A stretch of 64,000 nucleotides of DNA. Source: an uncultured Bacteroidales bacterium (GTDB taxonomy: Bacteria > Bacteroidota > Bacteroidia > Bacteroidales > WCHB1-69). The position numbers and the translations under genes are program-made. The stretch lies in contig ONAB01000005.1 of assembly GCA_900315705.1 (NCBI GenBank), forward strand, positions 48,510-112,509, given 5' to 3'. This document shows, piece after piece, positions 1 to 64,000 of the stretch (positions are counted from its first letter, which is position 1; every line of letters begins with the position of its first letter). Below the pieces are notes generated by a model that did not search any database, was not told the origin of the DNA, and worked only from the letters and a program-made list of their open reading frames with translations.

Positions 1-468
1 ATTGTCAGCTTTGTTTGGTTCCTGGCCATCGGCTGTGTGCTGCAGCTGATTCTTCAGGGACTCACGCGCCTCATTCGCCAGCAGCACCTACGGTTGGTCA
101 TTGTGACGGCCCTGTGCACCGCATTCGGTCTCTATGCCAGCCATTATCCACACTATTACCGCGACGAGCACGCCTGGTTTTACCAGACCTGCATAAAGAA
201 CAAGCACATCTGCGAAAAATGGCAGAAGAATCTCCCCGAGAAGACGCTCGTTTTCAACGTAAAATCCCCGTCGATGTCCGATGAAGACATCACCAGCTGC
301 ATAGCCGCCACATTCCACAGCGGCCGCGAGTGCTATTTTGAGAGACCTTCCATAGAGGTACTGAAGGAACTGCAGCGGCAGGGATTCACCATCGCGGCAG
401 TGCGCAACCCCTGGATACCGGAGGCGTACGAGCAGGACAGCAGCATCGTGAAGCTGGAGATGAGATAA
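1..468 (+). CDS. hypothetical protein, 5' end outside the window
   Basis: Frame 1 is open from base 1 (IVSFVWFLAIGCVLQL...) to TAA at 466-468. It has a hydrophobic N-terminal stretch. No family recognised. Confidence 0.5.
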   Translation: MVSFVWFLAIGCVLQLILQGLTRLIRQQHLRLVIVTALCTAFGLYASHYPHYYRDEHAWFYQTCIKNKHICEKWQKNLPEKTLVFNVKSPSMSDEDITSCIAATFHSGRECYFERPSIEVLKELQRQGFTIAAVRNPWIPEAYEQDSSIVKLEMR

Positions 469-494
469 TATTGAATTTTATAAACTGATTACCG

Positions 495-1139
495 ATGAAA
501 ATTATTGAAAAGGAAAAAAACAAAGACGAGATCATCAAGCTCCTGAAGGGCACAAAACGCGAATACATTGAGGATGTGATAGATGAATTGTGTGGAAACG
601 GCTTCTTCGAGGCACCCGCATCCACCCGGTTCCACCTCAATATGGAAGGCGGTCTGGCCCAGCACTCGCTCAATGTCTGCAAAATGGGCATTATGTTACG
701 CAAACAACTCCTCCAGGAAGATCCTGAATTGACAGAACTGCTTCCTGAAGACAGCGTGATAATAGTTTCGCTGCTGCACGATGTGTGCAAATCGGACATT
801 TACAAGAAATGTCTGAAGAGACGCAAAAACAATTTCGGCCAATGGGAAGATGTCGAGGGTTACGAGGTGGACTACAAAAATTTCCCTTTAGGCCACGGCG
901 AGAAATCCGTCATTATGGTTTTACGGATGGGGTTCAACCTCACCGACGAGGAGATTATGGCAATGCGCTGGCACATGAGCGCCTGGGATCTCGCATTCCA
1001 GAGTCCTGATATCAAAGGCAACTATAACAAAGCCAAGGAAATATGCCCGCTCTGTGCCCTTCTGCAGTGCGCTGACAACCTCGCTGCCAACATCATTGAA
1101 CGCGAAGAGGAGGAAGACGTTCTGATACAGAAGTTTTAG
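495..1139 (+). CDS. HD-domain phosphohydrolase
   Basis: 214-aa ORF with H...HD metal-binding pattern (AQHSLNV ... LLHDVCK) typical of the HD superfamily. Confidence 0.7.
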   Translation: MKIIEKEKNKDEIIKLLKGTKREYIEDVIDELCGNGFFEAPASTRFHLNMEGGLAQHSLNVCKMGIMLRKQLLQEDPELTELLPEDSVIIVSLLHDVCKSDIYKKCLKRRKNNFGQWEDVEGYEVDYKNFPLGHGEKSVIMVLRMGFNLTDEEIMAMRWHMSAWDLAFQSPDIKGNYNKAKEICPLCALLQCADNLAANIIEREEEEDVLIQKF

Positions 1140-1177
1140 TCTCACCATCTTTGCAGTTCCTGAAACGATTCCTCCGT

Positions 1178-2020
1178 ATGAAAGCACGCCCCCTTCCCGA
1201 TAAAGTGCTGGCCGCATTGCTGCTGTCCTGCACCCTGCTGCTGACCTCCTGCCACAGCAACCGCAAGCTGGCAGGCTCGGGCAGTGTCAGGGCGGTGGCC
1301 AACCGTGTGTGGACATACAGCATCAGCCATCCCGACGGTTTCACTTTGGACATCACCACGATGACGGAGCCGGCGGAAGGGGTTGTCGTGGCATACGCCG
1401 CCACACAAGGATGCCACTCCCGCAAACAGCTTGGCCGGGTGGTGCGGCACGCGATGCGGCACGACGGCTATGTAGGCGGCTGGCTGGATACTGCCGACAG
1501 TCTCTACTACTTCGACAGCGACCGCCTGTTTCCCGAGGATTCCCTCGATGCCGCCATCCGCTTCGGTACTGAAAACGGACAACTCGCCGTGTTTGTCCTG
1601 TCGAAGGGAAGCGAGGTGCGACTGGACACTCAAAATACAACACCCGAATGGACGCTTCAGGAGGCCAAGTGTGCAGAAAGTCTGAACATACAGCCCACAA
1701 AAGACACTATCCTCGTGAAACTGAATTGGTGGCTCGCCAAGGCGGTGCTTCGCGACTTCTCGCTGGCACAACTCGACAGTGTGGTGAACACCCTTTGCCA
1801 TCCCGGCGACCGTTTTGAAATCACCTACTGGGATTATCAGCTCGAGTACTGGTCATTTATACCTGCCAAAATGAGAGCAGAGTACCTGTACGACCAGATA
1901 AATGAAATGTGTCCGAACAGCATCACGGCGGTGCATATACGGAAAGAGACGCTAAAGGAAGGGGAACAGATGCCGAATCAGCCGCCCTACAAGATCCTGA
2001 TGATTTGCCGGAAACATTAA
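1178..2020 (+). CDS. putative lipoprotein, unknown function
   Basis: The ATG at 1178 lies 26 nt after a -7-like box (CATCTTTG). The signal peptide plus lipobox is LLLSCTLLLTSC. The 1151 start in the ORF track is a TTG inside the promoter. Confidence 0.6.
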   Translation: MKARPLPDKVLAALLLSCTLLLTSCHSNRKLAGSGSVRAVANRVWTYSISHPDGFTLDITTMTEPAEGVVVAYAATQGCHSRKQLGRVVRHAMRHDGYVGGWLDTADSLYYFDSDRLFPEDSLDAAIRFGTENGQLAVFVLSKGSEVRLDTQNTTPEWTLQEAKCAESLNIQPTKDTILVKLNWWLAKAVLRDFSLAQLDSVVNTLCHPGDRFEITYWDYQLEYWSFIPAKMRAEYLYDQINEMCPNSITAVHIRKETLKEGEQMPNQPPYKILMICRKH

Positions 2021-2092
2021 ATCAAGGCAGAAGATCATAAATAGAAATAATGAGAAAAGTTGTATTTTTGCGTAATTAAAATAGTATGAATA

Positions 2093-2578
2093 ATGTCAGC
2101 CTATATATACGCCATTATACCATATAAAAATGAAAATTTGTTCCATCCAATGGATGGTGACAATATTGTCTTATTCCCTAATATCCCAGTATTAGATGGT
2201 ATTGATTCTGAATTTACCGATCCCGAGGGATTGGTATTACACGAAGATTTTCTTTTGATCAATACATGTTGGCGGCAATCTTATTTTACCAACAATAAAG
2301 AAGGTTATTGTCAATTAAGGGCAGAAATATGCCAAATCGCAAAGGCTTTGCACGCTCAAGAAGTCTGGTATGTGGAAGAATTGGCGACAGAAGAAATGAT
2401 TAATAAAAGCTTTTCATTCTCTGAATGGGTTCGGAGATTAAAAACCTCAGACAAACAGTATGTAGTTGAACTAACCAGAGAAATCCTTGAGGGAAATACT
2501 ATCTATAGTTATTACCATGATGATTTTTCAGATATCATTATGGAAAATCCTCATAATTGTCGCAATGTGGAAGAGTAA
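2093..2578 (+). CDS. hypothetical protein (AT-rich orphan)
   Basis: 161-aa ORF with its own TATTTTTG box at 2063-2070. Codon usage is visibly AT-richer than its neighbours. No motif recognised. Confidence 0.55.
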   Translation: MSAYIYAIIPYKNENLFHPMDGDNIVLFPNIPVLDGIDSEFTDPEGLVLHEDFLLINTCWRQSYFTNNKEGYCQLRAEICQIAKALHAQEVWYVEELATEEMINKSFSFSEWVRRLKTSDKQYVVELTREILEGNTIYSYYHDDFSDIIMENPHNCRNVEE

Positions 2579-2640
2579 GGTGTTTTTATCTTTTATCGTT
2601 TTTGTTCATCAATTTGAATTTAGATATATGAATGATGATT

Positions 2641-2676
2641 AAAAAAAGCAGCGGCAATTTCTTGTCGCTGCTTTTT
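2641..2676. terminator. bidirectional intrinsic terminator
   Basis: An A7 run, stem GCAGCG/CGCTGC (2648-2653 / 2666-2671) with a 12-nt loop, then a T5 run. It can serve both the + ORF ending at 2578 and the - strand tRNA-His. Confidence 0.7.
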
Positions 2677-2686
2677 CAATCTTTCG

Positions 2687-2761
2687 GGCGGCAGGTCGGA
2701 TTCGAACCGACGACCCACGGAACCACAATCCGGTACTCTAACCAACTGAGCTACAACCGCC
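2687..2761 (-). tRNA. tRNA-His (anticodon GTG)
   Basis: The reverse complement folds as a cloverleaf: G-1:C73 extra pair, D arm AGCTCAGTTGGTTAGAGT, anticodon loop TTGTGGT (GTG), T arm GTCGG-TTCGAAT-CCGAC. There is one U:U mismatch in the acceptor stem and no encoded CCA. Confidence 0.9.
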
Positions 2762-2787
2762 ATATCGGGTGTCTCAAAAAGACGCGG

Positions 2788-2795
2788 CAAAAATA
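2788..2795 (-). promoter_or_regulatory. -7 box (TATTTTTG) for tRNA-His
   Basis: Consensus Bacteroidetes TAnnTTTG lies 27 nt upstream of the tRNA 5' end. It is part of a 25-bp module identical to the one upstream of tRNA-Glu. Confidence 0.7.
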
Positions 2796-2854
2796 CACTT
2801 TTTTTGAATATCCAAGGGCTTTTTTCGGAAATATTTTTTTTGCCCCGTTTTTTG

Positions 2855-2862
2855 TATCTTTG
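2855..2862 (+). promoter_or_regulatory. -7 box (TATCTTTG) for hisS
   Basis: TAnnTTTG lies 24 nt upstream of the hisS ATG, divergent from the tRNA-His promoter. Confidence 0.65.
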
Positions 2863-2886
2863 CCGCCTGTTTAACACCTATATATT

Positions 2887-4251
2887 ATGACTGTTGTAAA
2901 ACCATCCATTCCCAAAGGAACCCGCGATTTCACGCCCACCGAGATGATGCGGCGCAACTATATTTTCGACACCATCCGCTCTGTATTCCACAAGCACGCC
3001 TACCTTCCCATCGAGACCCCTTCGATGGAAAACCTCTCCACGCTGATGGGCAAATACGGCGAAGAGGGCGACCGTCTGCTCTTCAAGATCCTCAACTCCG
3101 GCGACTTCACACAAGGGGTTGACTTCGACGCCCCCGACGCCTCCCCCAACAAGCTGGCGGCAAGGATTTGCGAAAAGGGACTGCGCTATGACCTCACCGT
3201 GCCCTTCGCCCGCTTCGTGGTGCAGCACCAGAACGACATCGCCTTCCCCTTCAAGCGCTACCAGATGCAGCCCGTCTGGCGCGCCGACCGCCCCCAAAAG
3301 GGACGCTACCGCGAGTTCTACCAGTGCGACGCCGACATCATCGGCAGCACCTCCCTCCTCAATGAGGCGGAACTCGTGGAGATCACCGACGAAATCTTCC
3401 GCAAGTTCGGCATCTCCATCACGATGAAAATCAACAACCGCAAGGTGCTCTCCGGCATCGCCGAGGTTATCGGCCAGGCCGACAAGGTCACCGACCTCTG
3501 TACCGCGATGGACAAGCTGGACAAGGTGGGCCAGGAGTGCGTCTGCCAGGAACTGCTGGAGAGAGGCATCCCGCAGGAGTCCATCGAACAGCTCAAGCCC
3601 GTGTTCTGCTTCGGAGGCGACAACAACGATGCGAAACTCGAGCAACTCAAGCAGTTGCTCCACACCAGCGAGATCGGGATGAAAGGCGTGGAAGAGCTGG
3701 CCGCCGTGCTCGACTATGTCAAGGAGATGGGGCTCACCACCGCCCTTGAAATCGACATCACGCTGGCCCGCGGGCTCAACTACTACACCGGCGCCATCTT
3801 CGAGGTGAAGGCCAACGACGTGGCGATGGGCAGCATCTCCGGCGGCGGACGCTACGACAACCTCACGGGCATCTTCGGGCTGAAAAATATGTCGGGCGTG
3901 GGCATCTCCTACGGCGCGGAACGCATCTACGACGTGCTCAACGAACTCAACCTTTTCCCCGACGCCATCCTCACTCCCGTCAAGGCCCTGTTCATCAACT
4001 TCGGCAAGGAAGACGAGAAATACGCTTTGCGCGGCCTGCGCGCCCTCCGCGACGCCGGCATCCCCTCGGAAATCTATCCCGACAGCGCCAAAATCGGAAA
4101 ACAGATGAACTACGCCAACGCCAAATCGGTCCCGTATGTCATTATGGCGGGCGAGAACGAACGGCTGAGCAACACCTACACGCTGAAAAATATGAACACC
4201 GGCGAGCAACAACAACTCCCAATAGAGGAAATCACCCGGATGCTGCTTTAA
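2887..4251 (+). CDS. hisS: histidine--tRNA ligase
   Basis: 454 aa with class II HisRS motifs [20 protein letters not shown] and GGGRYDNL. Confidence 0.95.
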
Positions 4252-4287
4252 TATTCCAACCCCTTATCCCCCACCCTGACGAGCACT

Positions 4288-5664
4288 ATGCCCAACAATT
4301 CAGCCTCATTCAAAGCAAAGCTCCGGCTTATGTGGCGCAAAATCAAGGACTTCGCCCAGTTGCGCGAGGACACCGACTACGCGGCCACCATTGACACCAT
4401 ATCCAAAAGTGTGGAGTTCCGCGGGATGAATATGTGGATTCTGGTGTTTGCCATCATCGTGGCTTCCGTGGGACTGAACGTCAACTCCACCGCCGTCATC
4501 ATCGGCGCAATGTTGATTTCACCCTTGATGGGACCCATCAACGGCATCGGTCTCTCCGTGGGCATAATGGATGAATACCTGCTGCAGAAGTCCGTCAAGA
4601 ACCTCGGCATTATGGTGCTGGTCAGTTTGTTGGCTTCTTTCCTGTACTTCCTGCTATCGCCACTCGGCGACGCGCAGTCGGAGCTGCTGGCGCGTACTCG
4701 CCCCACCATCTTCGACGTGTTCATCGCCTTTTTCGGCGGTTTGGCCGGCATCGTGGCCACCTCCCGCAAGTCGCAGTCCATCACCGTCATCTCGGGCGTG
4801 GCCATCGCCACCGCCTTGATGCCGCCGCTCTGCACGGCCGGCTACGGTCTCGCCACCGCCCAGTTCAAGTATTTCTTCGGGGCCTTCTACCTCTTCTTCC
4901 TCAACTCCTTCTTCATCGCCCTCGCCACCTTCGTGATGGTCCGCTTTCTCTCTTTCCCCCAGATACAATATGTGGAACCCGGACGTAACCGCGCCGTCAA
5001 GCGCATCATCACCATATTCACCATCATCGTATTGGTACCCAGTATCATACTGGCCATCGACGTGGTGCGTCAAGCCGCTTTCAACACCCAGGCCATCAAA
5101 TTTGTGAACGACACCCAAGAGAGCGAACGTTTCCAGAACATCCAGATTGTCAACTCCGTCCGTGACTACCACGCCAAAGAACAAAGCGTCATCCTGTCGC
5201 TGGTGGGACGGCCCTTGTCGAAAAGCGAGATCACTGAATTGCAAAACTCGCTGCAAAACCAATATGGCCTCACACACGCCAAACTGATTGTCAAGCAGAC
5301 TGGCGAGGCCATTGACATCACCAAGCAGAACGAGATCATCGAGGACATCATCAACAAAAAGGACCTGCGCATCGACCAGCAGGACTCCCTCATCAGCCAA
5401 CTTCAAGGCCAGCTGAGTGCCGCCCGCAATGCGGAGACCCTCTCCAGCCAAATCGCCAAGGAGATCTATGTGCAATACCCCAACATCAAAGGGTTCGCCA
5501 TCTCCGAAATGGAACAGTTCGACCCCAAAACCCTCGAGCACCACAGCGTGCCCATCGTGCTCATCCAATGGAAAGACGGGGGCACAAATCCCGCCGCCGA
5601 GAAGAAAATCGTGGAATGGCTCAAGGTCAGAATGGAGGTGGAAGAACTTAAAGTGATACATTAG
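4288..5664 (+). CDS. DUF389 (TIGR00341-like) membrane protein
   Basis: The N-terminal half is rich in TM helices with the GAMLISPLMGPI signature typical of DUF389. The C-terminal domain is soluble. Confidence 0.7.
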   Translation: MPNNSASFKAKLRLMWRKIKDFAQLREDTDYAATIDTISKSVEFRGMNMWILVFAIIVASVGLNVNSTAVIIGAMLISPLMGPINGIGLSVGIMDEYLLQKSVKNLGIMVLVSLLASFLYFLLSPLGDAQSELLARTRPTIFDVFIAFFGGLAGIVATSRKSQSITVISGVAIATALMPPLCTAGYGLATAQFKYFFGAFYLFFLNSFFIALATFVMVRFLSFPQIQYVEPGRNRAVKRIITIFTIIVLVPSIILAIDVVRQAAFNTQAIKFVNDTQESERFQNIQIVNSVRDYHAKEQSVILSLVGRPLSKSEITELQNSLQNQYGLTHAKLIVKQTGEAIDITKQNEIIEDIINKKDLRIDQQDSLISQLQGQLSAARNAETLSSQIAKEIYVQYPNIKGFAISEMEQFDPKTLEHHSVPIVLIQWKDGGTNPAAEKKIVEWLKVRMEVEELKVIH

Positions 5665-5687
5665 ACTTTTCTTTTAATCCAATCATA

Positions 5688-7514
5688 ATGAATGACAAAC
5701 ATTTTCTTCCAATCACCAAGAAAGAGTTGGATTACTTGGGGTGGGACTATGTGGATGTCATCATTGTGAACGGCGACGCCTACGTGGATCACCCCTCTTT
5801 CGGGGCGGCGGTCATCGGGCGCGTGCTGGAGCGCGAGGGACTGCGCGTGGCCATTCTGCCGCAACCCAACTGGCAGGATGACCTGCGGGATTTCAAGAAA
5901 CTGGGCAAGCCCCGGCTCTTCTTCGGCGTCACCTCCGGCAATATGGACTCGATGGTCAACCACTACACTGCCAACAAGCGACTGCGCAGCGACGATGCCT
6001 ACACCGCCGGGGGCAAGGCTGGTTTCCGGCCCGACTACGCAACCACGGTCTATGCCCGCATCCTGAAGCAACTTTTCCCCGATGTGCCTGTGGTTCTAGG
6101 CGGCATCGAAGCCTCTATGCGCCGCCTCTCACACTACGACTACTGGAGCGACTCGCTCAAGCCCAGCATCCTGGCCGACAGCGGCGCCGACGTGCTGGTG
6201 TATGGAATGGGCGAGCGCCCTATCATTGCCCTGGCGCAATTGTTCCAGCACCCCGACTGGCGCAATCATCTTTCCGAATGCCGCCAGATTGCATATATGG
6301 ACAAGGATGGTGAAAACTACCGGCAAGCGCATTGCATCCGGCTGCACTCCTACGAAGCCGAGTTGAAAGACAAGCGCAAATATGGGGAGGATTTCGTCAA
6401 ATTCGAGACGGAATCCAACAAACGCGAGCAAAGAATGCTGGTGCAACCCTACGGCGAGCAGGTGCTGGTGGTGCAGTCCCCCTACCCCGTGGCCACGGAA
6501 GCCGAGATGGACAGTTTCGCGCTCTTCGACCGGATGATGAACGCCCCGCACCCCAAGTACCTGAAACGCGGGGAGATACCGGCCTTCGAGATGATCAAGA
6601 ACTCTATCACGATGCACCGCGGATGTTTTGGCGGCTGCAGCTTCTGCGCCATCTCCGCCCACCAGGGCAAGCAGATTGCCTCGCGCTCCGACGAGTCCAT
6701 CCTCGCGGAGGTGCGCGACCTCATACAACGTCCCTACTTCAAGGGGCACATCAGCGACCTGGGCGGGCCTTCCGCCAATATGTTCCGGATGGAGGGGCAC
6801 GATTTGGAAAAGTGCCGTACCTGTCCGCGACCCTCCTGCCTTACACCAAACATCTGCCCCAATATGCAACTGAACCACAAGCCGTTGCTAAAGCTATATG
6901 AAGCAGTACGTCAGATGGACGGAGTGAAGCACGTCACCATCGGCAGTGGCATCCGTTACGAGATGCTGCTCAACGACGACAAAGAGGCTGACAAAAAGAA
7001 CGGGCAGTCGCAATACCTGCAGGAGGTGGTAAAGCACCACGTATCGGGGAGACTCAAGGTGGCTCCCGAGCACACCGACCCTGAAGTGCTGAAACTGATG
7101 CGCAAACCGGAATTCGACAAATTCCTGATCTTCCTGGAACGATTCAACCAAGCCAATCGGCAATGCGGGAAAAACCAGCAGCTCATTCCCTACTTCATCG
7201 GCTCGCACCCCGGATGCACCATCGAGAAGATGTCGGAGTTGTGCGACATCACGCAGAAGCATCATCTCATCACCGACCAAGTGCAGGACTTCACCCCCAC
7301 GCCGATGACCTTCTCCACGGCATTGTACTATTTAGGGTACAATCCCTACAACGGGAAAACGGTATATGTGCCCAAGCGGATGGAGGAGCGCAAAGACCAG
7401 CACCTCTTCTTCTTCGCGAAGTTGCCCGAAAACCGCAAGCGCATCGCGCAGCTCACTTCCGCCCGAAATCGGCGGGGATCTCGCCCCAAAGGGGGGTATT
7501 CCACTTATAGATAG
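5688..7514 (+). CDS. ygiQ: YgiQ-family radical SAM protein
   Basis: It has a UPF0313-type N-terminus (FLPITKKEL...GDAYVDHPSFG) and the radical-SAM cluster CFGGCSFCAI. Confidence 0.85.
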   Translation: MNDKHFLPITKKELDYLGWDYVDVIIVNGDAYVDHPSFGAAVIGRVLEREGLRVAILPQPNWQDDLRDFKKLGKPRLFFGVTSGNMDSMVNHYTANKRLRSDDAYTAGGKAGFRPDYATTVYARILKQLFPDVPVVLGGIEASMRRLSHYDYWSDSLKPSILADSGADVLVYGMGERPIIALAQLFQHPDWRNHLSECRQIAYMDKDGENYRQAHCIRLHSYEAELKDKRKYGEDFVKFETESNKREQRMLVQPYGEQVLVVQSPYPVATEAEMDSFALFDRMMNAPHPKYLKRGEIPAFEMIKNSITMHRGCFGGCSFCAISAHQGKQIASRSDESILAEVRDLIQRPYFKGHISDLGGPSANMFRMEGHDLEKCRTCPRPSCLTPNICPNMQLNHKPLLKLYEAVRQMDGVKHVTIGSGIRYEMLLNDDKEADKKNGQSQYLQEVVKHHVSGRLKVAPEHTDPEVLKLMRKPEFDKFLIFLERFNQANRQCGKNQQLIPYFIGSHPGCTIEKMSELCDITQKHHLITDQVQDFTPTPMTFSTALYYLGYNPYNGKTVYVPKRMEERKDQHLFFFAKLPENRKRIAQLTSARNRRGSRPKGGYSTYR

Positions 7515-8094
7515 GATTGTCGTAGGTGTTGTTGCGCAGCCAGTTCTCGGCGCGCGTCATCATATCGAACAGTATCGCATTCTCCTCGGTGGGAAGGATG
7601 ATAGACTTGTGTTTCTTATGGCGCACCCAGGCCATCGCCGTGATGCTGTCGGTGTAGATGGGGATGTCGAGGTTGCGCTGCTTGCAGAGGGCGATGCCGT
7701 GCACCAAGGCCAGAAACTCGCCAATGTTGTTGGAGGCGTTGGGGAAGGGACCTTTATGGAACCAGACCTCCCGTGTGGCCACATAGACGCCGCGGTACTC
7801 CATCATCTTTGTCACCGTGTTCCAGGCAGCGTCCACCGAAAGGCTCTCCAAAATGGGCTTGGGAGCATCCTCCTTCAATATTTGCAACGAGATGCCGCTT
7901 GCCGTGGCCGGATGGTTGCGATAATACTGCTCGTAACCCTCCCGGAAGGCCGAAACGGCAGCCTCCTGAGTCTCAAAGGACTTGTACTTCGCACCCTCGA
8001 AATGGTCCACCTGCTCCTTGCATTCGCCCCAATTGTCGTAAACGCCGGGCTTCTGTCCAGCCCAAACCACATAATACTTTTTCTTTGCTGCCAT
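7453..8094 (-). CDS. rnhA: ribonuclease H1 with N-terminal hybrid-binding domain
   Basis: The N-terminus YYVVWAGQKPGVYDNWGECKEQV is a dsRNA/hybrid-binding fold, followed by an RNase H core. The 3' end overlaps ygiQ convergently by 62 nt. Confidence 0.8.
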   Translation of the reverse strand: MAAKKKYYVVWAGQKPGVYDNWGECKEQVDHFEGAKYKSFETQEAAVSAFREGYEQYYRNHPATASGISLQILKEDAPKPILESLSVDAAWNTVTKMMEYRGVYVATREVWFHKGPFPNASNNIGEFLALVHGIALCKQRNLDIPIYTDSITAMAWVRHKKHKSIILPTEENAILFDMMTRAENWLRNNTYDNPIYKWNTPLWGEIPADFGRK

Positions 8095-8242
8095 AATCGT
8101 CTTTATAATATTGTATTAGAGGGTTAGATGCCTTTTTCAAACATCCTGCCGAAAGGTCGGCATAATTGTGTATTTTTGCAGCGGCAAAACCGACAACAAA
8201 AACCTGCCGCAAAAGTAGTCTTAATTGAACGAATCTCAAAGT

Positions 8243-8752
8243 ATGAAAAAAAGAATTTATCAACAATTTCCGCTTATTCTGCTTATCATCATATCTGTCA
8301 GCATTTTAGCCACTGGGTGTCACCGTCCTGAACGGCAACGCGAAACCATCAAGGTTGAGCACCAATTCCCCAACACAAACTGGACCTTCGAGGAACAGGT
8401 GCTGCACTTCGGATTTGACAATATTGACACCGTAAGCGATTTCAGAATAGAGTTTTACCTGAAATACGACACCACACTCGTCGCCACCGAGGAGATTCCC
8501 GTAAACATCACCATCACGGCTCCCGACGGTATGGAAACATTCGTCTCCAGCGTGCTCAACTTCGACCCCAAGCAGAACAAAGATATTACACCATTTTCAC
8601 AAGGCAGTGTATGTTCTATGAAACTCGTGGCCTTCCCCCAGAAGCATTTTACGCAAAAGGGACGGTATGACATCTCCTTCTACCGCAAGATGCCCAAATA
8701 CGACAACCTCGGATTTGAATCCTTAACCTTGAATGTTGTCCCTATCAAATAG
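8243..8752 (+). CDS. gldH: GldH-like lipoprotein
   Basis: Lipobox ILATGC. Size and pattern (FPNTNWTFEE ... GRYDISF) resemble gliding-motility lipoprotein GldH. The call is from memory only. Confidence 0.5.
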   Translation: MKKRIYQQFPLILLIIISVSILATGCHRPERQRETIKVEHQFPNTNWTFEEQVLHFGFDNIDTVSDFRIEFYLKYDTTLVATEEIPVNITITAPDGMETFVSSVLNFDPKQNKDITPFSQGSVCSMKLVAFPQKHFTQKGRYDISFYRKMPKYDNLGFESLTLNVVPIK

Positions 8753-8881
8753 GCTTCTTCTCCCCTGCCCTTCCTGTCGAATTTTAACATCTGTTTGTTA
8801 AAATTAAATTTATTCTAAATTTTTATTTAATCATAACATAATTTTTCATATTTTTGCAGCCGAATAAAAATATGAACGATT

Positions 8882-10426
8882 ATGTTAGTAAGAACATTCA
8901 GTTGTGCCCTGATGGGCGTGGCGGCCATCCACATCACGGTGGAGGTCAGCGTGGACACCGGCATCGGCTTTCATCTGGTGGGGCTCCCCGACAGTGCCGT
9001 AAAGGAGAGCCAGCAGCGCATTGAGACGGCGTTGAAGAGTTACAACTACCGGATGCCGGGCCGCAAGATTGTGGTCAATATGGCGCCGGCGGACATCCGC
9101 AAGGAGGGCTCGGCGTACGATTTGACCTTGGCCATCGCCATTCTGGCGGCCTCTGGCCAGATCAGCGGCGGCGACCGGCTCAAGGACTATTATATTATGG
9201 GGGAGTTGTCGTTGGACGGCACCCTGCAGCCCATCCGGGGGGCGTTGCCCATCGCGCTGGAGGCCCGCAAGCGCGGGATGAAGGCGCTGATACTGCCCGA
9301 GCAGAACGCCCGCGAGGCAGCCATCGTGCAGGGCCTCGACATCCTTGGGGTGAAGAACATCAAGCAGGTCATCGACTTCTTCGACGGCAGCGTTGCCATT
9401 ACGCCCACCACGGTGAACATCGAGAACGAGTTCCGGCGCAGTCTGAACAACTACGAGCACGACTTCAGCGACGTGAAGGGGCAGGAGAACATCAAGCGGG
9501 CGCTGGAGATTGCGGCAGCGGGCGGCCACAATGTCATCCTCATCGGTCCACCGGGCTCGGGCAAGACGATGTTGGCCAAGCGGTTGCCCTCCATCCTGCC
9601 GCCGCTGACCTTGAACGAAGCACTGGAGACCACCAAGATACACTCTGTGGCGGGCAAAATGAGTCGGTATGCCTCCTTGATTGCCGTGCGCCCGTTCCGT
9701 TCCCCGCACCACACCATCTCGGACGTGGCCCTGGTGGGTGGCGGCACGCACCCGCAACCCGGCGAAATCTCTCTGGCGCACAATGGGGTGCTGTTTCTGG
9801 ACGAGCTTCCCGAGTTCAAGCGGCAGGTGCTGGAGGTGATGCGGCAGCCTCTGGAGGACCGCTGCGTCACCATATCGCGGTCGCAGTACTCGGTGGAGTT
9901 CCCTGCCTCCTTTATGTTCGTGGCGGCGATGAACCCCTGCCCGTGCGGCAACTACAACCACCCCACCATCGCCTGCACCTGCAAGCCCGGCGAGGTACAG
10001 AGTTATTTGGGGAAGGTGTCAGGACCTTTGATGGACCGCATCGACCTGCACGTGGAGGTGGTGCCCGTCAGCCACGAGGAGCTGGCCAGCAGCAAGCCGG
10101 TGGAGAAGAGCGCCGACATCCGCAAGCGGGTGGTGGCGGCGCGAGAGATCCAGAAGGCGCGTTTCGCCAACCACTACAACATCTTCTGCAATGCGCAGAT
10201 GACCAGCCGGATGGTGCGGCAGTACTGCATCATCGACGAGACGGGACAGCAGATCCTCAAGGACGCGATGGACCGGCTCGGACTATCCGCCCGCGCCTAC
10301 GACCGCATCCTCAAGGTGGCCCGCACCATCGCCGACCTCGACGGCAGCGCCGACATCGGACTGGGCCATCTCAGCGAGGCCATCAATTACAGAAGTCTGG
10401 ACAGGGACAATTGGGGGAAGAAGTGA
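8882..10426 (+). CDS. comM: YifB/ComM family Mg-chelatase-like AAA ATPase
   Basis: 514 aa with a Lon-like N-terminal domain, Walker A GPPGSGKT and a ChlI-type AAA core. Confidence 0.9.
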   Translation: MLVRTFSCALMGVAAIHITVEVSVDTGIGFHLVGLPDSAVKESQQRIETALKSYNYRMPGRKIVVNMAPADIRKEGSAYDLTLAIAILAASGQISGGDRLKDYYIMGELSLDGTLQPIRGALPIALEARKRGMKALILPEQNAREAAIVQGLDILGVKNIKQVIDFFDGSVAITPTTVNIENEFRRSLNNYEHDFSDVKGQENIKRALEIAAAGGHNVILIGPPGSGKTMLAKRLPSILPPLTLNEALETTKIHSVAGKMSRYASLIAVRPFRSPHHTISDVALVGGGTHPQPGEISLAHNGVLFLDELPEFKRQVLEVMRQPLEDRCVTISRSQYSVEFPASFMFVAAMNPCPCGNYNHPTIACTCKPGEVQSYLGKVSGPLMDRIDLHVEVVPVSHEELASSKPVEKSADIRKRVVAAREIQKARFANHYNIFCNAQMTSRMVRQYCIIDETGQQILKDAMDRLGLSARAYDRILKVARTIADLDGSADIGLGHLSEAINYRSLDRDNWGKK

Positions 10427-10453
10427 GGATGCATTGCGCAATGTGAATGTGCA

Positions 10454-10903
10454 TTACAAGAAGCACTCCACTATCCTCTCCAGCCACTCTTTGTCAACAT
10501 TATCGAAGGTGCTGAGATGTTCGCTGTCGATGTCGAGCACGGCAATGATTTCGCCGTTGCGGAACACGGGCACCACGATTTCGCTTTGGGAGGCGCTGCT
10601 GCAGGCGATGTGGCCCTTGAACTGATGCACATCGGGCACCACGAGTGTGCGCCGCTCCTGCCAGGAAGTGCCGCACACTCCCCTGCCGCGGGCAATGCGC
10701 GTGCAGGCCAGCGGCCCCTGGAACGGGCCCAGCACCAGCTCCTCCCCTATCACCCGGTAAAAGCCGGTCCACCAAAAATGGAATGCCTCGTGAATGATGG
10801 CCGACAGATTCGCCATCAGCGCGATATCATCGGTCTCGCCCTCGGCCAGCGACTGCGCCTGGCGCAGCAGCAAGTCATATTTCTTCACTTTTTCCGTCAT
10901 CAT
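10454..10903 (-). CDS. msrC: GAF-domain protein (free methionine-R-sulfoxide reductase-like)
   Basis: The start is set at ATGATG 10898-10903, because the longer ORF in the track runs through tRNA-Glu. The GAF fold carries the conserved GHIACSS segment. Confidence 0.75.
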   Translation of the reverse strand: MMTEKVKKYDLLLRQAQSLAEGETDDIALMANLSAIIHEAFHFWWTGFYRVIGEELVLGPFQGPLACTRIARGRGVCGTSWQERRTLVVPDVHQFKGHIACSSASQSEIVVPVFRNGEIIAVLDIDSEHLSTFDNVDKEWLERIVECFL

Positions 10904-10929
10904 ATCCCTTGTTTGTTTATTATATGGAC

Positions 10930-10958
10930 AAAAAAAACCGAACTTGAGGCAAGTCCGG
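10930..10958 (-). terminator. intrinsic terminator after tRNA-Glu
   Basis: On the - strand, stem CCGGACTTG/CAAGTTCGG with a 3-nt loop is followed by a T8 run. Confidence 0.75.
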
Positions 10959-10968
10959 TTGATTTTTG

Positions 10969-11043
10969 TAGCGAGTAGGAGATTCGAACTCCTGATCTTC
11001 AGAATGAAAATCTGACGTCCTAGGCCAACTAGACGAACTCGCC
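10969..11043 (-). tRNA. tRNA-Glu (anticodon TTC)
   Basis: The reverse complement is GGCGAGT-TC-GTCTAGTTGGCCTAGGAC...TCAGA-TTTTCAT-TCTGA...AGGAG-TTCGAAT-CTCCT-ACTCGCT. The anticodon loop carries TTC, and the D arm is like E. coli tRNA-Glu. Confidence 0.9.
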
Positions 11044-11065
11044 AACAAGTGTCATTTTGACGCGG

Positions 11066-11073
11066 CAAAAATA
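11066..11073 (-). promoter_or_regulatory. -7 box (TATTTTTG) for tRNA-Glu
   Basis: It sits inside GACGCGGCAAAAATACACTTTTTTT (11059-11083), identical to 2781-2805 upstream of tRNA-His. Confidence 0.7.
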
Positions 11074-11116
11074 CACTTTTTTTCGTTCCCTCCGTTTTGC
11101 GGAGAAAGAAAAAATA

Positions 11117-11791
11117 TTACTCGCCGTTTTTGTCTTGTTCAAACCTGAATCCCAGGCGTTTACCAGTGCGAATCAGGTTCTGATCCTCAATTTGCAACAT
11201 ATCGTTGACCGAAATTATCTTGGTTTCTTCGTAATCCGGCACCAACAAATCGAAGTTTATCGTGTAAGTTATCGCAGATTTCAATATCTCCTGCACGGAT
11301 TCCTTGTTGATTTTGTTGCTGCTGAAGTTATTGAGCACCTGCGCCAACTCGCGCTTGCCTTCAATATAATAATGTCCCTCCTTGTTGATCAAGATACGGC
11401 CGATCATATAACCGAGGTCGTTGATACGGTTGTACTTGAACGAGTCGCCGAGAAAGTTAAATATCTGTATCATACCGCAATAGGAGCGGGTCTTGTCCTC
11501 CTTGATGTAGGCGGAACGCATCACCTCGTGGTCGCGCGAGAACTCAAAAATGTTACTGTGCATCAGGAACACCAAGACATCGCCCGCGAACTTGAGCTGG
11601 AACTGGTACTGGGTCTTGTTGTCATAACGGACAGGAATGTCCTCGTGGTCATCCGCATAGTTGACACGGTAGAAATCTTCGAAATTTTTAGAGCATTCTT
11701 TGAACAACTGCATCGTCTCCAACGTGATAGCAAAGATGTCTTGCTTCAGTTGTCCTTTGGTAATCAATAGATTACAGAGAGAATCATCCAT
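11117..11791 (-). CDS. hypothetical protein
   Basis: 224-aa ORF with coding-like composition. No motif recognised. Confidence 0.6.
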   Translation of the reverse strand: MDDSLCNLLITKGQLKQDIFAITLETMQLFKECSKNFEDFYRVNYADDHEDIPVRYDNKTQYQFQLKFAGDVLVFLMHSNIFEFSRDHEVMRSAYIKEDKTRSYCGMIQIFNFLGDSFKYNRINDLGYMIGRILINKEGHYYIEGKRELAQVLNNFSSNKINKESVQEILKSAITYTINFDLLVPDYEETKIISVNDMLQIEDQNLIRTGKRLGFRFEQDKNGE

Positions 11792-11959
11792 ATATGGTCA
11801 TTTAGAATTAGGCAGCGAAGATACAAAAAAAAGAAATAGCGCCAATAAGACTCTTCATTAATGACAGAATAAGCAGCAGCCATCCCATTCCCTGTCATTC
11901 AATGTGACAAAATGGCAGACAATTCCTTCTTTTGTGGCAAAAACCGAGAATAAACAGTT

Positions 11960-11975
11960 TGGCACAGATTTTGCA
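11960..11975 (+). promoter_or_regulatory. sigma-54-type -24/-12 element (TGGCAC-N5-TTGCA) upstream of groES
   Basis: Exact GG-N10-GC spacing (GG 11961-62, GC 11973-74), 65 nt upstream of the groES ATG. No TAnnTTTG box lies in the same interval. Confidence 0.45.
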
Positions 11976-12039
11976 AAACCATAGCGCCTCAAAAAAGTGC
12001 AAATTCAATAATTATAATAACAACTAAAAAACACAGATT

Positions 12040-12315
12040 ATGAAATGCAACATTAAACCCTTAGCAGACAGAGTTTTAGTTAAGCCTGCCGAAGCCGAGC
12101 AAAAAACTGCCGGCGGTATCATCATCCCTGACACCGCAAAAGAGAAACCCCAAAAGGGCACCGTTGTGGCCGTGGGACCTGGCAAAAAAGACGAGCCGAT
12201 GACTGTCAAGGTGAAAGACACCGTCTTGTACGGCAAATATTCCGGCACCGAAATCCAACTGGACGGCGAGACCTTCCTCATTATGAAGGAGAGCGACATC
12301 TACGCAATCTGCTAG
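12040..12315 (+). CDS. groES: co-chaperonin GroES
   Basis: 91 aa, [12 protein letters not shown]...[13 protein letters not shown]. Confidence 0.97.
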
Positions 12316-12360
12316 TTGGAGGGGGACGTTAGACTTAAGACGATTATAGTTAAAGTATAA

Positions 12361-14022
<1,662 letters not shown>

Positions 14023-14051
14023 TTCATTGTTTTATCTAACTGTTTATACGG

Positions 14052-14085
14052 ACGGGATGGCCGAATGGCTGTCCCGTTTTTTTTA
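14052..14085 (+). terminator. intrinsic terminator after groEL
   Basis: Stem ACGGGATGGCC / GGCTGTCCCGT with GAAT loop, followed by T8. Confidence 0.8.
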
Positions 14086-14214
14086 TTTCCAGATCGAACC
14101 ATATCAACCCTTACTTAACAACAGGATAAGGGGAATGTGCGACGCACACTCCCCTATCCGAATCAAACATTATGAACAAATAACCTATGGGACTGAGACC
14201 ACAGGGGAAATCTT

Positions 14215-17200
14215 TCAACGATTCACACATTTATATACAGAGACAGGCCTACCTTCCGACTTTACACGCACCACATACACACCTGCAGGCAAACCCTCCA
14301 ATGAGACCGCCTGGACCGACGGCACGCTCTCCGTACGCAACAAATGTCCCGCCAAGTCGAAAATCTCAACTTCAACGTTTCTGTCACCGCCATTGAGTGT
14401 CTCGTACTCCTTGAGAATGCCGGCGCCACCCGTTGCAGAGGCACTTACCACTGTCAATCCAGCATTGTTCTCCACTCTGACCGCAACTCTCGGGGGAGCC
14501 ATCGCCAAGAGTGGCATCTTAACCCAGCAGGAGGTGTTCAAGCCAAGAGCCACCCACCTCAACCTGTCGTAGAGTCCGTCTCCCGTCACCAGTGCATAGG
14601 AATAACCCTTTATCCCGGAATGGGGATCGGAAGAGGCATTCCAAGAGAACAAGACCTTGCCTTCAGCCGCACACGTTCTGCGAGGCACCTCCCTTACCAC
14701 GATTGACGAAGGCGGCGTATAATCCACTTTCAAGAATTTCTCGGCCAGCGACGAGAAACGCCCGGAGGCATCCAGCACCACGGACTTGACTTTGCAAGCG
14801 GGCTCCCCGGCCAATGCCTGACTGCGCACATCACGGGAGTCCCCAGCACCCACCGTCAGCATTACCGAATCGGCACGGGAAATATAGGAGCGCACATTGT
14901 CGATTCTCACCGATGATCGAATTGTGGCAAATCCCACATATTGTCCATTGGCGTGAGGCGACACCCCGGCACCTGAGCCGGCCTGCAGCATCAATGTGTT
15001 GTGCCGGAAGACAAGAATCCCGCCATCACACCGGCGCCAGACCACCCGTATCAGATAAGACTGCCCATAAGTGAAATACACCACACCGCTTGACGCCAAC
15101 AAGGTGCTGACACCCTGATCCGACTTGAACAGGCTCACACTATGGCCAGGCTTGTCAAACACAAGCTTATAACCCGAAAAAACGGCGTCATTCACATCCA
15201 AAGCATTCGCCCCGAAGAAGAAAACAGCCTGATCTCCCGACTCCATTGAGAGATAGAAGTCGAAAAGTACCGCATCCGAGAGCGATTGGTTCAAGGCTGC
15301 CGCTATTGCAGTATGAGAGAATGTATCACACGTTTGTTGCAAAGCATCGGAAACGACACTCCACCGACCATCCGAAGCCCACACCGAAGTGTCAAGGATT
15401 CCGACAAAATTGTCACACAGAAATCCATTTGAAACATTACCAGACCAACGGTCGCCCTCCTTTTCAATCACTTGATAGAAACGGTTTTGGAGCGCCACAT
15501 CATCGGAATCCCGGAAATGCAAGACGATATCGCGGGTCACCCACTGATTCTCATCCCAGACAATATGGGTAGAAGGGGGCTGGCAATCGTCCGGCAATGT
15601 CGTCGGGAAACAGGCGTGCCAAGAGGCCTGCCATCCGGCACGTGTGGTGGCGCAATCAGAGCGGAATTCAACCAGCACATACTCCCCCCGCGCCACGACT
15701 CTGCCTGGACTTTGGGTATTCCATCTGCCCAGTTTGGGCGCGTATGGCGTGTTCCCTTCGTAAATCCACATAAAGTCATAATCCGGTTCCAGATCGAATT
15801 CGGTAAAATCCAGCACGATGCTGTCCGCCCCAGGCACCCATATCAGAGTCAGCCGGCGCTCATCGTTGCCATAGTTGGCCAAAGGTCCGCCCGAATCCGC
15901 AAAGACTCCCGACGTGTCGAAAAAGTAATCCGCTGTGGTGATGGGATTCAGCAGCTTGTAGTAGTAGTTCCAGTCCCAGAAGGGCCCGGGATCCGTATGC
16001 GACTGATTCGGATAGTGCTGGTGTCCGCGGATATGGATGCACGACGTAGCGCCACCCTGACTATGCAGTCCGGCATTCAGGGCTGTGCCGTCATCCAGTG
16101 TATCCCGGTAGAAGGTGCGCAACGGATTGATATTGGGGCGGCGGGAGCAGATATCGCGCACCAGGGCCGCAGAAGAGTGATACATAGCAGTGGTAAAGTA
16201 GCTGTAGATATTGCCATAGGCCTCGTGTTCTATGCCGATGGTGTAGCCGTTCTCGCTGCCCACGTGCCAGGCTTTGTCCGCCTCCGCCACCATTTGTGTT
16301 ACCTGCCCGTCGATGGAGCGTATCACATAGTGGGCAGAGGCTCTGGCATTGCAGTTCTGGAACCAAGCGATAGAACCGGCATACGTGCCCGACGTATAGT
16401 GTATGGTCACGTTGGAGGGCGTTTGCGTGCGGCCTGACGTGTAGTTGCAGGATGCTGCCGGGCGCCATATCGCATCGGGGTAATCCGCCGAACGGACCTC
16501 CCCCACCCCTTTGTCAGTGGGCTGTTCCAAGGTGACGGAGGATTTCCTCAACCACTTCAAGTTATTGCCAAAGAGAGCATCCCAATCTACCTTCCGCAGG
16601 GGCGTTCCCAAGACGGATGATGTGGAATCTGCCAGGAAAAGGCAAATGGCATAGAGCGAACTCATCATAGGATAGAGCTCAGGATGGCGTGTCATATCCC
16701 AATTGGGCAGTCCCTGGAGGCACAATTCCCGTACGGTGAACTCGCCGAGCGGCAGTTCCGAGAGCTCCATCAAGACCGGGAAAACGTCGCGGAGGGTGTC
16801 ATCGCTTGAGCCGTATTCGCGCTGCAAACGGCTGAACGCCTGAGCGTACGCCAGAATGGAAACACGGCGGTCACTCAGAAGCGCACTTTCAGAGACTCCC
16901 GACAGCGCGGCCACTTTCCGCAGGTTCTCACGGAACACGCCCTTCCCGTGCCGCGTGAGCCCCATCACTCCGTAAAGAGGCGGTGGAGATGCCGTGTCCC
17001 ATTCCGACGTATCAGCAGGCGACAAATCATTAAATCTTGAATATGTGAAAGAGACTGCCTCCAATATTCCCCTCGGAATCGAGGGATAGAGACCATATGC
17101 CTCTTCAAAAAAGGGTTTCAGTCTTTCATAGTCCTTCACCAAGGTCCAAAGCACCTGTTCCGAACTTTGTTGCTCCCATTTATATTGATAGATGTCGTTA

Positions 17201-17283
17201 GACAACTGCGCCCTAAGGGAGCAAAGAGACAGCAGGCCCCATAGGAGCAAGAGCGCGACGCGAGTATGTATCCGATGTATCAT
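14215..17283 (-). CDS. T9SS-sorted multidomain peptidoglycan hydrolase (N-acetylmuramoyl-L-alanine amidase domain)
   Basis: Start at ATG 17281-17283 gives signal peptide MIHRIHTRVALLLLWGLLSLCSLRAQ. It has an amidase_2/PGRP-type core (AHYVIRSIDGQ...WHVGSENGYTIGIEHE) and a C-terminal Por/T9SS sorting domain (LPAGVYVVRVKSEGRPVSVYKCV). Confidence 0.75.
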   Translation of the reverse strand: MIHRIHTRVALLLLWGLLSLCSLRAQLSNDIYQYKWEQQSSEQVLWTLVKDYERLKPFFEEAYGLYPSIPRGILEAVSFTYSRFNDLSPADTSEWDTASPPPLYGVMGLTRHGKGVFRENLRKVAALSGVSESALLSDRRVSILAYAQAFSRLQREYGSSDDTLRDVFPVLMELSELPLGEFTVRELCLQGLPNWDMTRHPELYPMMSSLYAICLFLADSTSSVLGTPLRKVDWDALFGNNLKWLRKSSVTLEQPTDKGVGEVRSADYPDAIWRPAASCNYTSGRTQTPSNVTIHYTSGTYAGSIAWFQNCNARASAHYVIRSIDGQVTQMVAEADKAWHVGSENGYTIGIEHEAYGNIYSYFTTAMYHSSAALVRDICSRRPNINPLRTFYRDTLDDGTALNAGLHSQGGATSCIHIRGHQHYPNQSHTDPGPFWDWNYYYKLLNPITTADYFFDTSGVFADSGGPLANYGNDERRLTLIWVPGADSIVLDFTEFDLEPDYDFMWIYEGNTPYAPKLGRWNTQSPGRVVARGEYVLVEFRSDCATTRAGWQASWHACFPTTLPDDCQPPSTHIVWDENQWVTRDIVLHFRDSDDVALQNRFYQVIEKEGDRWSGNVSNGFLCDNFVGILDTSVWASDGRWSVVSDALQQTCDTFSHTAIAAALNQSLSDAVLFDFYLSMESGDQAVFFFGANALDVNDAVFSGYKLVFDKPGHSVSLFKSDQGVSTLLASSGVVYFTYGQSYLIRVVWRRCDGGILVFRHNTLMLQAGSGAGVSPHANGQYVGFATIRSSVRIDNVRSYISRADSVMLTVGAGDSRDVRSQALAGEPACKVKSVVLDASGRFSSLAEKFLKVDYTPPSSIVVREVPRRTCAAEGKVLFSWNASSDPHSGIKGYSYALVTGDGLYDRLRWVALGLNTSCWVKMPLLAMAPPRVAVRVENNAGLTVVSASATGGAGILKEYETLNGGDRNVEVEIFDLAGHLLRTESVPSVQAVSLEGLPAGVYVVRVKSEGRPVSVYKCVNR

Positions 17284-17473
17284 TGCGTTTGATTTTAAAT
17301 TCGGCGGCAAAGATACAATCAAAACAAACTTTTGTCAATAGTTTATTATATTATTAAGAATTATTAAGAAATCAACACTTTTAGCAACAAATTTATTTTA
17401 TTATAAATTAGCCACTTATATTTATTCTTAACAAATTTATGTTAAATCACGTTTTAACAAATTATTGTTAATT

Positions 17474-19207
17474 TCAAGATTCCGCGTCCGATTCCTTCGC
17501 GTTAAGGTTTTCCATAAAGTTGTTCTCAAGGAAGGAAAAACGGCGCAAGGCGTAACGCGAAAACATCAGGAAGAGCACGATGGCGATAGTGATGAGAACT
17601 AACAGCCATTTGGTGTATTTGAAAAACTTGATCAGGATGGAGGAGACGAAGAAGGCGGCAATAACCATCCGGAACAGGGTCCACACGGTGATCACAATCA
17701 CATTACCCTTGCTTTTGCGTGCCATATCCGAATAAAGTTGCCGGGTTTTCTGGTTATTGTGAGTAACCCCGAAAAGGAAGGGGGTGATAATCAGCAGCGA
17801 AAGAACAGCACCTATAATATTATATAGCGGATGCGGCAATTTCTGCACAATCTCGAACTTGTTCAGGAAGGGCAAAGCGTAGTCGAAGAGAAACACCAGC
17901 GTGGCGAAACTGAGAACAGAGAAAATAATCACCCTCGGGAGGGAATAGGTGATGATGCTTCCCCAGTTCTTGTTGCCCGTCTTCTTGCCCAACAGGCTAT
18001 ATTCATCCATTTGGACCTTAACATCAGCAGGAATCACCCTGTCGAGGAAATTGTAGAAGGGCGTGGCGGCCTTTATCCAGTACGGGGTGGTGAACGTCGT
18101 GATGACGGAGGCTGCGATGACCACAGGATAGATGTGCTTGGGCATCACGCCGAGCGACACACCCACGGAGGCGATGATGAAGGCAAACTCGCCCACTTGG
18201 GAGAGCGTGAAGCCCGTCTTGACAGACTCCTCCAGCGTGGCGCCGGCCACCAGCGCTGCCACGGTCTGCACCAACGCCTTCACCACCAAAGTGATAATCA
18301 CCAGCGACAACACCAGTTTCCAATACTCCGCCAACACCTGCGGGTCCACCATCATACCGACAGAAACGAAGAAGATGGCCCCGAAAAGATCCTTGATACT
18401 TTTGGTCAGGTCAATAATACGTTCGCTCTCAATGGTTTCCGACAGAATAGAGCCGATAACGAACGCCCCCAATGCGGAAGAGAAGCCCACATTGTTGGCG
18501 ATAATCACCATACCGAAACAAAGGCCGATGGAGATTATCAGCAGGGTTTCGTCATTGATATATTTCTTGGCTTTCCGGAAGAAGGTGGGAATCACGAAAA
18601 TGCCCACCACGAACCAAAGCACCAGGAAGAAGACGAGTTTGACGATGCTCATCACCATCTCCATTCCTGCAAACTGCTTGCTGGCGGAGGCAGTGGAGAG
18701 GAGCACCATCATCACCACAGCCACGATATCCTGGATGATGAGCACCACCATCGTCAAATCCACAAAGGGCTCATCCTTGAGGTGCATATCGTCGAACGCC
18801 TTGATGATAATCGTAGTGGACGACATCGCCAGCATACCGCCGAGGAATATGCTCTGCATCGTCTCCCATCCCATCAGGAAGCCCAAAATCATACCCACGC
18901 CCATCATCGCGACTATGCCCAGAAAAGCGGTCACAAAGGCCTTGCTGCCCACGGAGGTCAGCTTGCGGAAGCTGAATTCGAGTCCCAACCCGAAAAGCAG
19001 GAAGATGATGCCGATTTCAGACCAGACCTCAATATCGGCGATATCCTTGACGGTCGGGAAGAGGTTGAGGTGAGGGCCCACCAGGATGCCGGCCACGATA
19101 TAGCCCAGCACCAGGGGTTGTTTGAGAAGCTTGAATATGATGGTCACCACACCCGCTGAAATCAGAATCAGGGCGAGGTCGGAGACGAGGTTCAGGTTTT
19201 CTGACAT
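17474..19207 (-). CDS. cation:proton antiporter (Na+/H+ exchanger family)
   Basis: 577 aa with more than 12 predicted TM helices and a CPA-type N-terminus (LILISAGVVTIIFKLLKQPLVLGYIVAGILVGP). Confidence 0.8.
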   Translation of the reverse strand: MSENLNLVSDLALILISAGVVTIIFKLLKQPLVLGYIVAGILVGPHLNLFPTVKDIADIEVWSEIGIIFLLFGLGLEFSFRKLTSVGSKAFVTAFLGIVAMMGVGMILGFLMGWETMQSIFLGGMLAMSSTTIIIKAFDDMHLKDEPFVDLTMVVLIIQDIVAVVMMVLLSTASASKQFAGMEMVMSIVKLVFFLVLWFVVGIFVIPTFFRKAKKYINDETLLIISIGLCFGMVIIANNVGFSSALGAFVIGSILSETIESERIIDLTKSIKDLFGAIFFVSVGMMVDPQVLAEYWKLVLSLVIITLVVKALVQTVAALVAGATLEESVKTGFTLSQVGEFAFIIASVGVSLGVMPKHIYPVVIAASVITTFTTPYWIKAATPFYNFLDRVIPADVKVQMDEYSLLGKKTGNKNWGSIITYSLPRVIIFSVLSFATLVFLFDYALPFLNKFEIVQKLPHPLYNIIGAVLSLLIITPFLFGVTHNNQKTRQLYSDMARKSKGNVIVITVWTLFRMVIAAFFVSSILIKFFKYTKWLLVLITIAIVLFLMFSRYALRRFSFLENNFMENLNAKESDAES

Positions 19208-19240
19208 ATTGTTTATCTACAGGTTGTTATGGTTTGCTTT

Positions 19241-20053
19241 CTAATATTGGAGGTTGATGCGGCCCACACATTTGCCCTTGCTGGTCATTTGATAGATGCG
19301 GGTTTTGCCTATGACGCGCGGCTCGGGCATCTCGATATGGGAGTGGCCACCTATGATGATATCGATGTCAGGGACATTTTCAGCCACGGTAAAATCGTTC
19401 ATCATACTCTCGTCGATGCCCAGGTGGGAGAGGCAGATGATGAGCTGGCAGCCCTGTTGCTTAAGGGCATCCACGCATTGGCGGGCGCAGGCGACGGGAT
19501 CGAGGTAGCGAGTTCCTGAAGAGACGCTGGGGGACACCAGCGGCTGGAGGTCAGCCAGCAAGCCGAACACGCCGACCTTGAGACCACCGCATTCCAGCAC
19601 CACGTAGGGCTTGACCACTTTGCGCAGGAGTTTGTCCGAGAACTCGTAGTTGGCACAGACGACCGGGAACTTGGCCTTGCGGAGGCGCTTGCCGAGAGCG
19701 TGACAGCCGTTGTCGAACTCGTGGTTGCCGAGCGTGACAGCATCGTAGCCCATTGCATTCATCAGTTTCAGTTCCACATACCCTTTGAAGAAATTGAAAT
19801 AAGGGGTGCCTTGGGAGAAGTCGCCGGCATCGAACAGCAGCACGTTGGGGTTTTGTTCGCGGGTTTCGCGGATGAAGGCCTCACGGCGGAGGAAACCGCC
19901 CACATTGGTGTCGGCCTTATAGGTAAAGGGTTCTATCTGGCTGTGGGTGTCGTTGGTATGGAGGATGACCAGCTGGCGTTCCTGAGCCTGGAGGGAGATG
20001 GAACAGGCTGCCATCCAGAGCATTAGCAATATGGGCAGGATCTTTTTCATCAT
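19241..20053 (-). CDS. secreted metallophosphoesterase (5'-nucleotidase N-terminal type)
   Basis: Signal peptide plus calcineurin-like motifs HTNDTHS, DAGDFSQGT and GNHEFDNG. Confidence 0.8.
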   Translation of the reverse strand: MMKKILPILLMLWMAACSISLQAQERQLVILHTNDTHSQIEPFTYKADTNVGGFLRREAFIRETREQNPNVLLFDAGDFSQGTPYFNFFKGYVELKLMNAMGYDAVTLGNHEFDNGCHALGKRLRKAKFPVVCANYEFSDKLLRKVVKPYVVLECGGLKVGVFGLLADLQPLVSPSVSSGTRYLDPVACARQCVDALKQQGCQLIICLSHLGIDESMMNDFTVAENVPDIDIIIGGHSHIEMPEPRVIGKTRIYQMTSKGKCVGRINLQY

Positions 20054-20077
20054 TATGGGAATCAGAGTGCAAAAGTA

Positions 20078-20110
20078 ACAAAAAAGCGGGGTTTAGGGGC
20101 CCCGCTTTTC
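20078..20110 (-). terminator. intrinsic terminator after the kdd-like gene
   Basis: Stem AGCGGGG/CCCCGCT (20085-20091 / 20100-20106), with T-runs on both strands. Confidence 0.7.
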
Positions 20111-20146
20111 TCGTCAAAAAAAATTATTATTACTATATTTCATAGG

Positions 20147-21220
20147 TTACGCATACAGTTCCGTGAAGATATCGCGCAATGCCTTGCATTCGCGAAGTTC
20201 TTGCAACGTAATTTCTGCGTGGCCTTTCGTATAGCCGTTACCGATGATCATCGTCACATCGCTACCCACGCCTTCTGCACCGAGAGCAGCCTTGGTGAAG
20301 GAGGTGGCCATAGAGAAGAAATAGACGACGCCGTCGTCCTTCGTGCAGAGCACAGAGGTCATCTCCGTATCGGGGATGTTGACGTTGTTGATGGTGACGT
20401 CGGCCATATGGCCGTCGGTGAGTTCGGAGATCTTCTCGAGCATAGCGACGGGATCGGAGGCATTGCCGGCGAACACAACATCGCAGAAGCCGAGTTTCTG
20501 GAGACGCTCAGTGGACTTCTGGCTGTGAGTCATACCAATGACTTTGCCAGTCACGCCGACGCGCTTTTTAGCCTCGTAGCAGCAGAGCATACCGGACTTG
20601 CCGCCGGCACCGATGATGAGGACCGTGTCGCCCGGTTTGCAGAGCTTGGCGGTCTGTGCGGGAGCACCAGCCACGTCAAGTGCGGAGAGGGCAAGCTTTT
20701 CGGGAAGGTCGGACGGGATCTTGGCATAGATGCCGCTCTCGAAGAGAATGGCCTTGCCTTTGATGTCCACCTGATCGACATCTTCGCGGATCTCAAGGAT
20801 CTCGTCGATGCGGAGCGGGGTCAGGGAAAGGGAAACGAGCGTGGCAATCTTGTCGCCCTCTTTGAGGTCGATTTTGCCCTTGAGAGCGTCGCCAATCTTC
20901 TCGACGCGGCCGAGGAGCATACCACCAGAACCGGTGCGGCGGTTGCGGTGCTTGCCCTGGAGTTCCACGTTCAGCAGCATTTCTTTCTTCACTTCTTCCA
21001 TCACAGCTTCGCGGCTGGCGCCTTCGCCGGCCTGCTGTTTAGCATAGTTGTGAATGTCCGTGAAAGATGCGGAGTCGATATTCAAGGTCTGGACATCGAT
21101 GAGAATCTCGTTGTCGTAGATCTCGTCCATATTGTTGTCAATCTTATTGGCGGGCTGCGGAAGAACGCCTTTGGGTTCAATCACTCGGTGAGTGCCGTAC
21201 TTGTTACCTTTCTTTTGCAT
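20147..21220 (-). CDS. kdd: L-erythro-3,5-diaminohexanoate dehydrogenase-like oxidoreductase
   Basis: The N-terminus KYGTHRVIEPKGVLPQPANKIDN matches my memory of Kdd. It also has a Rossmann motif IIGAGGKSG. Confidence 0.6.
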   Translation of the reverse strand: MQKKGNKYGTHRVIEPKGVLPQPANKIDNNMDEIYDNEILIDVQTLNIDSASFTDIHNYAKQQAGEGASREAVMEEVKKEMLLNVELQGKHRNRRTGSGGMLLGRVEKIGDALKGKIDLKEGDKIATLVSLSLTPLRIDEILEIREDVDQVDIKGKAILFESGIYAKIPSDLPEKLALSALDVAGAPAQTAKLCKPGDTVLIIGAGGKSGMLCCYEAKKRVGVTGKVIGMTHSQKSTERLQKLGFCDVVFAGNASDPVAMLEKISELTDGHMADVTINNVNIPDTEMTSVLCTKDDGVVYFFSMATSFTKAALGAEGVGSDVTMIIGNGYTKGHAEITLQELRECKALRDIFTELYA

Positions 21221-21503
21221 ATACTATTGGTTTTTAGATTTATACTTAATTGCCCTCCTTCATTTGGAAAGCGGTGCAAAAATAATCTTTTTTTTGAATA
21301 TCCAAACAGGCATTTCAAAAAAAATAATACACAATCGTATGTGAAAGACATTCCCCTGTTTTGCCGTCGGAACAGACTGCTATCACACTATTATTAATAT
21401 ATAGTAACGAAAAAAACAGGACCTGCAAAGTCTATTCGTTGCCATAAAAACGATCTTTTGCATTCGGATGAGTGTTCGTCACGATTATGCAGCGGCACAC
21501 ACA

Positions 21504-22268
21504 TTAACCTTTACGCGCACGGATGTACTCGGAGATTTCGCGGTAGATATTTCTCAGACGCTCGTCCTCCAGCATACGGATATGCTTGTCCATCACCTCA
21601 CGGTCGCCCCGCACGGCCGGACCAGTCTGTGCCTCAACAGGAGAGAGTTCCTGCAGTTTGTCGAGTGTCTGGCGCATCAGGGGAAGCAGCATCTTGAAAT
21701 CAAGTCCATTGGCGGTGAGGATTTCGTCAGCGGCACTGGCCATCGCGTTGCTGAAGTTGCAGGCAAACACGGCGGCGAGGTGCAGCACAGCGCGCTGATC
21801 CTCCCCCACCCTACGGCTCTGGTCGGAAAGTGCAGTCGCCAGACGCCACACCCGTTCACAGCTCACGCCAAGCCGGTCGTCCTCCACGCACAATGGGACC
21901 TCCAGTCCTTCCAAATCGGCATTCTTGGAGATGGTCTGCAAAGGATACAGCACCCCGTACTCGCGGGCGTGGCCTTCGAACACCCTCTGCGACACCGAGC
22001 CGGCCGTATGCACTGCCAGCGGCATCGTGAAGGGCACTTTCTCCAGAACCTCCCGATAGGCATCGTCCTTCACCGTGAAGAGGTACAGGTCACAGTCGCG
22101 GCGCAGCTCCGAGAGGTCGTCGATAGCCTGCGCCCCGACCTTGCCAGCCAGCGCACGCGCCTGGTCCATCCGCCTGCCGTACACCTGCGCGACGGGGAAT
22201 TCCTGTGAATTCTTCAGGCGCGAAGCCACCCAATGGGCCACATTGCCGGTGCCTATAATCGCAATCAT
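21504..22268 (-). CDS. Rossmann-like / DUF2520 domain protein
   Basis: MIAIIGTGNVAHW dinucleotide-binding N-terminus with a ProC-like layout. Confidence 0.65.
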   Translation of the reverse strand: MIAIIGTGNVAHWVASRLKNSQEFPVAQVYGRRMDQARALAGKVGAQAIDDLSELRRDCDLYLFTVKDDAYREVLEKVPFTMPLAVHTAGSVSQRVFEGHAREYGVLYPLQTISKNADLEGLEVPLCVEDDRLGVSCERVWRLATALSDQSRRVGEDQRAVLHLAAVFACNFSNAMASAADEILTANGLDFKMLLPLMRQTLDKLQELSPVEAQTGPAVRGDREVMDKHIRMLEDERLRNIYREISEYIRARKG

Positions 22269-23932
22269 CAGTAGGAAAACTTGCTGCCGCCCACGAACTC
22301 GCGCAGGATGGAGAGTCCCGGGATGCTGTCAGGCGGGATACTTTTGAAATAGGAGAGGAACTTGAGCAGGCGCGACGCCTCGGCATACTCCACAGCCGTC
22401 TCAGGCACCAGCCGCAAGATAGTGTTGGCGTAGGGTTTCAGCACCCCCAATTCGAAGACGAGAGAGGTGTTGATCATTTCGTCGGCATTCTCCTGGAAGG
22501 GGAAGATGTTCTTTTCCTCCCCATTGCGCACACTGGGCCAGCGGCGCAACGTGTCCATCGCCGAATAGCCGCGATAGTTGTAGTCGCGCACAATACGGCG
22601 CAACAGGCGGTTGTCGGTGGTGGGGATGGGGTTCTGACGGTCAATGGATATGGAGGTGAGCGCGGAGACGAAGATCTTGAATTTCACATCGTCGGGCACT
22701 TGCTCGGTGAGTTTGGGGTTGAGGCAGTGGATGCCCTCGATGACCATTATGGATTTCTCGTCCAGTTGTATCGACTTCCCGTTCCACTCTTTCTTTCCTG
22801 TGGTGAAGTTGAAGGTGGGCAGTGCGACACGCTTGCCCTCAATAAGCTCGGTGAGCGTGCGATTGAAGAGGGGCAGGTCGATGGCCTCCACGCACTCGAA
22901 GTCGTAGTTGCCGTTCTCGTCCTTGGGGGTCTGCTCACGCTCGAGGAAGAAGTCGTCCACGGAAATCAGGACAGGATGGTAGCCGAGCACGCCGAGCTGG
23001 ACGGAGATGCGCTTGCAGGTGGTGGTTTTGCCGGAGCTGGAGGGACCACTGATGAGCACCATCTTCACATTCGGGCGGGCGGCAATGGCCTCGGCCACAC
23101 TGATGATGCGCTTCTCCTGGAACGCCTCCGCCACCAGGATCATCTCCTTGACCTTCTTCTCGTCAATAAGGCGGTTCACGTCGCTGACATAAGAGACGCC
23201 CATATGCTCCGCCCAGGCTTTGTTCTGCTGATAGACAGAGAAAAGCTTCGGGTAGTTCCGCGTTTTAGCCATCGCGCTGAACTTCTTGGCAGAGGGCAGT
23301 TTCAGGAGCATCCCGTTCTCGTATTTTTCGAGCCCGAACACGGTCAGATAACCGGTGGAGGGCACCATATAGCCGAAATAGTAGTTGACGGTGTTCTCAA
23401 GTTTGTACACGGAGGTGAAGATATGGTCGCGCTGCTTGAAGAGCTCAGTCTTGTCCTCCAGACCGTGACTCTCGAACTCCTCGATGGCATTCGGGGTCAT
23501 CATCTCGATCCTTTCGAAGGGGATATTGCGTTTTACAGTCTGCTGCATCGAATGGAAGAGGCGCTGCACGAGCTCTTCCGACAGCGGTTCGTCCAGATTG
23601 TCGAGGGTGCAGTAGCGTCCGCCAGAGATGGAGTGCTTGATGCGCAGTTTCACCTTCAGGGGCAGCAGGTCGTGCACGGCCTTGCAGAGGAGGAGATAGA
23701 GCGAACGGATGTACATATCACGTCCGTATTTGGAATAGTAGTCAAAAAACTGGATGATGGCGGGCTTGTTGATCCGGTAGGAAAGGGCGCGGACCTTGTG
23801 GTTGACCAGGGCGCCCAGCATCTGGTGCTCACCCTCCACGTGACAAAGATGGAGGTATTCCTTCAGGGTCATCCCGTATGTAACATCGTGATGTTGTGCT
23901 GTGTTTTCGCAATAAATAGGTACAGTAGCCAT
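22268..23932 (-). CDS. uridine-kinase-family nucleoside kinase with N-terminal extension
   Basis: Start set at ATG 23930-23932. It has the P-loop GPSSSGKTT and a Udk/PRK-like C-terminal half. Confidence 0.7.
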   Translation of the reverse strand: MATVPIYCENTAQHHDVTYGMTLKEYLHLCHVEGEHQMLGALVNHKVRALSYRINKPAIIQFFDYYSKYGRDMYIRSLYLLLCKAVHDLLPLKVKLRIKHSISGGRYCTLDNLDEPLSEELVQRLFHSMQQTVKRNIPFERIEMMTPNAIEEFESHGLEDKTELFKQRDHIFTSVYKLENTVNYYFGYMVPSTGYLTVFGLEKYENGMLLKLPSAKKFSAMAKTRNYPKLFSVYQQNKAWAEHMGVSYVSDVNRLIDEKKVKEMILVAEAFQEKRIISVAEAIAARPNVKMVLISGPSSSGKTTTCKRISVQLGVLGYHPVLISVDDFFLEREQTPKDENGNYDFECVEAIDLPLFNRTLTELIEGKRVALPTFNFTTGKKEWNGKSIQLDEKSIMVIEGIHCLNPKLTEQVPDDVKFKIFVSALTSISIDRQNPIPTTDNRLLRRIVRDYNYRGYSAMDTLRRWPSVRNGEEKNIFPFQENADEMINTSLVFELGVLKPYANTILRLVPETAVEYAEASRLLKFLSYFKSIPPDSIPGLSILREFVGGSKFSY

Positions 23933-24111
23933 TATTCGTGATTTAGGCGGCAAAGATAATAAAAATACAATCACTTTTTTTCACACACATCAAGCGACCT
24001 TATTTATTTTTTTGTTTTGGAAAACGAAAAAAAATGGTACTTTTGCAACTTCTTTTTCAAAAAAAAGAAGAAGCCCTTAAATCATTAACGAATGACTATG
24101 TGACCTGCCCG

Positions 24112-25221
24112 ATGAAAAACATCCTCCACCTTTATTCGGAAAACGCCCTGGCATCCGACCTGACCGCACTGGTTTCGCGCACTCAAGGGACCGTCCAGAA
24201 CATCGGCGTCTTCCTTCCGCAAAACGAGGGATGCGTCGCCACTCCCGCCCCCGAACTTTCCATCCCCGTACACAGTTCCCCCACCCCTTTGGATTCCACC
24301 AAACACTTCCAGTACGACCAGGCGGTACGGAAATGCGCCGCATTCGTGGGGCAGCAGGTCAACCTTTCGGAGGTGTCGCTAATCCACGCCCATTCGCTTC
24401 TGGCTGGCGGCACCTTGGCACACGCCCTGCATTTGCAGCACGGCATACCCTATATAGCGGCCGTCACGATGGAGGACATCCGCTTCTGGCACGACAACCC
24501 TCTCCGCAGCCGGAAACTTCTGGTCCCTGTGCTCGAAAAGGCCACCCGCGTCATCTTCCTCAACAACAACTTCCAGGATTTCGTCGCAAGCCGGCTCAGC
24601 GACTCGGATGCCGACCGCATCTTCAGTCGCGCGCTGACCCTCCACAACGGCCTCGACCCCTTCTGGCTGCAGAACATACACATCCACAAGCCGGTTTCTA
24701 TGATACATATCCGCCTGCTCATCGCCGGCGACCAGCTGTCACCCAAGAGTCTGCCGCCCGTGCTGAAGGCCGTGCAGCTGCTGCGCAAGCGCAACTATGA
24801 TGTGTCGCTGACCGTGGTGGGCTGCACGCAGCAAAGTGCGGTGGTCAAAGACCCTTCGGTCCGTTTTCTGCCCTCCCCCACCCGCGAGGGACTCTTCCAA
24901 ATCCTTCGGGAGAGTGACATCTATATCACTCCCGCGCCCCAACACGCCACGCGGCAGTACTATGCCGAGGCGCTGTCGCAGGGGCTCCCCCTCCTCTACG
25001 ACCCGCACAACGGCCCCGACGGACTCAGTCCAGACGGCAAAATCGGCTATGCCACCCACACGCAATCCGCCGACGACCTGGCCGAGAAAATCCTGCTCGT
25101 GGGCGAGCGCTACGCCACCATCGAGCAGCACATCACTGACCTACACCCGCTGCACCTCTTCAACTGGGACGAGATTTACCGGGGGTACTTGAGGGTGTAT
25201 GACTCGGCGGGGGGAGTTTAG
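24112..25221 (+). CDS. glycosyltransferase (GT4-like)
   Basis: The ATG at 24112 is downstream of the TACTTTTG box at 24038-24045. The protein has a GT-B-like layout. The call is weak. Confidence 0.55.
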   Translation: MKNILHLYSENALASDLTALVSRTQGTVQNIGVFLPQNEGCVATPAPELSIPVHSSPTPLDSTKHFQYDQAVRKCAAFVGQQVNLSEVSLIHAHSLLAGGTLAHALHLQHGIPYIAAVTMEDIRFWHDNPLRSRKLLVPVLEKATRVIFLNNNFQDFVASRLSDSDADRIFSRALTLHNGLDPFWLQNIHIHKPVSMIHIRLLIAGDQLSPKSLPPVLKAVQLLRKRNYDVSLTVVGCTQQSAVVKDPSVRFLPSPTREGLFQILRESDIYITPAPQHATRQYYAEALSQGLPLLYDPHNGPDGLSPDGKIGYATHTQSADDLAEKILLVGERYATIEQHITDLHPLHLFNWDEIYRGYLRVYDSAGGV

Positions 25222-25251
25222 TGTTTAGACTTTAGACGTGAGACTATAGAC
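25217..25251. repeat. tandem heptamer array (TTTAGAC family, 5 units)
   Basis: TTTAGTG TTTAGAC TTTAGAC GTGAGAC TATAGAC. It begins inside the stop codon of the glycosyltransferase gene. Confidence 0.9.
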
Positions 25252-25320
25252 TTTCCTTGAGCAGCCCCGTAGGGGCAAGAGCTTGGTAGATCCACACAAG
25301 CGACGAAGTCGCGCAGTGTG

Positions 25321-25386
25321 GTGCCGTGAGGAGGAACCTGTGGCGCCGTGAGGAGGTGCCTGTGATGCCTTGACGAGGAGCCCCGC
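25321..25386. repeat. 22-bp tandem repeat (2 good units plus 1 degenerate unit)
   Basis: GTGCCGTGAGGAGGAACCTGTG / GCGCCGTGAGGAGGTGCCTGTG (19/22 identical), then a degenerate third unit. Confidence 0.85.
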
Positions 25387-25405
25387 AAATCGCAAATCGC
25401 AAATC
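25385..25405. repeat. tandem heptamer array (GCAAATC x3)
   Basis: Three perfect units that abut the stop codon (25407-25409) of the Omp85-family gene. Confidence 0.9.
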
Positions 25406-25406
25406 G

Positions 25407-27806
25407 CTAAAACGCGTACCCGATGGCAAATTTGAGGCCTTGGGAGAAGCGGACCTGACGCGGGCCAGAGAACCACTCCTTGTTGATCCATCGACCACCA
25501 AACGAGGTGCGCGTCGGGTCGTAAAGCGGCAAAGCATAGTCCACTCGGATCACCAGGAAATCGAAATCCAGTCGCAACCCTACCCCGGCATCCAGTGCCA
25601 GTTCTTTGTAGAAACGGTTAAACTTGAATTCCGCGCCGGGCATATCCCCGTGGTTGCGGGCCAGCCAAATGTTGCCCCAGTCGGCGAAGATGCCATACTT
25701 GAACGACCGGTAAAGCGTGCCCCGGTACTCCATATTGAGCTCTATCTTGATATCTCCGGTGAAAAGACTGTCCTTGCCGTGCTCGTAGCTGCCCGGTCCC
25801 AAGCCACGGTAGCTCCAGGCACGCATACTGTTGCTCGTCCCCAGATAAAAACCACGCTCGTACGGCACATACGACTCCTTGTCCAGCGGGATGATGGCCC
25901 CCGCGTTCATACGCATCGCGATAGTGTTGTTATTGTTGATCTTGTATGTGTAATTCCACGTGTATTCCAATTTTTCAAACGTGGTGTAGTTGTAGCCCTC
26001 ATCGTCCAGCGAGTTCCGGCTCAGCACCCAACGCTCCCCCGGACTGAAAAGGGCATTCAACCCCTTCAGGAAAAGTCCCGACGACTCGAAACTCAGCGAC
26101 ATACGCATATTATGGTTGCGCTGCTCGAAAGAGAAAGGCACCAGAAAATCAAAATTGTACTTCAACGAAAGCATAATGAACTTCCCGAACTTGTTCTGGT
26201 AGGTCTCCGAATAGTCTTCGAAATTGAGGATATTGGTATATAGACGGTTGTTAATGTTGATGGTACTGATATCAATGGGACTCAGGCTATGGTTGATATA
26301 ATAGTTTTTGCTCCAGTTATAGGTAATGCCGGTATTGTAAATCAAGCGGCGGTAAAGTCCCGAATAGTTCACACCGAAACGGAGCGCCGTATTCTGCCGA
26401 ATGTACCGATGCTTGCGATAGTTGCCAAAAAAGAGAAGTTTGGGGAACGACAACGAGACATTCACACCAAATTCCGGATAGGTGAAGGTTCTTTCTCTGC
26501 TGAAAAGATTGGAGAGCGAGTAGTAGAAATAGCCACCTGACAGGTTGACACTCAGATGCTCGGCACCCTTGAACAGGTTCCTGTTCGTGTAACTGAAGGA
26601 GACGTAGGACTTGTCATTGCGCAAGTCAATCTGGCCACCGACGCTATGCACTTTCTTGCGGGTCAACTTATAGAGGGCGTCGAGATAACCTATCCGATGC
26701 AGAGTGTCGAGCAGACTATCGGCCTCCACATACGAGATATTGATATAGGAAAAATTATCCAACTGGTTGAGTGACTGGCTGCTTTGGCGCTTGGCCGCTT
26801 GCGTGTACGGTTCGCCCGTATGGGTATAGATGGCGTCGGCAATGGTTCTGTACTGGAAATCGAGGATGGGCTCCGGAAGGTCGTCGTAATGCGGTGTGAT
26901 AAAACGGTATGTAGTGGAGTCGTACTTGTTCTTGAAATCGCGATAGCGCATTGTGTCCATTATCTGGTCGAAGGGGGCATTGGCGTCGAAATTGGTCTGC
27001 ACATACACATTATTGAAATAATACTTGTACAGATAGCGGGAGGCGTTTTCCCCCTTGGGGATACGCATCAGGATGGTCAGGGAGACGCTGTGCGGGTCTG
27101 GTTGTGTGGAGTCAGCAGGCTGGTCATAGGAGACCTCGCCTCTTATGATGGATTTCTCCACATAATAATAACCCTCATCTCGCAACAAGTTGATGATACG
27201 GGTAAACTCCTCCGTGATGAGGGCCTCGTTGTATTGCATTCCCTCGTGGAGCACCGACTCCAGCTTATGGATGACCACAATGCGCCTGTATTCGGGGATA
27301 TCAATGTCGTACTGTATCCTGCTGATTGTATAGGGTTCGTGGGCCGTTATGTTATAGTTGACCTTCACCTTCTTGGGATTGGTGCGGCGATGCACCACCT
27401 CATAATCGGTCTCCGCGTCGAAATAGCCCAACTGGCTCATCACCGTGGAGAGCTGGCGCAAAGAGCCCTCTATCTCCGTGGAGTCAAGCAGCACCGGCGC
27501 CTCGCCCATCCGGGTGCGCAGCATACGACGGAACTTGGAGTCCTTCAACTGCCCATTCTTGTCAAACTTGGGCTGCCCCAGACTGTATGCCATCGTGCGG
27601 ATGCTGAAGATGTCCATAAACTTCTTGTTGGTGATGGGACGCACGTAGGACTTGAGGTTGTCAAAGTCGGGATTGCGTTCATCCTTCACCACCACATTGT
27701 TCTTCACCAGCATATACTGGCCCTCCGAAAGCGGTTTGGTAGAGCTGCAGGCGGCTCCCAGCAACGCGATGAGCCAAAGCAGTGGTATCAGGCGCCGGCG
27801 GTTCAT
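25407..27806 (-). CDS. Omp85/BamA-TamA family outer-membrane protein
   Basis: Start at ATG 27804-27806 gives MNRRRLIPLLWLIALLGAAC (lipoprotein-type signal). The C-terminal surface-antigen beta-barrel ends ...FAIGYAF. Confidence 0.8.
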   Translation of the reverse strand: MNRRRLIPLLWLIALLGAACSSTKPLSEGQYMLVKNNVVVKDERNPDFDNLKSYVRPITNKKFMDIFSIRTMAYSLGQPKFDKNGQLKDSKFRRMLRTRMGEAPVLLDSTEIEGSLRQLSTVMSQLGYFDAETDYEVVHRRTNPKKVKVNYNITAHEPYTISRIQYDIDIPEYRRIVVIHKLESVLHEGMQYNEALITEEFTRIINLLRDEGYYYVEKSIIRGEVSYDQPADSTQPDPHSVSLTILMRIPKGENASRYLYKYYFNNVYVQTNFDANAPFDQIMDTMRYRDFKNKYDSTTYRFITPHYDDLPEPILDFQYRTIADAIYTHTGEPYTQAAKRQSSQSLNQLDNFSYINISYVEADSLLDTLHRIGYLDALYKLTRKKVHSVGGQIDLRNDKSYVSFSYTNRNLFKGAEHLSVNLSGGYFYYSLSNLFSRERTFTYPEFGVNVSLSFPKLLFFGNYRKHRYIRQNTALRFGVNYSGLYRRLIYNTGITYNWSKNYYINHSLSPIDISTININNRLYTNILNFEDYSETYQNKFGKFIMLSLKYNFDFLVPFSFEQRNHNMRMSLSFESSGLFLKGLNALFSPGERWVLSRNSLDDEGYNYTTFEKLEYTWNYTYKINNNNTIAMRMNAGAIIPLDKESYVPYERGFYLGTSNSMRAWSYRGLGPGSYEHGKDSLFTGDIKIELNMEYRGTLYRSFKYGIFADWGNIWLARNHGDMPGAEFKFNRFYKELALDAGVGLRLDFDFLVIRVDYALPLYDPTRTSFGGRWINKEWFSGPRQVRFSQGLKFAIGYAF

Positions 27807-27808
27807 AC

Positions 27809-28324
27809 TCAGTATTTGCTTTTGGCGGGATAGAAGATGTACAGACAACAGAGCAACAGAAAGGAAGTGAACACCGTATTGCACAAAATCACCAGCGACG
27901 TATGTCCGAAATTCGCGAATGAACTGGTTTCCAGCATCGTCACCAGCACTTGGTGTATCAAAGACAAAAGGATAACATAGAAGAAAATCCACTTGGTGTC
28001 TTTGATGCCGGGCACAAGGCGGTTGATGCCCTCCGTGCTCTTGCCGGAATCAAGACGTTTGACAAGATAGGGTCTGACAAACATCACCACCAGGCAGGCC
28101 AGGGCGTTCACGCCAAGAGTATGGGTGAACATATCCACCACCAAACCCGTGATGAAGCCGATGAAATATTGTGCGGAGAGCGGCAACTCTATCGGCAGCA
28201 GCAAAAGGGCCAGCAGATAGAGGGCGGGGGTGGCAAAGCCGAACAGGTTGATGTGGTTGCATACAAACACTTGCAGCACAATCAGCAGGAGGAAACGCAA
28301 TATGTTGGAAATGACGTTGTTCAC
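27809..28324 (-). CDS. mreD: rod shape-determining protein MreD
   Basis: 171-aa polytopic membrane protein directly after mreC. The stop lies 2 nt before the next start. Confidence 0.8.
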   Translation of the reverse strand: MNNVISNILRFLLLIVLQVFVCNHINLFGFATPALYLLALLLLPIELPLSAQYFIGFITGLVVDMFTHTLGVNALACLVVMFVRPYLVKRLDSGKSTEGINRLVPGIKDTKWIFFYVILLSLIHQVLVTMLETSSFANFGHTSLVILCNTVFTSFLLLCCLYIFYPAKSKY

Positions 28325-28336
28325 TGTATTATTATC

Positions 28337-29185
28337 CTATTCGGTCTTGAATCCTGCTTTCAAGGAGTCAAGTTCGGTTTTGTATTGGTTTTCTATCAAA
28401 TATACCAAGCCAAGCCGACTGAAGTCGGTGGCAAGTTTAATCTTGATGGTGAGGAAGCTGGCGTTCTTGCCAACCATCACCTCCTTGACGGTCCCGATGA
28501 GCAACCCTTTCGGGAAAATGTTGGAGTAGCCGCTGGTAAGCACCGAGTCGCCGATGTTGATCTCCAAGTGCTGCGGGATGTTCTCCAAATAGGCCACCCT
28601 GGGGTCGGGACCCTCCCAGACGACCGTGCCCACTTGGTTGATGGGCGACACTTGCGCGCTGATGCGCGAGTCGGGATGCAGTATCGGAATGACTGCCGCG
28701 AAGTGGTCGGACACATCACTCACCACCCCGACGACACCGGACGGCGAGGTCACGGCCATATCCTTGCAGATGCCGTCCTTGCCGCCCTTGTCGAGGACTA
28801 TGTAGTTGTAGGCCTGGTCTGTGGTCTTGAAGATGACGTGCGCGAAGGTGTAGTCGTAGAGACGCATCCGCTGCCGGTGCAGCGAGTCGGTCTCGCTCAT
28901 CCGCGTGAGCGTCGTGTCCTCCTTGACGATGAACATATTGTCGTGCTCGCGCATCAAGGCAATGTTCTGTTGCACCAGGTCCTCGTTCTCCTTACCGAGA
29001 CTGAAGGTGTGCACCATTTCCGACCAGCTCTTCTGGACCGGCCCTGTGACGGCTTGGCAGACGCGTGCAAACTTGTAGTGGCTGTACGACATCGACTTGC
29101 CCATCAGCAGCAGGCACAGCACCAGAAGAACTGCGAACAGGAAATAGTGAAAGTTGTTCTTCAGGAACTCGATCAGGTTGTTCAT
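28337..29185 (-). CDS. mreC: rod shape-determining protein MreC
   Basis: 282 aa with an N-terminal TM helix, a coiled segment, and a beta-rich C-terminal domain. Confidence 0.85.
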   Translation of the reverse strand: MNNLIEFLKNNFHYFLFAVLLVLCLLLMGKSMSYSHYKFARVCQAVTGPVQKSWSEMVHTFSLGKENEDLVQQNIALMREHDNMFIVKEDTTLTRMSETDSLHRQRMRLYDYTFAHVIFKTTDQAYNYIVLDKGGKDGICKDMAVTSPSGVVGVVSDVSDHFAAVIPILHPDSRISAQVSPINQVGTVVWEGPDPRVAYLENIPQHLEINIGDSVLTSGYSNIFPKGLLIGTVKEVMVGKNASFLTIKIKLATDFSRLGLVYLIENQYKTELDSLKAGFKTE

Positions 29186-29203
29186 AGGAACAATTCAGGA
29201 AGA

Positions 29204-29785
29204 TTACAGTTTTTCGGCGAACTCCTTGCCGGCGCGGAGGCAGGCGATGTTGGTGTTGACCACATCGTCACCCTTGCGGGCGAAGGTCTCGCGCACAGCT
29301 GCCTCTATCTCCTCGAAAGGAATGCCGAGATAGGGGGAAGCGGCACCGAGAATCACCATATTGGCGGAACGGGCAGAACCGAGATCCTTGGCAATCTGGT
29401 CGGCGTTGATGACGACCTTGTTCTTGAGCTTGCCCAGCTCCTCGGAAAGTTTTTCCGTGTCCGGATAGTTGGGGATGTTGATGAACGGCTGGTCGTTGGT
29501 GATGAGCCATCCCGTCTCGGGATTGAGCCACGGCAAGTAGCGCAGCGACTCCATAGGCTCCACGGAGATGATCATATCGGCCTTGCCCATCGGGATAAGG
29601 TCGGAAGCGATTTCCTGGTCGGAAAGACGGAAGTGCGACTGCACGTCGCCACCGCGCTGGCTCATACCGTGAACCTCAGCCTGTTTCATATACATTCCTC
29701 TTTTGACGGCTGCGTAGCCGACAATGGTGGCGATGGACAAGATGCCCTGACCGCCTACACCTGCTAATATGATGTCTATTTTCAT
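29204..29785 (-). CDS. iorB: indolepyruvate oxidoreductase subunit beta
   Basis: MKIDIILAGVGGQGILS... pyruvate/ketoisovalerate oxidoreductase gamma-type fold, downstream of iorA. Confidence 0.9.
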   Translation of the reverse strand: MKIDIILAGVGGQGILSIATIVGYAAVKRGMYMKQAEVHGMSQRGGDVQSHFRLSDQEIASDLIPMGKADMIISVEPMESLRYLPWLNPETGWLITNDQPFINIPNYPDTEKLSEELGKLKNKVVINADQIAKDLGSARSANMVILGAASPYLGIPFEEIEAAVRETFARKGDDVVNTNIACLRAGKEFAEKL

Positions 29786-29840
29786 TTTATTTCTTGAGTT
29801 ATTGGTTAAAAATAATCCTTTGGGATATTACCCATTGGGA

Positions 29841-29889
29841 GTTGACCAAAGTCCTAAGTCTAAAGTCTCAAGTCCAAGGTCAAGAACCC
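29841..29889. repeat. tandem heptamer array (NAAGTCY family, 7 units)
   Basis: GTTGACC AAAGTCC TAAGTCT AAAGTCT CAAGTCC AAGGTCA AGAACCC. It lies between the iorA stop (29896) and the iorB start. It is the reverse complement of the 25217 family. Confidence 0.9.
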
Positions 29890-29895
29890 AACATC

Positions 29896-31503
29896 CTACT
29901 TCTTCGCGGCCTGTTGTTTCTTCATACGACGGCTGAGGGTCTGGATGCACTCGCGGGTCGGGATGATGACGGAGACGCCTTCGTACTCGAGTTCCTTCTT
30001 GATGAGGGCAACGTTCTCAGCGTGATGAGGCTTCAGCGGGGTGATGCGGTGGATGTGTTCCTCCTTGACGCCGAGGCCCTTGCAAATCTCGCCGAGCACG
30101 CCGAGAGCGTGGGAATCCTGGCCACCGGTCATACCCGTGGTACTGTTGTCGAGAATCATCACCGTGACCGGCGTGTTCTCGTAGATGCAGTCGAGCAGGG
30201 AGGTCATACCGCTGTGGGTGAAGGTGGAGTCGCCAATGACAGCCATCACCGGGCGGAGGCCGGCGTCAGCGGCACCCTTCGCCATCGTGATGGAGGCGCC
30301 CATATCGACGGTGGTGTAGATAGCCTTGTAGGGAGGCAGCGCGCCGAGGGTGTAGCAACCGATGTCTGCAAACACCTTGCCTGCGCCGTATTCGGCCATA
30401 GCCTCGTTGATGGCGAGGTAGGAGTCGATGTGCGGGCAACCCACGCAAAGGGCGGGCGGACGGGGAACCACCAGTTCCGGGACGGGAGCACCGTAAGTGT
30501 CGGGCAGGCCGAGGGCCTTGGCCACGAGGTTCGGGTTGAGCTCGCCATCACGCGGCAGCGCGCCGGAGAGACGGCCGATGATGTTGCCGGTGCGGTTCAG
30601 CAGACCACGCACCTGCTCCTCGATGAAGGGATAACCCTCTTCGGCCACCAATACAGTCTCGCACTCGTCCACCATCTTGGCCACGAGCTTGGAAGGAACC
30701 GGGTATTGGGCAATCTTCAGCACCGGATAGGGGCACTTATGACCTTCAAAATTCTCCATCAGGTAGTTATAGGCAATACCGGAGGCGATGATACCGAACT
30801 TCTTGTCGGCACCATCAATATATTTGTTGAACGGAGAGTTCACAGACTCCTCCTCGAAAGCGTCCTGCTTGCCGAGCAGCGTGCGGTAATGCACACGGGC
30901 GTTGGCGGGCAGAAGGATGAACTGTTTCGGATTCTCCTCGATGTGCAGCGGGTTCTGCGGACGGGCCTCACGGCGTTCCACACCGGCACGGGAGTGCGAC
31001 AGGCGCGTGGTGAGACGAATCAGCACGGGCGTGCGGTATTTCTCCGAATAGTCGAAGGCGGCATACGTGATGTCGTAGGCCTCCTGCTGATTGGAGGGCT
31101 CAAACGAGGGAATGAGCGCGAACTTGGCATAGTAGCGGGAGTCCTGCTCGTCCTGCGAAGAGTGCATCGAGGGGTCGTCGGCCACCACCACCACCAGACC
31201 GCCGTTGGCGCCGGTGATGGAAGAGTTCATAAAGGGGTCGGCGGCCACGTTCAGACCCACGTGCTTCATACAGACCATCGCACGCTTGCCGGCGTATGAC
31301 ATACCGATGGCAGACTCCATAGCGGTCTTCTCATTGCCAGCCCAGATGCTGTGCACCTGGCCTTCCTTGCCTTGTTTAGAGTTTTGGATGAATTCCGTGA
31401 TTTCGGTGGAGGGAGTGCCCGGATAGGCGTACACTCCAGACAAGCCGGCGTCCAATGCAGCCTGGGCAACGGCTTCGTCTCCTAAGAATAATGTTTTAGA
31501 CAT
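29896..31503 (-). CDS. iorA: indolepyruvate ferredoxin oxidoreductase subunit alpha
   Basis: 535 aa with a TPP-dependent N-terminus (GDEAVAQAALDAGLSGVYAYPGTPSTEI) and a C-terminal Cys-rich ferredoxin-like segment. Confidence 0.9.
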   Translation of the reverse strand: MSKTLFLGDEAVAQAALDAGLSGVYAYPGTPSTEITEFIQNSKQGKEGQVHSIWAGNEKTAMESAIGMSYAGKRAMVCMKHVGLNVAADPFMNSSITGANGGLVVVVADDPSMHSSQDEQDSRYYAKFALIPSFEPSNQQEAYDITYAAFDYSEKYRTPVLIRLTTRLSHSRAGVERREARPQNPLHIEENPKQFILLPANARVHYRTLLGKQDAFEEESVNSPFNKYIDGADKKFGIIASGIAYNYLMENFEGHKCPYPVLKIAQYPVPSKLVAKMVDECETVLVAEEGYPFIEEQVRGLLNRTGNIIGRLSGALPRDGELNPNLVAKALGLPDTYGAPVPELVVPRPPALCVGCPHIDSYLAINEAMAEYGAGKVFADIGCYTLGALPPYKAIYTTVDMGASITMAKGAADAGLRPVMAVIGDSTFTHSGMTSLLDCIYENTPVTVMILDNSTTGMTGGQDSHALGVLGEICKGLGVKEEHIHRITPLKPHHAENVALIKKELEYEGVSVIIPTRECIQTLSRRMKKQQAAKK

Positions 31504-31647
31504 AAAGAATTATTTTTATTTAATCTATTGATTAGTAATTATTTATAAAATTTTCAACACACAACAAGCACCCTCCGGAGACCCGCTCCCGAGGGGTTTT
31601 GAATTTGTCTGCAAAAATAATAAAAATATTGTATGGTTGGGTGTCTT

Positions 31648-32415
31648 TTATTTTAGTTTTCCCAACCTGATTCCAACTTTGACATAACCATTATGCAAGT
31701 TCGACTTTTTCCTAATATGAAACAACGCATACCCTGCTGTCACTGTGGCTCTCTTGAACTCGAATCCAAGCCCTCCGTGTACGCGGAATATGGTCATAGT
31801 CGGAAAATCATAGGCAACACCTTCATAATAGAATGGTTGGCCCAAACGCGAAAGGAAATTCGCTCCTAGAGCGCCCTCTATATAAGGATGGAAGACGGAG
31901 CTCTTCGTCGGAAAGAAACCGCGAAAATCAAACATCAACGGGAAAGAAGCCATATCAAAGCCCGCCATTCCTGACGAAGGTGACAGAAACAATGCATCTA
32001 TGCCTGACTGTACCCCCAGAAAGATGTCTTCATTCATACGGAATCCCAAAGTCACATTCATTATCGGGCCGGCCTCGTCTTTAGCGAAAATGCAACCTGC
32101 GTCCACATAAACATTGAACCGTGCCGAATCCACATTGCCACGACGTTTTACCGGACTTTGCACACTGGATTCCGAAGCCGGCTGGGTGAAAACATCTTTG
32201 TTCCCATTGGCATATACAATATAAAAAACATCCTTCTTGGCAATCTGATAAGAGGGGCCATCCTGATTGTCCCATTTCTTATAGATAATATCATCAATGC
32301 CAACTTGAAGCACCTTGGCCTGAATCTCGTCGGCATTCCGCAAGACGATGACATCCTGGGCGGAGAGCGACATCAAACCGAACACAAGCATTAGAACAGT
32401 GAGAATTCTTTTCAT
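31648..32415 (-). CDS. hypothetical secreted / outer-membrane protein
   Basis: Signal peptide MKRILTVLMLVFGLMSLSAQ. The C-terminal half is rich in G/F/Y and alternates in a beta-barrel-like way. A TATATTTG box lies 25 nt upstream. Confidence 0.6.
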   Translation of the reverse strand: MKRILTVLMLVFGLMSLSAQDVIVLRNADEIQAKVLQVGIDDIIYKKWDNQDGPSYQIAKKDVFYIVYANGNKDVFTQPASESSVQSPVKRRGNVDSARFNVYVDAGCIFAKDEAGPIMNVTLGFRMNEDIFLGVQSGIDALFLSPSSGMAGFDMASFPLMFDFRGFFPTKSSVFHPYIEGALGANFLSRLGQPFYYEGVAYDFPTMTIFRVHGGLGFEFKRATVTAGYALFHIRKKSNLHNGYVKVGIRLGKLK

Positions 32416-32515
32416 ACCTTGATCGAAATAAATTTTTGCAAATATAGCATTTTTAAAACATCATAGGAAAAAAATATTACTGCCAAAATGTCAGCAACGG
32501 CAGACGATTTTTTTT

Positions 32516-32531
32516 TGGCACAATTATTGTT
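32516..32531 (+). promoter_or_regulatory. sigma-54-like element (TGGCAC-N5-TTGTT) upstream of dnaK
   Basis: The -24 half is perfect, but the -12 half has GT instead of GC. It lies 71 nt upstream of the dnaK ATG, similar to the groES spacing. Confidence 0.3.
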
Positions 32532-32601
32532 ACATAGGCACGTCGGCCGTGGTTGGCCGAAAAGTAATTAGCAATTAATAACAATTAAAATAAAAACAAC
32601 T

Positions 32602-34536
<1,935 letters not shown>

Positions 34537-34589
34537 TCTCTCCCCTATAGAGACGCGGCACGCCGCGTCTCTACCCATTATCCCCCAAA

Positions 34590-34625
34590 ACGGGTGCTGA
34601 AACCAATCGGCACCCGTTTTTTTTT
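34590..34625 (+). terminator. intrinsic terminator after dnaK
   Basis: Stem ACGGGTGC/GCACCCGT followed by T9-10. It is preceded by a second perfect 11-bp hairpin at 34549-34572. Confidence 0.85.
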
Positions 34626-34694
34626 ATATTCGAAAAAAGGTTGAGTTGTTCAATGGGCTGCCATAAGCCGACTTTCCTGTCATTCCAATGAAAG

Positions 34695-35192
34695 TCACTC
34701 CCCTATCAACTTCTCCAGCACCGCATCCCAATTCGGGTACTTCGCGGAGCCGAAATGGATCAGCTCGCCCGTGAACTTGCCAGCGCCGTTTCTTTCATTA
34801 TTGTCGTCGATGAGGTAGTCGCCGTGGCAGAGATCCTTGTGGTGCGTTAGTATGAGGCGCTTGTAAAAGACATCGTCCTTTTCGCCACCGAAGTGGTCCT
34901 TCACCCATTGGAGTTTGTCGTTGCAGGCCGTGGGGTTCTTCCACGGGGCGGTGGAGAGAATATACACATCGTACTTCTCCGCCAGTTTGTGCACGGCCTC
35001 GATGGCGCCCTTCACAGGCTCCATCTTGGCGAAGATTCCGGGCACATCGTCGTAATGCGCCTTGTGCTTGGTGCCGTCAGGGTCGTAATACTCGCCATAT
35101 TCTTGTTTTTCTGCCTCGCTCAGCTTGTTGATACCGGACTGGAAATCGACGAGCACGTCGTCCATATCGAAAAAGAGGATGGGTTTGGTCAT
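34695..35192 (-). CDS. 5'(3')-deoxyribonucleotidase (NT5C-type HAD)
   Basis: FFDMDDVLVDF HAD motif I. At 165 aa its size is typical of NT5C. Confidence 0.75.
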   Translation of the reverse strand: MTKPILFFDMDDVLVDFQSGINKLSEAEKQEYGEYYDPDGTKHKAHYDDVPGIFAKMEPVKGAIEAVHKLAEKYDVYILSTAPWKNPTACNDKLQWVKDHFGGEKDDVFYKRLILTHHKDLCHGDYLIDDNNERNGAGKFTGELIHFGSAKYPNWDAVLEKLIGE

Positions 35193-36031
35193 ATCATTTG
35201 GATTTTTGTGAATTCTTCGTAGTTGCGTAGATCTCTCGGACTACAATAGACGGCAAATTCGACGGTTCTGAAGTGGTTCAGGAATTGTGGCAGTGCTTGT
35301 TGGTAGGCGGCGGCCACCACTGCGGGGTCGTTGCGGAACGCACCGCAGCCGAACGCACCGAGTATCAGCACCTCAGCCCCGTTCGCGGCGGCGGCGGAAA
35401 GGATTTTGCGGGCGCGTTTCAAGTGCAACTCCAAAAGTCTTTCCGGACTGATATGCACCGCCTCGCCGTCGTTCCGATTGTATCGGTTGGAAGGGCTTTC
35501 CCGCAGATTGGGGGCGGCGCAGGTAATCACATCCACGCGGAACGGCGAGGACAGGACATTATAGTCATCGTCTTTCAGTACCACCACGTCTTGGGTGTAG
35601 ATAATGTCGTCGTTGTGGAGCGGGTTGGGCGCAGCACGGTGCGGACCGTAGAATTTGTCCCACGCCATTCGGGTTTTCAGGCACGGGTAGAGGGTTGACA
35701 CGCGGCAGAGGCACTCCTCCTGCGCCGAGGCACCGGTCGCCACCCCGCCGCCGGGAGAGGTGGAGGAGGCGAAGTTCAGCACCGCCACCTTTTGTCCGGG
35801 GTATCTTGCCGCCGCCTCGAAAGAGCGCAGACGGCTCACCACCACCTGCACTTTTTCGGTATAGGAGGGTGCAGGAAGGTTTATTTGGTCGGCATCGCCG
35901 ATATACTGCTGGGAGGCGATGCTTTGGTTGACAGCTGCTTGCAACTCCTGGCTGTTGCCAATCCGCTGCAGGGTGTCGTTGAACACGGCCACCAACTGTC
36001 TTTTACGGTCGAAATAGGATAAGTTTGTCAT
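35189..36031 (-). CDS. bacterial-type poly(ADP-ribose) glycohydrolase-like protein (TIGR02452/DUF2263 macrodomain)
   Basis: Start at ATG 36029-36031. The PARG signature GGG-X7-QEE is present (SPGGGVATGASAQEE). The stop overlaps the NT5C start (ATGA at 35189-35192). Confidence 0.75.
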   Translation of the reverse strand: MTNLSYFDRKRQLVAVFNDTLQRIGNSQELQAAVNQSIASQQYIGDADQINLPAPSYTEKVQVVVSRLRSFEAAARYPGQKVAVLNFASSTSPGGGVATGASAQEECLCRVSTLYPCLKTRMAWDKFYGPHRAAPNPLHNDDIIYTQDVVVLKDDDYNVLSSPFRVDVITCAAPNLRESPSNRYNRNDGEAVHISPERLLELHLKRARKILSAAAANGAEVLILGAFGCGAFRNDPAVVAAAYQQALPQFLNHFRTVEFAVYCSPRDLRNYEEFTKIQMI

Positions 36032-36041
36032 AATCGAGTTT

Positions 36042-36524
36042 TTAGGCGGCAAAGTTGTAGAGCCCGCCGAAGAGGTAGGCATGGATCTGTTGGAGGCATT
36101 CCACCGTGCCGGGCTTCATACTGTCGAGGATGCCGTTCTCAAACAGCGTGTAGGCCTTCTTCTTACTCTGACCGTCGATGGTGTTGTCGCTATAGACGAA
36201 CCAGTCGAGGAAGGCGCTTGCGCGGTTGTTGGGATAGTTTTTGGCCAAGGTCTGAACACATTGGGCGTCCAAAGCATCGGCGGCACGTTGCTTCCCGTCG
36301 GGAGCCATGAATTTGAAGTGGTTAGTGACACTAACCAGTTGGACACCATCTTTGGCCATCTTGCCTTTCAGGTATTTCCAATAGTTGCGGCCTTTCGTGT
36401 AGTCTTCCTCGTCGTTAATGGCGCGCACGATATCCGTGGCCGAGAACCACCATTTGGAGTTCTCCTCATCCCAAACCGCACGAACCACGTGATCATTGTA
36501 GAATATTATAGATTTCTTGCTCAT
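36042..36524 (-). pseudogene. BRO-N/antirepressor-like domain fused to the first helices of a Fic domain, 3'-truncated
   Basis: VRAVWDEENSKWWFSATDIVRAI is BRO-N-like. The ORF ends ...QQIHAYLFGGLYNFAA*, inside the conserved lH..lF..lY.fAG segment and before any HxFx(D/E)GNGR Fic motif. Confidence 0.45.
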
Positions 36525-36935
36525 AACACTGTAATAATTTGGTGGCAAAGATACATCGAATATTCGAATTTGTCAAGGGATTGGCGTTTTTTTATTCCTT
36601 GCTATCAATCAACATATTGCAATATTTAATTTAACAATTAAACTTTGAATAGTAAATTTTCCAGATCGAGTTTGGGAATGAAAACAGCGATGGGGCGAAA
36701 CCGCAATGGCGATGAGGTTTACGTCCCCGTGTGAGGCGCACCATTCCGCAAGGCACGAAGTGCCGAAGCGGAATCTCCACCAGTTAACCGTACAGGTCGC
36801 GAAATTCCATGTCGAATCCGTTTTTTTGATACGGGCGACAGAAGGGAGAATGGCAAAAAAAACGGAATTGTCCCTTTTAGTCTTGTAGCGGATTTCTGCT
36901 ACTCGCAAAAACCATAGTCGTGCCTAAAGAGTTCG

Positions 36936-36943
36936 TACCTTTG
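36936..36943 (+). promoter_or_regulatory. -7 box (TACCTTTG) for the transposase
   Basis: It lies 23 nt upstream of ATG 36967 and is preceded by GCTACTCGCAAAAA at 36898-36911. Confidence 0.6.
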
Positions 36944-36966
36944 TGTTGTAAACAAAAGCAAGGAGT

Positions 36967-37900
36967 ATGAACCAGTTCGATTTTTTCAAGAGATTCCCGA
37001 CAGAGAACGATGCCATAGACTTTATCGTTGAAACCAAGTACAAGAACGGATATGTATGTCCGAAATGCGGGTGTGTGCATCACAAAATATACCATCAGAA
37101 GTACAACCGCCGCAACCTTTATTGCAACAACTGCAAGAGCGAGTTTTCTGCCTTAAAAGGCACTATCTTTGAGCATACGCACTTGGACTTGCGTATGTGG
37201 TTGTTCGCCTTGAATTTGGTTTTAATCGCACGCAAGGGAATAAGCGGTTTGCAGTTGCAAAGGGAGTTGGGTATGAAGTCCTACAAGGGTGCTTTCCGTA
37301 TGCTGAACCTCATCAGACGTGCGATAGGTACGGAAACGCACAAGGACACTTTCGAGGCGATTGTGGAGATTGACGAAACCTATGTGGGCGGCAAACCCCG
37401 CAAAGAGAACACTCACAAGGAAAAAAAGACCAAGAAAAGCAAGAGAGGTCGTGGGACTAACAAAACACCCGTTGTCGGTGTCGTGGAGCGCAGCAGCGGC
37501 AGGATTCACGCCGTTATTGCTATGCCGAACAAGGAAGGAAAGAAGTTGAGCGGCAAGCAACTGCTTTCAATCTTGGACGAGATGTGCAGGAAGAACACTA
37601 CCGTTATGACCGACCAACTCGCAAGTTACGGCATTTTGAACGGCAAGACGGAGAATAAGTATGTCCACGTCAAGATTGACCACAGTATGACCTACTCGTT
37701 AGGTGACGGCAAGCACACGAACACCATTGAGAGTTGCTGGGCAATACTGAAACGTGGAGTATATGGGGATATACCACCACGTTTCGGTCAAGCATTTGCA
37801 AGAGTATGTTGATGAGTTCTGCTACCGCCTCAACCACCGTGACATAGAAAGTGCGTGGACGCACTTGTTTGGATTGGGGATTCAAGAAATTGCGGCATAA
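36967..37900 (+). pseudogene. IS1595-family (ISXO2-like DDE) transposase, frameshifted near the 3' end
   Basis: It has an N-terminal zinc ribbon (CPKCGC...CNNCK) and an ISXO2-like core (IVEIDETYVGGK...). After GVYG (about 37770) the reading frame changes from 1 to 2. The conserved tail YHHVSVKHLQEYVDEFCYRLNHR is encoded in the +1 frame down to TAA 37898-37900. Confidence 0.8.
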
Positions 37901-37973
37901 TTGATATAAATAAGCATACTTGCATTTGTTGTTATAAATAAATCAAAATACGCATATTTTTGAACTATTTTTG

Positions 37974-37981
37974 TATTTTTG
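37974..37981 (+). promoter_or_regulatory. -7 box (TATTTTTG) for the R-M gene
   Basis: It lies 33 nt upstream of ATG 38015. Confidence 0.6.
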
Positions 37982-38014
37982 CAATGTGTTTTTAATACCC
38001 AAAAATTGCAAGTT

Positions 38015-40240
38015 ATGAGTGAATCTATGACCGAAAACATTTTCAGAAATTTTTACAATTCAGACCCTTTTATAGAGAAGGCGGATATACCAAAAAAGTA
38101 CGGTTTTCTTTCAAAGAGAAAGACTGGCGAAGTTGGGTATCCCGATTTTTTCAAGGAATGCGGCGATTATGTTATTGTTGTTGAAGCCAAAAGTGATGAT
38201 TTTGATTTGGCGTGCAAAGAGGTTCAATTCTACATAGAGAACAATCAACAACCAGACATTGATATGTTTGGTATAGCAATTAGCGGACAAAATGAATATG
38301 ACTACAAGGCGAGTCTTTCCATAAAAATTTCTAGAGAACCATATAAAGTGTTGATTCCAAATGGAAAACTTCAATCGTTGGATGACATCAGACAAACATA
38401 CATTAGAGAAAAATATCCCGATTTCATTGATGACAGTGAGTTGATAAAAATTTTGAAGCAGATAAACAACATTTTTCACAATGATATGAAAATCAAAGAT
38501 ACCCAAAGAAGTTTATTCTTTTCGGGTATAATGATTGCACTGTCTGACAAAACATTCAGAAATTCATATAAAAACACTTGTGAGCCTTCCAACGATGAGT
38601 TGAAAACAAAAAAATGGTTCAAATGCCATAAGTTAAACGAAATAATAGTCAATACGATTAACGACCAAATTTCCACAAAAATCAACAATTTGTCGAAAGA
38701 ATATAATTGGAAAGATTGCTTCTCGTTTATCAAAAATACGGATTATGATTTGGACAATTATAAAGCAGTCATTAAATTGATTGAAGACAAGATATTTGTC
38801 CCCTATTCATTTAACCAAAAAACAGACATTTTAGGCAAGGCATATAAAATATTTCTTTCTAAAGCGGGTAAAATTGACAATAAGAATATCATACTTACCC
38901 CCGACCACATCAAACAACTTATGGTTGAACTCGCACAACTTGAAGTCGATGACGTTTTTATTGACACGTGTACTGGGTCTGGCGGTTTTCTTATGGAGGC
39001 AATGGAAGTAATGACAAGACTTGCTTCAAATGACAATAATAAAATTGCTGATATAAAAGAAAAACAACTTATAGGTTTTGAAATTGACCCAACATTGTTC
39101 GCTTTAGCGTGCACGAATATGTTTTTGCATCAAGATGGCAGAAGCAATCTCATATATCACGACAGTTTGGTGAGTGAATCAACATATTCAGACATCTATA
39201 ATGAGATAAAACACCTTACCCCTCATAAATGTGTAATCAATCCACCTTATGAAAACAACCAACCGATAAAATTCCTTGAAACTGCGTTAAAACTTATTGA
39301 AAAGAACGGGAAAGTCATAATTATAATGCCGACACCGACATTGGTGAAAAATAAGAAAAAAGCGTTGGAATTACTTGAATATGCGACACTTGATTTTGTA
39401 ATCAAAATGCCAAACAATTTATTTGTTGAACAAGGCAGAAGCGTAAACACCTCTATATTTGGTTTTACAAAGAAAAAACACAGACCAGAGGAAGATGTCA
39501 TATTCTATAATATGGATGATGATGGTCTTGTCAGTGTGCAGCATAAAGGCAGAATTGATAAACACAACAAGTGGCGTGAAATTATTCATCCATCTGTTCG
39601 TAAAGTTTTGTGCGGCAATTCACGTACAACAGACGATAAAACAAAAATGAGACCATTATTCAAAGATGGCGAAGTCAATTTTTATGGTCACAAACCGAAT
39701 AACGGAAACACCAACTATGTGAAGTTTGGGGAATTGTTTGATTTCGGAAAAAATGGGAATGGCATAAGGGGAACTCTGCAAAGTGAAAATTCAGTTGATG
39801 GTGAGTATGATTTTATTACAGCATCGGAAGAATGGAAAACAAACGATACATATCAATATGAAAAAGACGATAGTTGTCTTGTTTATGCCGTATCAGCGGG
39901 AGGGTCGTTGGGAAGATGTCATTATGTGAAAGGTGAAAAACCATACATTGTCAGCAATTTGTGTCTGGTTCTCAAACCATTGAATGATAAAAAATATCCT
40001 ATCAATATGCTTTTCTATAGCATTTATTTGAACAAGATAAGAAAAGAAATAGTAAATGAAATAGCGGACGGGACAAGTAAACTAACGCTTAACCCCAAAG
40101 ACTTAAAGGAATATCTCATTGAATATTTTGACATTGATTATCAAAATAAGGTTGCCAGAGACTATGAAAATAAAGTGTTGAAATTAAAAGAATCGTTGTT
40201 AAAAAATATGGAAATATTTGAAAGTTCTTTACATTTTTAA
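38015..40240 (+). CDS. single-polypeptide restriction-modification enzyme (PD-ExK nuclease + N6-adenine methyltransferase + one target-recognition domain; Type IIG-like)
   Basis: The N-terminus GYPDF...VIVVEAK is an HsdR-N/PD-(D/E)xK motif. The centre has SAM motif I FIDTCTGSGGFL and motif IV NPPY. The C-terminal ~180 aa resemble a Type I HsdS TRD. The ATG at 38015 was chosen because the 37979 TTG lies in the promoter. Confidence 0.75.
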   Translation: MSESMTENIFRNFYNSDPFIEKADIPKKYGFLSKRKTGEVGYPDFFKECGDYVIVVEAKSDDFDLACKEVQFYIENNQQPDIDMFGIAISGQNEYDYKASLSIKISREPYKVLIPNGKLQSLDDIRQTYIREKYPDFIDDSELIKILKQINNIFHNDMKIKDTQRSLFFSGIMIALSDKTFRNSYKNTCEPSNDELKTKKWFKCHKLNEIIVNTINDQISTKINNLSKEYNWKDCFSFIKNTDYDLDNYKAVIKLIEDKIFVPYSFNQKTDILGKAYKIFLSKAGKIDNKNIILTPDHIKQLMVELAQLEVDDVFIDTCTGSGGFLMEAMEVMTRLASNDNNKIADIKEKQLIGFEIDPTLFALACTNMFLHQDGRSNLIYHDSLVSESTYSDIYNEIKHLTPHKCVINPPYENNQPIKFLETALKLIEKNGKVIIIMPTPTLVKNKKKALELLEYATLDFVIKMPNNLFVEQGRSVNTSIFGFTKKKHRPEEDVIFYNMDDDGLVSVQHKGRIDKHNKWREIIHPSVRKVLCGNSRTTDDKTKMRPLFKDGEVNFYGHKPNNGNTNYVKFGELFDFGKNGNGIRGTLQSENSVDGEYDFITASEEWKTNDTYQYEKDDSCLVYAVSAGGSLGRCHYVKGEKPYIVSNLCLVLKPLNDKKYPINMLFYSIYLNKIRKEIVNEIADGTSKLTLNPKDLKEYLIEYFDIDYQNKVARDYENKVLKLKESLLKNMEIFESSLHF

Positions 40241-40328
40241 TTTGTTCAGTAAGTACCTCTATAAAGACCTTTTTAATTTACAAGACTAAAAGGGATAATT
40301 CCGAAAAAAAATTCGAAACACATCACCC

Positions 40329-40640
40329 TTATTTCTTGGCCGGATGCGCGTCGGCCCAACGCACGCCTTCGAGGAAGGCTCTCCCGTATGCGCCGTGTAT
40401 CTCGTGCGGCGCAATCGCCTCGCACACCGCAATCGCCCGTCGGTCGATATGCAGCATCTCTGCGAGACGCTCGTTGCTGAGCGGTTCGCCGTTCAACTTG
40501 TAACCACCACGGAAACAAGTGACAGTGTCGTTGCCTTTCACCCACTTGTTACCCCTCATAAAGTAGTGGTACATAGTCCATCCATCGTTCTGGAAAGCCT
40601 CGTGGACAAGCATATAATTGATGTTATTGATCTTTTCCAT
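40329..40640 (-). CDS. hypothetical protein
   Basis: 103-aa GC-rich ORF with no separate promoter, so it is probably co-transcribed with the upstream chimeric gene. Confidence 0.5.
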   Translation of the reverse strand: MEKINNINYMLVHEAFQNDGWTMYHYFMRGNKWVKGNDTVTCFRGGYKLNGEPLSNERLAEMLHIDRRAIAVCEAIAPHEIHGAYGRAFLEGVRWADAHPAKK

Positions 40641-40702
40641 ATTCGATTCTGGTTGCCTTTACACCAGCAGGTTTTAAGTCGGAGATTCCGTTTGGCCGGT
40701 CG

Positions 40703-41196
40703 TCACACCTCAAACGGCCACTTCAGCACGAAATCGTCCGGGGTGAGTTTTATGCCGTAGCGGGGGTTGCCGTAACGGTCCGTCCCCATAATCTCAATAC
40801 TGTAGCATTTTCCCCATTTGTACTTGATGACATAATTGTCGAAAAACTTGTCGAGATGGTGTACTGCGTCTGCCCGTCCTTGCGGGGCTGGAAGAAATCG
40901 AAGGTGCCCACCTTCATCACATCGGTGATTTCTGAGAGGTGGAGCGCCGGGTTGACGCAGATGCGCGCGAAGTCGGCGGGCAGCTGATGGGCGTACATAC
41001 CGCCCATACTCGTGCCGATGATGACGCTGAAATGCTCCCCCTCGCAAAGCTGCTTGAGGAACAGCAGCGCCTCCGCCGGATCGACAGGAATGTCGGGGGC
41101 TTCGATGTGATAGTAATCTGGCAGGGACTTTTTCAGGTATTCCACGGTGCTGCTCTGCCCTGACGAGCCGTATCCGTGCAGGTATAGGATTTTCAT
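40703..41196 (-). pseudogene. chimeric / frameshifted gene: YqiA-like esterase N-terminal fragment joined to a 50-aa C-terminal module of the 52953-54131 family
   Basis: Frame A (41196->40750) gives MKILYLHGYGSSGQSS...GTSMGGMY (alpha/beta-hydrolase nucleophile elbow) but lacks the Asp/His part. Frame B (to 40703) encodes HLDKFFDNYVIKYKWGKCYSIEIMGTDRYGNPRYGIKL, homologous to the C-terminus of the 392-aa protein. Confidence 0.65.
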
Positions 41197-41202
41197 TGTT
41201 TT

Positions 41203-41258
41203 GCGATTGGTGATTAGTGAACAGTGATCAGTGATTAGTTATTAGTGATTAGTAAATT
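41203..41258. repeat. tandem heptamer array (GTGATTA family, 8 units)
   Basis: GCGATTG GTGATTA GTGAACA GTGATCA GTGATTA GTTATTA GTGATTA GTAAATT. It lies in the 5' leader between the -7 box (41270-41277) and the start codon (41196). Confidence 0.9.
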
Positions 41259-41269
41259 GTTTCACGTGG

Positions 41270-41277
41270 CAAAAATA
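41270..41277 (-). promoter_or_regulatory. -7 box (TATTTTTG) for the chimeric esterase gene
   Basis: On the - strand, TATTTTTGCCACGTGAAAC is preceded by GCTACTCGCAAAA (41304-41316). Confidence 0.6.
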
Positions 41278-41349
41278 GTTCGTTTTTTTTGAAATACGGG
41301 TTATTTTGCGAGTAGCGGATTTTTCCCGCTCTCGCGGTGGCATGCATGA

Positions 41350-41391
41350 AGCCAACGGCCAACAGCTAAAAGCTAACAGCTAACAGCCGAT
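41350..41391. repeat. tandem heptamer array (AGCTAAC/AGCCAAC family, 6 units)
   Basis: AGCCAAC GGCCAAC AGCTAAA AGCTAAC AGCTAAC AGCCGAT. It ends 2 nt from the stop codon of the AAA ATPase gene. Confidence 0.9.
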
Positions 41392-41393
41392 CC

Positions 41394-43145
41394 TCAGCAC
41401 GCGAACCCGATTGTGTTCCCGCCCTTGCGCGTCAGTTTCTCGCCCTTGCACCAGGCCTCCAGCATCTCCACTGTGGGACGGTTGCCGCTCAGCACCTCCT
41501 CCATATAGCTCTTGCGCACGATGTTGTCAATCTCGCCGCCCGAGAGGTCGTATCTCGCCGCCAGCTTACCGCAATCCTCTTCCGGGAGCCACGGGAGCTT
41601 GCTCTTCCAGATGGACTTCTTGGCATCGGTGGTCGGCTGCCCGAACTTCACCTTGAAGAGGAAGCGGCGCTCGAAGGCACTGTCGAAGTTGTCGCACAGG
41701 TTGGTGGTGGCGATGAGGATGCCGTCCAGCGTCTCCATCTCCTCCAAGAGGATGTTCTGCAGGGCGTTCTCAGTCTGGGCGCAGTTGCCGGAATCCACGT
41801 CGCGGCGCTTGCTGAAGAGCGCGTCGGCCTCGTTGAACAGCAGGATGGGCTTGCGCTCCTCGGTCTCGCACATACGGCGGTAGTCAGTAAAGATTCTCTT
41901 GAAGAGTTTCTCGCTCTCGCCGAACCAGCAGGTCTTGGAGGCGGCGATATCGACGTGATAGACGCTGCGGCCCGTAGCCTTGGCAATCATATCCACCGCG
42001 GCGGTCTTGCCGGTGCCGGGCAGCCCGTGGAAGAGCATCGCCACGCCCTTGGGCAGCGAGTTTTCCTCCAAGCGCTTCTGCAACGCCACGAAGGCATCCT
42101 CCTGCAGACTCTGCTTCACGAAGTCAATATCGCGTGACAGCTCCTCACCGAAGAACAGTTCGCGGGCGGGAATCTTGTCGGGCGACATCAGGCGGGTGTC
42201 GGTGCCGCCCTTGGAGCAGAACAGGTCATAGTCATCCTCCAAGAAGAGGCGCTTGCCCTTTTCAGTCAGCGCGAGCTCGGCCTCGGCAAGGAAGCGGGCG
42301 GGGAGCAACTCCACCAAATCCGCCGTGATGACCGCGTGGCTCTTGTTCATAATGGCCTTGGCCACCTGTATCTTTTCACGGTTGTTGTCATAGATATCAT
42401 CCAGGGTGCATTCCACTCCAGTGCAATCGCGGCGGCGGCGACTGCTCATATAATCGTCGCAAATCTCGTAAAAGAGGGTGCGGTCCTCCACTCCGGGGAA
42501 CACTTTTTTGAGTTCCTTCACCAACTTGAGACGACTATGCTCCTCTTCTTTTTCCTCAACCATCGAGAAGAGCATTTCCGTCTCGATTTCGCCCTCGCTG
42601 CGATTGTCGATAAGGTTGGAGATGCAAGCACAGAACTTGAAACGGTCCATCTCGAAGGGTTTCAGCTTCTTCAACGGCTTGTTCGACAGCAGAGCATTCT
42701 CCACCGCGCCACTCACCACATACTCGTCACGGTTGTGCCTCTGGTTGGCCACCCGGATAAGCTGTTTGTGCAGGAGGGAGTTAAGACTGTTCTTCAGCGG
42801 CAGAAAATCGAGGGCGGTAATGTCAAGATAGCGGCAGATGTCGGGCACATCGACCACGCTGTTGCGGATCAGGCGAATGGCATAGACGGTCACGAGAAGG
42901 ATGGTTTCCGCGGGTGTGGTTTTCAAGAAACGGCTGAGGTGGTCGATTTCCTCACGGAGTTCCGTTTCAACGTATTGGATGTCCACGGGCAGGTCCTTCT
43001 TGTTGCGTCTGCAGAGATCCCCGTCGTAGGCTTTGCCCAAATCGGGTTCATAGAGGCGGAAGATCTCGTAGCGGGAGTCTTCCAACAGTTTGGCGATGTC
43101 GGTCACGGCGGCGATGGCGTTGAAGGTTTTGTTGTTCTTTTGCAT
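41394..43145 (-). CDS. classical AAA ATPase with ~330-aa N-terminal domain of unknown function
   Basis: Walker A GLPGTGKT, Walker B ILLFNEADALF, and a second region of homology around TTNLCDNFDSAFERRF. Confidence 0.8.
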   Translation of the reverse strand: MQKNNKTFNAIAAVTDIAKLLEDSRYEIFRLYEPDLGKAYDGDLCRRNKKDLPVDIQYVETELREEIDHLSRFLKTTPAETILLVTVYAIRLIRNSVVDVPDICRYLDITALDFLPLKNSLNSLLHKQLIRVANQRHNRDEYVVSGAVENALLSNKPLKKLKPFEMDRFKFCACISNLIDNRSEGEIETEMLFSMVEEKEEEHSRLKLVKELKKVFPGVEDRTLFYEICDDYMSSRRRRDCTGVECTLDDIYDNNREKIQVAKAIMNKSHAVITADLVELLPARFLAEAELALTEKGKRLFLEDDYDLFCSKGGTDTRLMSPDKIPARELFFGEELSRDIDFVKQSLQEDAFVALQKRLEENSLPKGVAMLFHGLPGTGKTAAVDMIAKATGRSVYHVDIAASKTCWFGESEKLFKRIFTDYRRMCETEERKPILLFNEADALFSKRRDVDSGNCAQTENALQNILLEEMETLDGILIATTNLCDNFDSAFERRFLFKVKFGQPTTDAKKSIWKSKLPWLPEEDCGKLAARYDLSGGEIDNIVRKSYMEEVLSGNRPTVEMLEAWCKGEKLTRKGGNTIGFAC

Positions 43146-43178
43146 AGTTGTGTATTTTTAATGATGATTAAACGTTGG

Positions 43179-43186
43179 CAAAAATA
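43179..43186 (-). promoter_or_regulatory. -7 box (TATTTTTG) for the AAA ATPase gene
   Basis: It lies 33 nt upstream of ATG 43145. A second box, CTCTTTTGCATCGTGAAAC, at 43238-43245 and GCTACTCGCAA at 43273-43283 lie further upstream. Confidence 0.55.
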
Positions 43187-43309
43187 AAGCACAGGTGTGC
43201 CAATGCACGGCACAGTGTTTGTTTTTGTTTCACGATGCAAAAGAGAAAAAAATAGGAATTTGGGGGTGAAAATTGCGAGTAGCAGGAAATATTCCTTCGA
43301 GGTGCTTGG

Positions 43310-44608
43310 CTATCCCCTATCGAAATAAACCTCTGCCCCATAAAGCGGGACATTCGTCATACGCTCCTGTTCGCGATACGGACTCATAGAGAACCGTATG
43401 CCGTGCGCGGTGTCGTTCTGCCCTAAGAAAGCACTCAGCGACTTCGATTTCAGATTCTCTTCGGACTTCACTTCTATCGGAACAATTCTCGAACCATCTT
43501 GTATCATAAAATCAATTTCCAGCGGACTGTTCTCCTTACTATAATAAAAAATGGCTTGTTCAACGCTCGCTGCCAGCTGGGTGCACACAAAATTCTCGGT
43601 GAGCATTCCTTTGCCTTCTTTCATCTCGTTGGGAAGAATCAGCGAAGCCGGATCTATCTCCGCCATTGCCCCGAGTAAACCGACATCAAACAGGTATAGT
43701 TTAAACGCAGACAAATCCTCGTATATCTTCAACGGCATTCGAGGGCTGCTTGCCCGTCCCACCCTGATGACAAGTCCTGCATCAATGAGCCACTGGATTG
43801 CCATCTCGAATTCTTTAGCCCGCCCGCCTTTCTTGGCCACGCCGTATATGAACTTCTTGTTCTCCTTGGACAACTGCGACGGCATAGAACGCCAAACTAT
43901 TCCTATACGTTTTGCCTCCTCGCTGGTGGTGTGTTTGGCAATGTCGTTACGGTACGCCAGCAATATTTTGTTCTGAATCCTTCTGATGTTATTAGGGTCG
44001 TTGGTTTTCAGATAATTTTTCACTACCTCCGGCATTCCTCCCACCAAATAGTACTCGCGCAACATCTGGACAAGTGTCGGATGCAGGGTTGTCAAGGTGT
44101 ACCAGTCTTTTTTCTTCAGAAGTTCCGCCATCATATCCTGTCCACGAGCAATGAGAAATTCCGAGAAGGTCATAGGATACATCTTTATTATGTCAACCTT
44201 CCCAACAGGAAAAGACGTGCCGTGTTGCAACGTTATTCCGAGTAGCGATCCAGCAACACATACGTGATATTCCGGCGTGTTCTCACAAAAGTATTTCAAA
44301 GAATTCAGACCTCTTTGCAATTCTTGAATTTCATCGAGGATGATCAACGTATCTCCAGGAACAACAGGTACTTTGGTAATAGCCGAAATTGCTAATAAGA
44401 CACGCTCCATATTGAAATCCTGTGCAAACAGGCTTTTGGCCTGTTCATTTTCGTCACAGTTGATATATGCGACATACTTATAGTATTGTTTCCCAAACGC
44501 CAATAAACTATACGTTTTGCCCACTTGTCGCGCACCAAGTACAACAAGAGGCTTTCTTTCATCTGATTTCTTCCATTCAACCAACTGATTTACAACATTT
44601 CTAAACAT
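43310..44608 (-). CDS. AAA_14 + DUF4143 ATPase
   Basis: LVVLGARQVGKTY P-loop, with the typical DUF4143 C-terminal half (EIDFMIQDGSRIVPIEVKSEE). Confidence 0.8.
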   Translation of the reverse strand: MFRNVVNQLVEWKKSDERKPLVVLGARQVGKTYSLLAFGKQYYKYVAYINCDENEQAKSLFAQDFNMERVLLAISAITKVPVVPGDTLIILDEIQELQRGLNSLKYFCENTPEYHVCVAGSLLGITLQHGTSFPVGKVDIIKMYPMTFSEFLIARGQDMMAELLKKKDWYTLTTLHPTLVQMLREYYLVGGMPEVVKNYLKTNDPNNIRRIQNKILLAYRNDIAKHTTSEEAKRIGIVWRSMPSQLSKENKKFIYGVAKKGGRAKEFEMAIQWLIDAGLVIRVGRASSPRMPLKIYEDLSAFKLYLFDVGLLGAMAEIDPASLILPNEMKEGKGMLTENFVCTQLAASVEQAIFYYSKENSPLEIDFMIQDGSRIVPIEVKSEENLKSKSLSAFLGQNDTAHGIRFSMSPYREQERMTNVPLYGAEVYFDRG

Positions 44609-44631
44609 ACGATATACATTTTTTCACGATG

Positions 44632-44639
44632 CAAAAATA
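44632..44639 (-). promoter_or_regulatory. -7 box (TATTTTTG) for the DUF4143 ATPase
   Basis: TATTTTTGCATCGTGAAAA on the - strand, 23 nt upstream of the ATG. Confidence 0.6.
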
Positions 44640-44767
44640 CAAAAAAATTAACGAACAACATTATTCTCATTACAAAAAAATGAACGAATAATCACTATCA
44701 CACAACACTTTTATGAACGTATGATATGGGTTGCAGATGGAAACTTGTACCAGCTCGAAAAAAAACG

Positions 44768-44775
44768 TACCTTTG
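44768..44775 (+). promoter_or_regulatory. -7 box (TACCTTTG), candidate rtcB-prfH promoter
   Basis: This is the only TAnnTTTG box on the + strand upstream of rtcB. It implies a 225-260-nt leader containing a 10-bp hairpin (44936-44959) and a heptamer array. Confidence 0.45.
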
Positions 44776-44967
44776 CAGCCCGAAAGTTGAACCCCTGATT
44801 TCAAAAAGAAAGGAGCGCAACAATGAGAATAAAGAACGACAACATCCGATAAGAACAATTCTGTTTCAAGCTGTTACAGATATTGTGGCGAACATTGAAC
44901 GTGTCCGCCGTTTTTAGCATTTATCATTTTTAACCGATACAGAAATGCTTTTCTGTGTCAATAATCA

Positions 44968-45030
44968 GGCCAAAAGCTAACCGCCAATAGCCAAAAGCTA
45001 ATGGCCAATAGCCGACAGCCAATAGCAAGA
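44968..45030. repeat. tandem heptamer array (AGCCAAT/AGCTAAY family, 9 units)
   Basis: GGCCAAA AGCTAAC CGCCAAT AGCCAAA AGCTAAT GGCCAAT AGCCGAC AGCCAAT AGCAAGA. It ends 3 nt before ATG 45034 and contains ATG 45001. Confidence 0.9.
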
Positions 45031-46431
45031 AAAATGGGCAATTTAAAGAAAGAACTTACCAGAATGGGGGTCACCGATAATGTGCTCCGCAGCCGGATAT
45101 TGGAGTTCGTGAAACAGGAGGGCAAACACCTCAGCTCTGAACAGATCCTGTCGCTGCTGCAGGACTTTGTCGCACACCCCGAACAATACAAACAACACCA
45201 AAACCCGAGCTGGCGGGCGTTAGCGGAAATGCTGTCGCCGGAAGTGACAACCGCACAACACCACGAACTGCGGGAGGCGCCTCTCCCCTACTCCGTGTTC
45301 GGACGCAATCTCATCGACCCGCTGGCATTCCGGCAGATGGACACGGCAATGCGGCTGCCCGTCACCGAGGCGGGCGCGCTGATGCCTGACGCGCACGCAG
45401 GCTACGGACTTCCCGTGGGCGGCGTGCTGTCCACTCGCAACGCCGTGCTCCCCTACGCCGTGGGGCTCGACATCGGCTGCCGGATGTCGCTCACCCTCCT
45501 CGACGCACCCGGCAGCCACATCCACGATCACCACGGCCGAATCGAGAAGGTGCTGTGGGAGAACACCGCCTTCGGGATGGAGGGCGTGCTACCGTTCAAG
45601 CAGTACCACCCGCTCTTCGACCGTGAGGAGTGGCGCACCATCCCGGTTCTCAAGAAGCTGAGAGACAAGGCCATCCGGCAGTTGGGCACCAGCGGCGGCG
45701 GCAACCACTTCGTCGATATCTGCGAGGTGCGTTTGGACGCCGACAACCCGTTGACGTTAGCGGCGGGAAGCTATACGGCCATCCTGTCGCACTCTGGCAG
45801 CCGGGGTCTCGGGGCGGCCATCGCCGAGCACTTCACAGCCATCGCCAAAGCGCAGTGCCAGCTGCCCTGCGAGGCCGGACCGTTCGCGTGGCTCGACCTC
45901 GACAGTGAGGAGGGCGTGATGTACTGGCGATGTATGGAGATTGCCGGCGAGTACTCGGCGGTCTGCCACGAACTGATACACCGGAACGTGGCGCAGGGAA
46001 TGCGGCTGCAACCCTTAGCCAACGTGAGCAACCATCACAACTTCGCGTGGCGGGAAACGCTGACCGACGGCTCGGAAGTGATCGTACACCGCAAGGGCGC
46101 CACCCCCGCACACAAGGGCGAGCTGGGCATCATCCCTGCCAATATGACCGACGCCGGGCTATTAGTGACCGGTCTCGGCTGCGAAGAAGCCCTCTGCTCG
46201 GCCAGTCACGGGGCGGGAAGGGCGATGTCGCGGCAGGAGGCGCGGAACAGCTTCAGTCGCTATGCCCTCAACCGGCAGTTGGCGCAGCGGGGTGTCACGC
46301 TGTTAGGCGGCTCCACCGAGGAGGCCCCCGACGCCTACAAATCCATCGACGAGGTGCTAGCCGCCTCTAAAAAATTAATCAAAGTGGTGGGGAGAATCCA
46401 TCCCCGCATTGTAAGAATGAACCAAGAATAA
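45001..46431 (+). CDS. rtcB: RtcB-family RNA 3'-phosphate ligase (PrfH-associated type)
   Basis: DAHAGYGLPVGGV, GGGNHF, HSGSRGLG, HHNFAW, HRKGAT and SASHGAGR motifs. The alternative start at 45034 (MGNLKK) would place the whole heptamer array in the leader. Confidence 0.9.
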   Translation: MANSRQPIARKMGNLKKELTRMGVTDNVLRSRILEFVKQEGKHLSSEQILSLLQDFVAHPEQYKQHQNPSWRALAEMLSPEVTTAQHHELREAPLPYSVFGRNLIDPLAFRQMDTAMRLPVTEAGALMPDAHAGYGLPVGGVLSTRNAVLPYAVGLDIGCRMSLTLLDAPGSHIHDHHGRIEKVLWENTAFGMEGVLPFKQYHPLFDREEWRTIPVLKKLRDKAIRQLGTSGGGNHFVDICEVRLDADNPLTLAAGSYTAILSHSGSRGLGAAIAEHFTAIAKAQCQLPCEAGPFAWLDLDSEEGVMYWRCMEIAGEYSAVCHELIHRNVAQGMRLQPLANVSNHHNFAWRETLTDGSEVIVHRKGATPAHKGELGIIPANMTDAGLLVTGLGCEEALCSASHGAGRAMSRQEARNSFSRYALNRQLAQRGVTLLGGSTEEAPDAYKSIDEVLAASKKLIKVVGRIHPRIVRMNQE

Positions 46432-46437
46432 ACGATT

Positions 46438-47061
46438 ATGCAAAAGACTTATATTCAGATAACATCGGGTCGCGGCCCCGAAGAGTGTTGCCGCGTGGTG
46501 GTTTTGGTGATGCAGAAGCTGATGCAGCAGGCCGCCGAACAAAATCTATCGTGCAAACTGATTGACTACGAACCCGGGCCGAGCAACGGTTGTATGTTCT
46601 CGGCCACGCTGTCGGCGGAGGGCGACGAGGCAGTGTTGTCCGCGTTCGCCTCCGCGTGGGAAGGCTCAGTGTTGTGGGTGGCGCAGAAGAACCCCTTCCG
46701 TCCGTGGCACCGCCGCAAGAACTGGTTCGTGGGGGTGCACTTCATCGCCCCGATGCAGGCGCAACAGGTCGATGAGCGGCAGATTGTCTATGAGACGCAC
46801 CGCGCCTCCGGTCCGGGCGGGCAGAACGTCAACAAGGTGGAGACGGCGGTGCGGGCCACCTACCTGCCTACGGGTCTGAGCGTGACGGCCACCGACGAGC
46901 GGTCGCAGCTGCGCAACAAGCAGTTGGCGAAAGAGCGGCTGCTGATGCGCCTTGCCGCCGACCACAAGGCCGCGCGAGCCCAGCGCGAGCGCGACGTCTG
47001 GATGAACCACAACACGCTCGAGCGGGGGAATCCGGTGAAGAAGTTCAAGGGGGATTTGTGA
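46438..47061 (+). CDS. prfH: peptide chain release factor H
   Basis: 207 aa, [19 protein letters not shown] (GGQ), lacking the codon-recognition domains of RF1/RF2. It starts 6 nt after rtcB. Confidence 0.9.
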
Positions 47062-47067
47062 GAGGGG

Positions 47068-47207
47068 GGCTGTTAGCTGTTAGCTGTTAGCTGTTAGCTG
47101 TTAGCTATTAGCTATTAGCTATTAGCTATTAGCTATTGGCTATTAGCTATTAGCTATTGGCTGTTAGCTATTAGCTATTGGCTGTTAGCTATTTGTTGTT
47201 GGCTGTT
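47068..47207. repeat. tandem heptamer array (AGCTGTT/AGCTATT family, 20 units)
   Basis: Five AGCTGTT-type units are followed by AGCTATT/GGCTATT/GGCTGTT variants. It starts 6 nt after the prfH stop. It is the reverse-complement family of the arrays at 41350 and 44968. Confidence 0.95.
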
Positions 47208-47252
47208 AGCGGCAGGGGCGAGGGACTTGAAGCACAAATGACGTGATCGCTT

Positions 47253-48638
47253 TTACGATTGTCTGTTTCCAAGCTTATCAATGATAAACACTTCACCATT
47301 CTTCTTCACTTCGTATCTTCTTCCTTTTTCGTCAATATCTTCATATTCCATAGGCACCTGTTCCACACCTTGTTTGTTTACAAGACCATATACAAAGTTG
47401 CCATTCTTGTCACGATTTCTTACCTTACACAATCCATTCTTGTCAAAACGCCATATACAGTCATATTGGAATGGCGTAATATAATTCAGTTGCGAGTCAA
47501 TGATGCCATATTTGCCATTTCTCTTTAATTCATAATAGCCATCGCCACAACTTTCTATTACCGGTGTATTGTCCTCCTTAAGAACAGGAATACCATTAAC
47601 GGATGTCAACTCCTTGTGTTGAGGGGAAACCGTTACCGGAACTGATGTGAAAAGTTCTTCAAGATGATAATTATGATGACCTTTCACAAAGTCTTTGCCA
47701 AGATACAAATGTTGAATATCGTGGAGATCACTATGCATATCGTATAGATGACGATGATAAAAATAATCCATTTCAAATCTCCAATCTCCATTGAGCCCTA
47801 ATGTTTTCGTCGCATCATCCCAGAAATAGGTTGGCGGAACATTAAAAACGGGCGTCCATTTTCCTCCAGGACCTTGACTATTGACATTTACAGAATCACT
47901 CTCCATTGGCATAGAAATTCGGCCGGTAGAGAGCAGTTCAAATTCGCCAATAGACACTTTATACTCTTCAAGATATTTGCCATAGGACCGATCCCCGTCA
48001 AAATATTGGTCCATAATGAATGCACCATAGCGGTAGCAACATTTTTTACCGCTTACTTCTTTATGTGCCCAATCGTAATAGGGACTGTGGGTTTTCCACA
48101 GATACAACAGCATCCCGAACTCGGCCAAAGGTTCTTCCACAAACATCGCGTATGGATAATTCTCGTGTCCAGGACGGTTGAAATAAGCGTGCATAACCTC
48201 GTGAGCGAAGGTCGATACCAGATATTCATCCATCTTGCCTGTATCGGCATCCGCCATCGCCTCCGGGAACAGTTTGATGATGTTATTCTGACTGTCATAT
48301 AGACCGAGTAATCTCATCGCAGAATGTGCCTTTCGTTCTATATTTAGCTTCCAAATTTTCACTTCAGCCTTTTGGCATTCATTACGTAAAGACTCATCCT
48401 CTCTACTCATTTCGTAGAGTTTCTTATATACCTTTCTCCAATACTCAATGGCTTTGTCGTAATAGCTGTCCACCACGCGTTCGGGTTTGCCCGGCTCAAT
48501 GAAAACACCCACTTTTAACTTGGTGAGGATGTCGTCCAGCGACACAAAGTCGCCCAGCATAAAGGGTTTGCTGGCAGATTTTTCCAACAAATCCACCTGT
48601 TTTGTGGTTAACAAATTGTCTTTGTTTGAAATTCTCAT
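47253..48638 (-). CDS. predicted zincin metallopeptidase (HExxH-X18-E) with C-terminal WG repeats
   Basis: FAHEVMHAYF (nt 48189-48203) with EE 18-19 residues downstream (FVEEPLAEF) is a gluzincin pattern. The C-terminal ~95 aa show KWG/WG beta-repeat signatures (NGKYGIID..., NFVYGLVNKQG...). It is AT-rich. Confidence 0.6.
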   Translation of the reverse strand: MRISNKDNLLTTKQVDLLEKSASKPFMLGDFVSLDDILTKLKVGVFIEPGKPERVVDSYYDKAIEYWRKVYKKLYEMSREDESLRNECQKAEVKIWKLNIERKAHSAMRLLGLYDSQNNIIKLFPEAMADADTGKMDEYLVSTFAHEVMHAYFNRPGHENYPYAMFVEEPLAEFGMLLYLWKTHSPYYDWAHKEVSGKKCCYRYGAFIMDQYFDGDRSYGKYLEEYKVSIGEFELLSTGRISMPMESDSVNVNSQGPGGKWTPVFNVPPTYFWDDATKTLGLNGDWRFEMDYFYHRHLYDMHSDLHDIQHLYLGKDFVKGHHNYHLEELFTSVPVTVSPQHKELTSVNGIPVLKEDNTPVIESCGDGYYELKRNGKYGIIDSQLNYITPFQYDCIWRFDKNGLCKVRNRDKNGNFVYGLVNKQGVEQVPMEYEDIDEKGRRYEVKKNGEVFIIDKLGNRQS

Positions 48639-48717
48639 GTATTACAGCAATTTCCTACACATCGCGAGGTTTTTAAGTTATTTTAATCAAAATATCTTCA
48701 AAGTTTTCACTATGTAT

Positions 48718-49560
48718 TTATTTTCGATACTCATAGTGAGATACACCACCTATATAAAGTTTTCTCATTTTGGCAATAGTTATTCTTTTTTTTCTGCAAA
48801 GTTTTTCAAAATCAGTCCAATATGAACATATTCCATACTGTCTAAACTGCGTATATGTGTGGACGCTGATTCCATCCGAAGTTTTGACTTTTATATTCTT
48901 AGATTTACTGCGCACTTTGTCTTCGACAAACTTTCCCCAATACTGTTTAAGTTGCTCAAATGTTATATTTTTGTGTTTATTTAAATAAAATTTTATGGCC
49001 TCGGCTGCAGCTTCTCCCATAGACTTACATTCCTTTCCATTGACTTCAAAATGATCCCTTTTGTCAAATTGTTGAATCTCAATGGTGTTTTGTTCTGGAT
49101 CAATGAAAATTCCAACCACACTTGAACTTCTATTAATCTTTTTAATAATTTCATTGCCATATCGAAGATACTTCTCACAAGCATTTTTCCCCTTCTGGGT
49201 ATCAGGATAAAGAATAGCAACATATTGAATAGGATTCTTCAATCCCAACAACGCTAGTCTAGAGAGTAATTTCTTGGATAACTGATCAGCACGTGTGGCA
49301 TCAATTTCAATAACCCAATCAGGAACCCCTTTCGCCTGTCCCAATATATCAACAGAATCTTTCTCAGAACGCCCTCTTGCAGTTTTCTCTATCTCCCATT
49401 TATATCCATTGGGGGTTTTATTGAGTTCTTCATTAATTTTATTCTGAAACTCTTCTACCTTTGAATGGTCAATAGTTTTGCTTTTTCTAGCAGATTTTAA
49501 AATATGCAATTGTTTTTTGATTGCTTCACATAAATTCTCGATATTCATATCATTATCCAT
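48718..49560 (-). CDS. hypothetical protein with possible restriction-endonuclease-like core
   Basis: 280 aa. The DSVDILG-X9-WVIEIDATR segment resembles a degenerate PD-(D/E)xK core. The C-terminal half is unknown. It is AT-rich. Confidence 0.45.
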   Translation of the reverse strand: MDNDMNIENLCEAIKKQLHILKSARKSKTIDHSKVEEFQNKINEELNKTPNGYKWEIEKTARGRSEKDSVDILGQAKGVPDWVIEIDATRADQLSKKLLSRLALLGLKNPIQYVAILYPDTQKGKNACEKYLRYGNEIIKKINRSSSVVGIFIDPEQNTIEIQQFDKRDHFEVNGKECKSMGEAAAEAIKFYLNKHKNITFEQLKQYWGKFVEDKVRSKSKNIKVKTSDGISVHTYTQFRQYGICSYWTDFEKLCRKKRITIAKMRKLYIGGVSHYEYRK

Positions 49561-49646
49561 TTCAAATTTACTTTATAATTTTTATTCGACATTTTACTTA
49601 TAATGCCACATTATGATTAGAGTATTGTAATTTACATATACATTTC

Positions 49647-50708
49647 TCACGCATAATTTTCTTCAATCTCTTTTTCTATCAACTTATACTTCTCTCCCAT
49701 ATCTTCTCCAGTGTAGAATTTAAAGAGATCCTCTTTGGTCAAAGTGCCATCTTTCAGGAATTTGAGGAGATACTTCTCATTAAACTGCACCATCATCATA
49801 CTTTTTTCAAGCATTTTCAAAATATTTTTGTTGTTGGAGATGTTTGTTTCCACCATAGTTTTGATTTTCTGTATTTCGGTTACATCCTTAACAATGCGGG
49901 TAATGATGATAGCCAATAAATCTTTGTCGTAATCAACTTGTTTTGAATGGATGGCAATGTCACGGGCCAACATATAGGCAATGGCCAGATTGGTGTAGTT
50001 GCCCGCCTGCGAATCTATTATTACCACAAAGCCCACCTGCGGTATATACGCCATATTATCAGTCAGATTGATTATGCTGCTGTCTGCCAATGCTTTGTCA
50101 AAAACTATTATACTGCACTTCGATTCACGGTTATAATCGGCCTCGATAAGCTGTCCCCAAGCGGTATCCTGTTTTGTCTTGTTGAAAACCTCATATCCCT
50201 TAATATCTCCCAATTTCACGTTTTTGTTGAATTTGCACTCAATAGCGATAGTCTTATTGTCCGAAGAGTCTATCTTACAAATGATATCTCCTGTTTTATT
50301 GTCACCTTGTGCCTTTTCAGTACCCGAAAGCGAAACTTCGTCCTTTATATTCCTCGATTCCAAATAGGCTTTCAACGCCTCGGCAATATCGTTTTCGGCT
50401 ATCATTCCCTTAACCGCAGTTTTGAAGAACACCTCCTGTTTCATATCGAAAATCTTTTTCAGACTTTCCAGTTCCATTCCCAAATCGCTGGATGTTTTGT
50501 CCAAAAACGAGGACAAACGGTCTTCCATCATTGCGAGGACACCAATATAAAGTGCCCGTAAGAAAGACTTGTCGCGCTCGTCAGCGGGCACCTTCTTGTC
50601 GAAATACTCAAAAACAATTTCGTTGTCGAGTTCAAAAGCATTCACCTTAATACGCTTATTCTGCTGATCAAGGTTTCCAATAATACTTGCTGTTTCCTTT
50701 TTTGCCAT
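49647..50708 (-). CDS. RmuC/DUF2130-like PD-(D/E)xK nuclease-fold protein
   Basis: 353 aa. KG-x3-E (res 100-105), D141 and E157-C-K159 (TGDIICKID...IAIECKF) are in the order seen in RmuC/DUF2130-type nucleases. The C-terminal third is helical. It is AT-rich. Confidence 0.55.
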   Translation of the reverse strand: MAKKETASIIGNLDQQNKRIKVNAFELDNEIVFEYFDKKVPADERDKSFLRALYIGVLAMMEDRLSSFLDKTSSDLGMELESLKKIFDMKQEVFFKTAVKGMIAENDIAEALKAYLESRNIKDEVSLSGTEKAQGDNKTGDIICKIDSSDNKTIAIECKFNKNVKLGDIKGYEVFNKTKQDTAWGQLIEADYNRESKCSIIVFDKALADSSIINLTDNMAYIPQVGFVVIIDSQAGNYTNLAIAYMLARDIAIHSKQVDYDKDLLAIIITRIVKDVTEIQKIKTMVETNISNNKNILKMLEKSMMMVQFNEKYLLKFLKDGTLTKEDLFKFYTGEDMGEKYKLIEKEIEENYA

Positions 50709-50882
50709 AATTATATTATTTATAAAATTTCCATTTAGTCAATTTTTACAACCCCTATCTTGCAAAAGTTCAAAATGATCCTCAGATGCCTTAATCACAC
50801 TATCTATGTTCAAAATTTCAAACTTTTTCACGCCGTTTCTCCAGCCACCGCTAGGCCCGTTAAACAGAGCCCTTTGGCACCG

Positions 50883-50890
50883 CAAAGATA
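50883..50890 (-). promoter_or_regulatory. -7 box (TATCTTTG), candidate promoter of the three-gene operon
   Basis: Perfect TAnnTTTG on the - strand, 174 nt upstream of ATG 50708 and just outside the MITE. Confidence 0.45.
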
Positions 50891-50928
50891 TATTTTTTTT
50901 CACTTTACAAAACTCCCATCATTTTTTT

Positions 50929-51069
50929 CGGAATTATCCCTTTAAGTCTTGCCAAAAAATGGTGTGATAATCTGCGTTAATCTGCGTGGTCTGCGGGACA
51001 ATCATAAGCCCGCCGAACTCGCAGAAATACGCAGACAGGGTATTTACAAGATCCGAGGGGATAATTCAG
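50929..51069. mobile_element. 141-bp MITE-like element derived from the IS1595-family element ends
   Basis: The left end CGGAATTATCCCTTTAAGTCTTG (50929-50951) is 22/23 identical to the IS IRR. The right end (51047-51069) is an inverted, degenerate copy (17/23). The 95-bp core holds three direct TCTGCG and two inverted CGCAGA repeats. Confidence 0.65.
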
Positions 51070-51146
51070 TTCTATTTTTGCAATTTCATATCACAGCCCG
51101 ACAAACAGCAATGCTTCGATGAGATATGATTTTTCAAAGTCTGATA

Positions 51147-51941
51147 TTATTCTCTTCTTATATGAACAAACACACCTTTGTCGCCTGCAGTGCCGTATGC
51201 GCTGATGTTCACTATTTGATAACCATACTTGTCGTATGGCGTGATGGAGCCTCCCGAACGCAGGTTCAACACCAGCTCATTCGGCAGACTGTTAAAGGCT
51301 TCTTCTTCGGAGAAGTATTTTTTGCGAGAAAGGAAATATTCCTTCAAACGTCTGTCAATTTCTTCCGCAGAGACCGTTTTCCAGTCCACACCAGGGAATG
51401 TCTTTTCTGAAATATATTCTTTGACAGTATCCGACTTCACCTCATAATACCAATCCACATAGTGAGTCGGCAAGCCGACAATGCGCTCGTATTTATTGCC
51501 CAACGGCACTTTATTGCAACCTCTGACCTGCAGATAAAAATCTTCCTTGTTTTTTGTATCGATTCTCATTTCCCACTTAAGGTCCTTGACATTAGCCAGT
51601 TCGCGTTTAAGAATCTCTCCCAAGGTCACATCTTTTGACACCAACTCATCTTCATCCACATAACCCGGGACTTTACGCAGATATTCGTGGTAATAGCTGC
51701 ACCCACCATAAAGGCATATTTCCTCGCGACCTTTAAGTTCAGATTCGGAATGTGAACGAATCTCGTTTACAATCTTATTATACTCTTTTGGATCGCTTCG
51801 ATGGCAATCCTGTTTTTTGACAAGGATCTCGATTGCCTCTTCAAACGTGTCGGCGTATGCGATATGTTTATAGATCGTTGAAGTCTCGCTTTCATAGAAA
51901 TCTGCCGTGTACAATTCGTACTTGTGAATTTTATTATCCAT
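51147..51941 (-). CDS. hypothetical protein
   Basis: ATG at 51939-51941 (MDNKIHKYELY...); the longer ORF in the track starts at a TTG. 264 aa, acidic, AT-rich, no motif recognised. Confidence 0.55.
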   Translation of the reverse strand: MDNKIHKYELYTADFYESETSTIYKHIAYADTFEEAIEILVKKQDCHRSDPKEYNKIVNEIRSHSESELKGREEICLYGGCSYYHEYLRKVPGYVDEDELVSKDVTLGEILKRELANVKDLKWEMRIDTKNKEDFYLQVRGCNKVPLGNKYERIVGLPTHYVDWYYEVKSDTVKEYISEKTFPGVDWKTVSAEEIDRRLKEYFLSRKKYFSEEEAFNSLPNELVLNLRSGGSITPYDKYGYQIVNISAYGTAGDKGVFVHIRRE

Positions 51942-52006
51942 AATAATTATTTTTTGTTTTAATATCCTACCCTTTCGTCGCTTTGTTTTTTTATTGCCCT
52001 TCCATT

Positions 52007-52741
52007 TCAATCCATCTCATTGGGGTCAAACACCATCTCGCCCAGGTGGATGGCAAATAATGTCACACCAGCTGAGACTAACTTCGGGAAACTGAAGAAG
52101 CGTCCATTTTCATCCACTTCGACAGTATAGAACTTCCCATTTACTCGTACCATAAACTCGGCACAATCAGGAAATTCTTCCAAAAGCTCGCCTACCGTGA
52201 TGCTGTCCGATTCCTCGTCTTCATCGTAGCACAGGCAGAGTTTTCCATAGTCATACCACAGACAATTCGCACGATACACTCTCAACACATTACCGTGCCA
52301 CAATTGGGGCACCACCTTGAAATCGAGGAATCCTTTCTTATCAACTTTTTTCAATTCGGCCTCAATCTGTTGCGTGGTGAGGAGTCGCACATCACGGTCC
52401 ATCATAAACTGGCAAAAATCCTCCTCCTCGTCGTACTTGAAGATGGCGCCGTTTTTGTATGGCTCGAAGTTCAGCATTTCCCAACCTTCTTGTATCACCA
52501 CTCCGAGTGATGCGTCCAGCAAGCGAAACATCGCCAGGAGGTCTTCCGCCGTGGCCGCGCGCTTCTTCTTGCCGGTGGTTTCCAATATGGCAATGTCCTT
52601 GCGCAGTTTGATGCCTTCCACGTACATATCTTCGCCATCGTAACAGTACTCCAGGAAAATGCCCGGCTTCTTCTCAACAATCTGTTCCAGGTCTTTCACG
52701 ATCTGCCCGACCGTCGCATTCGGTTTTTGCAAAATAGTCAT
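52007..52741 (-). CDS. hypothetical protein
   Basis: 244 aa, acidic and W/F/Y-rich, with no motif recognised. It is preceded by a 95-nt leader containing an 8-bp stem (GGAGCCTC 52755-52762 / GAGGCTCC 52800-52807). Confidence 0.55.
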   Translation of the reverse strand: MTILQKPNATVGQIVKDLEQIVEKKPGIFLEYCYDGEDMYVEGIKLRKDIAILETTGKKKRAATAEDLLAMFRLLDASLGVVIQEGWEMLNFEPYKNGAIFKYDEEEDFCQFMMDRDVRLLTTQQIEAELKKVDKKGFLDFKVVPQLWHGNVLRVYRANCLWYDYGKLCLCYDEDEESDSITVGELLEEFPDCAEFMVRVNGKFYTVEVDENGRFFSFPKLVSAGVTLFAIHLGEMVFDPNEMD

Positions 52742-52836
52742 CTTTTCTCTATCGGGAGCCTCTGTTTTTACTCTTCCTCGTCACATCTTCAGACCCTGCG
52801 AGGCTCCATAAGACAGCATCGGAAGATATGACGATG

Positions 52837-52844
52837 CAAAAATA
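52837..52844 (-). promoter_or_regulatory. -7 box (TATTTTTG) for the 52741->51147 operon
   Basis: TATTTTTGCATCGT on the - strand, preceded by GCTACTCGCAAAAA (52871-52881 core). Confidence 0.6.
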
Positions 52845-52952
52845 CAATTAATGTGGGTCTAGCTATATTTTTGCGAGTAGCAAACCAGAGAGCTCCCCTA
52901 GCGCATTGAACATCTACACTATAATAACACAGCAAATTCAGCGCCCGACAGG

Positions 52953-54131
52953 TCAGAACCGCCTGTAGCTGTACCGGCCGAGGTCGAAATCATCAATGTC
53001 AAGATTGATGCCGTAGCGTGGGTTGCCGTAACGGTCTTTGCCCATTATCTGAACGCTATAGCACTTGCCATACTTGTCTTTAATGGTATCCGTGTCAAAT
53101 TCCGTGTTGAAAAATTTACGGATGGAAGAGAGCGCATTATCGAAATCATTGTACGACGGATCCCACCAGGATTCAATATTTTTAACCTTAGCCGAATATT
53201 TGTGGCCGATTCTCTGATAGATTTCCAGGAGTTCTTCTTTGTAACTCTCCAATTCCTGTTTCGAAATGTATATGGGGTCTGTGTGGTCCATCTTCGCGCG
53301 CTCTATCTGTCGCAAGAAGAACACATACAAGGCTTTGGCCACGCCGCGGCGTCCGAAGACCACCTCGTGACGCACGTTTTCTGAAAGGATAACGTAAATT
53401 TTCTCGTCTTCAACCTTCAGTTTGAAAGGGGTGGCCACCTTGCATTCGTCTTTTTGCCTTTGCATTTCACTCTCCAGCGCGCTGTAAATGTCGTTGGCAT
53501 TTGTCTGCGCGGTAATGCTGTTGTTGAGAGCCGCAAGGTGCTGTTGCAGTTTCCGGACGATTTCCTTGGGATCCGGGGGCACAGTCATAAATGCTATCTC
53601 TCCCCAACCGGAGTATTGCTGCGGGCGACCGTACTCCTTCTTGGCCATTATAAAGTTGTAATAGGAGGTGCCGGCCATACGATAGAAGTTCTCATTCGCC
53701 ACGTCGCGGGCAAACAGTTGGGCGGTCTCCAGTGCCTCTTCGGGACTTGTCTTGCCAAAATCCTCGGCGATGCAGACGGCGCGGTCCTCCACGCGCACAT
53801 CGCCAGAGAATCTGGGCAGGCAGCGGGCAGTGAGGGTGCCGCCGGTGTCGGCCTGGAGGCACTCGCGCAGCGCGTCGATGGTGCCGTCCACCAGCTCGGG
53901 GGCGAAGAGGCCGGCGAAGCGTGCGCGGAGACGGTCAGCGGCCAGCTCCTCGCGGGTGAGGCACAGCAGCTTGAACGGGAAGGGCTGCACCTCGGCGTTC
54001 TCAAACAAGGGCCGATGCGATTGCTCGATCTGCCGCATAGCCTGGTTCAGGGGTTCATTATCAGGGCTATCGACGAAATATACGGTGTCGAAAGCGAGGG
54101 GGACGAGAAATGAGAGAGATGTAGGGGACAT
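52953..54131 (-). CDS. hypothetical protein with conserved C-terminal KYGKCYS...DRYGNPRYGI module
   Basis: 392-aa ORF. The C-terminal 50 aa are homologous to the frame-B part of the 40703-41196 pseudogene, and a 29-nt core is 28/29 identical at DNA level. Confidence 0.6.
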   Translation of the reverse strand: MSPTSLSFLVPLAFDTVYFVDSPDNEPLNQAMRQIEQSHRPLFENAEVQPFPFKLLCLTREELAADRLRARFAGLFAPELVDGTIDALRECLQADTGGTLTARCLPRFSGDVRVEDRAVCIAEDFGKTSPEEALETAQLFARDVANENFYRMAGTSYYNFIMAKKEYGRPQQYSGWGEIAFMTVPPDPKEIVRKLQQHLAALNNSITAQTNANDIYSALESEMQRQKDECKVATPFKLKVEDEKIYVILSENVRHEVVFGRRGVAKALYVFFLRQIERAKMDHTDPIYISKQELESYKEELLEIYQRIGHKYSAKVKNIESWWDPSYNDFDNALSSIRKFFNTEFDTDTIKDKYGKCYSVQIMGKDRYGNPRYGINLDIDDFDLGRYSYRRF

Positions 54132-54166
54132 AGAATTGAGATTTGAGAATTAAGAATTGAGTACTA
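54132..54166. repeat. tandem heptamer array (AGAATTG family, 5 units)
   Basis: AGAATTG AGATTTG AGAATTA AGAATTG AGTACTA. It starts at the nucleotide next to the start codon (54129-54131) of the 392-aa gene. Confidence 0.9.
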
Positions 54167-54221
54167 TATGTTACTATATTTTAATACGTTTTTTCGATAG
54201 GGCTTCGGATGTAAGGCGCGG

Positions 54222-54229
54222 CAAAGTTA
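54222..54229 (-). promoter_or_regulatory. -7 box (TAACTTTG) for the 392-aa gene
   Basis: It lies 90 nt upstream of the ATG and back-to-back with the + strand box at 54243-54250. Confidence 0.55.
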
Positions 54230-54242
54230 CACAATATTTTTG

Positions 54243-54250
54243 TATTTTTG
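54243..54250 (+). promoter_or_regulatory. -7 box (TATTTTTG) for the L,D-transpeptidase gene
   Basis: It lies 24 nt upstream of ATG 54275. Confidence 0.65.
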
Positions 54251-54274
54251 CGGCCCAACGCTACCATACTTTTT

Positions 54275-56110
54275 ATGAAACGTTTGTCCAACATCCTGCT
54301 GCTGCTCTTCGCCATCCTGCTCGGCTCTTCCTGCCACAACAAGTCCATCGGCACGGAGCGGCCGCCCCATTGGTTCGCACACTACTCCGCCTTCCACGCC
54401 AAGCCCTACGCCGAGCATTTCGCCAAGAGGATTGACGCGCTGGCCGACACCTGCGGTCCCTACGCCGACGCGCTGCAGCACTACTACCAGACCCACAGCT
54501 GCGAACCCTTCTGGACCGCCCGCGGCATCCAGGAGGCACGCATCGACAGCCTGTTCCTCTACCTGCAGCACTCCTACGAGCACGGCATCCCCGACACGTT
54601 CCTCCTCTACCCTGCCCTGCAGCAGACTATGGAACGGCTCAAGAACCATTCCGTCGCCAACGACAGCACCCTGCTCGACACGCTCTTCCAACTGGAACTG
54701 AAGATGTCGGAGGCCTACCTGCGCTACGTCAGCGCCCTGCGCTACGGGGCCACCGACCCGGTCAAGGCCAACGGCGGCAAATGGCTGATGAGCAACCTCT
54801 CACCCGACGCCAAGTTCCACAACGAGACGCTGGAGCGCCTCGACCAGTTTCCCACCGTCATTCGCGAGAGCCAGCCTAACCATCCCGAATATCTGCGTCT
54901 CCAGAAAGAGCTGCTCCGCCTTTATCCCCTGAAAGACACACTCTTGAAGACCATCCCGGACCAGATGGTGCGCAAAGGACAGCGCAACGCCCTGCTCACT
55001 GACGTCTGCCGGCGGCTGATGCTCACTGGCGAGTTGCCCGCCAACTTTGCCGTCACCGACCGCCTCACCGACTCGCTGCTGGCAGGCATCAACCTCTTCC
55101 GCCGCCACAACGCCATTCCCGAGTGCGACAGTCTGGGCAGCGAGACCATCCGCAAACTCAACCGGCCCATCCGCTATTACCTCGACAAGCTCGCGGTCAA
55201 TATGGAGCGCCTGCGCTGGCACGTCACCCCGGAGAAGGGCGACACCTACATCGCCGTCAACATCCCAGACTTCACGCTGCAGACCTTCGTGGCCGACACG
55301 CTGGCGTTCAGGACGCGCATCTGCTGCGGCCGCACCCAGAACCCCGCCAACGCCCCCGGACGCGTGCGCCACGGGCTGGTCAAGGCCTACAAGGCCGAGT
55401 CGCCGCTGCTCTACAGCCGCATCCACCGACTGGTGCTTAACCCCGAGTGGAACATCCCCTACGACATCATCAAGAACGAATACTACCACAAACTCTGCAA
55501 AAACAACACCGCTTGCATCAACCGCGAGCGGCTCTACATCAAGGACGCCCGCACCGGCCAGTACGTGAAGCCCGACTCCATCGACTGGAACAAGGTGAAC
55601 CGCGGCAACATCCCCTACCGCCTGCGCCAGACCTCCGGACGACATAACGCCCTCGGACTGGTGAAGTTCGACTTCCCCAACAACGAGTCCGTCTATCTGC
55701 ACGACACCAACAACAAGGGCGCCTTCAAGCGCCGCGTGCGCGCCCTGAGCCACGGCTGCATCCGCGTGGAGAACCCGATGGACCTCGCCGCCGTCCTCTA
55801 CGAGATCAACGGCTTCGACGAGAAACGGCTGGAGGAGATCAGCATCATCCTCGGCCACGATCCCACCACCGAAGACGGCGAGAAGTATCTAGAGAAGAAA
55901 CAAGAGAAGGAGGAGGAATACTACGAAAGCCTCTCCGACTATGACAAGCAATTCTACCGCGCACTGCGCCCCACCTCCATCGAACTGAAGAAAAAGATGC
56001 CCCTCTATATCGAGTATTTCACCTGTTTCACCGACGACAACGGCGACGTGCAATACCGCGAGGACGTCTATTACAAGGATGGGAACATTTTGGTGCTGAT
56101 GAAAAAATAG
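54275..56110 (+). CDS. L,D-transpeptidase (YkuD/YcbB-like)
   Basis: Start at ATG 54275 gives a lipoprotein-type signal (LLLLFAILLGSSC). The catalytic motif is LSHGCIRVENP. Confidence 0.85.
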   Translation: MKRLSNILLLLFAILLGSSCHNKSIGTERPPHWFAHYSAFHAKPYAEHFAKRIDALADTCGPYADALQHYYQTHSCEPFWTARGIQEARIDSLFLYLQHSYEHGIPDTFLLYPALQQTMERLKNHSVANDSTLLDTLFQLELKMSEAYLRYVSALRYGATDPVKANGGKWLMSNLSPDAKFHNETLERLDQFPTVIRESQPNHPEYLRLQKELLRLYPLKDTLLKTIPDQMVRKGQRNALLTDVCRRLMLTGELPANFAVTDRLTDSLLAGINLFRRHNAIPECDSLGSETIRKLNRPIRYYLDKLAVNMERLRWHVTPEKGDTYIAVNIPDFTLQTFVADTLAFRTRICCGRTQNPANAPGRVRHGLVKAYKAESPLLYSRIHRLVLNPEWNIPYDIIKNEYYHKLCKNNTACINRERLYIKDARTGQYVKPDSIDWNKVNRGNIPYRLRQTSGRHNALGLVKFDFPNNESVYLHDTNNKGAFKRRVRALSHGCIRVENPMDLAAVLYEINGFDEKRLEEISIILGHDPTTEDGEKYLEKKQEKEEEYYESLSDYDKQFYRALRPTSIELKKKMPLYIEYFTCFTDDNGDVQYREDVYYKDGNILVLMKK

Positions 56111-56119
56111 GTGGAGAAA

Positions 56120-57739
56120 ATGAAAAACAACCGATATAACTTAACGATTCTGGCGGCTTTGCTGCTGTGGGCGGGAGTGCTCCACGCGCAGGGCATCATT
56201 GCCCACCGAGGATTCTGGAAGGCCGACGGCGCCGTGCAAAACGGACTGGTCGCCCTCCAGGCGGCCCGTGACGCGAGCGGTTGCCGGGGCGTGGAGTGCG
56301 ACGCGCGGCTCACCGCCGACAGCGTGCTCGTCATCGTCCACGACCGTGACCTCGACGGCAAACACATCGACGCAATGCACTACCACGAAGTGGCCCGCTA
56401 CCGCAACATCAACGGGGAGACAATCCCGACGGCAGAGGCCTATATGCAAAAGGCAACCCTGCTGTGCGACAACACCTTCAAACTCTTCTTTGAGATAAAA
56501 CCCGCCCAATCCCAGTCGCAGCGGGGCACTTACGTGAACCAATGCGTGGAGCTCGTGCGGCGCCACCAGATGGCCGACAGAACAGAGTTCATCTCCTTCG
56601 ACCTGGAGATGTGCAAGATGCTGGCCGCACGCTGCCCCGACATACCCGTAGCCTACCTCGGCGGCAACCGCACGCCCGAGGAACTGCACGCCCTCGGCAT
56701 CGACGGCATCGACTACCACTACAGCATCCTGCTGCGCCATCCGGAATGGATACAGCAGGCGCACACCTTGGGGATGAGCGTAAATGCCTGGACAGTGGAC
56801 GACAAGGCCGACGCCCAGAAGTTATCGAAACTTGGAGTCGATTGGATTACCACCAACGAGCCGGTGCGGATGGGCGCCTGGCTGCGGAACGAGCCCATTT
56901 ACCGTTTCATATCCTTCAACATCCGCCAAAGCGGCTTCCCCGAGTATGACGGCGAACACGCCTGGCCCAACCGCAAGGAGACTGTGGTGAAGATGATCCG
57001 CGACGAGGCGCCCGACGCCTTCGGCGTGCAGGAGATGCTGCCCGAACAGCGCGACTACCTGCGCCAGCAGCTGCCCGAGTACGGAATGGTGGGCGTGGGC
57101 CGTGACGACGGACACGATGAAGGCGAAAATATGGCCATTTTCTATCTAAAGAAACGCTTTAGAATACTAAAGGAACGTACATTCTGGCTGAGCGAAACGC
57201 CAGATTCTGTTTCCTTCGGTTGGGATGCCGCCTGCCGTCGCACCGTCACCGAAGCCCTGCTCCAGGACAAGCGCACCAAGAGTGTCATCGACTACTTCAA
57301 CACCCATCTTGACCACGTGGGGAAAGTGGCGCGCCGCGAGTCGGTGCTGCTGCTGGTGCGGCAGATGGAAGAGGCCTCGAAAGAGAGCGTGCCCGTGCTG
57401 CTCAGCGGCGATATGAACTCCTCGCTGGCCGACACCATCTTCACGCCCCTGTTCCAGGCAGGGTTTCTCCCACTCCGTTGGCGCACCCCGCAGACGGACG
57501 AGGAGGACTCCTTCAACGGTTACGGAATCGTGAGCAACGCCTTCGCCAACAACACCGGAGCCAACGTCATCGACCACTTTTTCGCCAAGAACCTGTTTGC
57601 CATACAGTTCAAAACCTTGGTTGGATATTACGGGGTGCCCTACATTTCCGACCACTATCCCATTGTCGTGGAGTTTTCTGTTCCCGCAGGAAAGAAAGGG
57701 GAACTTCCTCATAAAGAATCATCTACAAAAAAGAATTAA
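56120..57739 (+). CDS. glycerophosphodiester phosphodiesterase fused to an endonuclease/exonuclease/phosphatase (EEP) domain
   Basis: ATG at 56120 with a signal peptide. The GDPD N-terminal half has IAHRGF...ECDARLTADSVLVIVHD. The EEP C-terminal half ends ...ISDHYPIVVEF. Confidence 0.8.
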   Translation: MKNNRYNLTILAALLLWAGVLHAQGIIAHRGFWKADGAVQNGLVALQAARDASGCRGVECDARLTADSVLVIVHDRDLDGKHIDAMHYHEVARYRNINGETIPTAEAYMQKATLLCDNTFKLFFEIKPAQSQSQRGTYVNQCVELVRRHQMADRTEFISFDLEMCKMLAARCPDIPVAYLGGNRTPEELHALGIDGIDYHYSILLRHPEWIQQAHTLGMSVNAWTVDDKADAQKLSKLGVDWITTNEPVRMGAWLRNEPIYRFISFNIRQSGFPEYDGEHAWPNRKETVVKMIRDEAPDAFGVQEMLPEQRDYLRQQLPEYGMVGVGRDDGHDEGENMAIFYLKKRFRILKERTFWLSETPDSVSFGWDAACRRTVTEALLQDKRTKSVIDYFNTHLDHVGKVARRESVLLLVRQMEEASKESVPVLLSGDMNSSLADTIFTPLFQAGFLPLRWRTPQTDEEDSFNGYGIVSNAFANNTGANVIDHFFAKNLFAIQFKTLVGYYGVPYISDHYPIVVEFSVPAGKKGELPHKESSTKKN

Positions 57740-57804
57740 AAATATACATCCTTCTTGCAATAATACGCCCGAATCATCGTTTGGCAATTTGTAAACCTTA
57801 ATGT

Positions 57805-58737
57805 ATGCAGAGAAAACTATTTTTACCCATCTTCCTATCAATCATACTTTTACTAACCGGATGCAAGAAGACGGACCTGACGCCGTCGTTTTTGTACATC
57901 ACGGAGGATGACCTGAACAACTGCGTGGATGTCAGCACCTTCAATGCCGACCACGACCTCAACTTCGACATTGAGCAGCTGAACGACCTGACGAAGCACT
58001 CCTTCTCGCACGTCAATGTTTATGTGAACAACAAGAACTTGGGGTGCTGGCAACTGCCCTGCAAGGTGCCGGTGCTGCACACCTCCGCCACCGACTCCGC
58101 GACAGTGGTGCTGCTGCCCGCCTTCCGCAAGACGGGTATGAACCGCACCATCAGCGGCTATCCCTTCTTCAACGTGCTGCGGAAAAAGAAGCTCCTCGTG
58201 CCGGGCGAGACCTACAATGTGTCCGACGACCCTCCCGTTTACAAATACAGCCCCTACGCACGCTTCCCCTATTTCGAGACCTTCTCCAACAGTTCCTCGT
58301 TCTCCCCGACCGACACCGGCTTCAGCACACACAGTTTCTACCCCACCGTCGTGGACGGGCGCTCGGCTGGCCAGATCGTACTGGAGGGCTCCGACGACAA
58401 GTTTGACGTGGTCTCCACGGGCATCAACCTGCCGGTGTACAATCACTATATCTATCTGGAAGTCACTTACAAGACAGACAACAACATCGACGTGGGTTTG
58501 AAAATTTCCACAGGGTCCAGTCCCAACGCCATGCATCAGATCGGCGGCATCTATCCCTCCAACGGGGAGTGGAAGACCATCTACTTTGACATCTCGAACA
58601 TCATCTTCGCATACAACTACACGGGGGCATCCGTCACCACGGCCAACATCGTGTTGTCGGGCAACAGCAAGCCCAACTTGCCGTCCACGCATTTCGAGAT
58701 CGACAACATCAAAGTCATCTACCAACCTGCCTCATAG
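57805..58737 (+). CDS. putative lipoprotein, unknown function
   Basis: Lipobox LLLTGC. 310 aa. No motif recognised. Confidence 0.6.
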   Translation: MQRKLFLPIFLSIILLLTGCKKTDLTPSFLYITEDDLNNCVDVSTFNADHDLNFDIEQLNDLTKHSFSHVNVYVNNKNLGCWQLPCKVPVLHTSATDSATVVLLPAFRKTGMNRTISGYPFFNVLRKKKLLVPGETYNVSDDPPVYKYSPYARFPYFETFSNSSSFSPTDTGFSTHSFYPTVVDGRSAGQIVLEGSDDKFDVVSTGINLPVYNHYIYLEVTYKTDNNIDVGLKISTGSSPNAMHQIGGIYPSNGEWKTIYFDISNIIFAYNYTGASVTTANIVLSGNSKPNLPSTHFEIDNIKVIYQPAS

Positions 58738-58743
58738 TCTGAT

Positions 58744-60165
58744 ATGAACAAGAAGAGACTTCTATTCACCTATATAGCCTTTGACATACTGGCCGCGATT
58801 GCATCGTGGGTATGCCTATATGTGTACCGGAAGGTCGTGGGCGAATCGATGTCCTTCGGGGCTATCGGCAATGCGATGATGGCCGACCCCACCTTTTTCT
58901 GGGGACTGCTGCTGGCGCCTACTTTCTGGGTCTTTTTGCACGCCTTCTTCGGCTATTACAACAAAGTGTACCGCAAATCGCGCCTCAACGAGCTGAAGAC
59001 CACTATCGGCGTCACCATCTTCGGTGTCCTCGTATTCTTCTTCCTGTTCATCCTCGACGACATTGTGACCTCGCCCCGCGACTATATAAAATATATGTTC
59101 TGCTATTTCACCTTGCAGTTCCTCCTCACCTACATCCCCCGCGTCTGCATCACCACCCGCATCAACCGTCGCATTCACAGGGGGTTGATCGGGTTCAACA
59201 CCATCATTGTGGGCAGCGACGCGAAGGCGCTGCAGGTGTACAACTCCCTGCAGCAGAAATTGCCCGCCCCGGGAAACTTCCTGATTGGGTACGTCAAGGT
59301 GGAGGATAACTCCGAGGACCTGCTTGGCGAGCATCTCACCTATCTCGGCACCATCGCGCAACTTCCTGACATCGTCAGCCAGAACCATATCGAAGAGTTG
59401 ATCGTCACCCTCCACAACGGGCAGCGCAAGCATATCGACAGTCTCATCGTCCTGGCCCGCGACCACGGGAACATCTCCCTCCGCATCGCGCCGCAGCAGC
59501 AGGATGTCCTTTTAGGCACTGTGAAGACCAGTTCCGTGATGTACGAGCCGCTCATCGACATCACACCAGAATATTTGCCCACGTGGCAGCGCATCCTCAA
59601 ACGCGGCTTCGACATCGTGTTTTCCCTGATTGCCCTCATCCTCCTGCTACCTCTGTACATCTTCCTGGCCATCGGCGTGAAGAAGTCGTCGCCCGGCCCC
59701 ATCTTCTACCGGCAGGAGCGCATTGGCTACCACGGCAAGCCCTTCCATATCATCAAGTTCCGGTCGATGAAGGACAATGCGGAGACCTCAGGGCCGATGC
59801 TCTCCTCCAAGTCCGACGACCGCATCACCCCCTTCGGGAAGTTTATGCGCCAATACCGTCTCGACGAGACCCCGCAGTTCTACAACGTGCTTATCGGTGA
59901 TATGTCGTTAGTGGGCCCGCGCCCCGAGCGCCAATACTACATCGACCAGATCACGGAGCGTGTTCCCTACTACCCGTTGCTGCTCGGCATCAAGCCCGGC
60001 ATCACCTCCTGGGGGCAGGTCAAGTTCGGCTATGCCGAGAATGTGGACGAGATGATCGAGCGTCTCCGCTGGGACATCCTCTACATCGAGAATATGTCCA
60101 TCGAAATGGATATCAAGATTCTCATCTACACGGTGATGATCGTGTTGAAGAAAGAGGGAAAGTGA
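58744..60165 (+). CDS. polyprenyl-phosphate sugar phosphotransferase (WbaP/EpsB-like bacterial sugar transferase)
   Basis: It has N-terminal TM helices and a C-terminal Bac_transf domain (KRGFDIVFSLIALILLLP...IIKFRSM...LVGPRP...PGITSWGQV). Confidence 0.85.
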   Translation: MNKKRLLFTYIAFDILAAIASWVCLYVYRKVVGESMSFGAIGNAMMADPTFFWGLLLAPTFWVFLHAFFGYYNKVYRKSRLNELKTTIGVTIFGVLVFFFLFILDDIVTSPRDYIKYMFCYFTLQFLLTYIPRVCITTRINRRIHRGLIGFNTIIVGSDAKALQVYNSLQQKLPAPGNFLIGYVKVEDNSEDLLGEHLTYLGTIAQLPDIVSQNHIEELIVTLHNGQRKHIDSLIVLARDHGNISLRIAPQQQDVLLGTVKTSSVMYEPLIDITPEYLPTWQRILKRGFDIVFSLIALILLLPLYIFLAIGVKKSSPGPIFYRQERIGYHGKPFHIIKFRSMKDNAETSGPMLSSKSDDRITPFGKFMRQYRLDETPQFYNVLIGDMSLVGPRPERQYYIDQITERVPYYPLLLGIKPGITSWGQVKFGYAENVDEMIERLRWDILYIENMSIEMDIKILIYTVMIVLKKEGK

Positions 60166-60225
60166 AAAAATAGTTCTGTTGTAATACCAGCCGGACTTAG
60201 GGAAGTAAAAAATGCCGAAAAGATG

Positions 60226-60320
60226 AAAACATTTTGAGATTAACACATATTCTTTTAAAAAACATTTTGAGATTAATACATATTTTTTCGGAATACATTT
60301 TGAGATTTGTACAAAAAGTG
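60226..60320. repeat. 33-bp tandem repeat, 3 units (CATTTTGAGATT core)
   Basis: CATTTTGAGATT occurs at 60230, 60263 and 60296 (period 33). It is followed by a TATTTTTG box at 60321-60328. Confidence 0.85.
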
Positions 60321-60325
60321 TATTT

Positions 60326-60550
60326 TTGCCAACAATAGCAACAAAAAAGATAGACTTCCTTCTGTCGCGTGGAAACAAGTTGTGCCCGATTGAAGTGAAG
60401 TCTTCGGGTTACAAAGCTCACGTCTCCCTTGATGAATTCTGCAAAAAGTTCTCAGGCAATACCTTGTGGAGGTATCTGGTTTATACGAAAGATCTGAAAA
60501 AAGACGGGGAAACGCTTTTGGTGCCGGCATTCTTGACAATGTTTCTATAG
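60326..60550 (+). pseudogene. 3' remnant of a DUF4143 ATPase gene
   Basis: KKIDFLLSRGNKLCPIEVKSSGY... aligns with the C-terminus of the intact DUF4143 protein at 43310-44608 (EIDFMIQDGSRIVPIEVKSEE...). About 360 N-terminal residues are missing. Confidence 0.65.
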
Positions 60551-60708
60551 AGACCTTCAACGCACCCAAACATTTCTGACAAAACTCGCTTCCTTTTCAA
60601 TAAAAAAACTGATTCATCTTCAAAAGAAATGAATTCAGTTAAAGAATAATTTTTGTATTTTTGCCACTTTGTTGCAAAAACTCTTTTGTCATCTAACATC
60701 TTTAAAAT

Positions 60709-62742
60709 ATGGAAGAAAAAGAATCTACCCAAGTCGCTCAAGAGGCTTCCACGCAACCGGAAGACATCAAGTTGGCCGACAACGCATACCGCGAGCTCAA
60801 GGAGGGCGAAACCTACAAGCCCATCCTGTTGGGGGAAAAGAAGTACCCCGAACTGAATGCCTGGACCATCACGTGGGGCATCATAATGGCCATCATCTTC
60901 TCCGCCGCCACGGCCTACTCCGGCCTGCGGTTCGGACAGGTGTTCGAGGCCGCCATCCCCATCGCCATCATCGCCGTGGGCATCTCCACACTCGCCAAGC
61001 GCAAGAGCCCGCTCTCCGAGAACGTGCTCATCCAGTCCATCGGCGCCAGTTCCGGCGTCATCGTGGCCGGCGCCATCTTCACCCTTCCCGCCATCTACAT
61101 CATCAAGGAGACCAACCCCGCCATCGGGGCCGACATACAGGTCAGCTTCTGGCAGATGTTCCTGGCCTCGCTGTTCGGCGGCTTCCTGGGCATCCTGTTC
61201 CTGATTCCCTTCCGCAAATACTTCGTCTCCGAGATGCACGGCAAATACCCGTTCCCGGAGGCCACGGCCACCACGGAGATCATCGTCTCGGGCGCCAAGG
61301 GCGGCAACCAGGCCAAGCTCCTGCTCATCAGCGGCCTTATCGGCGGCCTGTATGATTTCCTTATGACCACCTTCCACTTCTGGGCCGACACCATCTCCAC
61401 CCGTATGAGCGGCTGGGGCGAGCGACTGGCGATGAACCACAAGTTCGTCTTCAAGATGAGCGCCGAGTCCATCCTGCTGGGCACCGGCTACCTGATCGGC
61501 CTCAAATACGCCGCCGTCATCTGCGCCGGCTCCGCCCTCTCCTGGTGGGTGCTCGTGCCCCTGCTTGGCCAGTACGGTTCCGCTGACATCGCCGGCACTA
61601 TGACCGCGATGAGTACCCTCGACCCCGACTTCATCTTCGCCAACTACGTCAGATACATCGGCATCGGCGGCATCGCGATGGCCGGGCTCCTGGGCGTGGC
61701 CAAGTCGGCCGGCGTCATCAAGAAATCCTTGGGCGTGGCCCTCAAGGCCGGCAAGCAGGCGGGCGCCGACAACTCCGTGTTGCGCACCCAGCGCGACATC
61801 CCGATGAAGATCATCCTCTTCGGTTTCCTCGCCGTTATCGTGCTGATGGCCATATTCTTCATCACCGGCGGTATGCAAATGAGTCCGCTGCAAGTCATCG
61901 TGGGCATCCTTGTGGTGTTCCTGTTCGCCTTCCTCTTCACCACGGTGGCCGCCACGGCCATCGCCACGGTGGGCACCAACCCGGTGTCGGGAATGACGAT
62001 GATGACGCTCATTCTCTCCTCGTTCATCCTCTCCGCTGTGGGCCTCAAGGGCGGCTCCGGCATCGTCATCGCCTTGGTGGTGGGTGGCATCGTCTGCTCG
62101 GCCCTCTCAATGGCCGGCGGCTTCATCACCGACCTGAAGATCGGTTACTGGATCGGCACCTCGCCCTTCAAGCAGGAGGCCTTCAAGTTCGTGGGCACGC
62201 TCGTGTCGGCCCTGACTGTGGGCGCCGTCATTATGCTGCTCTCCAACACCTACGGCTACACGGGCGAAGGCGCCCTGGTGGCCCCGCAGGCCAACGCAAT
62301 GGCCGCCATCATCGAGCCCCTGATGTTCGGTGGACAGACTCCCTGGCTGCTCTACATCATCGGTGCCGTGCTGGCCATCCTCCTCGACATCCTCGGCGTG
62401 CCCGCCCTCGCGTTCGCCCTGGGTATGTTCATCCCCCTGCAACTCAACCTGCCCCTCCTCGTGGGCGGCTTCCTGGCCTGGTTCATCAAGAACCGCAGCA
62501 AAGACGAGACTCTCAACAAGCTGCGCGGCGAAAAGGGCACCCTGCTCGCTTCCGGTCTGCTGGCCGGCGGCGCCATTATGGGCGTGGTCAGCGCCATCCT
62601 CAAATACTGCGGCGTCGAGCCCACCTTTATGGCCGACTACATCGGAACACCCCTCTACAACATACTCGCCATCGTGATGTTCGCAGCCCTCTGCGTCTAT
62701 CTCGTCCTCCACGCCCTCAAAGTGGATGTGAAGGAATCATAA
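60709..62742 (+). CDS. OPT-family oligopeptide transporter
   Basis: 677 aa with about 16 TM helices and an OPT-type pattern throughout. Confidence 0.8.
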   Translation: MEEKESTQVAQEASTQPEDIKLADNAYRELKEGETYKPILLGEKKYPELNAWTITWGIIMAIIFSAATAYSGLRFGQVFEAAIPIAIIAVGISTLAKRKSPLSENVLIQSIGASSGVIVAGAIFTLPAIYIIKETNPAIGADIQVSFWQMFLASLFGGFLGILFLIPFRKYFVSEMHGKYPFPEATATTEIIVSGAKGGNQAKLLLISGLIGGLYDFLMTTFHFWADTISTRMSGWGERLAMNHKFVFKMSAESILLGTGYLIGLKYAAVICAGSALSWWVLVPLLGQYGSADIAGTMTAMSTLDPDFIFANYVRYIGIGGIAMAGLLGVAKSAGVIKKSLGVALKAGKQAGADNSVLRTQRDIPMKIILFGFLAVIVLMAIFFITGGMQMSPLQVIVGILVVFLFAFLFTTVAATAIATVGTNPVSGMTMMTLILSSFILSAVGLKGGSGIVIALVVGGIVCSALSMAGGFITDLKIGYWIGTSPFKQEAFKFVGTLVSALTVGAVIMLLSNTYGYTGEGALVAPQANAMAAIIEPLMFGGQTPWLLYIIGAVLAILLDILGVPALAFALGMFIPLQLNLPLLVGGFLAWFIKNRSKDETLNKLRGEKGTLLASGLLAGGAIMGVVSAILKYCGVEPTFMADYIGTPLYNILAIVMFAALCVYLVLHALKVDVKES

Positions 62743-62793
62743 CCCCGACAAAAACCATCATCTAAACCTATCATATTAAAAGAACACAACACT

Positions 62794-63408
62794 ATGCACA
62801 TAGCAGTAGCAGGCAACATCGGCTCCGGCAAGACCACCCTGACCGGAATGCTGGCCAAACATTATGGCTGGGACGCGCTTTACGAGAGCGTGGACAACAA
62901 CCCCTATCTTGCAAGTTTCTACCAAGATATGCAACGCTGGTCCTTCAACATCCAGGTCTATTTCCTCAACAGCCGCTTCCGTCAGGTCATCGACATCCGG
63001 AAGCGCAAGAAGGATGTGATCCAGGACCGCACCATATACGAGGACGCCTACATTTTCGCCCCGAACCTGCACGAGATGGACCTGATGGCCACCCGTGACT
63101 TCGAGAACTACACCTCCCTGTTCGAGCTGATGAGCCAGTTCCTGCAGGCCCCCGACCTGCTGATTTACCTGAAGGCGGACGTTTCCACCCTGGTGACGCA
63201 GATTCACAAGCGCGGGCGCGCCTACGAGGACTCCATCCGGCTCTCCTATCTCGAGAATCTGAACGAGAAATACGAGAAATGGATCTCCAACTACAAGGAG
63301 GGCAAACTGTTAGTGGTGGACGTAAACACCATCAAGTTCGCCGAGAAGCCCGAGGATTTCGGGGAGATCATCAACAAGATTGACGCCGAGTTGTTCGGCC
63401 TGTTCTGA
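62794..63408 (+). CDS. deoxynucleoside kinase
   Basis: P-loop AGNIGSGKTT and the dNK-family segment YESVDNNPYL..F..D..RWSF..Q.YFL. Confidence 0.85.
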   Translation: MHIAVAGNIGSGKTTLTGMLAKHYGWDALYESVDNNPYLASFYQDMQRWSFNIQVYFLNSRFRQVIDIRKRKKDVIQDRTIYEDAYIFAPNLHEMDLMATRDFENYTSLFELMSQFLQAPDLLIYLKADVSTLVTQIHKRGRAYEDSIRLSYLENLNEKYEKWISNYKEGKLLVVDVNTIKFAEKPEDFGEIINKIDAELFGLF

Positions 63409-63409
63409 T

Positions 63410-64000
63410 ATGGGCACCCGTTTCATCGGCATCATCCCGGCGCGCTACGCCTCCACCCGTTTTCCCGGCAAACCGTTGGCCTTGCTCCAGGGCAAGCCAA
63501 TGATTCAGCACGTGTGCGAGCACGTGGCGTCATCCACGCTCGACCAATACGTGGTGGCCACCGACGACGAGCGCATCTTCGAGTGCGTGCGTTCCTTCGG
63601 GGGCGAGGTGGTGATGACGGCCCCCTCCCACCCTTCCGGCACCGACCGCTGCGGAGAGGCCGCCCGCACCCTGCAGCTGAACGATGACGATGTGGTCATC
63701 AACATCCAGGGCGACGAGCCCTTCATCAGCGCCAACGAAATCGGCCTGCTGACTGGCCTATTCGAGAACCCTGCCGTCCACATCGCCACACTCGTGAAGC
63801 CCATCGACGACCCGGCCGTCGCCACCGACCCCAACAAGGTCAAGGTGGTGACCGACCGCGACGGCAAAGCCCTCTACTTCAGTCGCTTGCCCATTCCATA
63901 CGTGCGCGACGCCAACGGTCCCGCGCCCACCTACCTGCAGCACCTCGGCATCTACGCCTACCGCTACAAGACCCTCTGCGAGCTTGTCCGGCTCACCCCC
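63410..64000 (+). CDS. kdsB: 3-deoxy-manno-octulosonate cytidylyltransferase, 3' end outside the window
   Basis: The ATG at 63410 is 1 nt after the previous stop. It has IIPARYASTRFPGKPL and IQGDEPF motifs. The frame is open to the window end. Confidence 0.9.
   Translation, partial: MGTRFIGIIPARYASTRFPGKPLALLQGKPMIQHVCEHVASSTLDQYVVATDDERIFECVRSFGGEVVMTAPSHPSGTDRCGEAARTLQLNDDDVVINIQGDEPFISANEIGLLTGLFENPAVHIATLVKPIDDPAVATDPNKVKVVTDRDGKALYFSRLPIPYVRDANGPAPTYLQHLGIYAYRYKTLCELVRLTP

Follow-up and report, generated by a model that had tools for sequence, protein, structure and literature searches.

Eight tandem arrays of 7-bp units press against the ends of genes in a 64,000-nucleotide stretch of DNA from an uncultured rumen Bacteroidales bacterium (the window), and in the window, as in related genomes, the G-rich, C-poor strand of these arrays points away from the adjacent gene. 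The arrays are real, as judged by Tandem Repeats Finder (TRF), my own periodicity scan and shuffled sequence, and they are only moderately new; heptamer arrays of this class have already been described in cyanobacteria, in Xanthomonas and in a few Bacteroidetes. The explanation I favour, and consider probable rather than secure, is that they are simple-sequence arrays of the heptameric, STRR-like class, made by slippage and kept only in those orientations that gene expression tolerates.

The arrays and their placement

No period-7 array arose in 30 dinucleotide-preserving shuffles of the window, and in a strict scan of the window for periods 4-15, period 7 (four arrays) was joined only by its multiple 14 and by one hexamer. 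In 473 kb TRF returned 55 rows of period 7 and at most 20 of any other period, and period 7 exceeds every other period both in the window and in about 470 kb of DNA from related uncultured Bacteroidales. Intergenic sequence holds 39 of 49 arrays, though it makes up roughly 10% of the total. In the window alone the arrays abut coding-region ends more often than chance allows (Fisher-combined p = 7e-4); with the relatives added, where I assigned gene starts with an ORF caller of my own, a distance of at most 7 nt from a CDS end applies to 27 of 39 arrays (10.2 expected under random placement), and to 15 of 25 once orthologues are collapsed (5.8 expected), start-side abutment being partly built in because the arrays close upstream frames. 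Several reach into a gene and cover its stop and final codons. A first-pass annotation had described STRR-like tandem heptamers at CDS boundaries and proposed this comparison with random positions, and the excess at boundaries bears it out; similarly, its count of three start-side and five stop-side arrays agrees with the sequence and the Pfam-checked gene calls, and its assignment of TTAGACT units to the arrays at 25224 and 29848, and of TTAGCTR/AGCCAAT units to those at 41350, 44969 and 47069, was correct (Table 1; arrays are named by TRF start). Its placement of every array within 0-7 nt of a start or stop codon is true of most, the array at 29848 lying about 10-21 nt from the stop of the iorA-like gene.

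Table 1. Heptamer arrays and accompanying features in the window
Feature	Position	Strand	TRF call
Stop-side array, TTTAGAC family; units GTTTAGT, GTTTAGA, CTTTAGA, CGTGAGA, CTATAGA, CTTT	25215..25256	+	25224-25254
Conserved hairpin element, CCTTGAGCAGCCCCGTAGGGGCAAGAGCTTGGTAGA and one further hairpin, in the GT/BamA spacer, flanked by its two arrays	25255..25316	+	
Stop-side array 3' of BamA	25384..25406	-	25384-25407, 100% matches
Stop-side array, iorA-like/iorB-like spacer	29841..29895	-	29848-29874
Start-side array, ACTAATC family (sense)	41197..41253	-	41205-41253
Bacteroidetes-type -7 box TATTTTTG, upstream of the array at 41205	41270..41277	-	
Stop-side array, GTTAGCT/TTTAGCT/GTTGGCY units (sense)	41350..41393	-	41350-41387
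Nearest consensus -7 box TACCTTTG upstream of rtcB	44768..44775	+	
Start-side array, AGCCAAT/AGCTAAC units, upstream of rtcB	44969..45033	+	44969-45013
Stop-side array, GTTAGCT/ATTAGCT/ATTGGCT, about 20 units	47062..47210	+	47069-47210
Start-side array, CAATTCT family (sense)	54132..54161	-	54132-54161
Bacteroidetes-type -7 box TAACTTTG, upstream of the array at 54132	54222..54229	-	

On the stop side, the array at 25224 includes the TAG stop (25219-25221) of a glycosyltransferase gene (24034-25221, GT1 by Pfam), has 9 G and 6 C on its sense strand, closes all three frames on both strands and is unstructured by RNA folding (z = 0.08). The BamA array, 3.4 perfect copies of GATTTGC in the BamA sense (CGCAAAT on the plus strand), touches the stop at 25407-25409 of a gene identified by Pfam Omp85/POTRA and contains no stop codon in any frame of either strand. 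Degenerate units (TTGGAC/TTGAGAC/TTTAGAC/TTAGGAC) make up the array at 29848, which is flanked by the iorA-like gene (29896-31503) and an iorB-like gene (29204-29785), recognized by Pfam POR_N/TPP and POR. The array at 41350 lies 2-6 nt from the stop (41394-41396) of an AAA ATPase gene (41394-43145, Pfam AAA), has 15 G and 8 C in sense and folds at -20.3 kcal/mol (z = -1.95), while the array at 47069 (17.9 copies, score 180-207 and a 21-bp super-period by TRF) begins 7 nt past the stop of a PrfH-like RF-1-domain gene (46438-47061) and forms a hairpin of -74.1 kcal/mol (z = -7.0) from its self-complementary TAGCTA units.

On the start side, the array at 41205 is 8 nt from the ATG (41194-41196) of a UPF0227 gene, or 0 nt with degenerate units counted, and probably fills its 5' leader; it has 3 G and 16 C in sense and an RNA minimum free energy (MFE) of 0 kcal/mol. 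The array at 44969, in which TRF finds a three-unit super-period of 21 bp, stops about 6 nt short of the rtcB ATG at 45034 (Pfam RtcB), an alternative in-frame ATG at 45001 falling within it; it has 12 G and 18 C in sense, folds at -18.8 kcal/mol (z = -4.2) and is complementary to the array at 47069, with a duplex of -74.1 kcal/mol compared to -29.1 +/- 5.5 in shuffles. The array at 54132 touches the ATG (54129-54131) of the gene at 52953-54131 and has no G in sense, its leader having an MFE of -2.2 kcal/mol (z = +0.7); the same family also occurs in the related locus L022, there on the stop side, as GAGAATT. A scan for TANNTTTG gave 53 matches where 26.7 were expected and, judging from the positions of the boxes, the arrays at 41205 and 54132 would both lie in transcribed leaders; the box nearest to rtcB, if used, might place the array at 44969 within a leader of about 250 nt. 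The hairpin element of Table 1 recurs beside heptamer arrays in L006, L010, L024, L016 and L022; it accompanies such arrays as a module without being one itself.

Polarity

Among de-duplicated arrays the G-rich, C-poor strand points 5' to 3' away from the adjacent gene in 23 cases and toward it in 1 (p = 3e-6). Read as mRNA, all five arrays after stops are consequently G/U-rich, and the three before starts are G-poor and nearly lack start codons (0, 1 and 0 NTG codons in sense at 41205, 44969 and 54132; 7, 6 and 3 in antisense). The earlier statement that families recur in both orientations is correct for the plus strand, but overlooks that, seen from the neighbouring gene, the orientation is constant. 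Since the polarity is seen inside single spacers that hold two arrays, a replication-strand effect is ruled out; on either strand the order in these spacers is always G-rich then C-rich, and the two arrays are often true inverted repeats (L006 14027/14084, L009 209/316, L014 4153-4219). Array-free leaders in these genomes are themselves A-rich and G-poor (A 0.45 and G 0.10 over the last 20 nt), whereas array-free sequence 3' of stops has no skew (G/C skew -0.02), and the stop-side polarity therefore needs a reason of its own; that these arrays must not resemble a leader is reasoning rather than a finding. In addition, 14 of 35 units carry a TTRG core on the G-rich strand (6.1 expected) and none on the opposite strand, a weak enrichment counted with orthologues included.

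Variation among relatives

Copy numbers compared between relatives, as the first-pass annotation had proposed, differ in the perfect arrays: the BamA array has three copies in the window and in L016 but five in L022, and three distal units of the array at 47069 are absent from the same-species contig L001, a 21-bp indel that is the sole difference between the two in 20.6 kb. The degenerate array at 29848 carries one substitution in L016 and is otherwise unchanged, and this contrast is as expected for slippage. Four independent assemblies of the host species are identical at four of five arrays, and the differences between relatives are internal or distal, not gene-proximal. Furthermore, most relatives also have heptamers after the stop in the orthologous iorA-iorB spacer, but with other units; in L022 the entire spacer has been exchanged for one with a different heptamer family between flanks that are 98-99% identical, at least five unrelated families substitute for one another at this position, and in two relatives the spacer, 14-18 nt long, has no array. 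Some families are nevertheless shared across loci and species (GATTAGT by the window and L005; CAATTCT by the window, L022 and L006; CCAAY/AGCCAAT units by the window, L014 and L015), and unit families recur in species with only 60-70% BamA identity.

Known systems

Mazel and colleagues are said to have described, in 1990, the cyanobacterial STRR units CCCCAGT, TTGGTCA and CAACAGT, the second of which resembles the TTGGTCT and TTGGCTA units of the window and L014/L015. Like the arrays here, STRR comprise several heptamer families in tandem arrays dispersed through the non-coding DNA of one genome, without known function; they differ in host phylum and unit sequences, and are defined operationally in heterocystous cyanobacteria. 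The REP/BIME elements of Enterobacteria are dispersed, transcribed, intergenic and hairpin-forming, often just after stops or between cistrons, and REPs are imperfect palindromes of about 35 bp, mobilised by RAYT transposases, not tandem heptamers; the likeness in hairpins extends only to the TAGCTA-type and inverted arrays, and most arrays here are, unlike these elements, non-palindromic.

STRR heptanucleotides exist in Calothrix PCC 7601 (PMC4692102), and the heptamers of Xanthomonas (GGGAATC) and Nostoc PCC 7120 (GGGGA(C/T)T) are 89-93% intergenic, located 0-50 bp from an ORF or extending over its stop codon (Rehm et al., 2015, PLoS One, PMC4692102). Their polarity is the same, the G-rich strand being the coding one downstream of an ORF and the non-coding one upstream, whatever the orientation of the ORF, and they share with the arrays here inverted pairs, conserved positions with length and sequence varying among close relatives, neighbours without a functional theme and the lack of an established function (PMC4692102). 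However, they have runs of three to four G, G-quadruplexes, a preference for four units and essentially one family per genome (PMC4692102), whereas the arrays here are AT-richer, contain no G-runs, belong to about five families within 30 kb, reach 20 units and include some hairpin formers.

The first-pass annotation was not aware of a description in Bacteroidota, but TAACTGA and other heptamer direct repeats have been published for Beggiatoaceae, cyanobacteria and five Bacteroidetes, including the Bacteroidales member Paludibacter (MacGregor, 2015, PMC4679880). As here, those repeats lie just upstream of starts, which is where most of them are found, in an A-rich 'forward' orientation without a Shine-Dalgarno (SD) sequence, directly follow a stop, in reverse orientation, in Flexibacter litoralis and are missing from the same spacer in relatives; other heptamer families share those spacers in Gramella, Aequorivita and Elizabethkingia, and stops are supplied in all frames (PMC4679880), which here only four of the eight arrays do in sense. 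The present arrays differ in being mostly stop-side, with many families coexisting, and none is a TAACTGA array, the closest being the ACTAATC/ACTGATC leader array at 41205, two mismatches from (TAACTGA)2. The 7-bp repeats upstream of hmw1A/hmw2A in Haemophilus influenzae are reported likewise to lie in a transcribed 5' region and to shift in copy number by slippage (PMC12721329, PMC8262952), but form a locus-specific contingency system giving graded phase variation of adhesin genes; the arrays here are dispersed, mostly stop-side and beside ordinary genes.

Alternative explanations

Anchoring and polarity may instead be by-products of array growth rather than of selection on expression, with function absent or incidental, which I regard as rather unlikely; arrays would then either extend preferentially toward the 5' end of the G-rich strand or originate as inverted pairs flanking a central hairpin, and growth would end where a coding region is reached. 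The polarity is indeed purely geometric, independent of the orientation of the neighbouring gene, the identical rule holds in two other phyla with chemically quite different units (PMC4692102), and the G-rich then C-rich order, the inverted repeats and the arrays that run over last codons and stops all fit. Yet no known slippage mechanism yields such polarity, copy number changes away from the gene-proximal end, and the G-poor orientation of leaders fits an independently documented requirement; units beside the gene are the more uniform in 16 arrays and distal ones in 4, but a sharp proximal and fuzzy distal edge follows trivially from abutting constrained sequence. The strict polarity, the TTRG core and the recurrence of few families at several loci and across species could also point to multi-site platforms for a putative protein that binds RNA or ssDNA strand-specifically (a regulator acting after transcription, or a protein of the ribosome such as bS1), an idea proposed earlier for the TAACTGA repeats of Beggiatoaceae, whose published 'forward' orientation the leader array at 41205 shares (PMC4679880). 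This I judge unlikely, with at least five unrelated families interchanging at the iorA-iorB spacer, two relatives lacking an array there and neighbouring genes showing no common theme.

Self-complementary or inverted arrays might act as RNA hairpins of the REP/BIME type, terminator-like or protecting 3' ends, and a 5'-UTR/3'-UTR duplex could close the rtcB-prfH mRNA or make an RNase III site. The folds at 47069, 44969 and 41350, the 44969/47069 duplex, the inverted arrays of L006, L009, L014 and L015 and the failure to find another intrinsic terminator beside these genes speak for hairpins, but five of the eight arrays have no significant self-structure at a cut-off of z < -1.9 (four at z -1.6 to +1.05, and 41205 with MFE 0), no U-tract follows the hairpins, and, as three of eight arrays belong to one family, finding it at both ends of rtcB-prfH is unsurprising; the proposal is very unlikely. 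Contingency tracts, in which unit number switches or grades the neighbouring gene, were suggested in the first-pass annotation and have a reported precedent in the 5'-UTR heptamers of hmw1A/hmw2A (PMC12721329, PMC8262952), as well as copy-number differences between close relatives and three arrays in leaders predicted from -7 boxes. However, five arrays follow stops, none is inside a coding sequence or in the interval from the -33 to the -7 promoter element (leader arrays being downstream of the -7 box), the neighbours are housekeeping or ordinary genes (BamA, IorAB, RtcB, AAA ATPase and others) rather than surface or restriction genes, independent assemblies largely agree, and Rehm et al. were likewise negative for Xanthomonas (PMC4692102), making this very improbable. 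Least credible, to the point of being highly improbable, are frame-independent stop pads for read-through or frameshifted ribosomes: seven of eight families do carry a stop triplet, as first claimed, and four arrays close all three sense frames, the TAGCTA-type on both strands, but in the other four one or more sense frames stay open, stops are entirely absent from the BamA array, three arrays precede start codons and AT-rich spacers contain stops in any case. Moreover, stops arise in either orientation (TTAG gives TAG, CTAA gives TAA), and stop pads therefore cannot explain the 23:1 polarity.

Implications

In the slippage reading that I prefer, slipped-strand mispairing or unequal recombination would give birth to arrays and lengthen or shorten them, and untranslated spacers would be the only place where they survive, because 7 is not a multiple of 3 and most units carry stop triplets; hence they would come to be pressed against coding-region ends. 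Only one orientation would then persist. Start-side arrays would yield leaders in the mRNA with little G, much A and C and hardly any start codons, two of the three predicted to be structure-free, the kind that SD-independent Bacteroidetes ribosomes would prefer, and stop-side arrays would become G/U-rich 3'-UTR or intercistronic tracts unlike initiation regions, the TAGCTA-type also self-pairing into long hairpins. Initiation in Bacteroidetes relies on upstream adenines and low structure, with AUG depleted near starts (Baez et al., 2019, PMC6847099), and the earlier proposal of unstructured leaders for SD-less initiation fits the arrays at 41205 and 54132, which are G-poor, unfolded and without NTG codons, but not the folded rtcB leader. 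Against this reading speak the structured rtcB leader array with its in-frame AUG and the recurrence across species of a few unit families with a weakly enriched TTRG core, a recurrence that pure slippage would not predict. Selection at translation initiation may set the orientation in these Bacteroidales, while the same polarity in Xanthomonas and Nostoc, which use SD sequences, hints that the cause may not be specific to Bacteroidetes translation.

Heptameric arrays and the genes they adjoin

The eight heptanucleotide arrays claimed by the first-pass annotation are confirmed and statistically solid. Tandem Repeats Finder (TRF) reports a period of 7 at every locus (named here by TRF start: 25224, 25384, 29848, 41205, 41350, 44969, 47069 and 54132), with an additional 21-bp super-period of three units at 44969 and 47069; in a strict periodicity scan of the window over periods 4-15 nothing passes apart from period 7, its multiple of 14 and a single hexamer; and 30 dinucleotide-preserving shuffles of the window contain no period-7 array. 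In these respects they are heptameric simple-sequence repeats of the LSSR class (Mrazek, 2007; Rehm, 2015), with head-to-tail 7-bp units in at least three copies, above chance. Across 473 kb made up of the window and non-redundant related loci (64 kb of host genome and ~0.4 Mb from relatives, in short-read assemblies), period 7 accounts for 55 TRF rows with three or more copies, followed by period 8 with 20 and period 6 with 9, and no other period exceeds 4; period-8 repeats are the second commonest class in the clade. An assembly artefact is ruled out, the arrays being identical in four independent assemblies from two assemblers, and comparable arrays occurring in GTDB, JGI and ENA contigs of relatives.

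The window has a G+C content of ~52%, and its BamA is at most 70% identical to that of any GTDB species representative, the closest matches being uncultured rumen Bacteroidales MAGs; ENA and JGI metagenome contigs supply the same species, or relatives at 89-97% BamA identity. The arrays are a lineage-wide feature that extends to termite-gut Bacteroidetes with BamA ~39% identical (contigs L013, L027, L028 and L035), and none were found in two relatives, L007 and L011. The adjoining genes are ordinary. A 605-aa ORF at 27950-29767 on the plus strand was rejected as spurious, since by Pfam it lies antisense to mreC and iorB.

Genes, -7 boxes and a recurrent hairpin (window positions unless a contig of a relative, L plus number, is named)
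Feature	Position	Strand	Basis
GT1 glycosyltransferase	24034-25221	+	Pfam-checked gene call
CCTTGAGC-GCCCC-NNN-GGGGC-AAGAGCTYGGTAGA hairpin	25255-25379; L006 7947-7976; L010 4852-4881; L024 7943-7972; BamA spacers of L016 and L022
BamA	25407-27992	-	Pfam-checked gene call
IorB-like oxidoreductase subunit	29204-29785	-	Pfam-checked gene call
IorA-like oxidoreductase subunit	29896-31503	-	Pfam-checked gene call
UPF0227 hydrolase	40750-41196	-	Pfam-checked gene call
-7 box upstream of 41205 array	41270-41277	-	TAnnTTTG scan
AAA ATPase	41394-43145	-	Pfam-checked gene call
RtcB	45034-46431	+	Pfam-checked gene call
PrfH-like RF-1-domain protein	46438-47061	+	Pfam-checked gene call
WG-repeat protein	47253-48638	-	Pfam-checked gene call
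Protein without assigned identity	52953-54131	-	gene call
-7 box upstream of 54132 array	54222-54229	-	TAnnTTTG scan

Open reading frames were called by codon usage, with training on each locus, antisense frames as background and a Pfam check in the window, and these calls bear out the earlier division into five arrays after stop codons (25224, 25384, 29848, 41350 and 47069) and three before start codons (41205, 44969 and 54132). The non-coding bias typical of heptameric repeats is strong: 39 of 49 arrays are intergenic, though called intergenic DNA makes up 10.3% of the sequence, and several of the other 10 sit at the edges of gene calls. The claim that arrays abut coding sequences also holds against random placement within their own spacers, as 27 of the 39 lie within 7 nt of a CDS end where 10.2 are expected (Fisher-combined p = 7e-4 for the window alone), and 15 of 25 where 5.8 are expected once orthologous arrays are collapsed, by an approximate correction, to 30 clusters. 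Because arrays that close all frames terminate upstream frames, called starts (in relatives, my own calls) are pushed to just behind them; start-side abutment is therefore partly built into the calls, and the stop-side result is the more reliable. BamA ends in its usual C-terminal Phe and the array begins at the base directly after the stop. For rtcB, public gene calls place the start at an ATG at 45001 inside the array, giving a 476-aa product with an 11-residue N-terminal extension built of repeat units; the ATG at 45034, directly behind the array, is more plausible as the predicted start.

A common polarity

The main addition to the first reading is that the arrays have a polarity: after de-duplication, 23 arrays carry more G than C on the strand leading away from the CDS and 1 does not (binomial p = 3e-6; 36 of 43 arrays before de-duplication). 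This agrees with known heptameric repeats, which lie near or overlap ORF ends with the ORF 5' of the G-rich strand regardless of the direction of the ORF. In the mRNA sense, stop-side units are G/T-rich, both in the window (TTTAGAC, GATTTGC, GTTAGCT/ATTGGCT) and in relatives (TGGTTAT, TTGGNTT, GGTTTAG, GAGAATT), and start-side units are A/C-rich and G-poor (ACTAATC, AGCCAAT/AGCTAAC, CAATTCT). Spacers with two arrays read G-rich and then C-rich on either strand, as at 25224/25384 and 41205/41350 in the window and in L006, L009, L014, L015, L016, L022, L024, L027 and L028, the paired arrays being true inverted repeats in some cases. Since single spacers hold both orientations (again 25224/25384 and 41205/41350), a replication-strand effect is excluded, and general base composition is ruled out on the stop side, where the G/C skew of array-free post-stop sequence is -0.02; in leaders without arrays, A makes up 0.45 and G 0.10 of the final 20 nt. 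A TTRG core in the units and a proximal-to-distal gradient of homogeneity are weak hints, because the orthologues are non-independent and abutment alone already produces a sharp edge on the gene side.

Variation among relatives and accompanying elements

Among relatives the arrays keep their position and vary in length and sequence, as heptameric simple-sequence repeats do. Four same-species contigs are 100% identical to the window across 10-20 kb with one exception, the 47069 array of L001, which lacks three distal units (21 bp) and is the sole difference in 20.6 kb; as a measure of length polymorphism within the population, this single variant rests on four contigs, from a look-up that collapses similar ones, and on short-read assemblies, which are unreliable for arrays. 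The perfect BamA array (25384) consists of 3 units in both the window and L016, against 5 in L022, and the degenerate 29848 array, in the iorA-iorB spacer, carries one substitution in L016. That spacer is 14-18 nt and array-free in L007 and L011 and 87-153 nt in ten other relatives, in 8 of which it opens with a stop-side heptamer array whose family varies by lineage (TTAGACT-type; ATTAGCT/ATTGGCT; TTGGNTT followed by its complement CCAACAA; TGGTTAT; TAGGCAA); TRF found no period-7 array in the iorA-iorB spacers of L008 and L009 (121 and 123 nt). L022 shares 98-99% identity with the window in the coding flanks, yet its spacer has been exchanged exactly from stop codon to start codon, and the synteny break between the window and L016/L022 falls within another array-bearing spacer, 25212-25339.

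Several further elements were noted. The conserved intergenic hairpin listed in the table recurs across species, has no match in Rfam and may represent a small mobile element or an RNA element. It always adjoins heptamer arrays, the G-rich one lying on its CCTTGAGC side; in the window a second hairpin, CACACAAGCGACGAAGTCGCGCAGTGTG, comes after it, and then a 22-bp tandem repeat with GGAGG (25317-25379). A second kind of inserted hairpin module is the perfect 30-nt palindrome TGTAGAGACGTTTCATGAAACGTCTCTACA, followed by GGGG, within the expanded iorA-iorB spacers of L005, L018 and L019, with a variant in those of L009 and L021. The -7 box TATTTTTG is tandemly duplicated at 37955-37981 and 54235-54250, with three copies upstream of an N6-methyltransferase gene and two upstream of a YkuD gene. 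In L006 an array of (CCCTAAA)n, the plant-type telomere repeat, stands between two bacterial genes (14084-14138) with an inverted GTTTATG/GTTTAGG array 17 nt away; the likeness is probably a coincidence of G/T-rich heptamers, and could wrongly pass for plant contamination.

The window also contains strain-variable DNA. From ~36000 to 54300 lies an accessory island with low-G+C patches, encoding an IS1595 transposase, an N6-methyltransferase, two ATPases (AAA and AAA_14/DUF4143) and RtcB-PrfH. At this position, strains ~97% identical downstream have a Type I R-M system, GmrSD and ParE/YoeB, with 22 kb free of heptamer arrays; strains with a 99% identical YkuD protein, which have a different island and no array in 22 kb, were uninformative. 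A gene of 255 aa without a Pfam match (31648-32415) is missing from the otherwise collinear L016 and L022, and 31667-32473 is a small strain-specific insertion adjoining the iorA-like gene. The 490-bp non-coding segment 60161-60650, with 2.5 copies of a 33-bp tandem repeat (60226-60307), looks like it holds the remnant of a gene 3' end; strain L041 has a gene for a 911-aa UvrD-like helicase there.

Relationship to known heptameric repeats

Cyanobacterial STRRs, with units CCCCAGT, TTGGTCA and CAACAGT, are the classic example of heptamer repeats. As with STRRs, a single genome here contains tandem arrays of more than one heptamer family at scattered sites (about five families at eight loci in 30 kb), so that the label "STRR-like" in the first-pass annotation was apt; none of the window units equals those three, and the closest genomes are rumen Bacteroidales, not cyanobacteria. 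The accompanying remark of no known description in Bacteroidota was incorrect, as TAACTGA and other heptamer repeats were reported from Beggiatoaceae, cyanobacteria and five Bacteroidetes including Paludibacter (MacGregor, 2015; PMC4679880). Those repeats face start codons in forward orientation, with one reversed after a stop (PMC4679880). Direct repeats of TAACTGA itself are absent from the window, where the only match to (TAACTGA)2, with two mismatches, lies inside the 41205 array and is not above chance; the A-rich orientation, a start codon a few nt downstream and the lack of a Shine-Dalgarno (SD) sequence are shared by 41205, 44969 and 54132, a resemblance that shows similar behaviour, not membership.

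The second comparison is with the heptamers of Xanthomonas (GGGAATC) and Nostoc (GGGGA(C/T)T), which form inverted pairs, vary in length and sequence among close relatives, adjoin genes with no shared functional theme and have no function found (Rehm et al., 2015; PMC4692102). Their anatomy is that of the window arrays save for quadruplex potential: GGGN4GGGN4GGGN4GGG has no match in the window, the array units hold 0-2 G, and the four or more G3+ tracts at 7-nt spacing that define this quadruplex subclass are lacking. According to both of these papers, Mrazek et al. (2007) found heptanucleotides to be the most abundant class of long simple-sequence repeat in many bacteria, perhaps owing to the polymerase footprint. 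The arrays represent a new lineage and new unit families within a known kind of element.

Origin and orientation of the arrays

The best-supported explanation is that these are slippage-made heptameric simple-sequence repeats kept in the orientation that gene expression tolerates. Slippage would generate the arrays, they could persist only in untranslated spacers, and they would be retained only in the tolerated orientation. Before starts there is a concrete rationale with documentation of its own: Bacteroidetes ribosomes ignore Shine-Dalgarno sequences and rely on A-rich, weakly structured leaders, with AUG depleted close to start codons (Baez et al., 2019; PMC6847099), and the G-poor orientation would supply exactly this type of leader. 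The Bacteroidetes -7 box TAnnTTTG matches the window 53 times (26.7 expected), and boxes upstream of the 41205 and 54132 arrays place both, by inference, within 5' UTRs; for the array of rtcB (44969), a gene with its closest consensus box 250 nt upstream, this is uncertain. Predicted MFE is 0 kcal/mol for the 41205 leader and -2.2 kcal/mol for the 54132 leader, both thus unstructured; the array of rtcB folds (-18.8 kcal/mol, z = -4.2), and arrays 41205, 44969 and 54132 contain 0, 1 and 0 NTG codons in sense and 7, 6 and 3 in antisense. On the stop side the argument is by inference only: behind a stop codon, a G-poor tract without structure would offer ribosomes an unwanted landing pad or, in an operon, a place for Rho to load.

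The leading alternative is that the polarity is inherent to the way arrays are born or grow, with no function behind it. That the rule is independent of gene orientation and common to other phyla speaks for it; no mechanism is known, however, and the copy-number differences that can be placed are internal or distal. Bacteroidota (here), Xanthomonas and Nostoc all have the G-rich strand pointing away from the adjoining ORF, and I consider it unlikely, yet conceivable, that a polarity common to three phyla reflects either a general unknown rule governing how heptamer arrays arise or grow at the edges of genes, or a conserved factor by which the arrays are read strand-specifically. As AT-rich Bacteroidales units cannot form quadruplexes, such a polarity would stem neither from quadruplex biology nor from lineage-specific translation, and the arrays would be modular "gene-end" building blocks, exchangeable wholesale between strains (the iorA-iorB swap) and able to bracket gene cassettes as inverted terminal arrays (rtcB-prfH). 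The arrays flanking rtcB-prfH are mutually complementary (duplex -74.1 kcal/mol versus -29.1 +/- 5.5 for shuffles); the significance of their inverted arrangement was discounted because 3 of the 8 arrays belong to that family.

Other candidate roles, as platforms for protein binding, hairpins, contingency switches or stop pads, have less support. With regard to hairpins, the TAGCTA-type stop-side arrays fold strongly (47069, -74.1 kcal/mol, z = -7.0; 41350, -20.3 kcal/mol, z = -1.95) and the remaining stop-side arrays (25224, 25384 and 29848) show no significant folding; only 3 of 8 arrays fold significantly and the U-tract that follows the hairpin of an intrinsic terminator is absent, so that the arrays fit neither intrinsic terminators nor REP-like hairpins, a terminator scan including the sequence next to stop-side arrays gave no convincing candidate, and an Rfam search of the window, which returned two tRNAs only, rules out known RNA families at the arrays. 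Contingency switching would place repeats in a CDS or between promoter elements, where gain or loss of one unit would toggle expression, and here all arrays are non-coding and the leader arrays lie downstream of the -7 boxes. As for stop pads, only 4 of the 8 arrays have stops in each of the three sense frames, and the array after BamA has none at all.

Significance

No long simple-sequence repeat is commoner in bacteria than the heptameric class, for which no function is established. The window and its relatives add uncultured gut and rumen Bacteroidales to its range. What is new is that the published rule on position and polarity applies to AT-rich, non-quadruplex units from a phylum without SD use, weakening the quadruplex account given for Xanthomonas and Nostoc; that G is scarce and start codons almost absent in the leader arrays; and that one operon spacer carries differing heptamer families across a clade and is swapped between near-identical strains. 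In practical terms, the arrays mislead ORF callers, as with the rtcB start called inside its array, and are likely break points in short-read assemblies. They also appear to be hot spots for strain-level length variation and spacer replacement. Because initiation in these bacteria is SD-independent, leader arrays that lack G, start codons and structure lend themselves to testing which features make a Bacteroidetes 5' UTR effective, knowledge of use for the engineering of expression in gut Bacteroidales.
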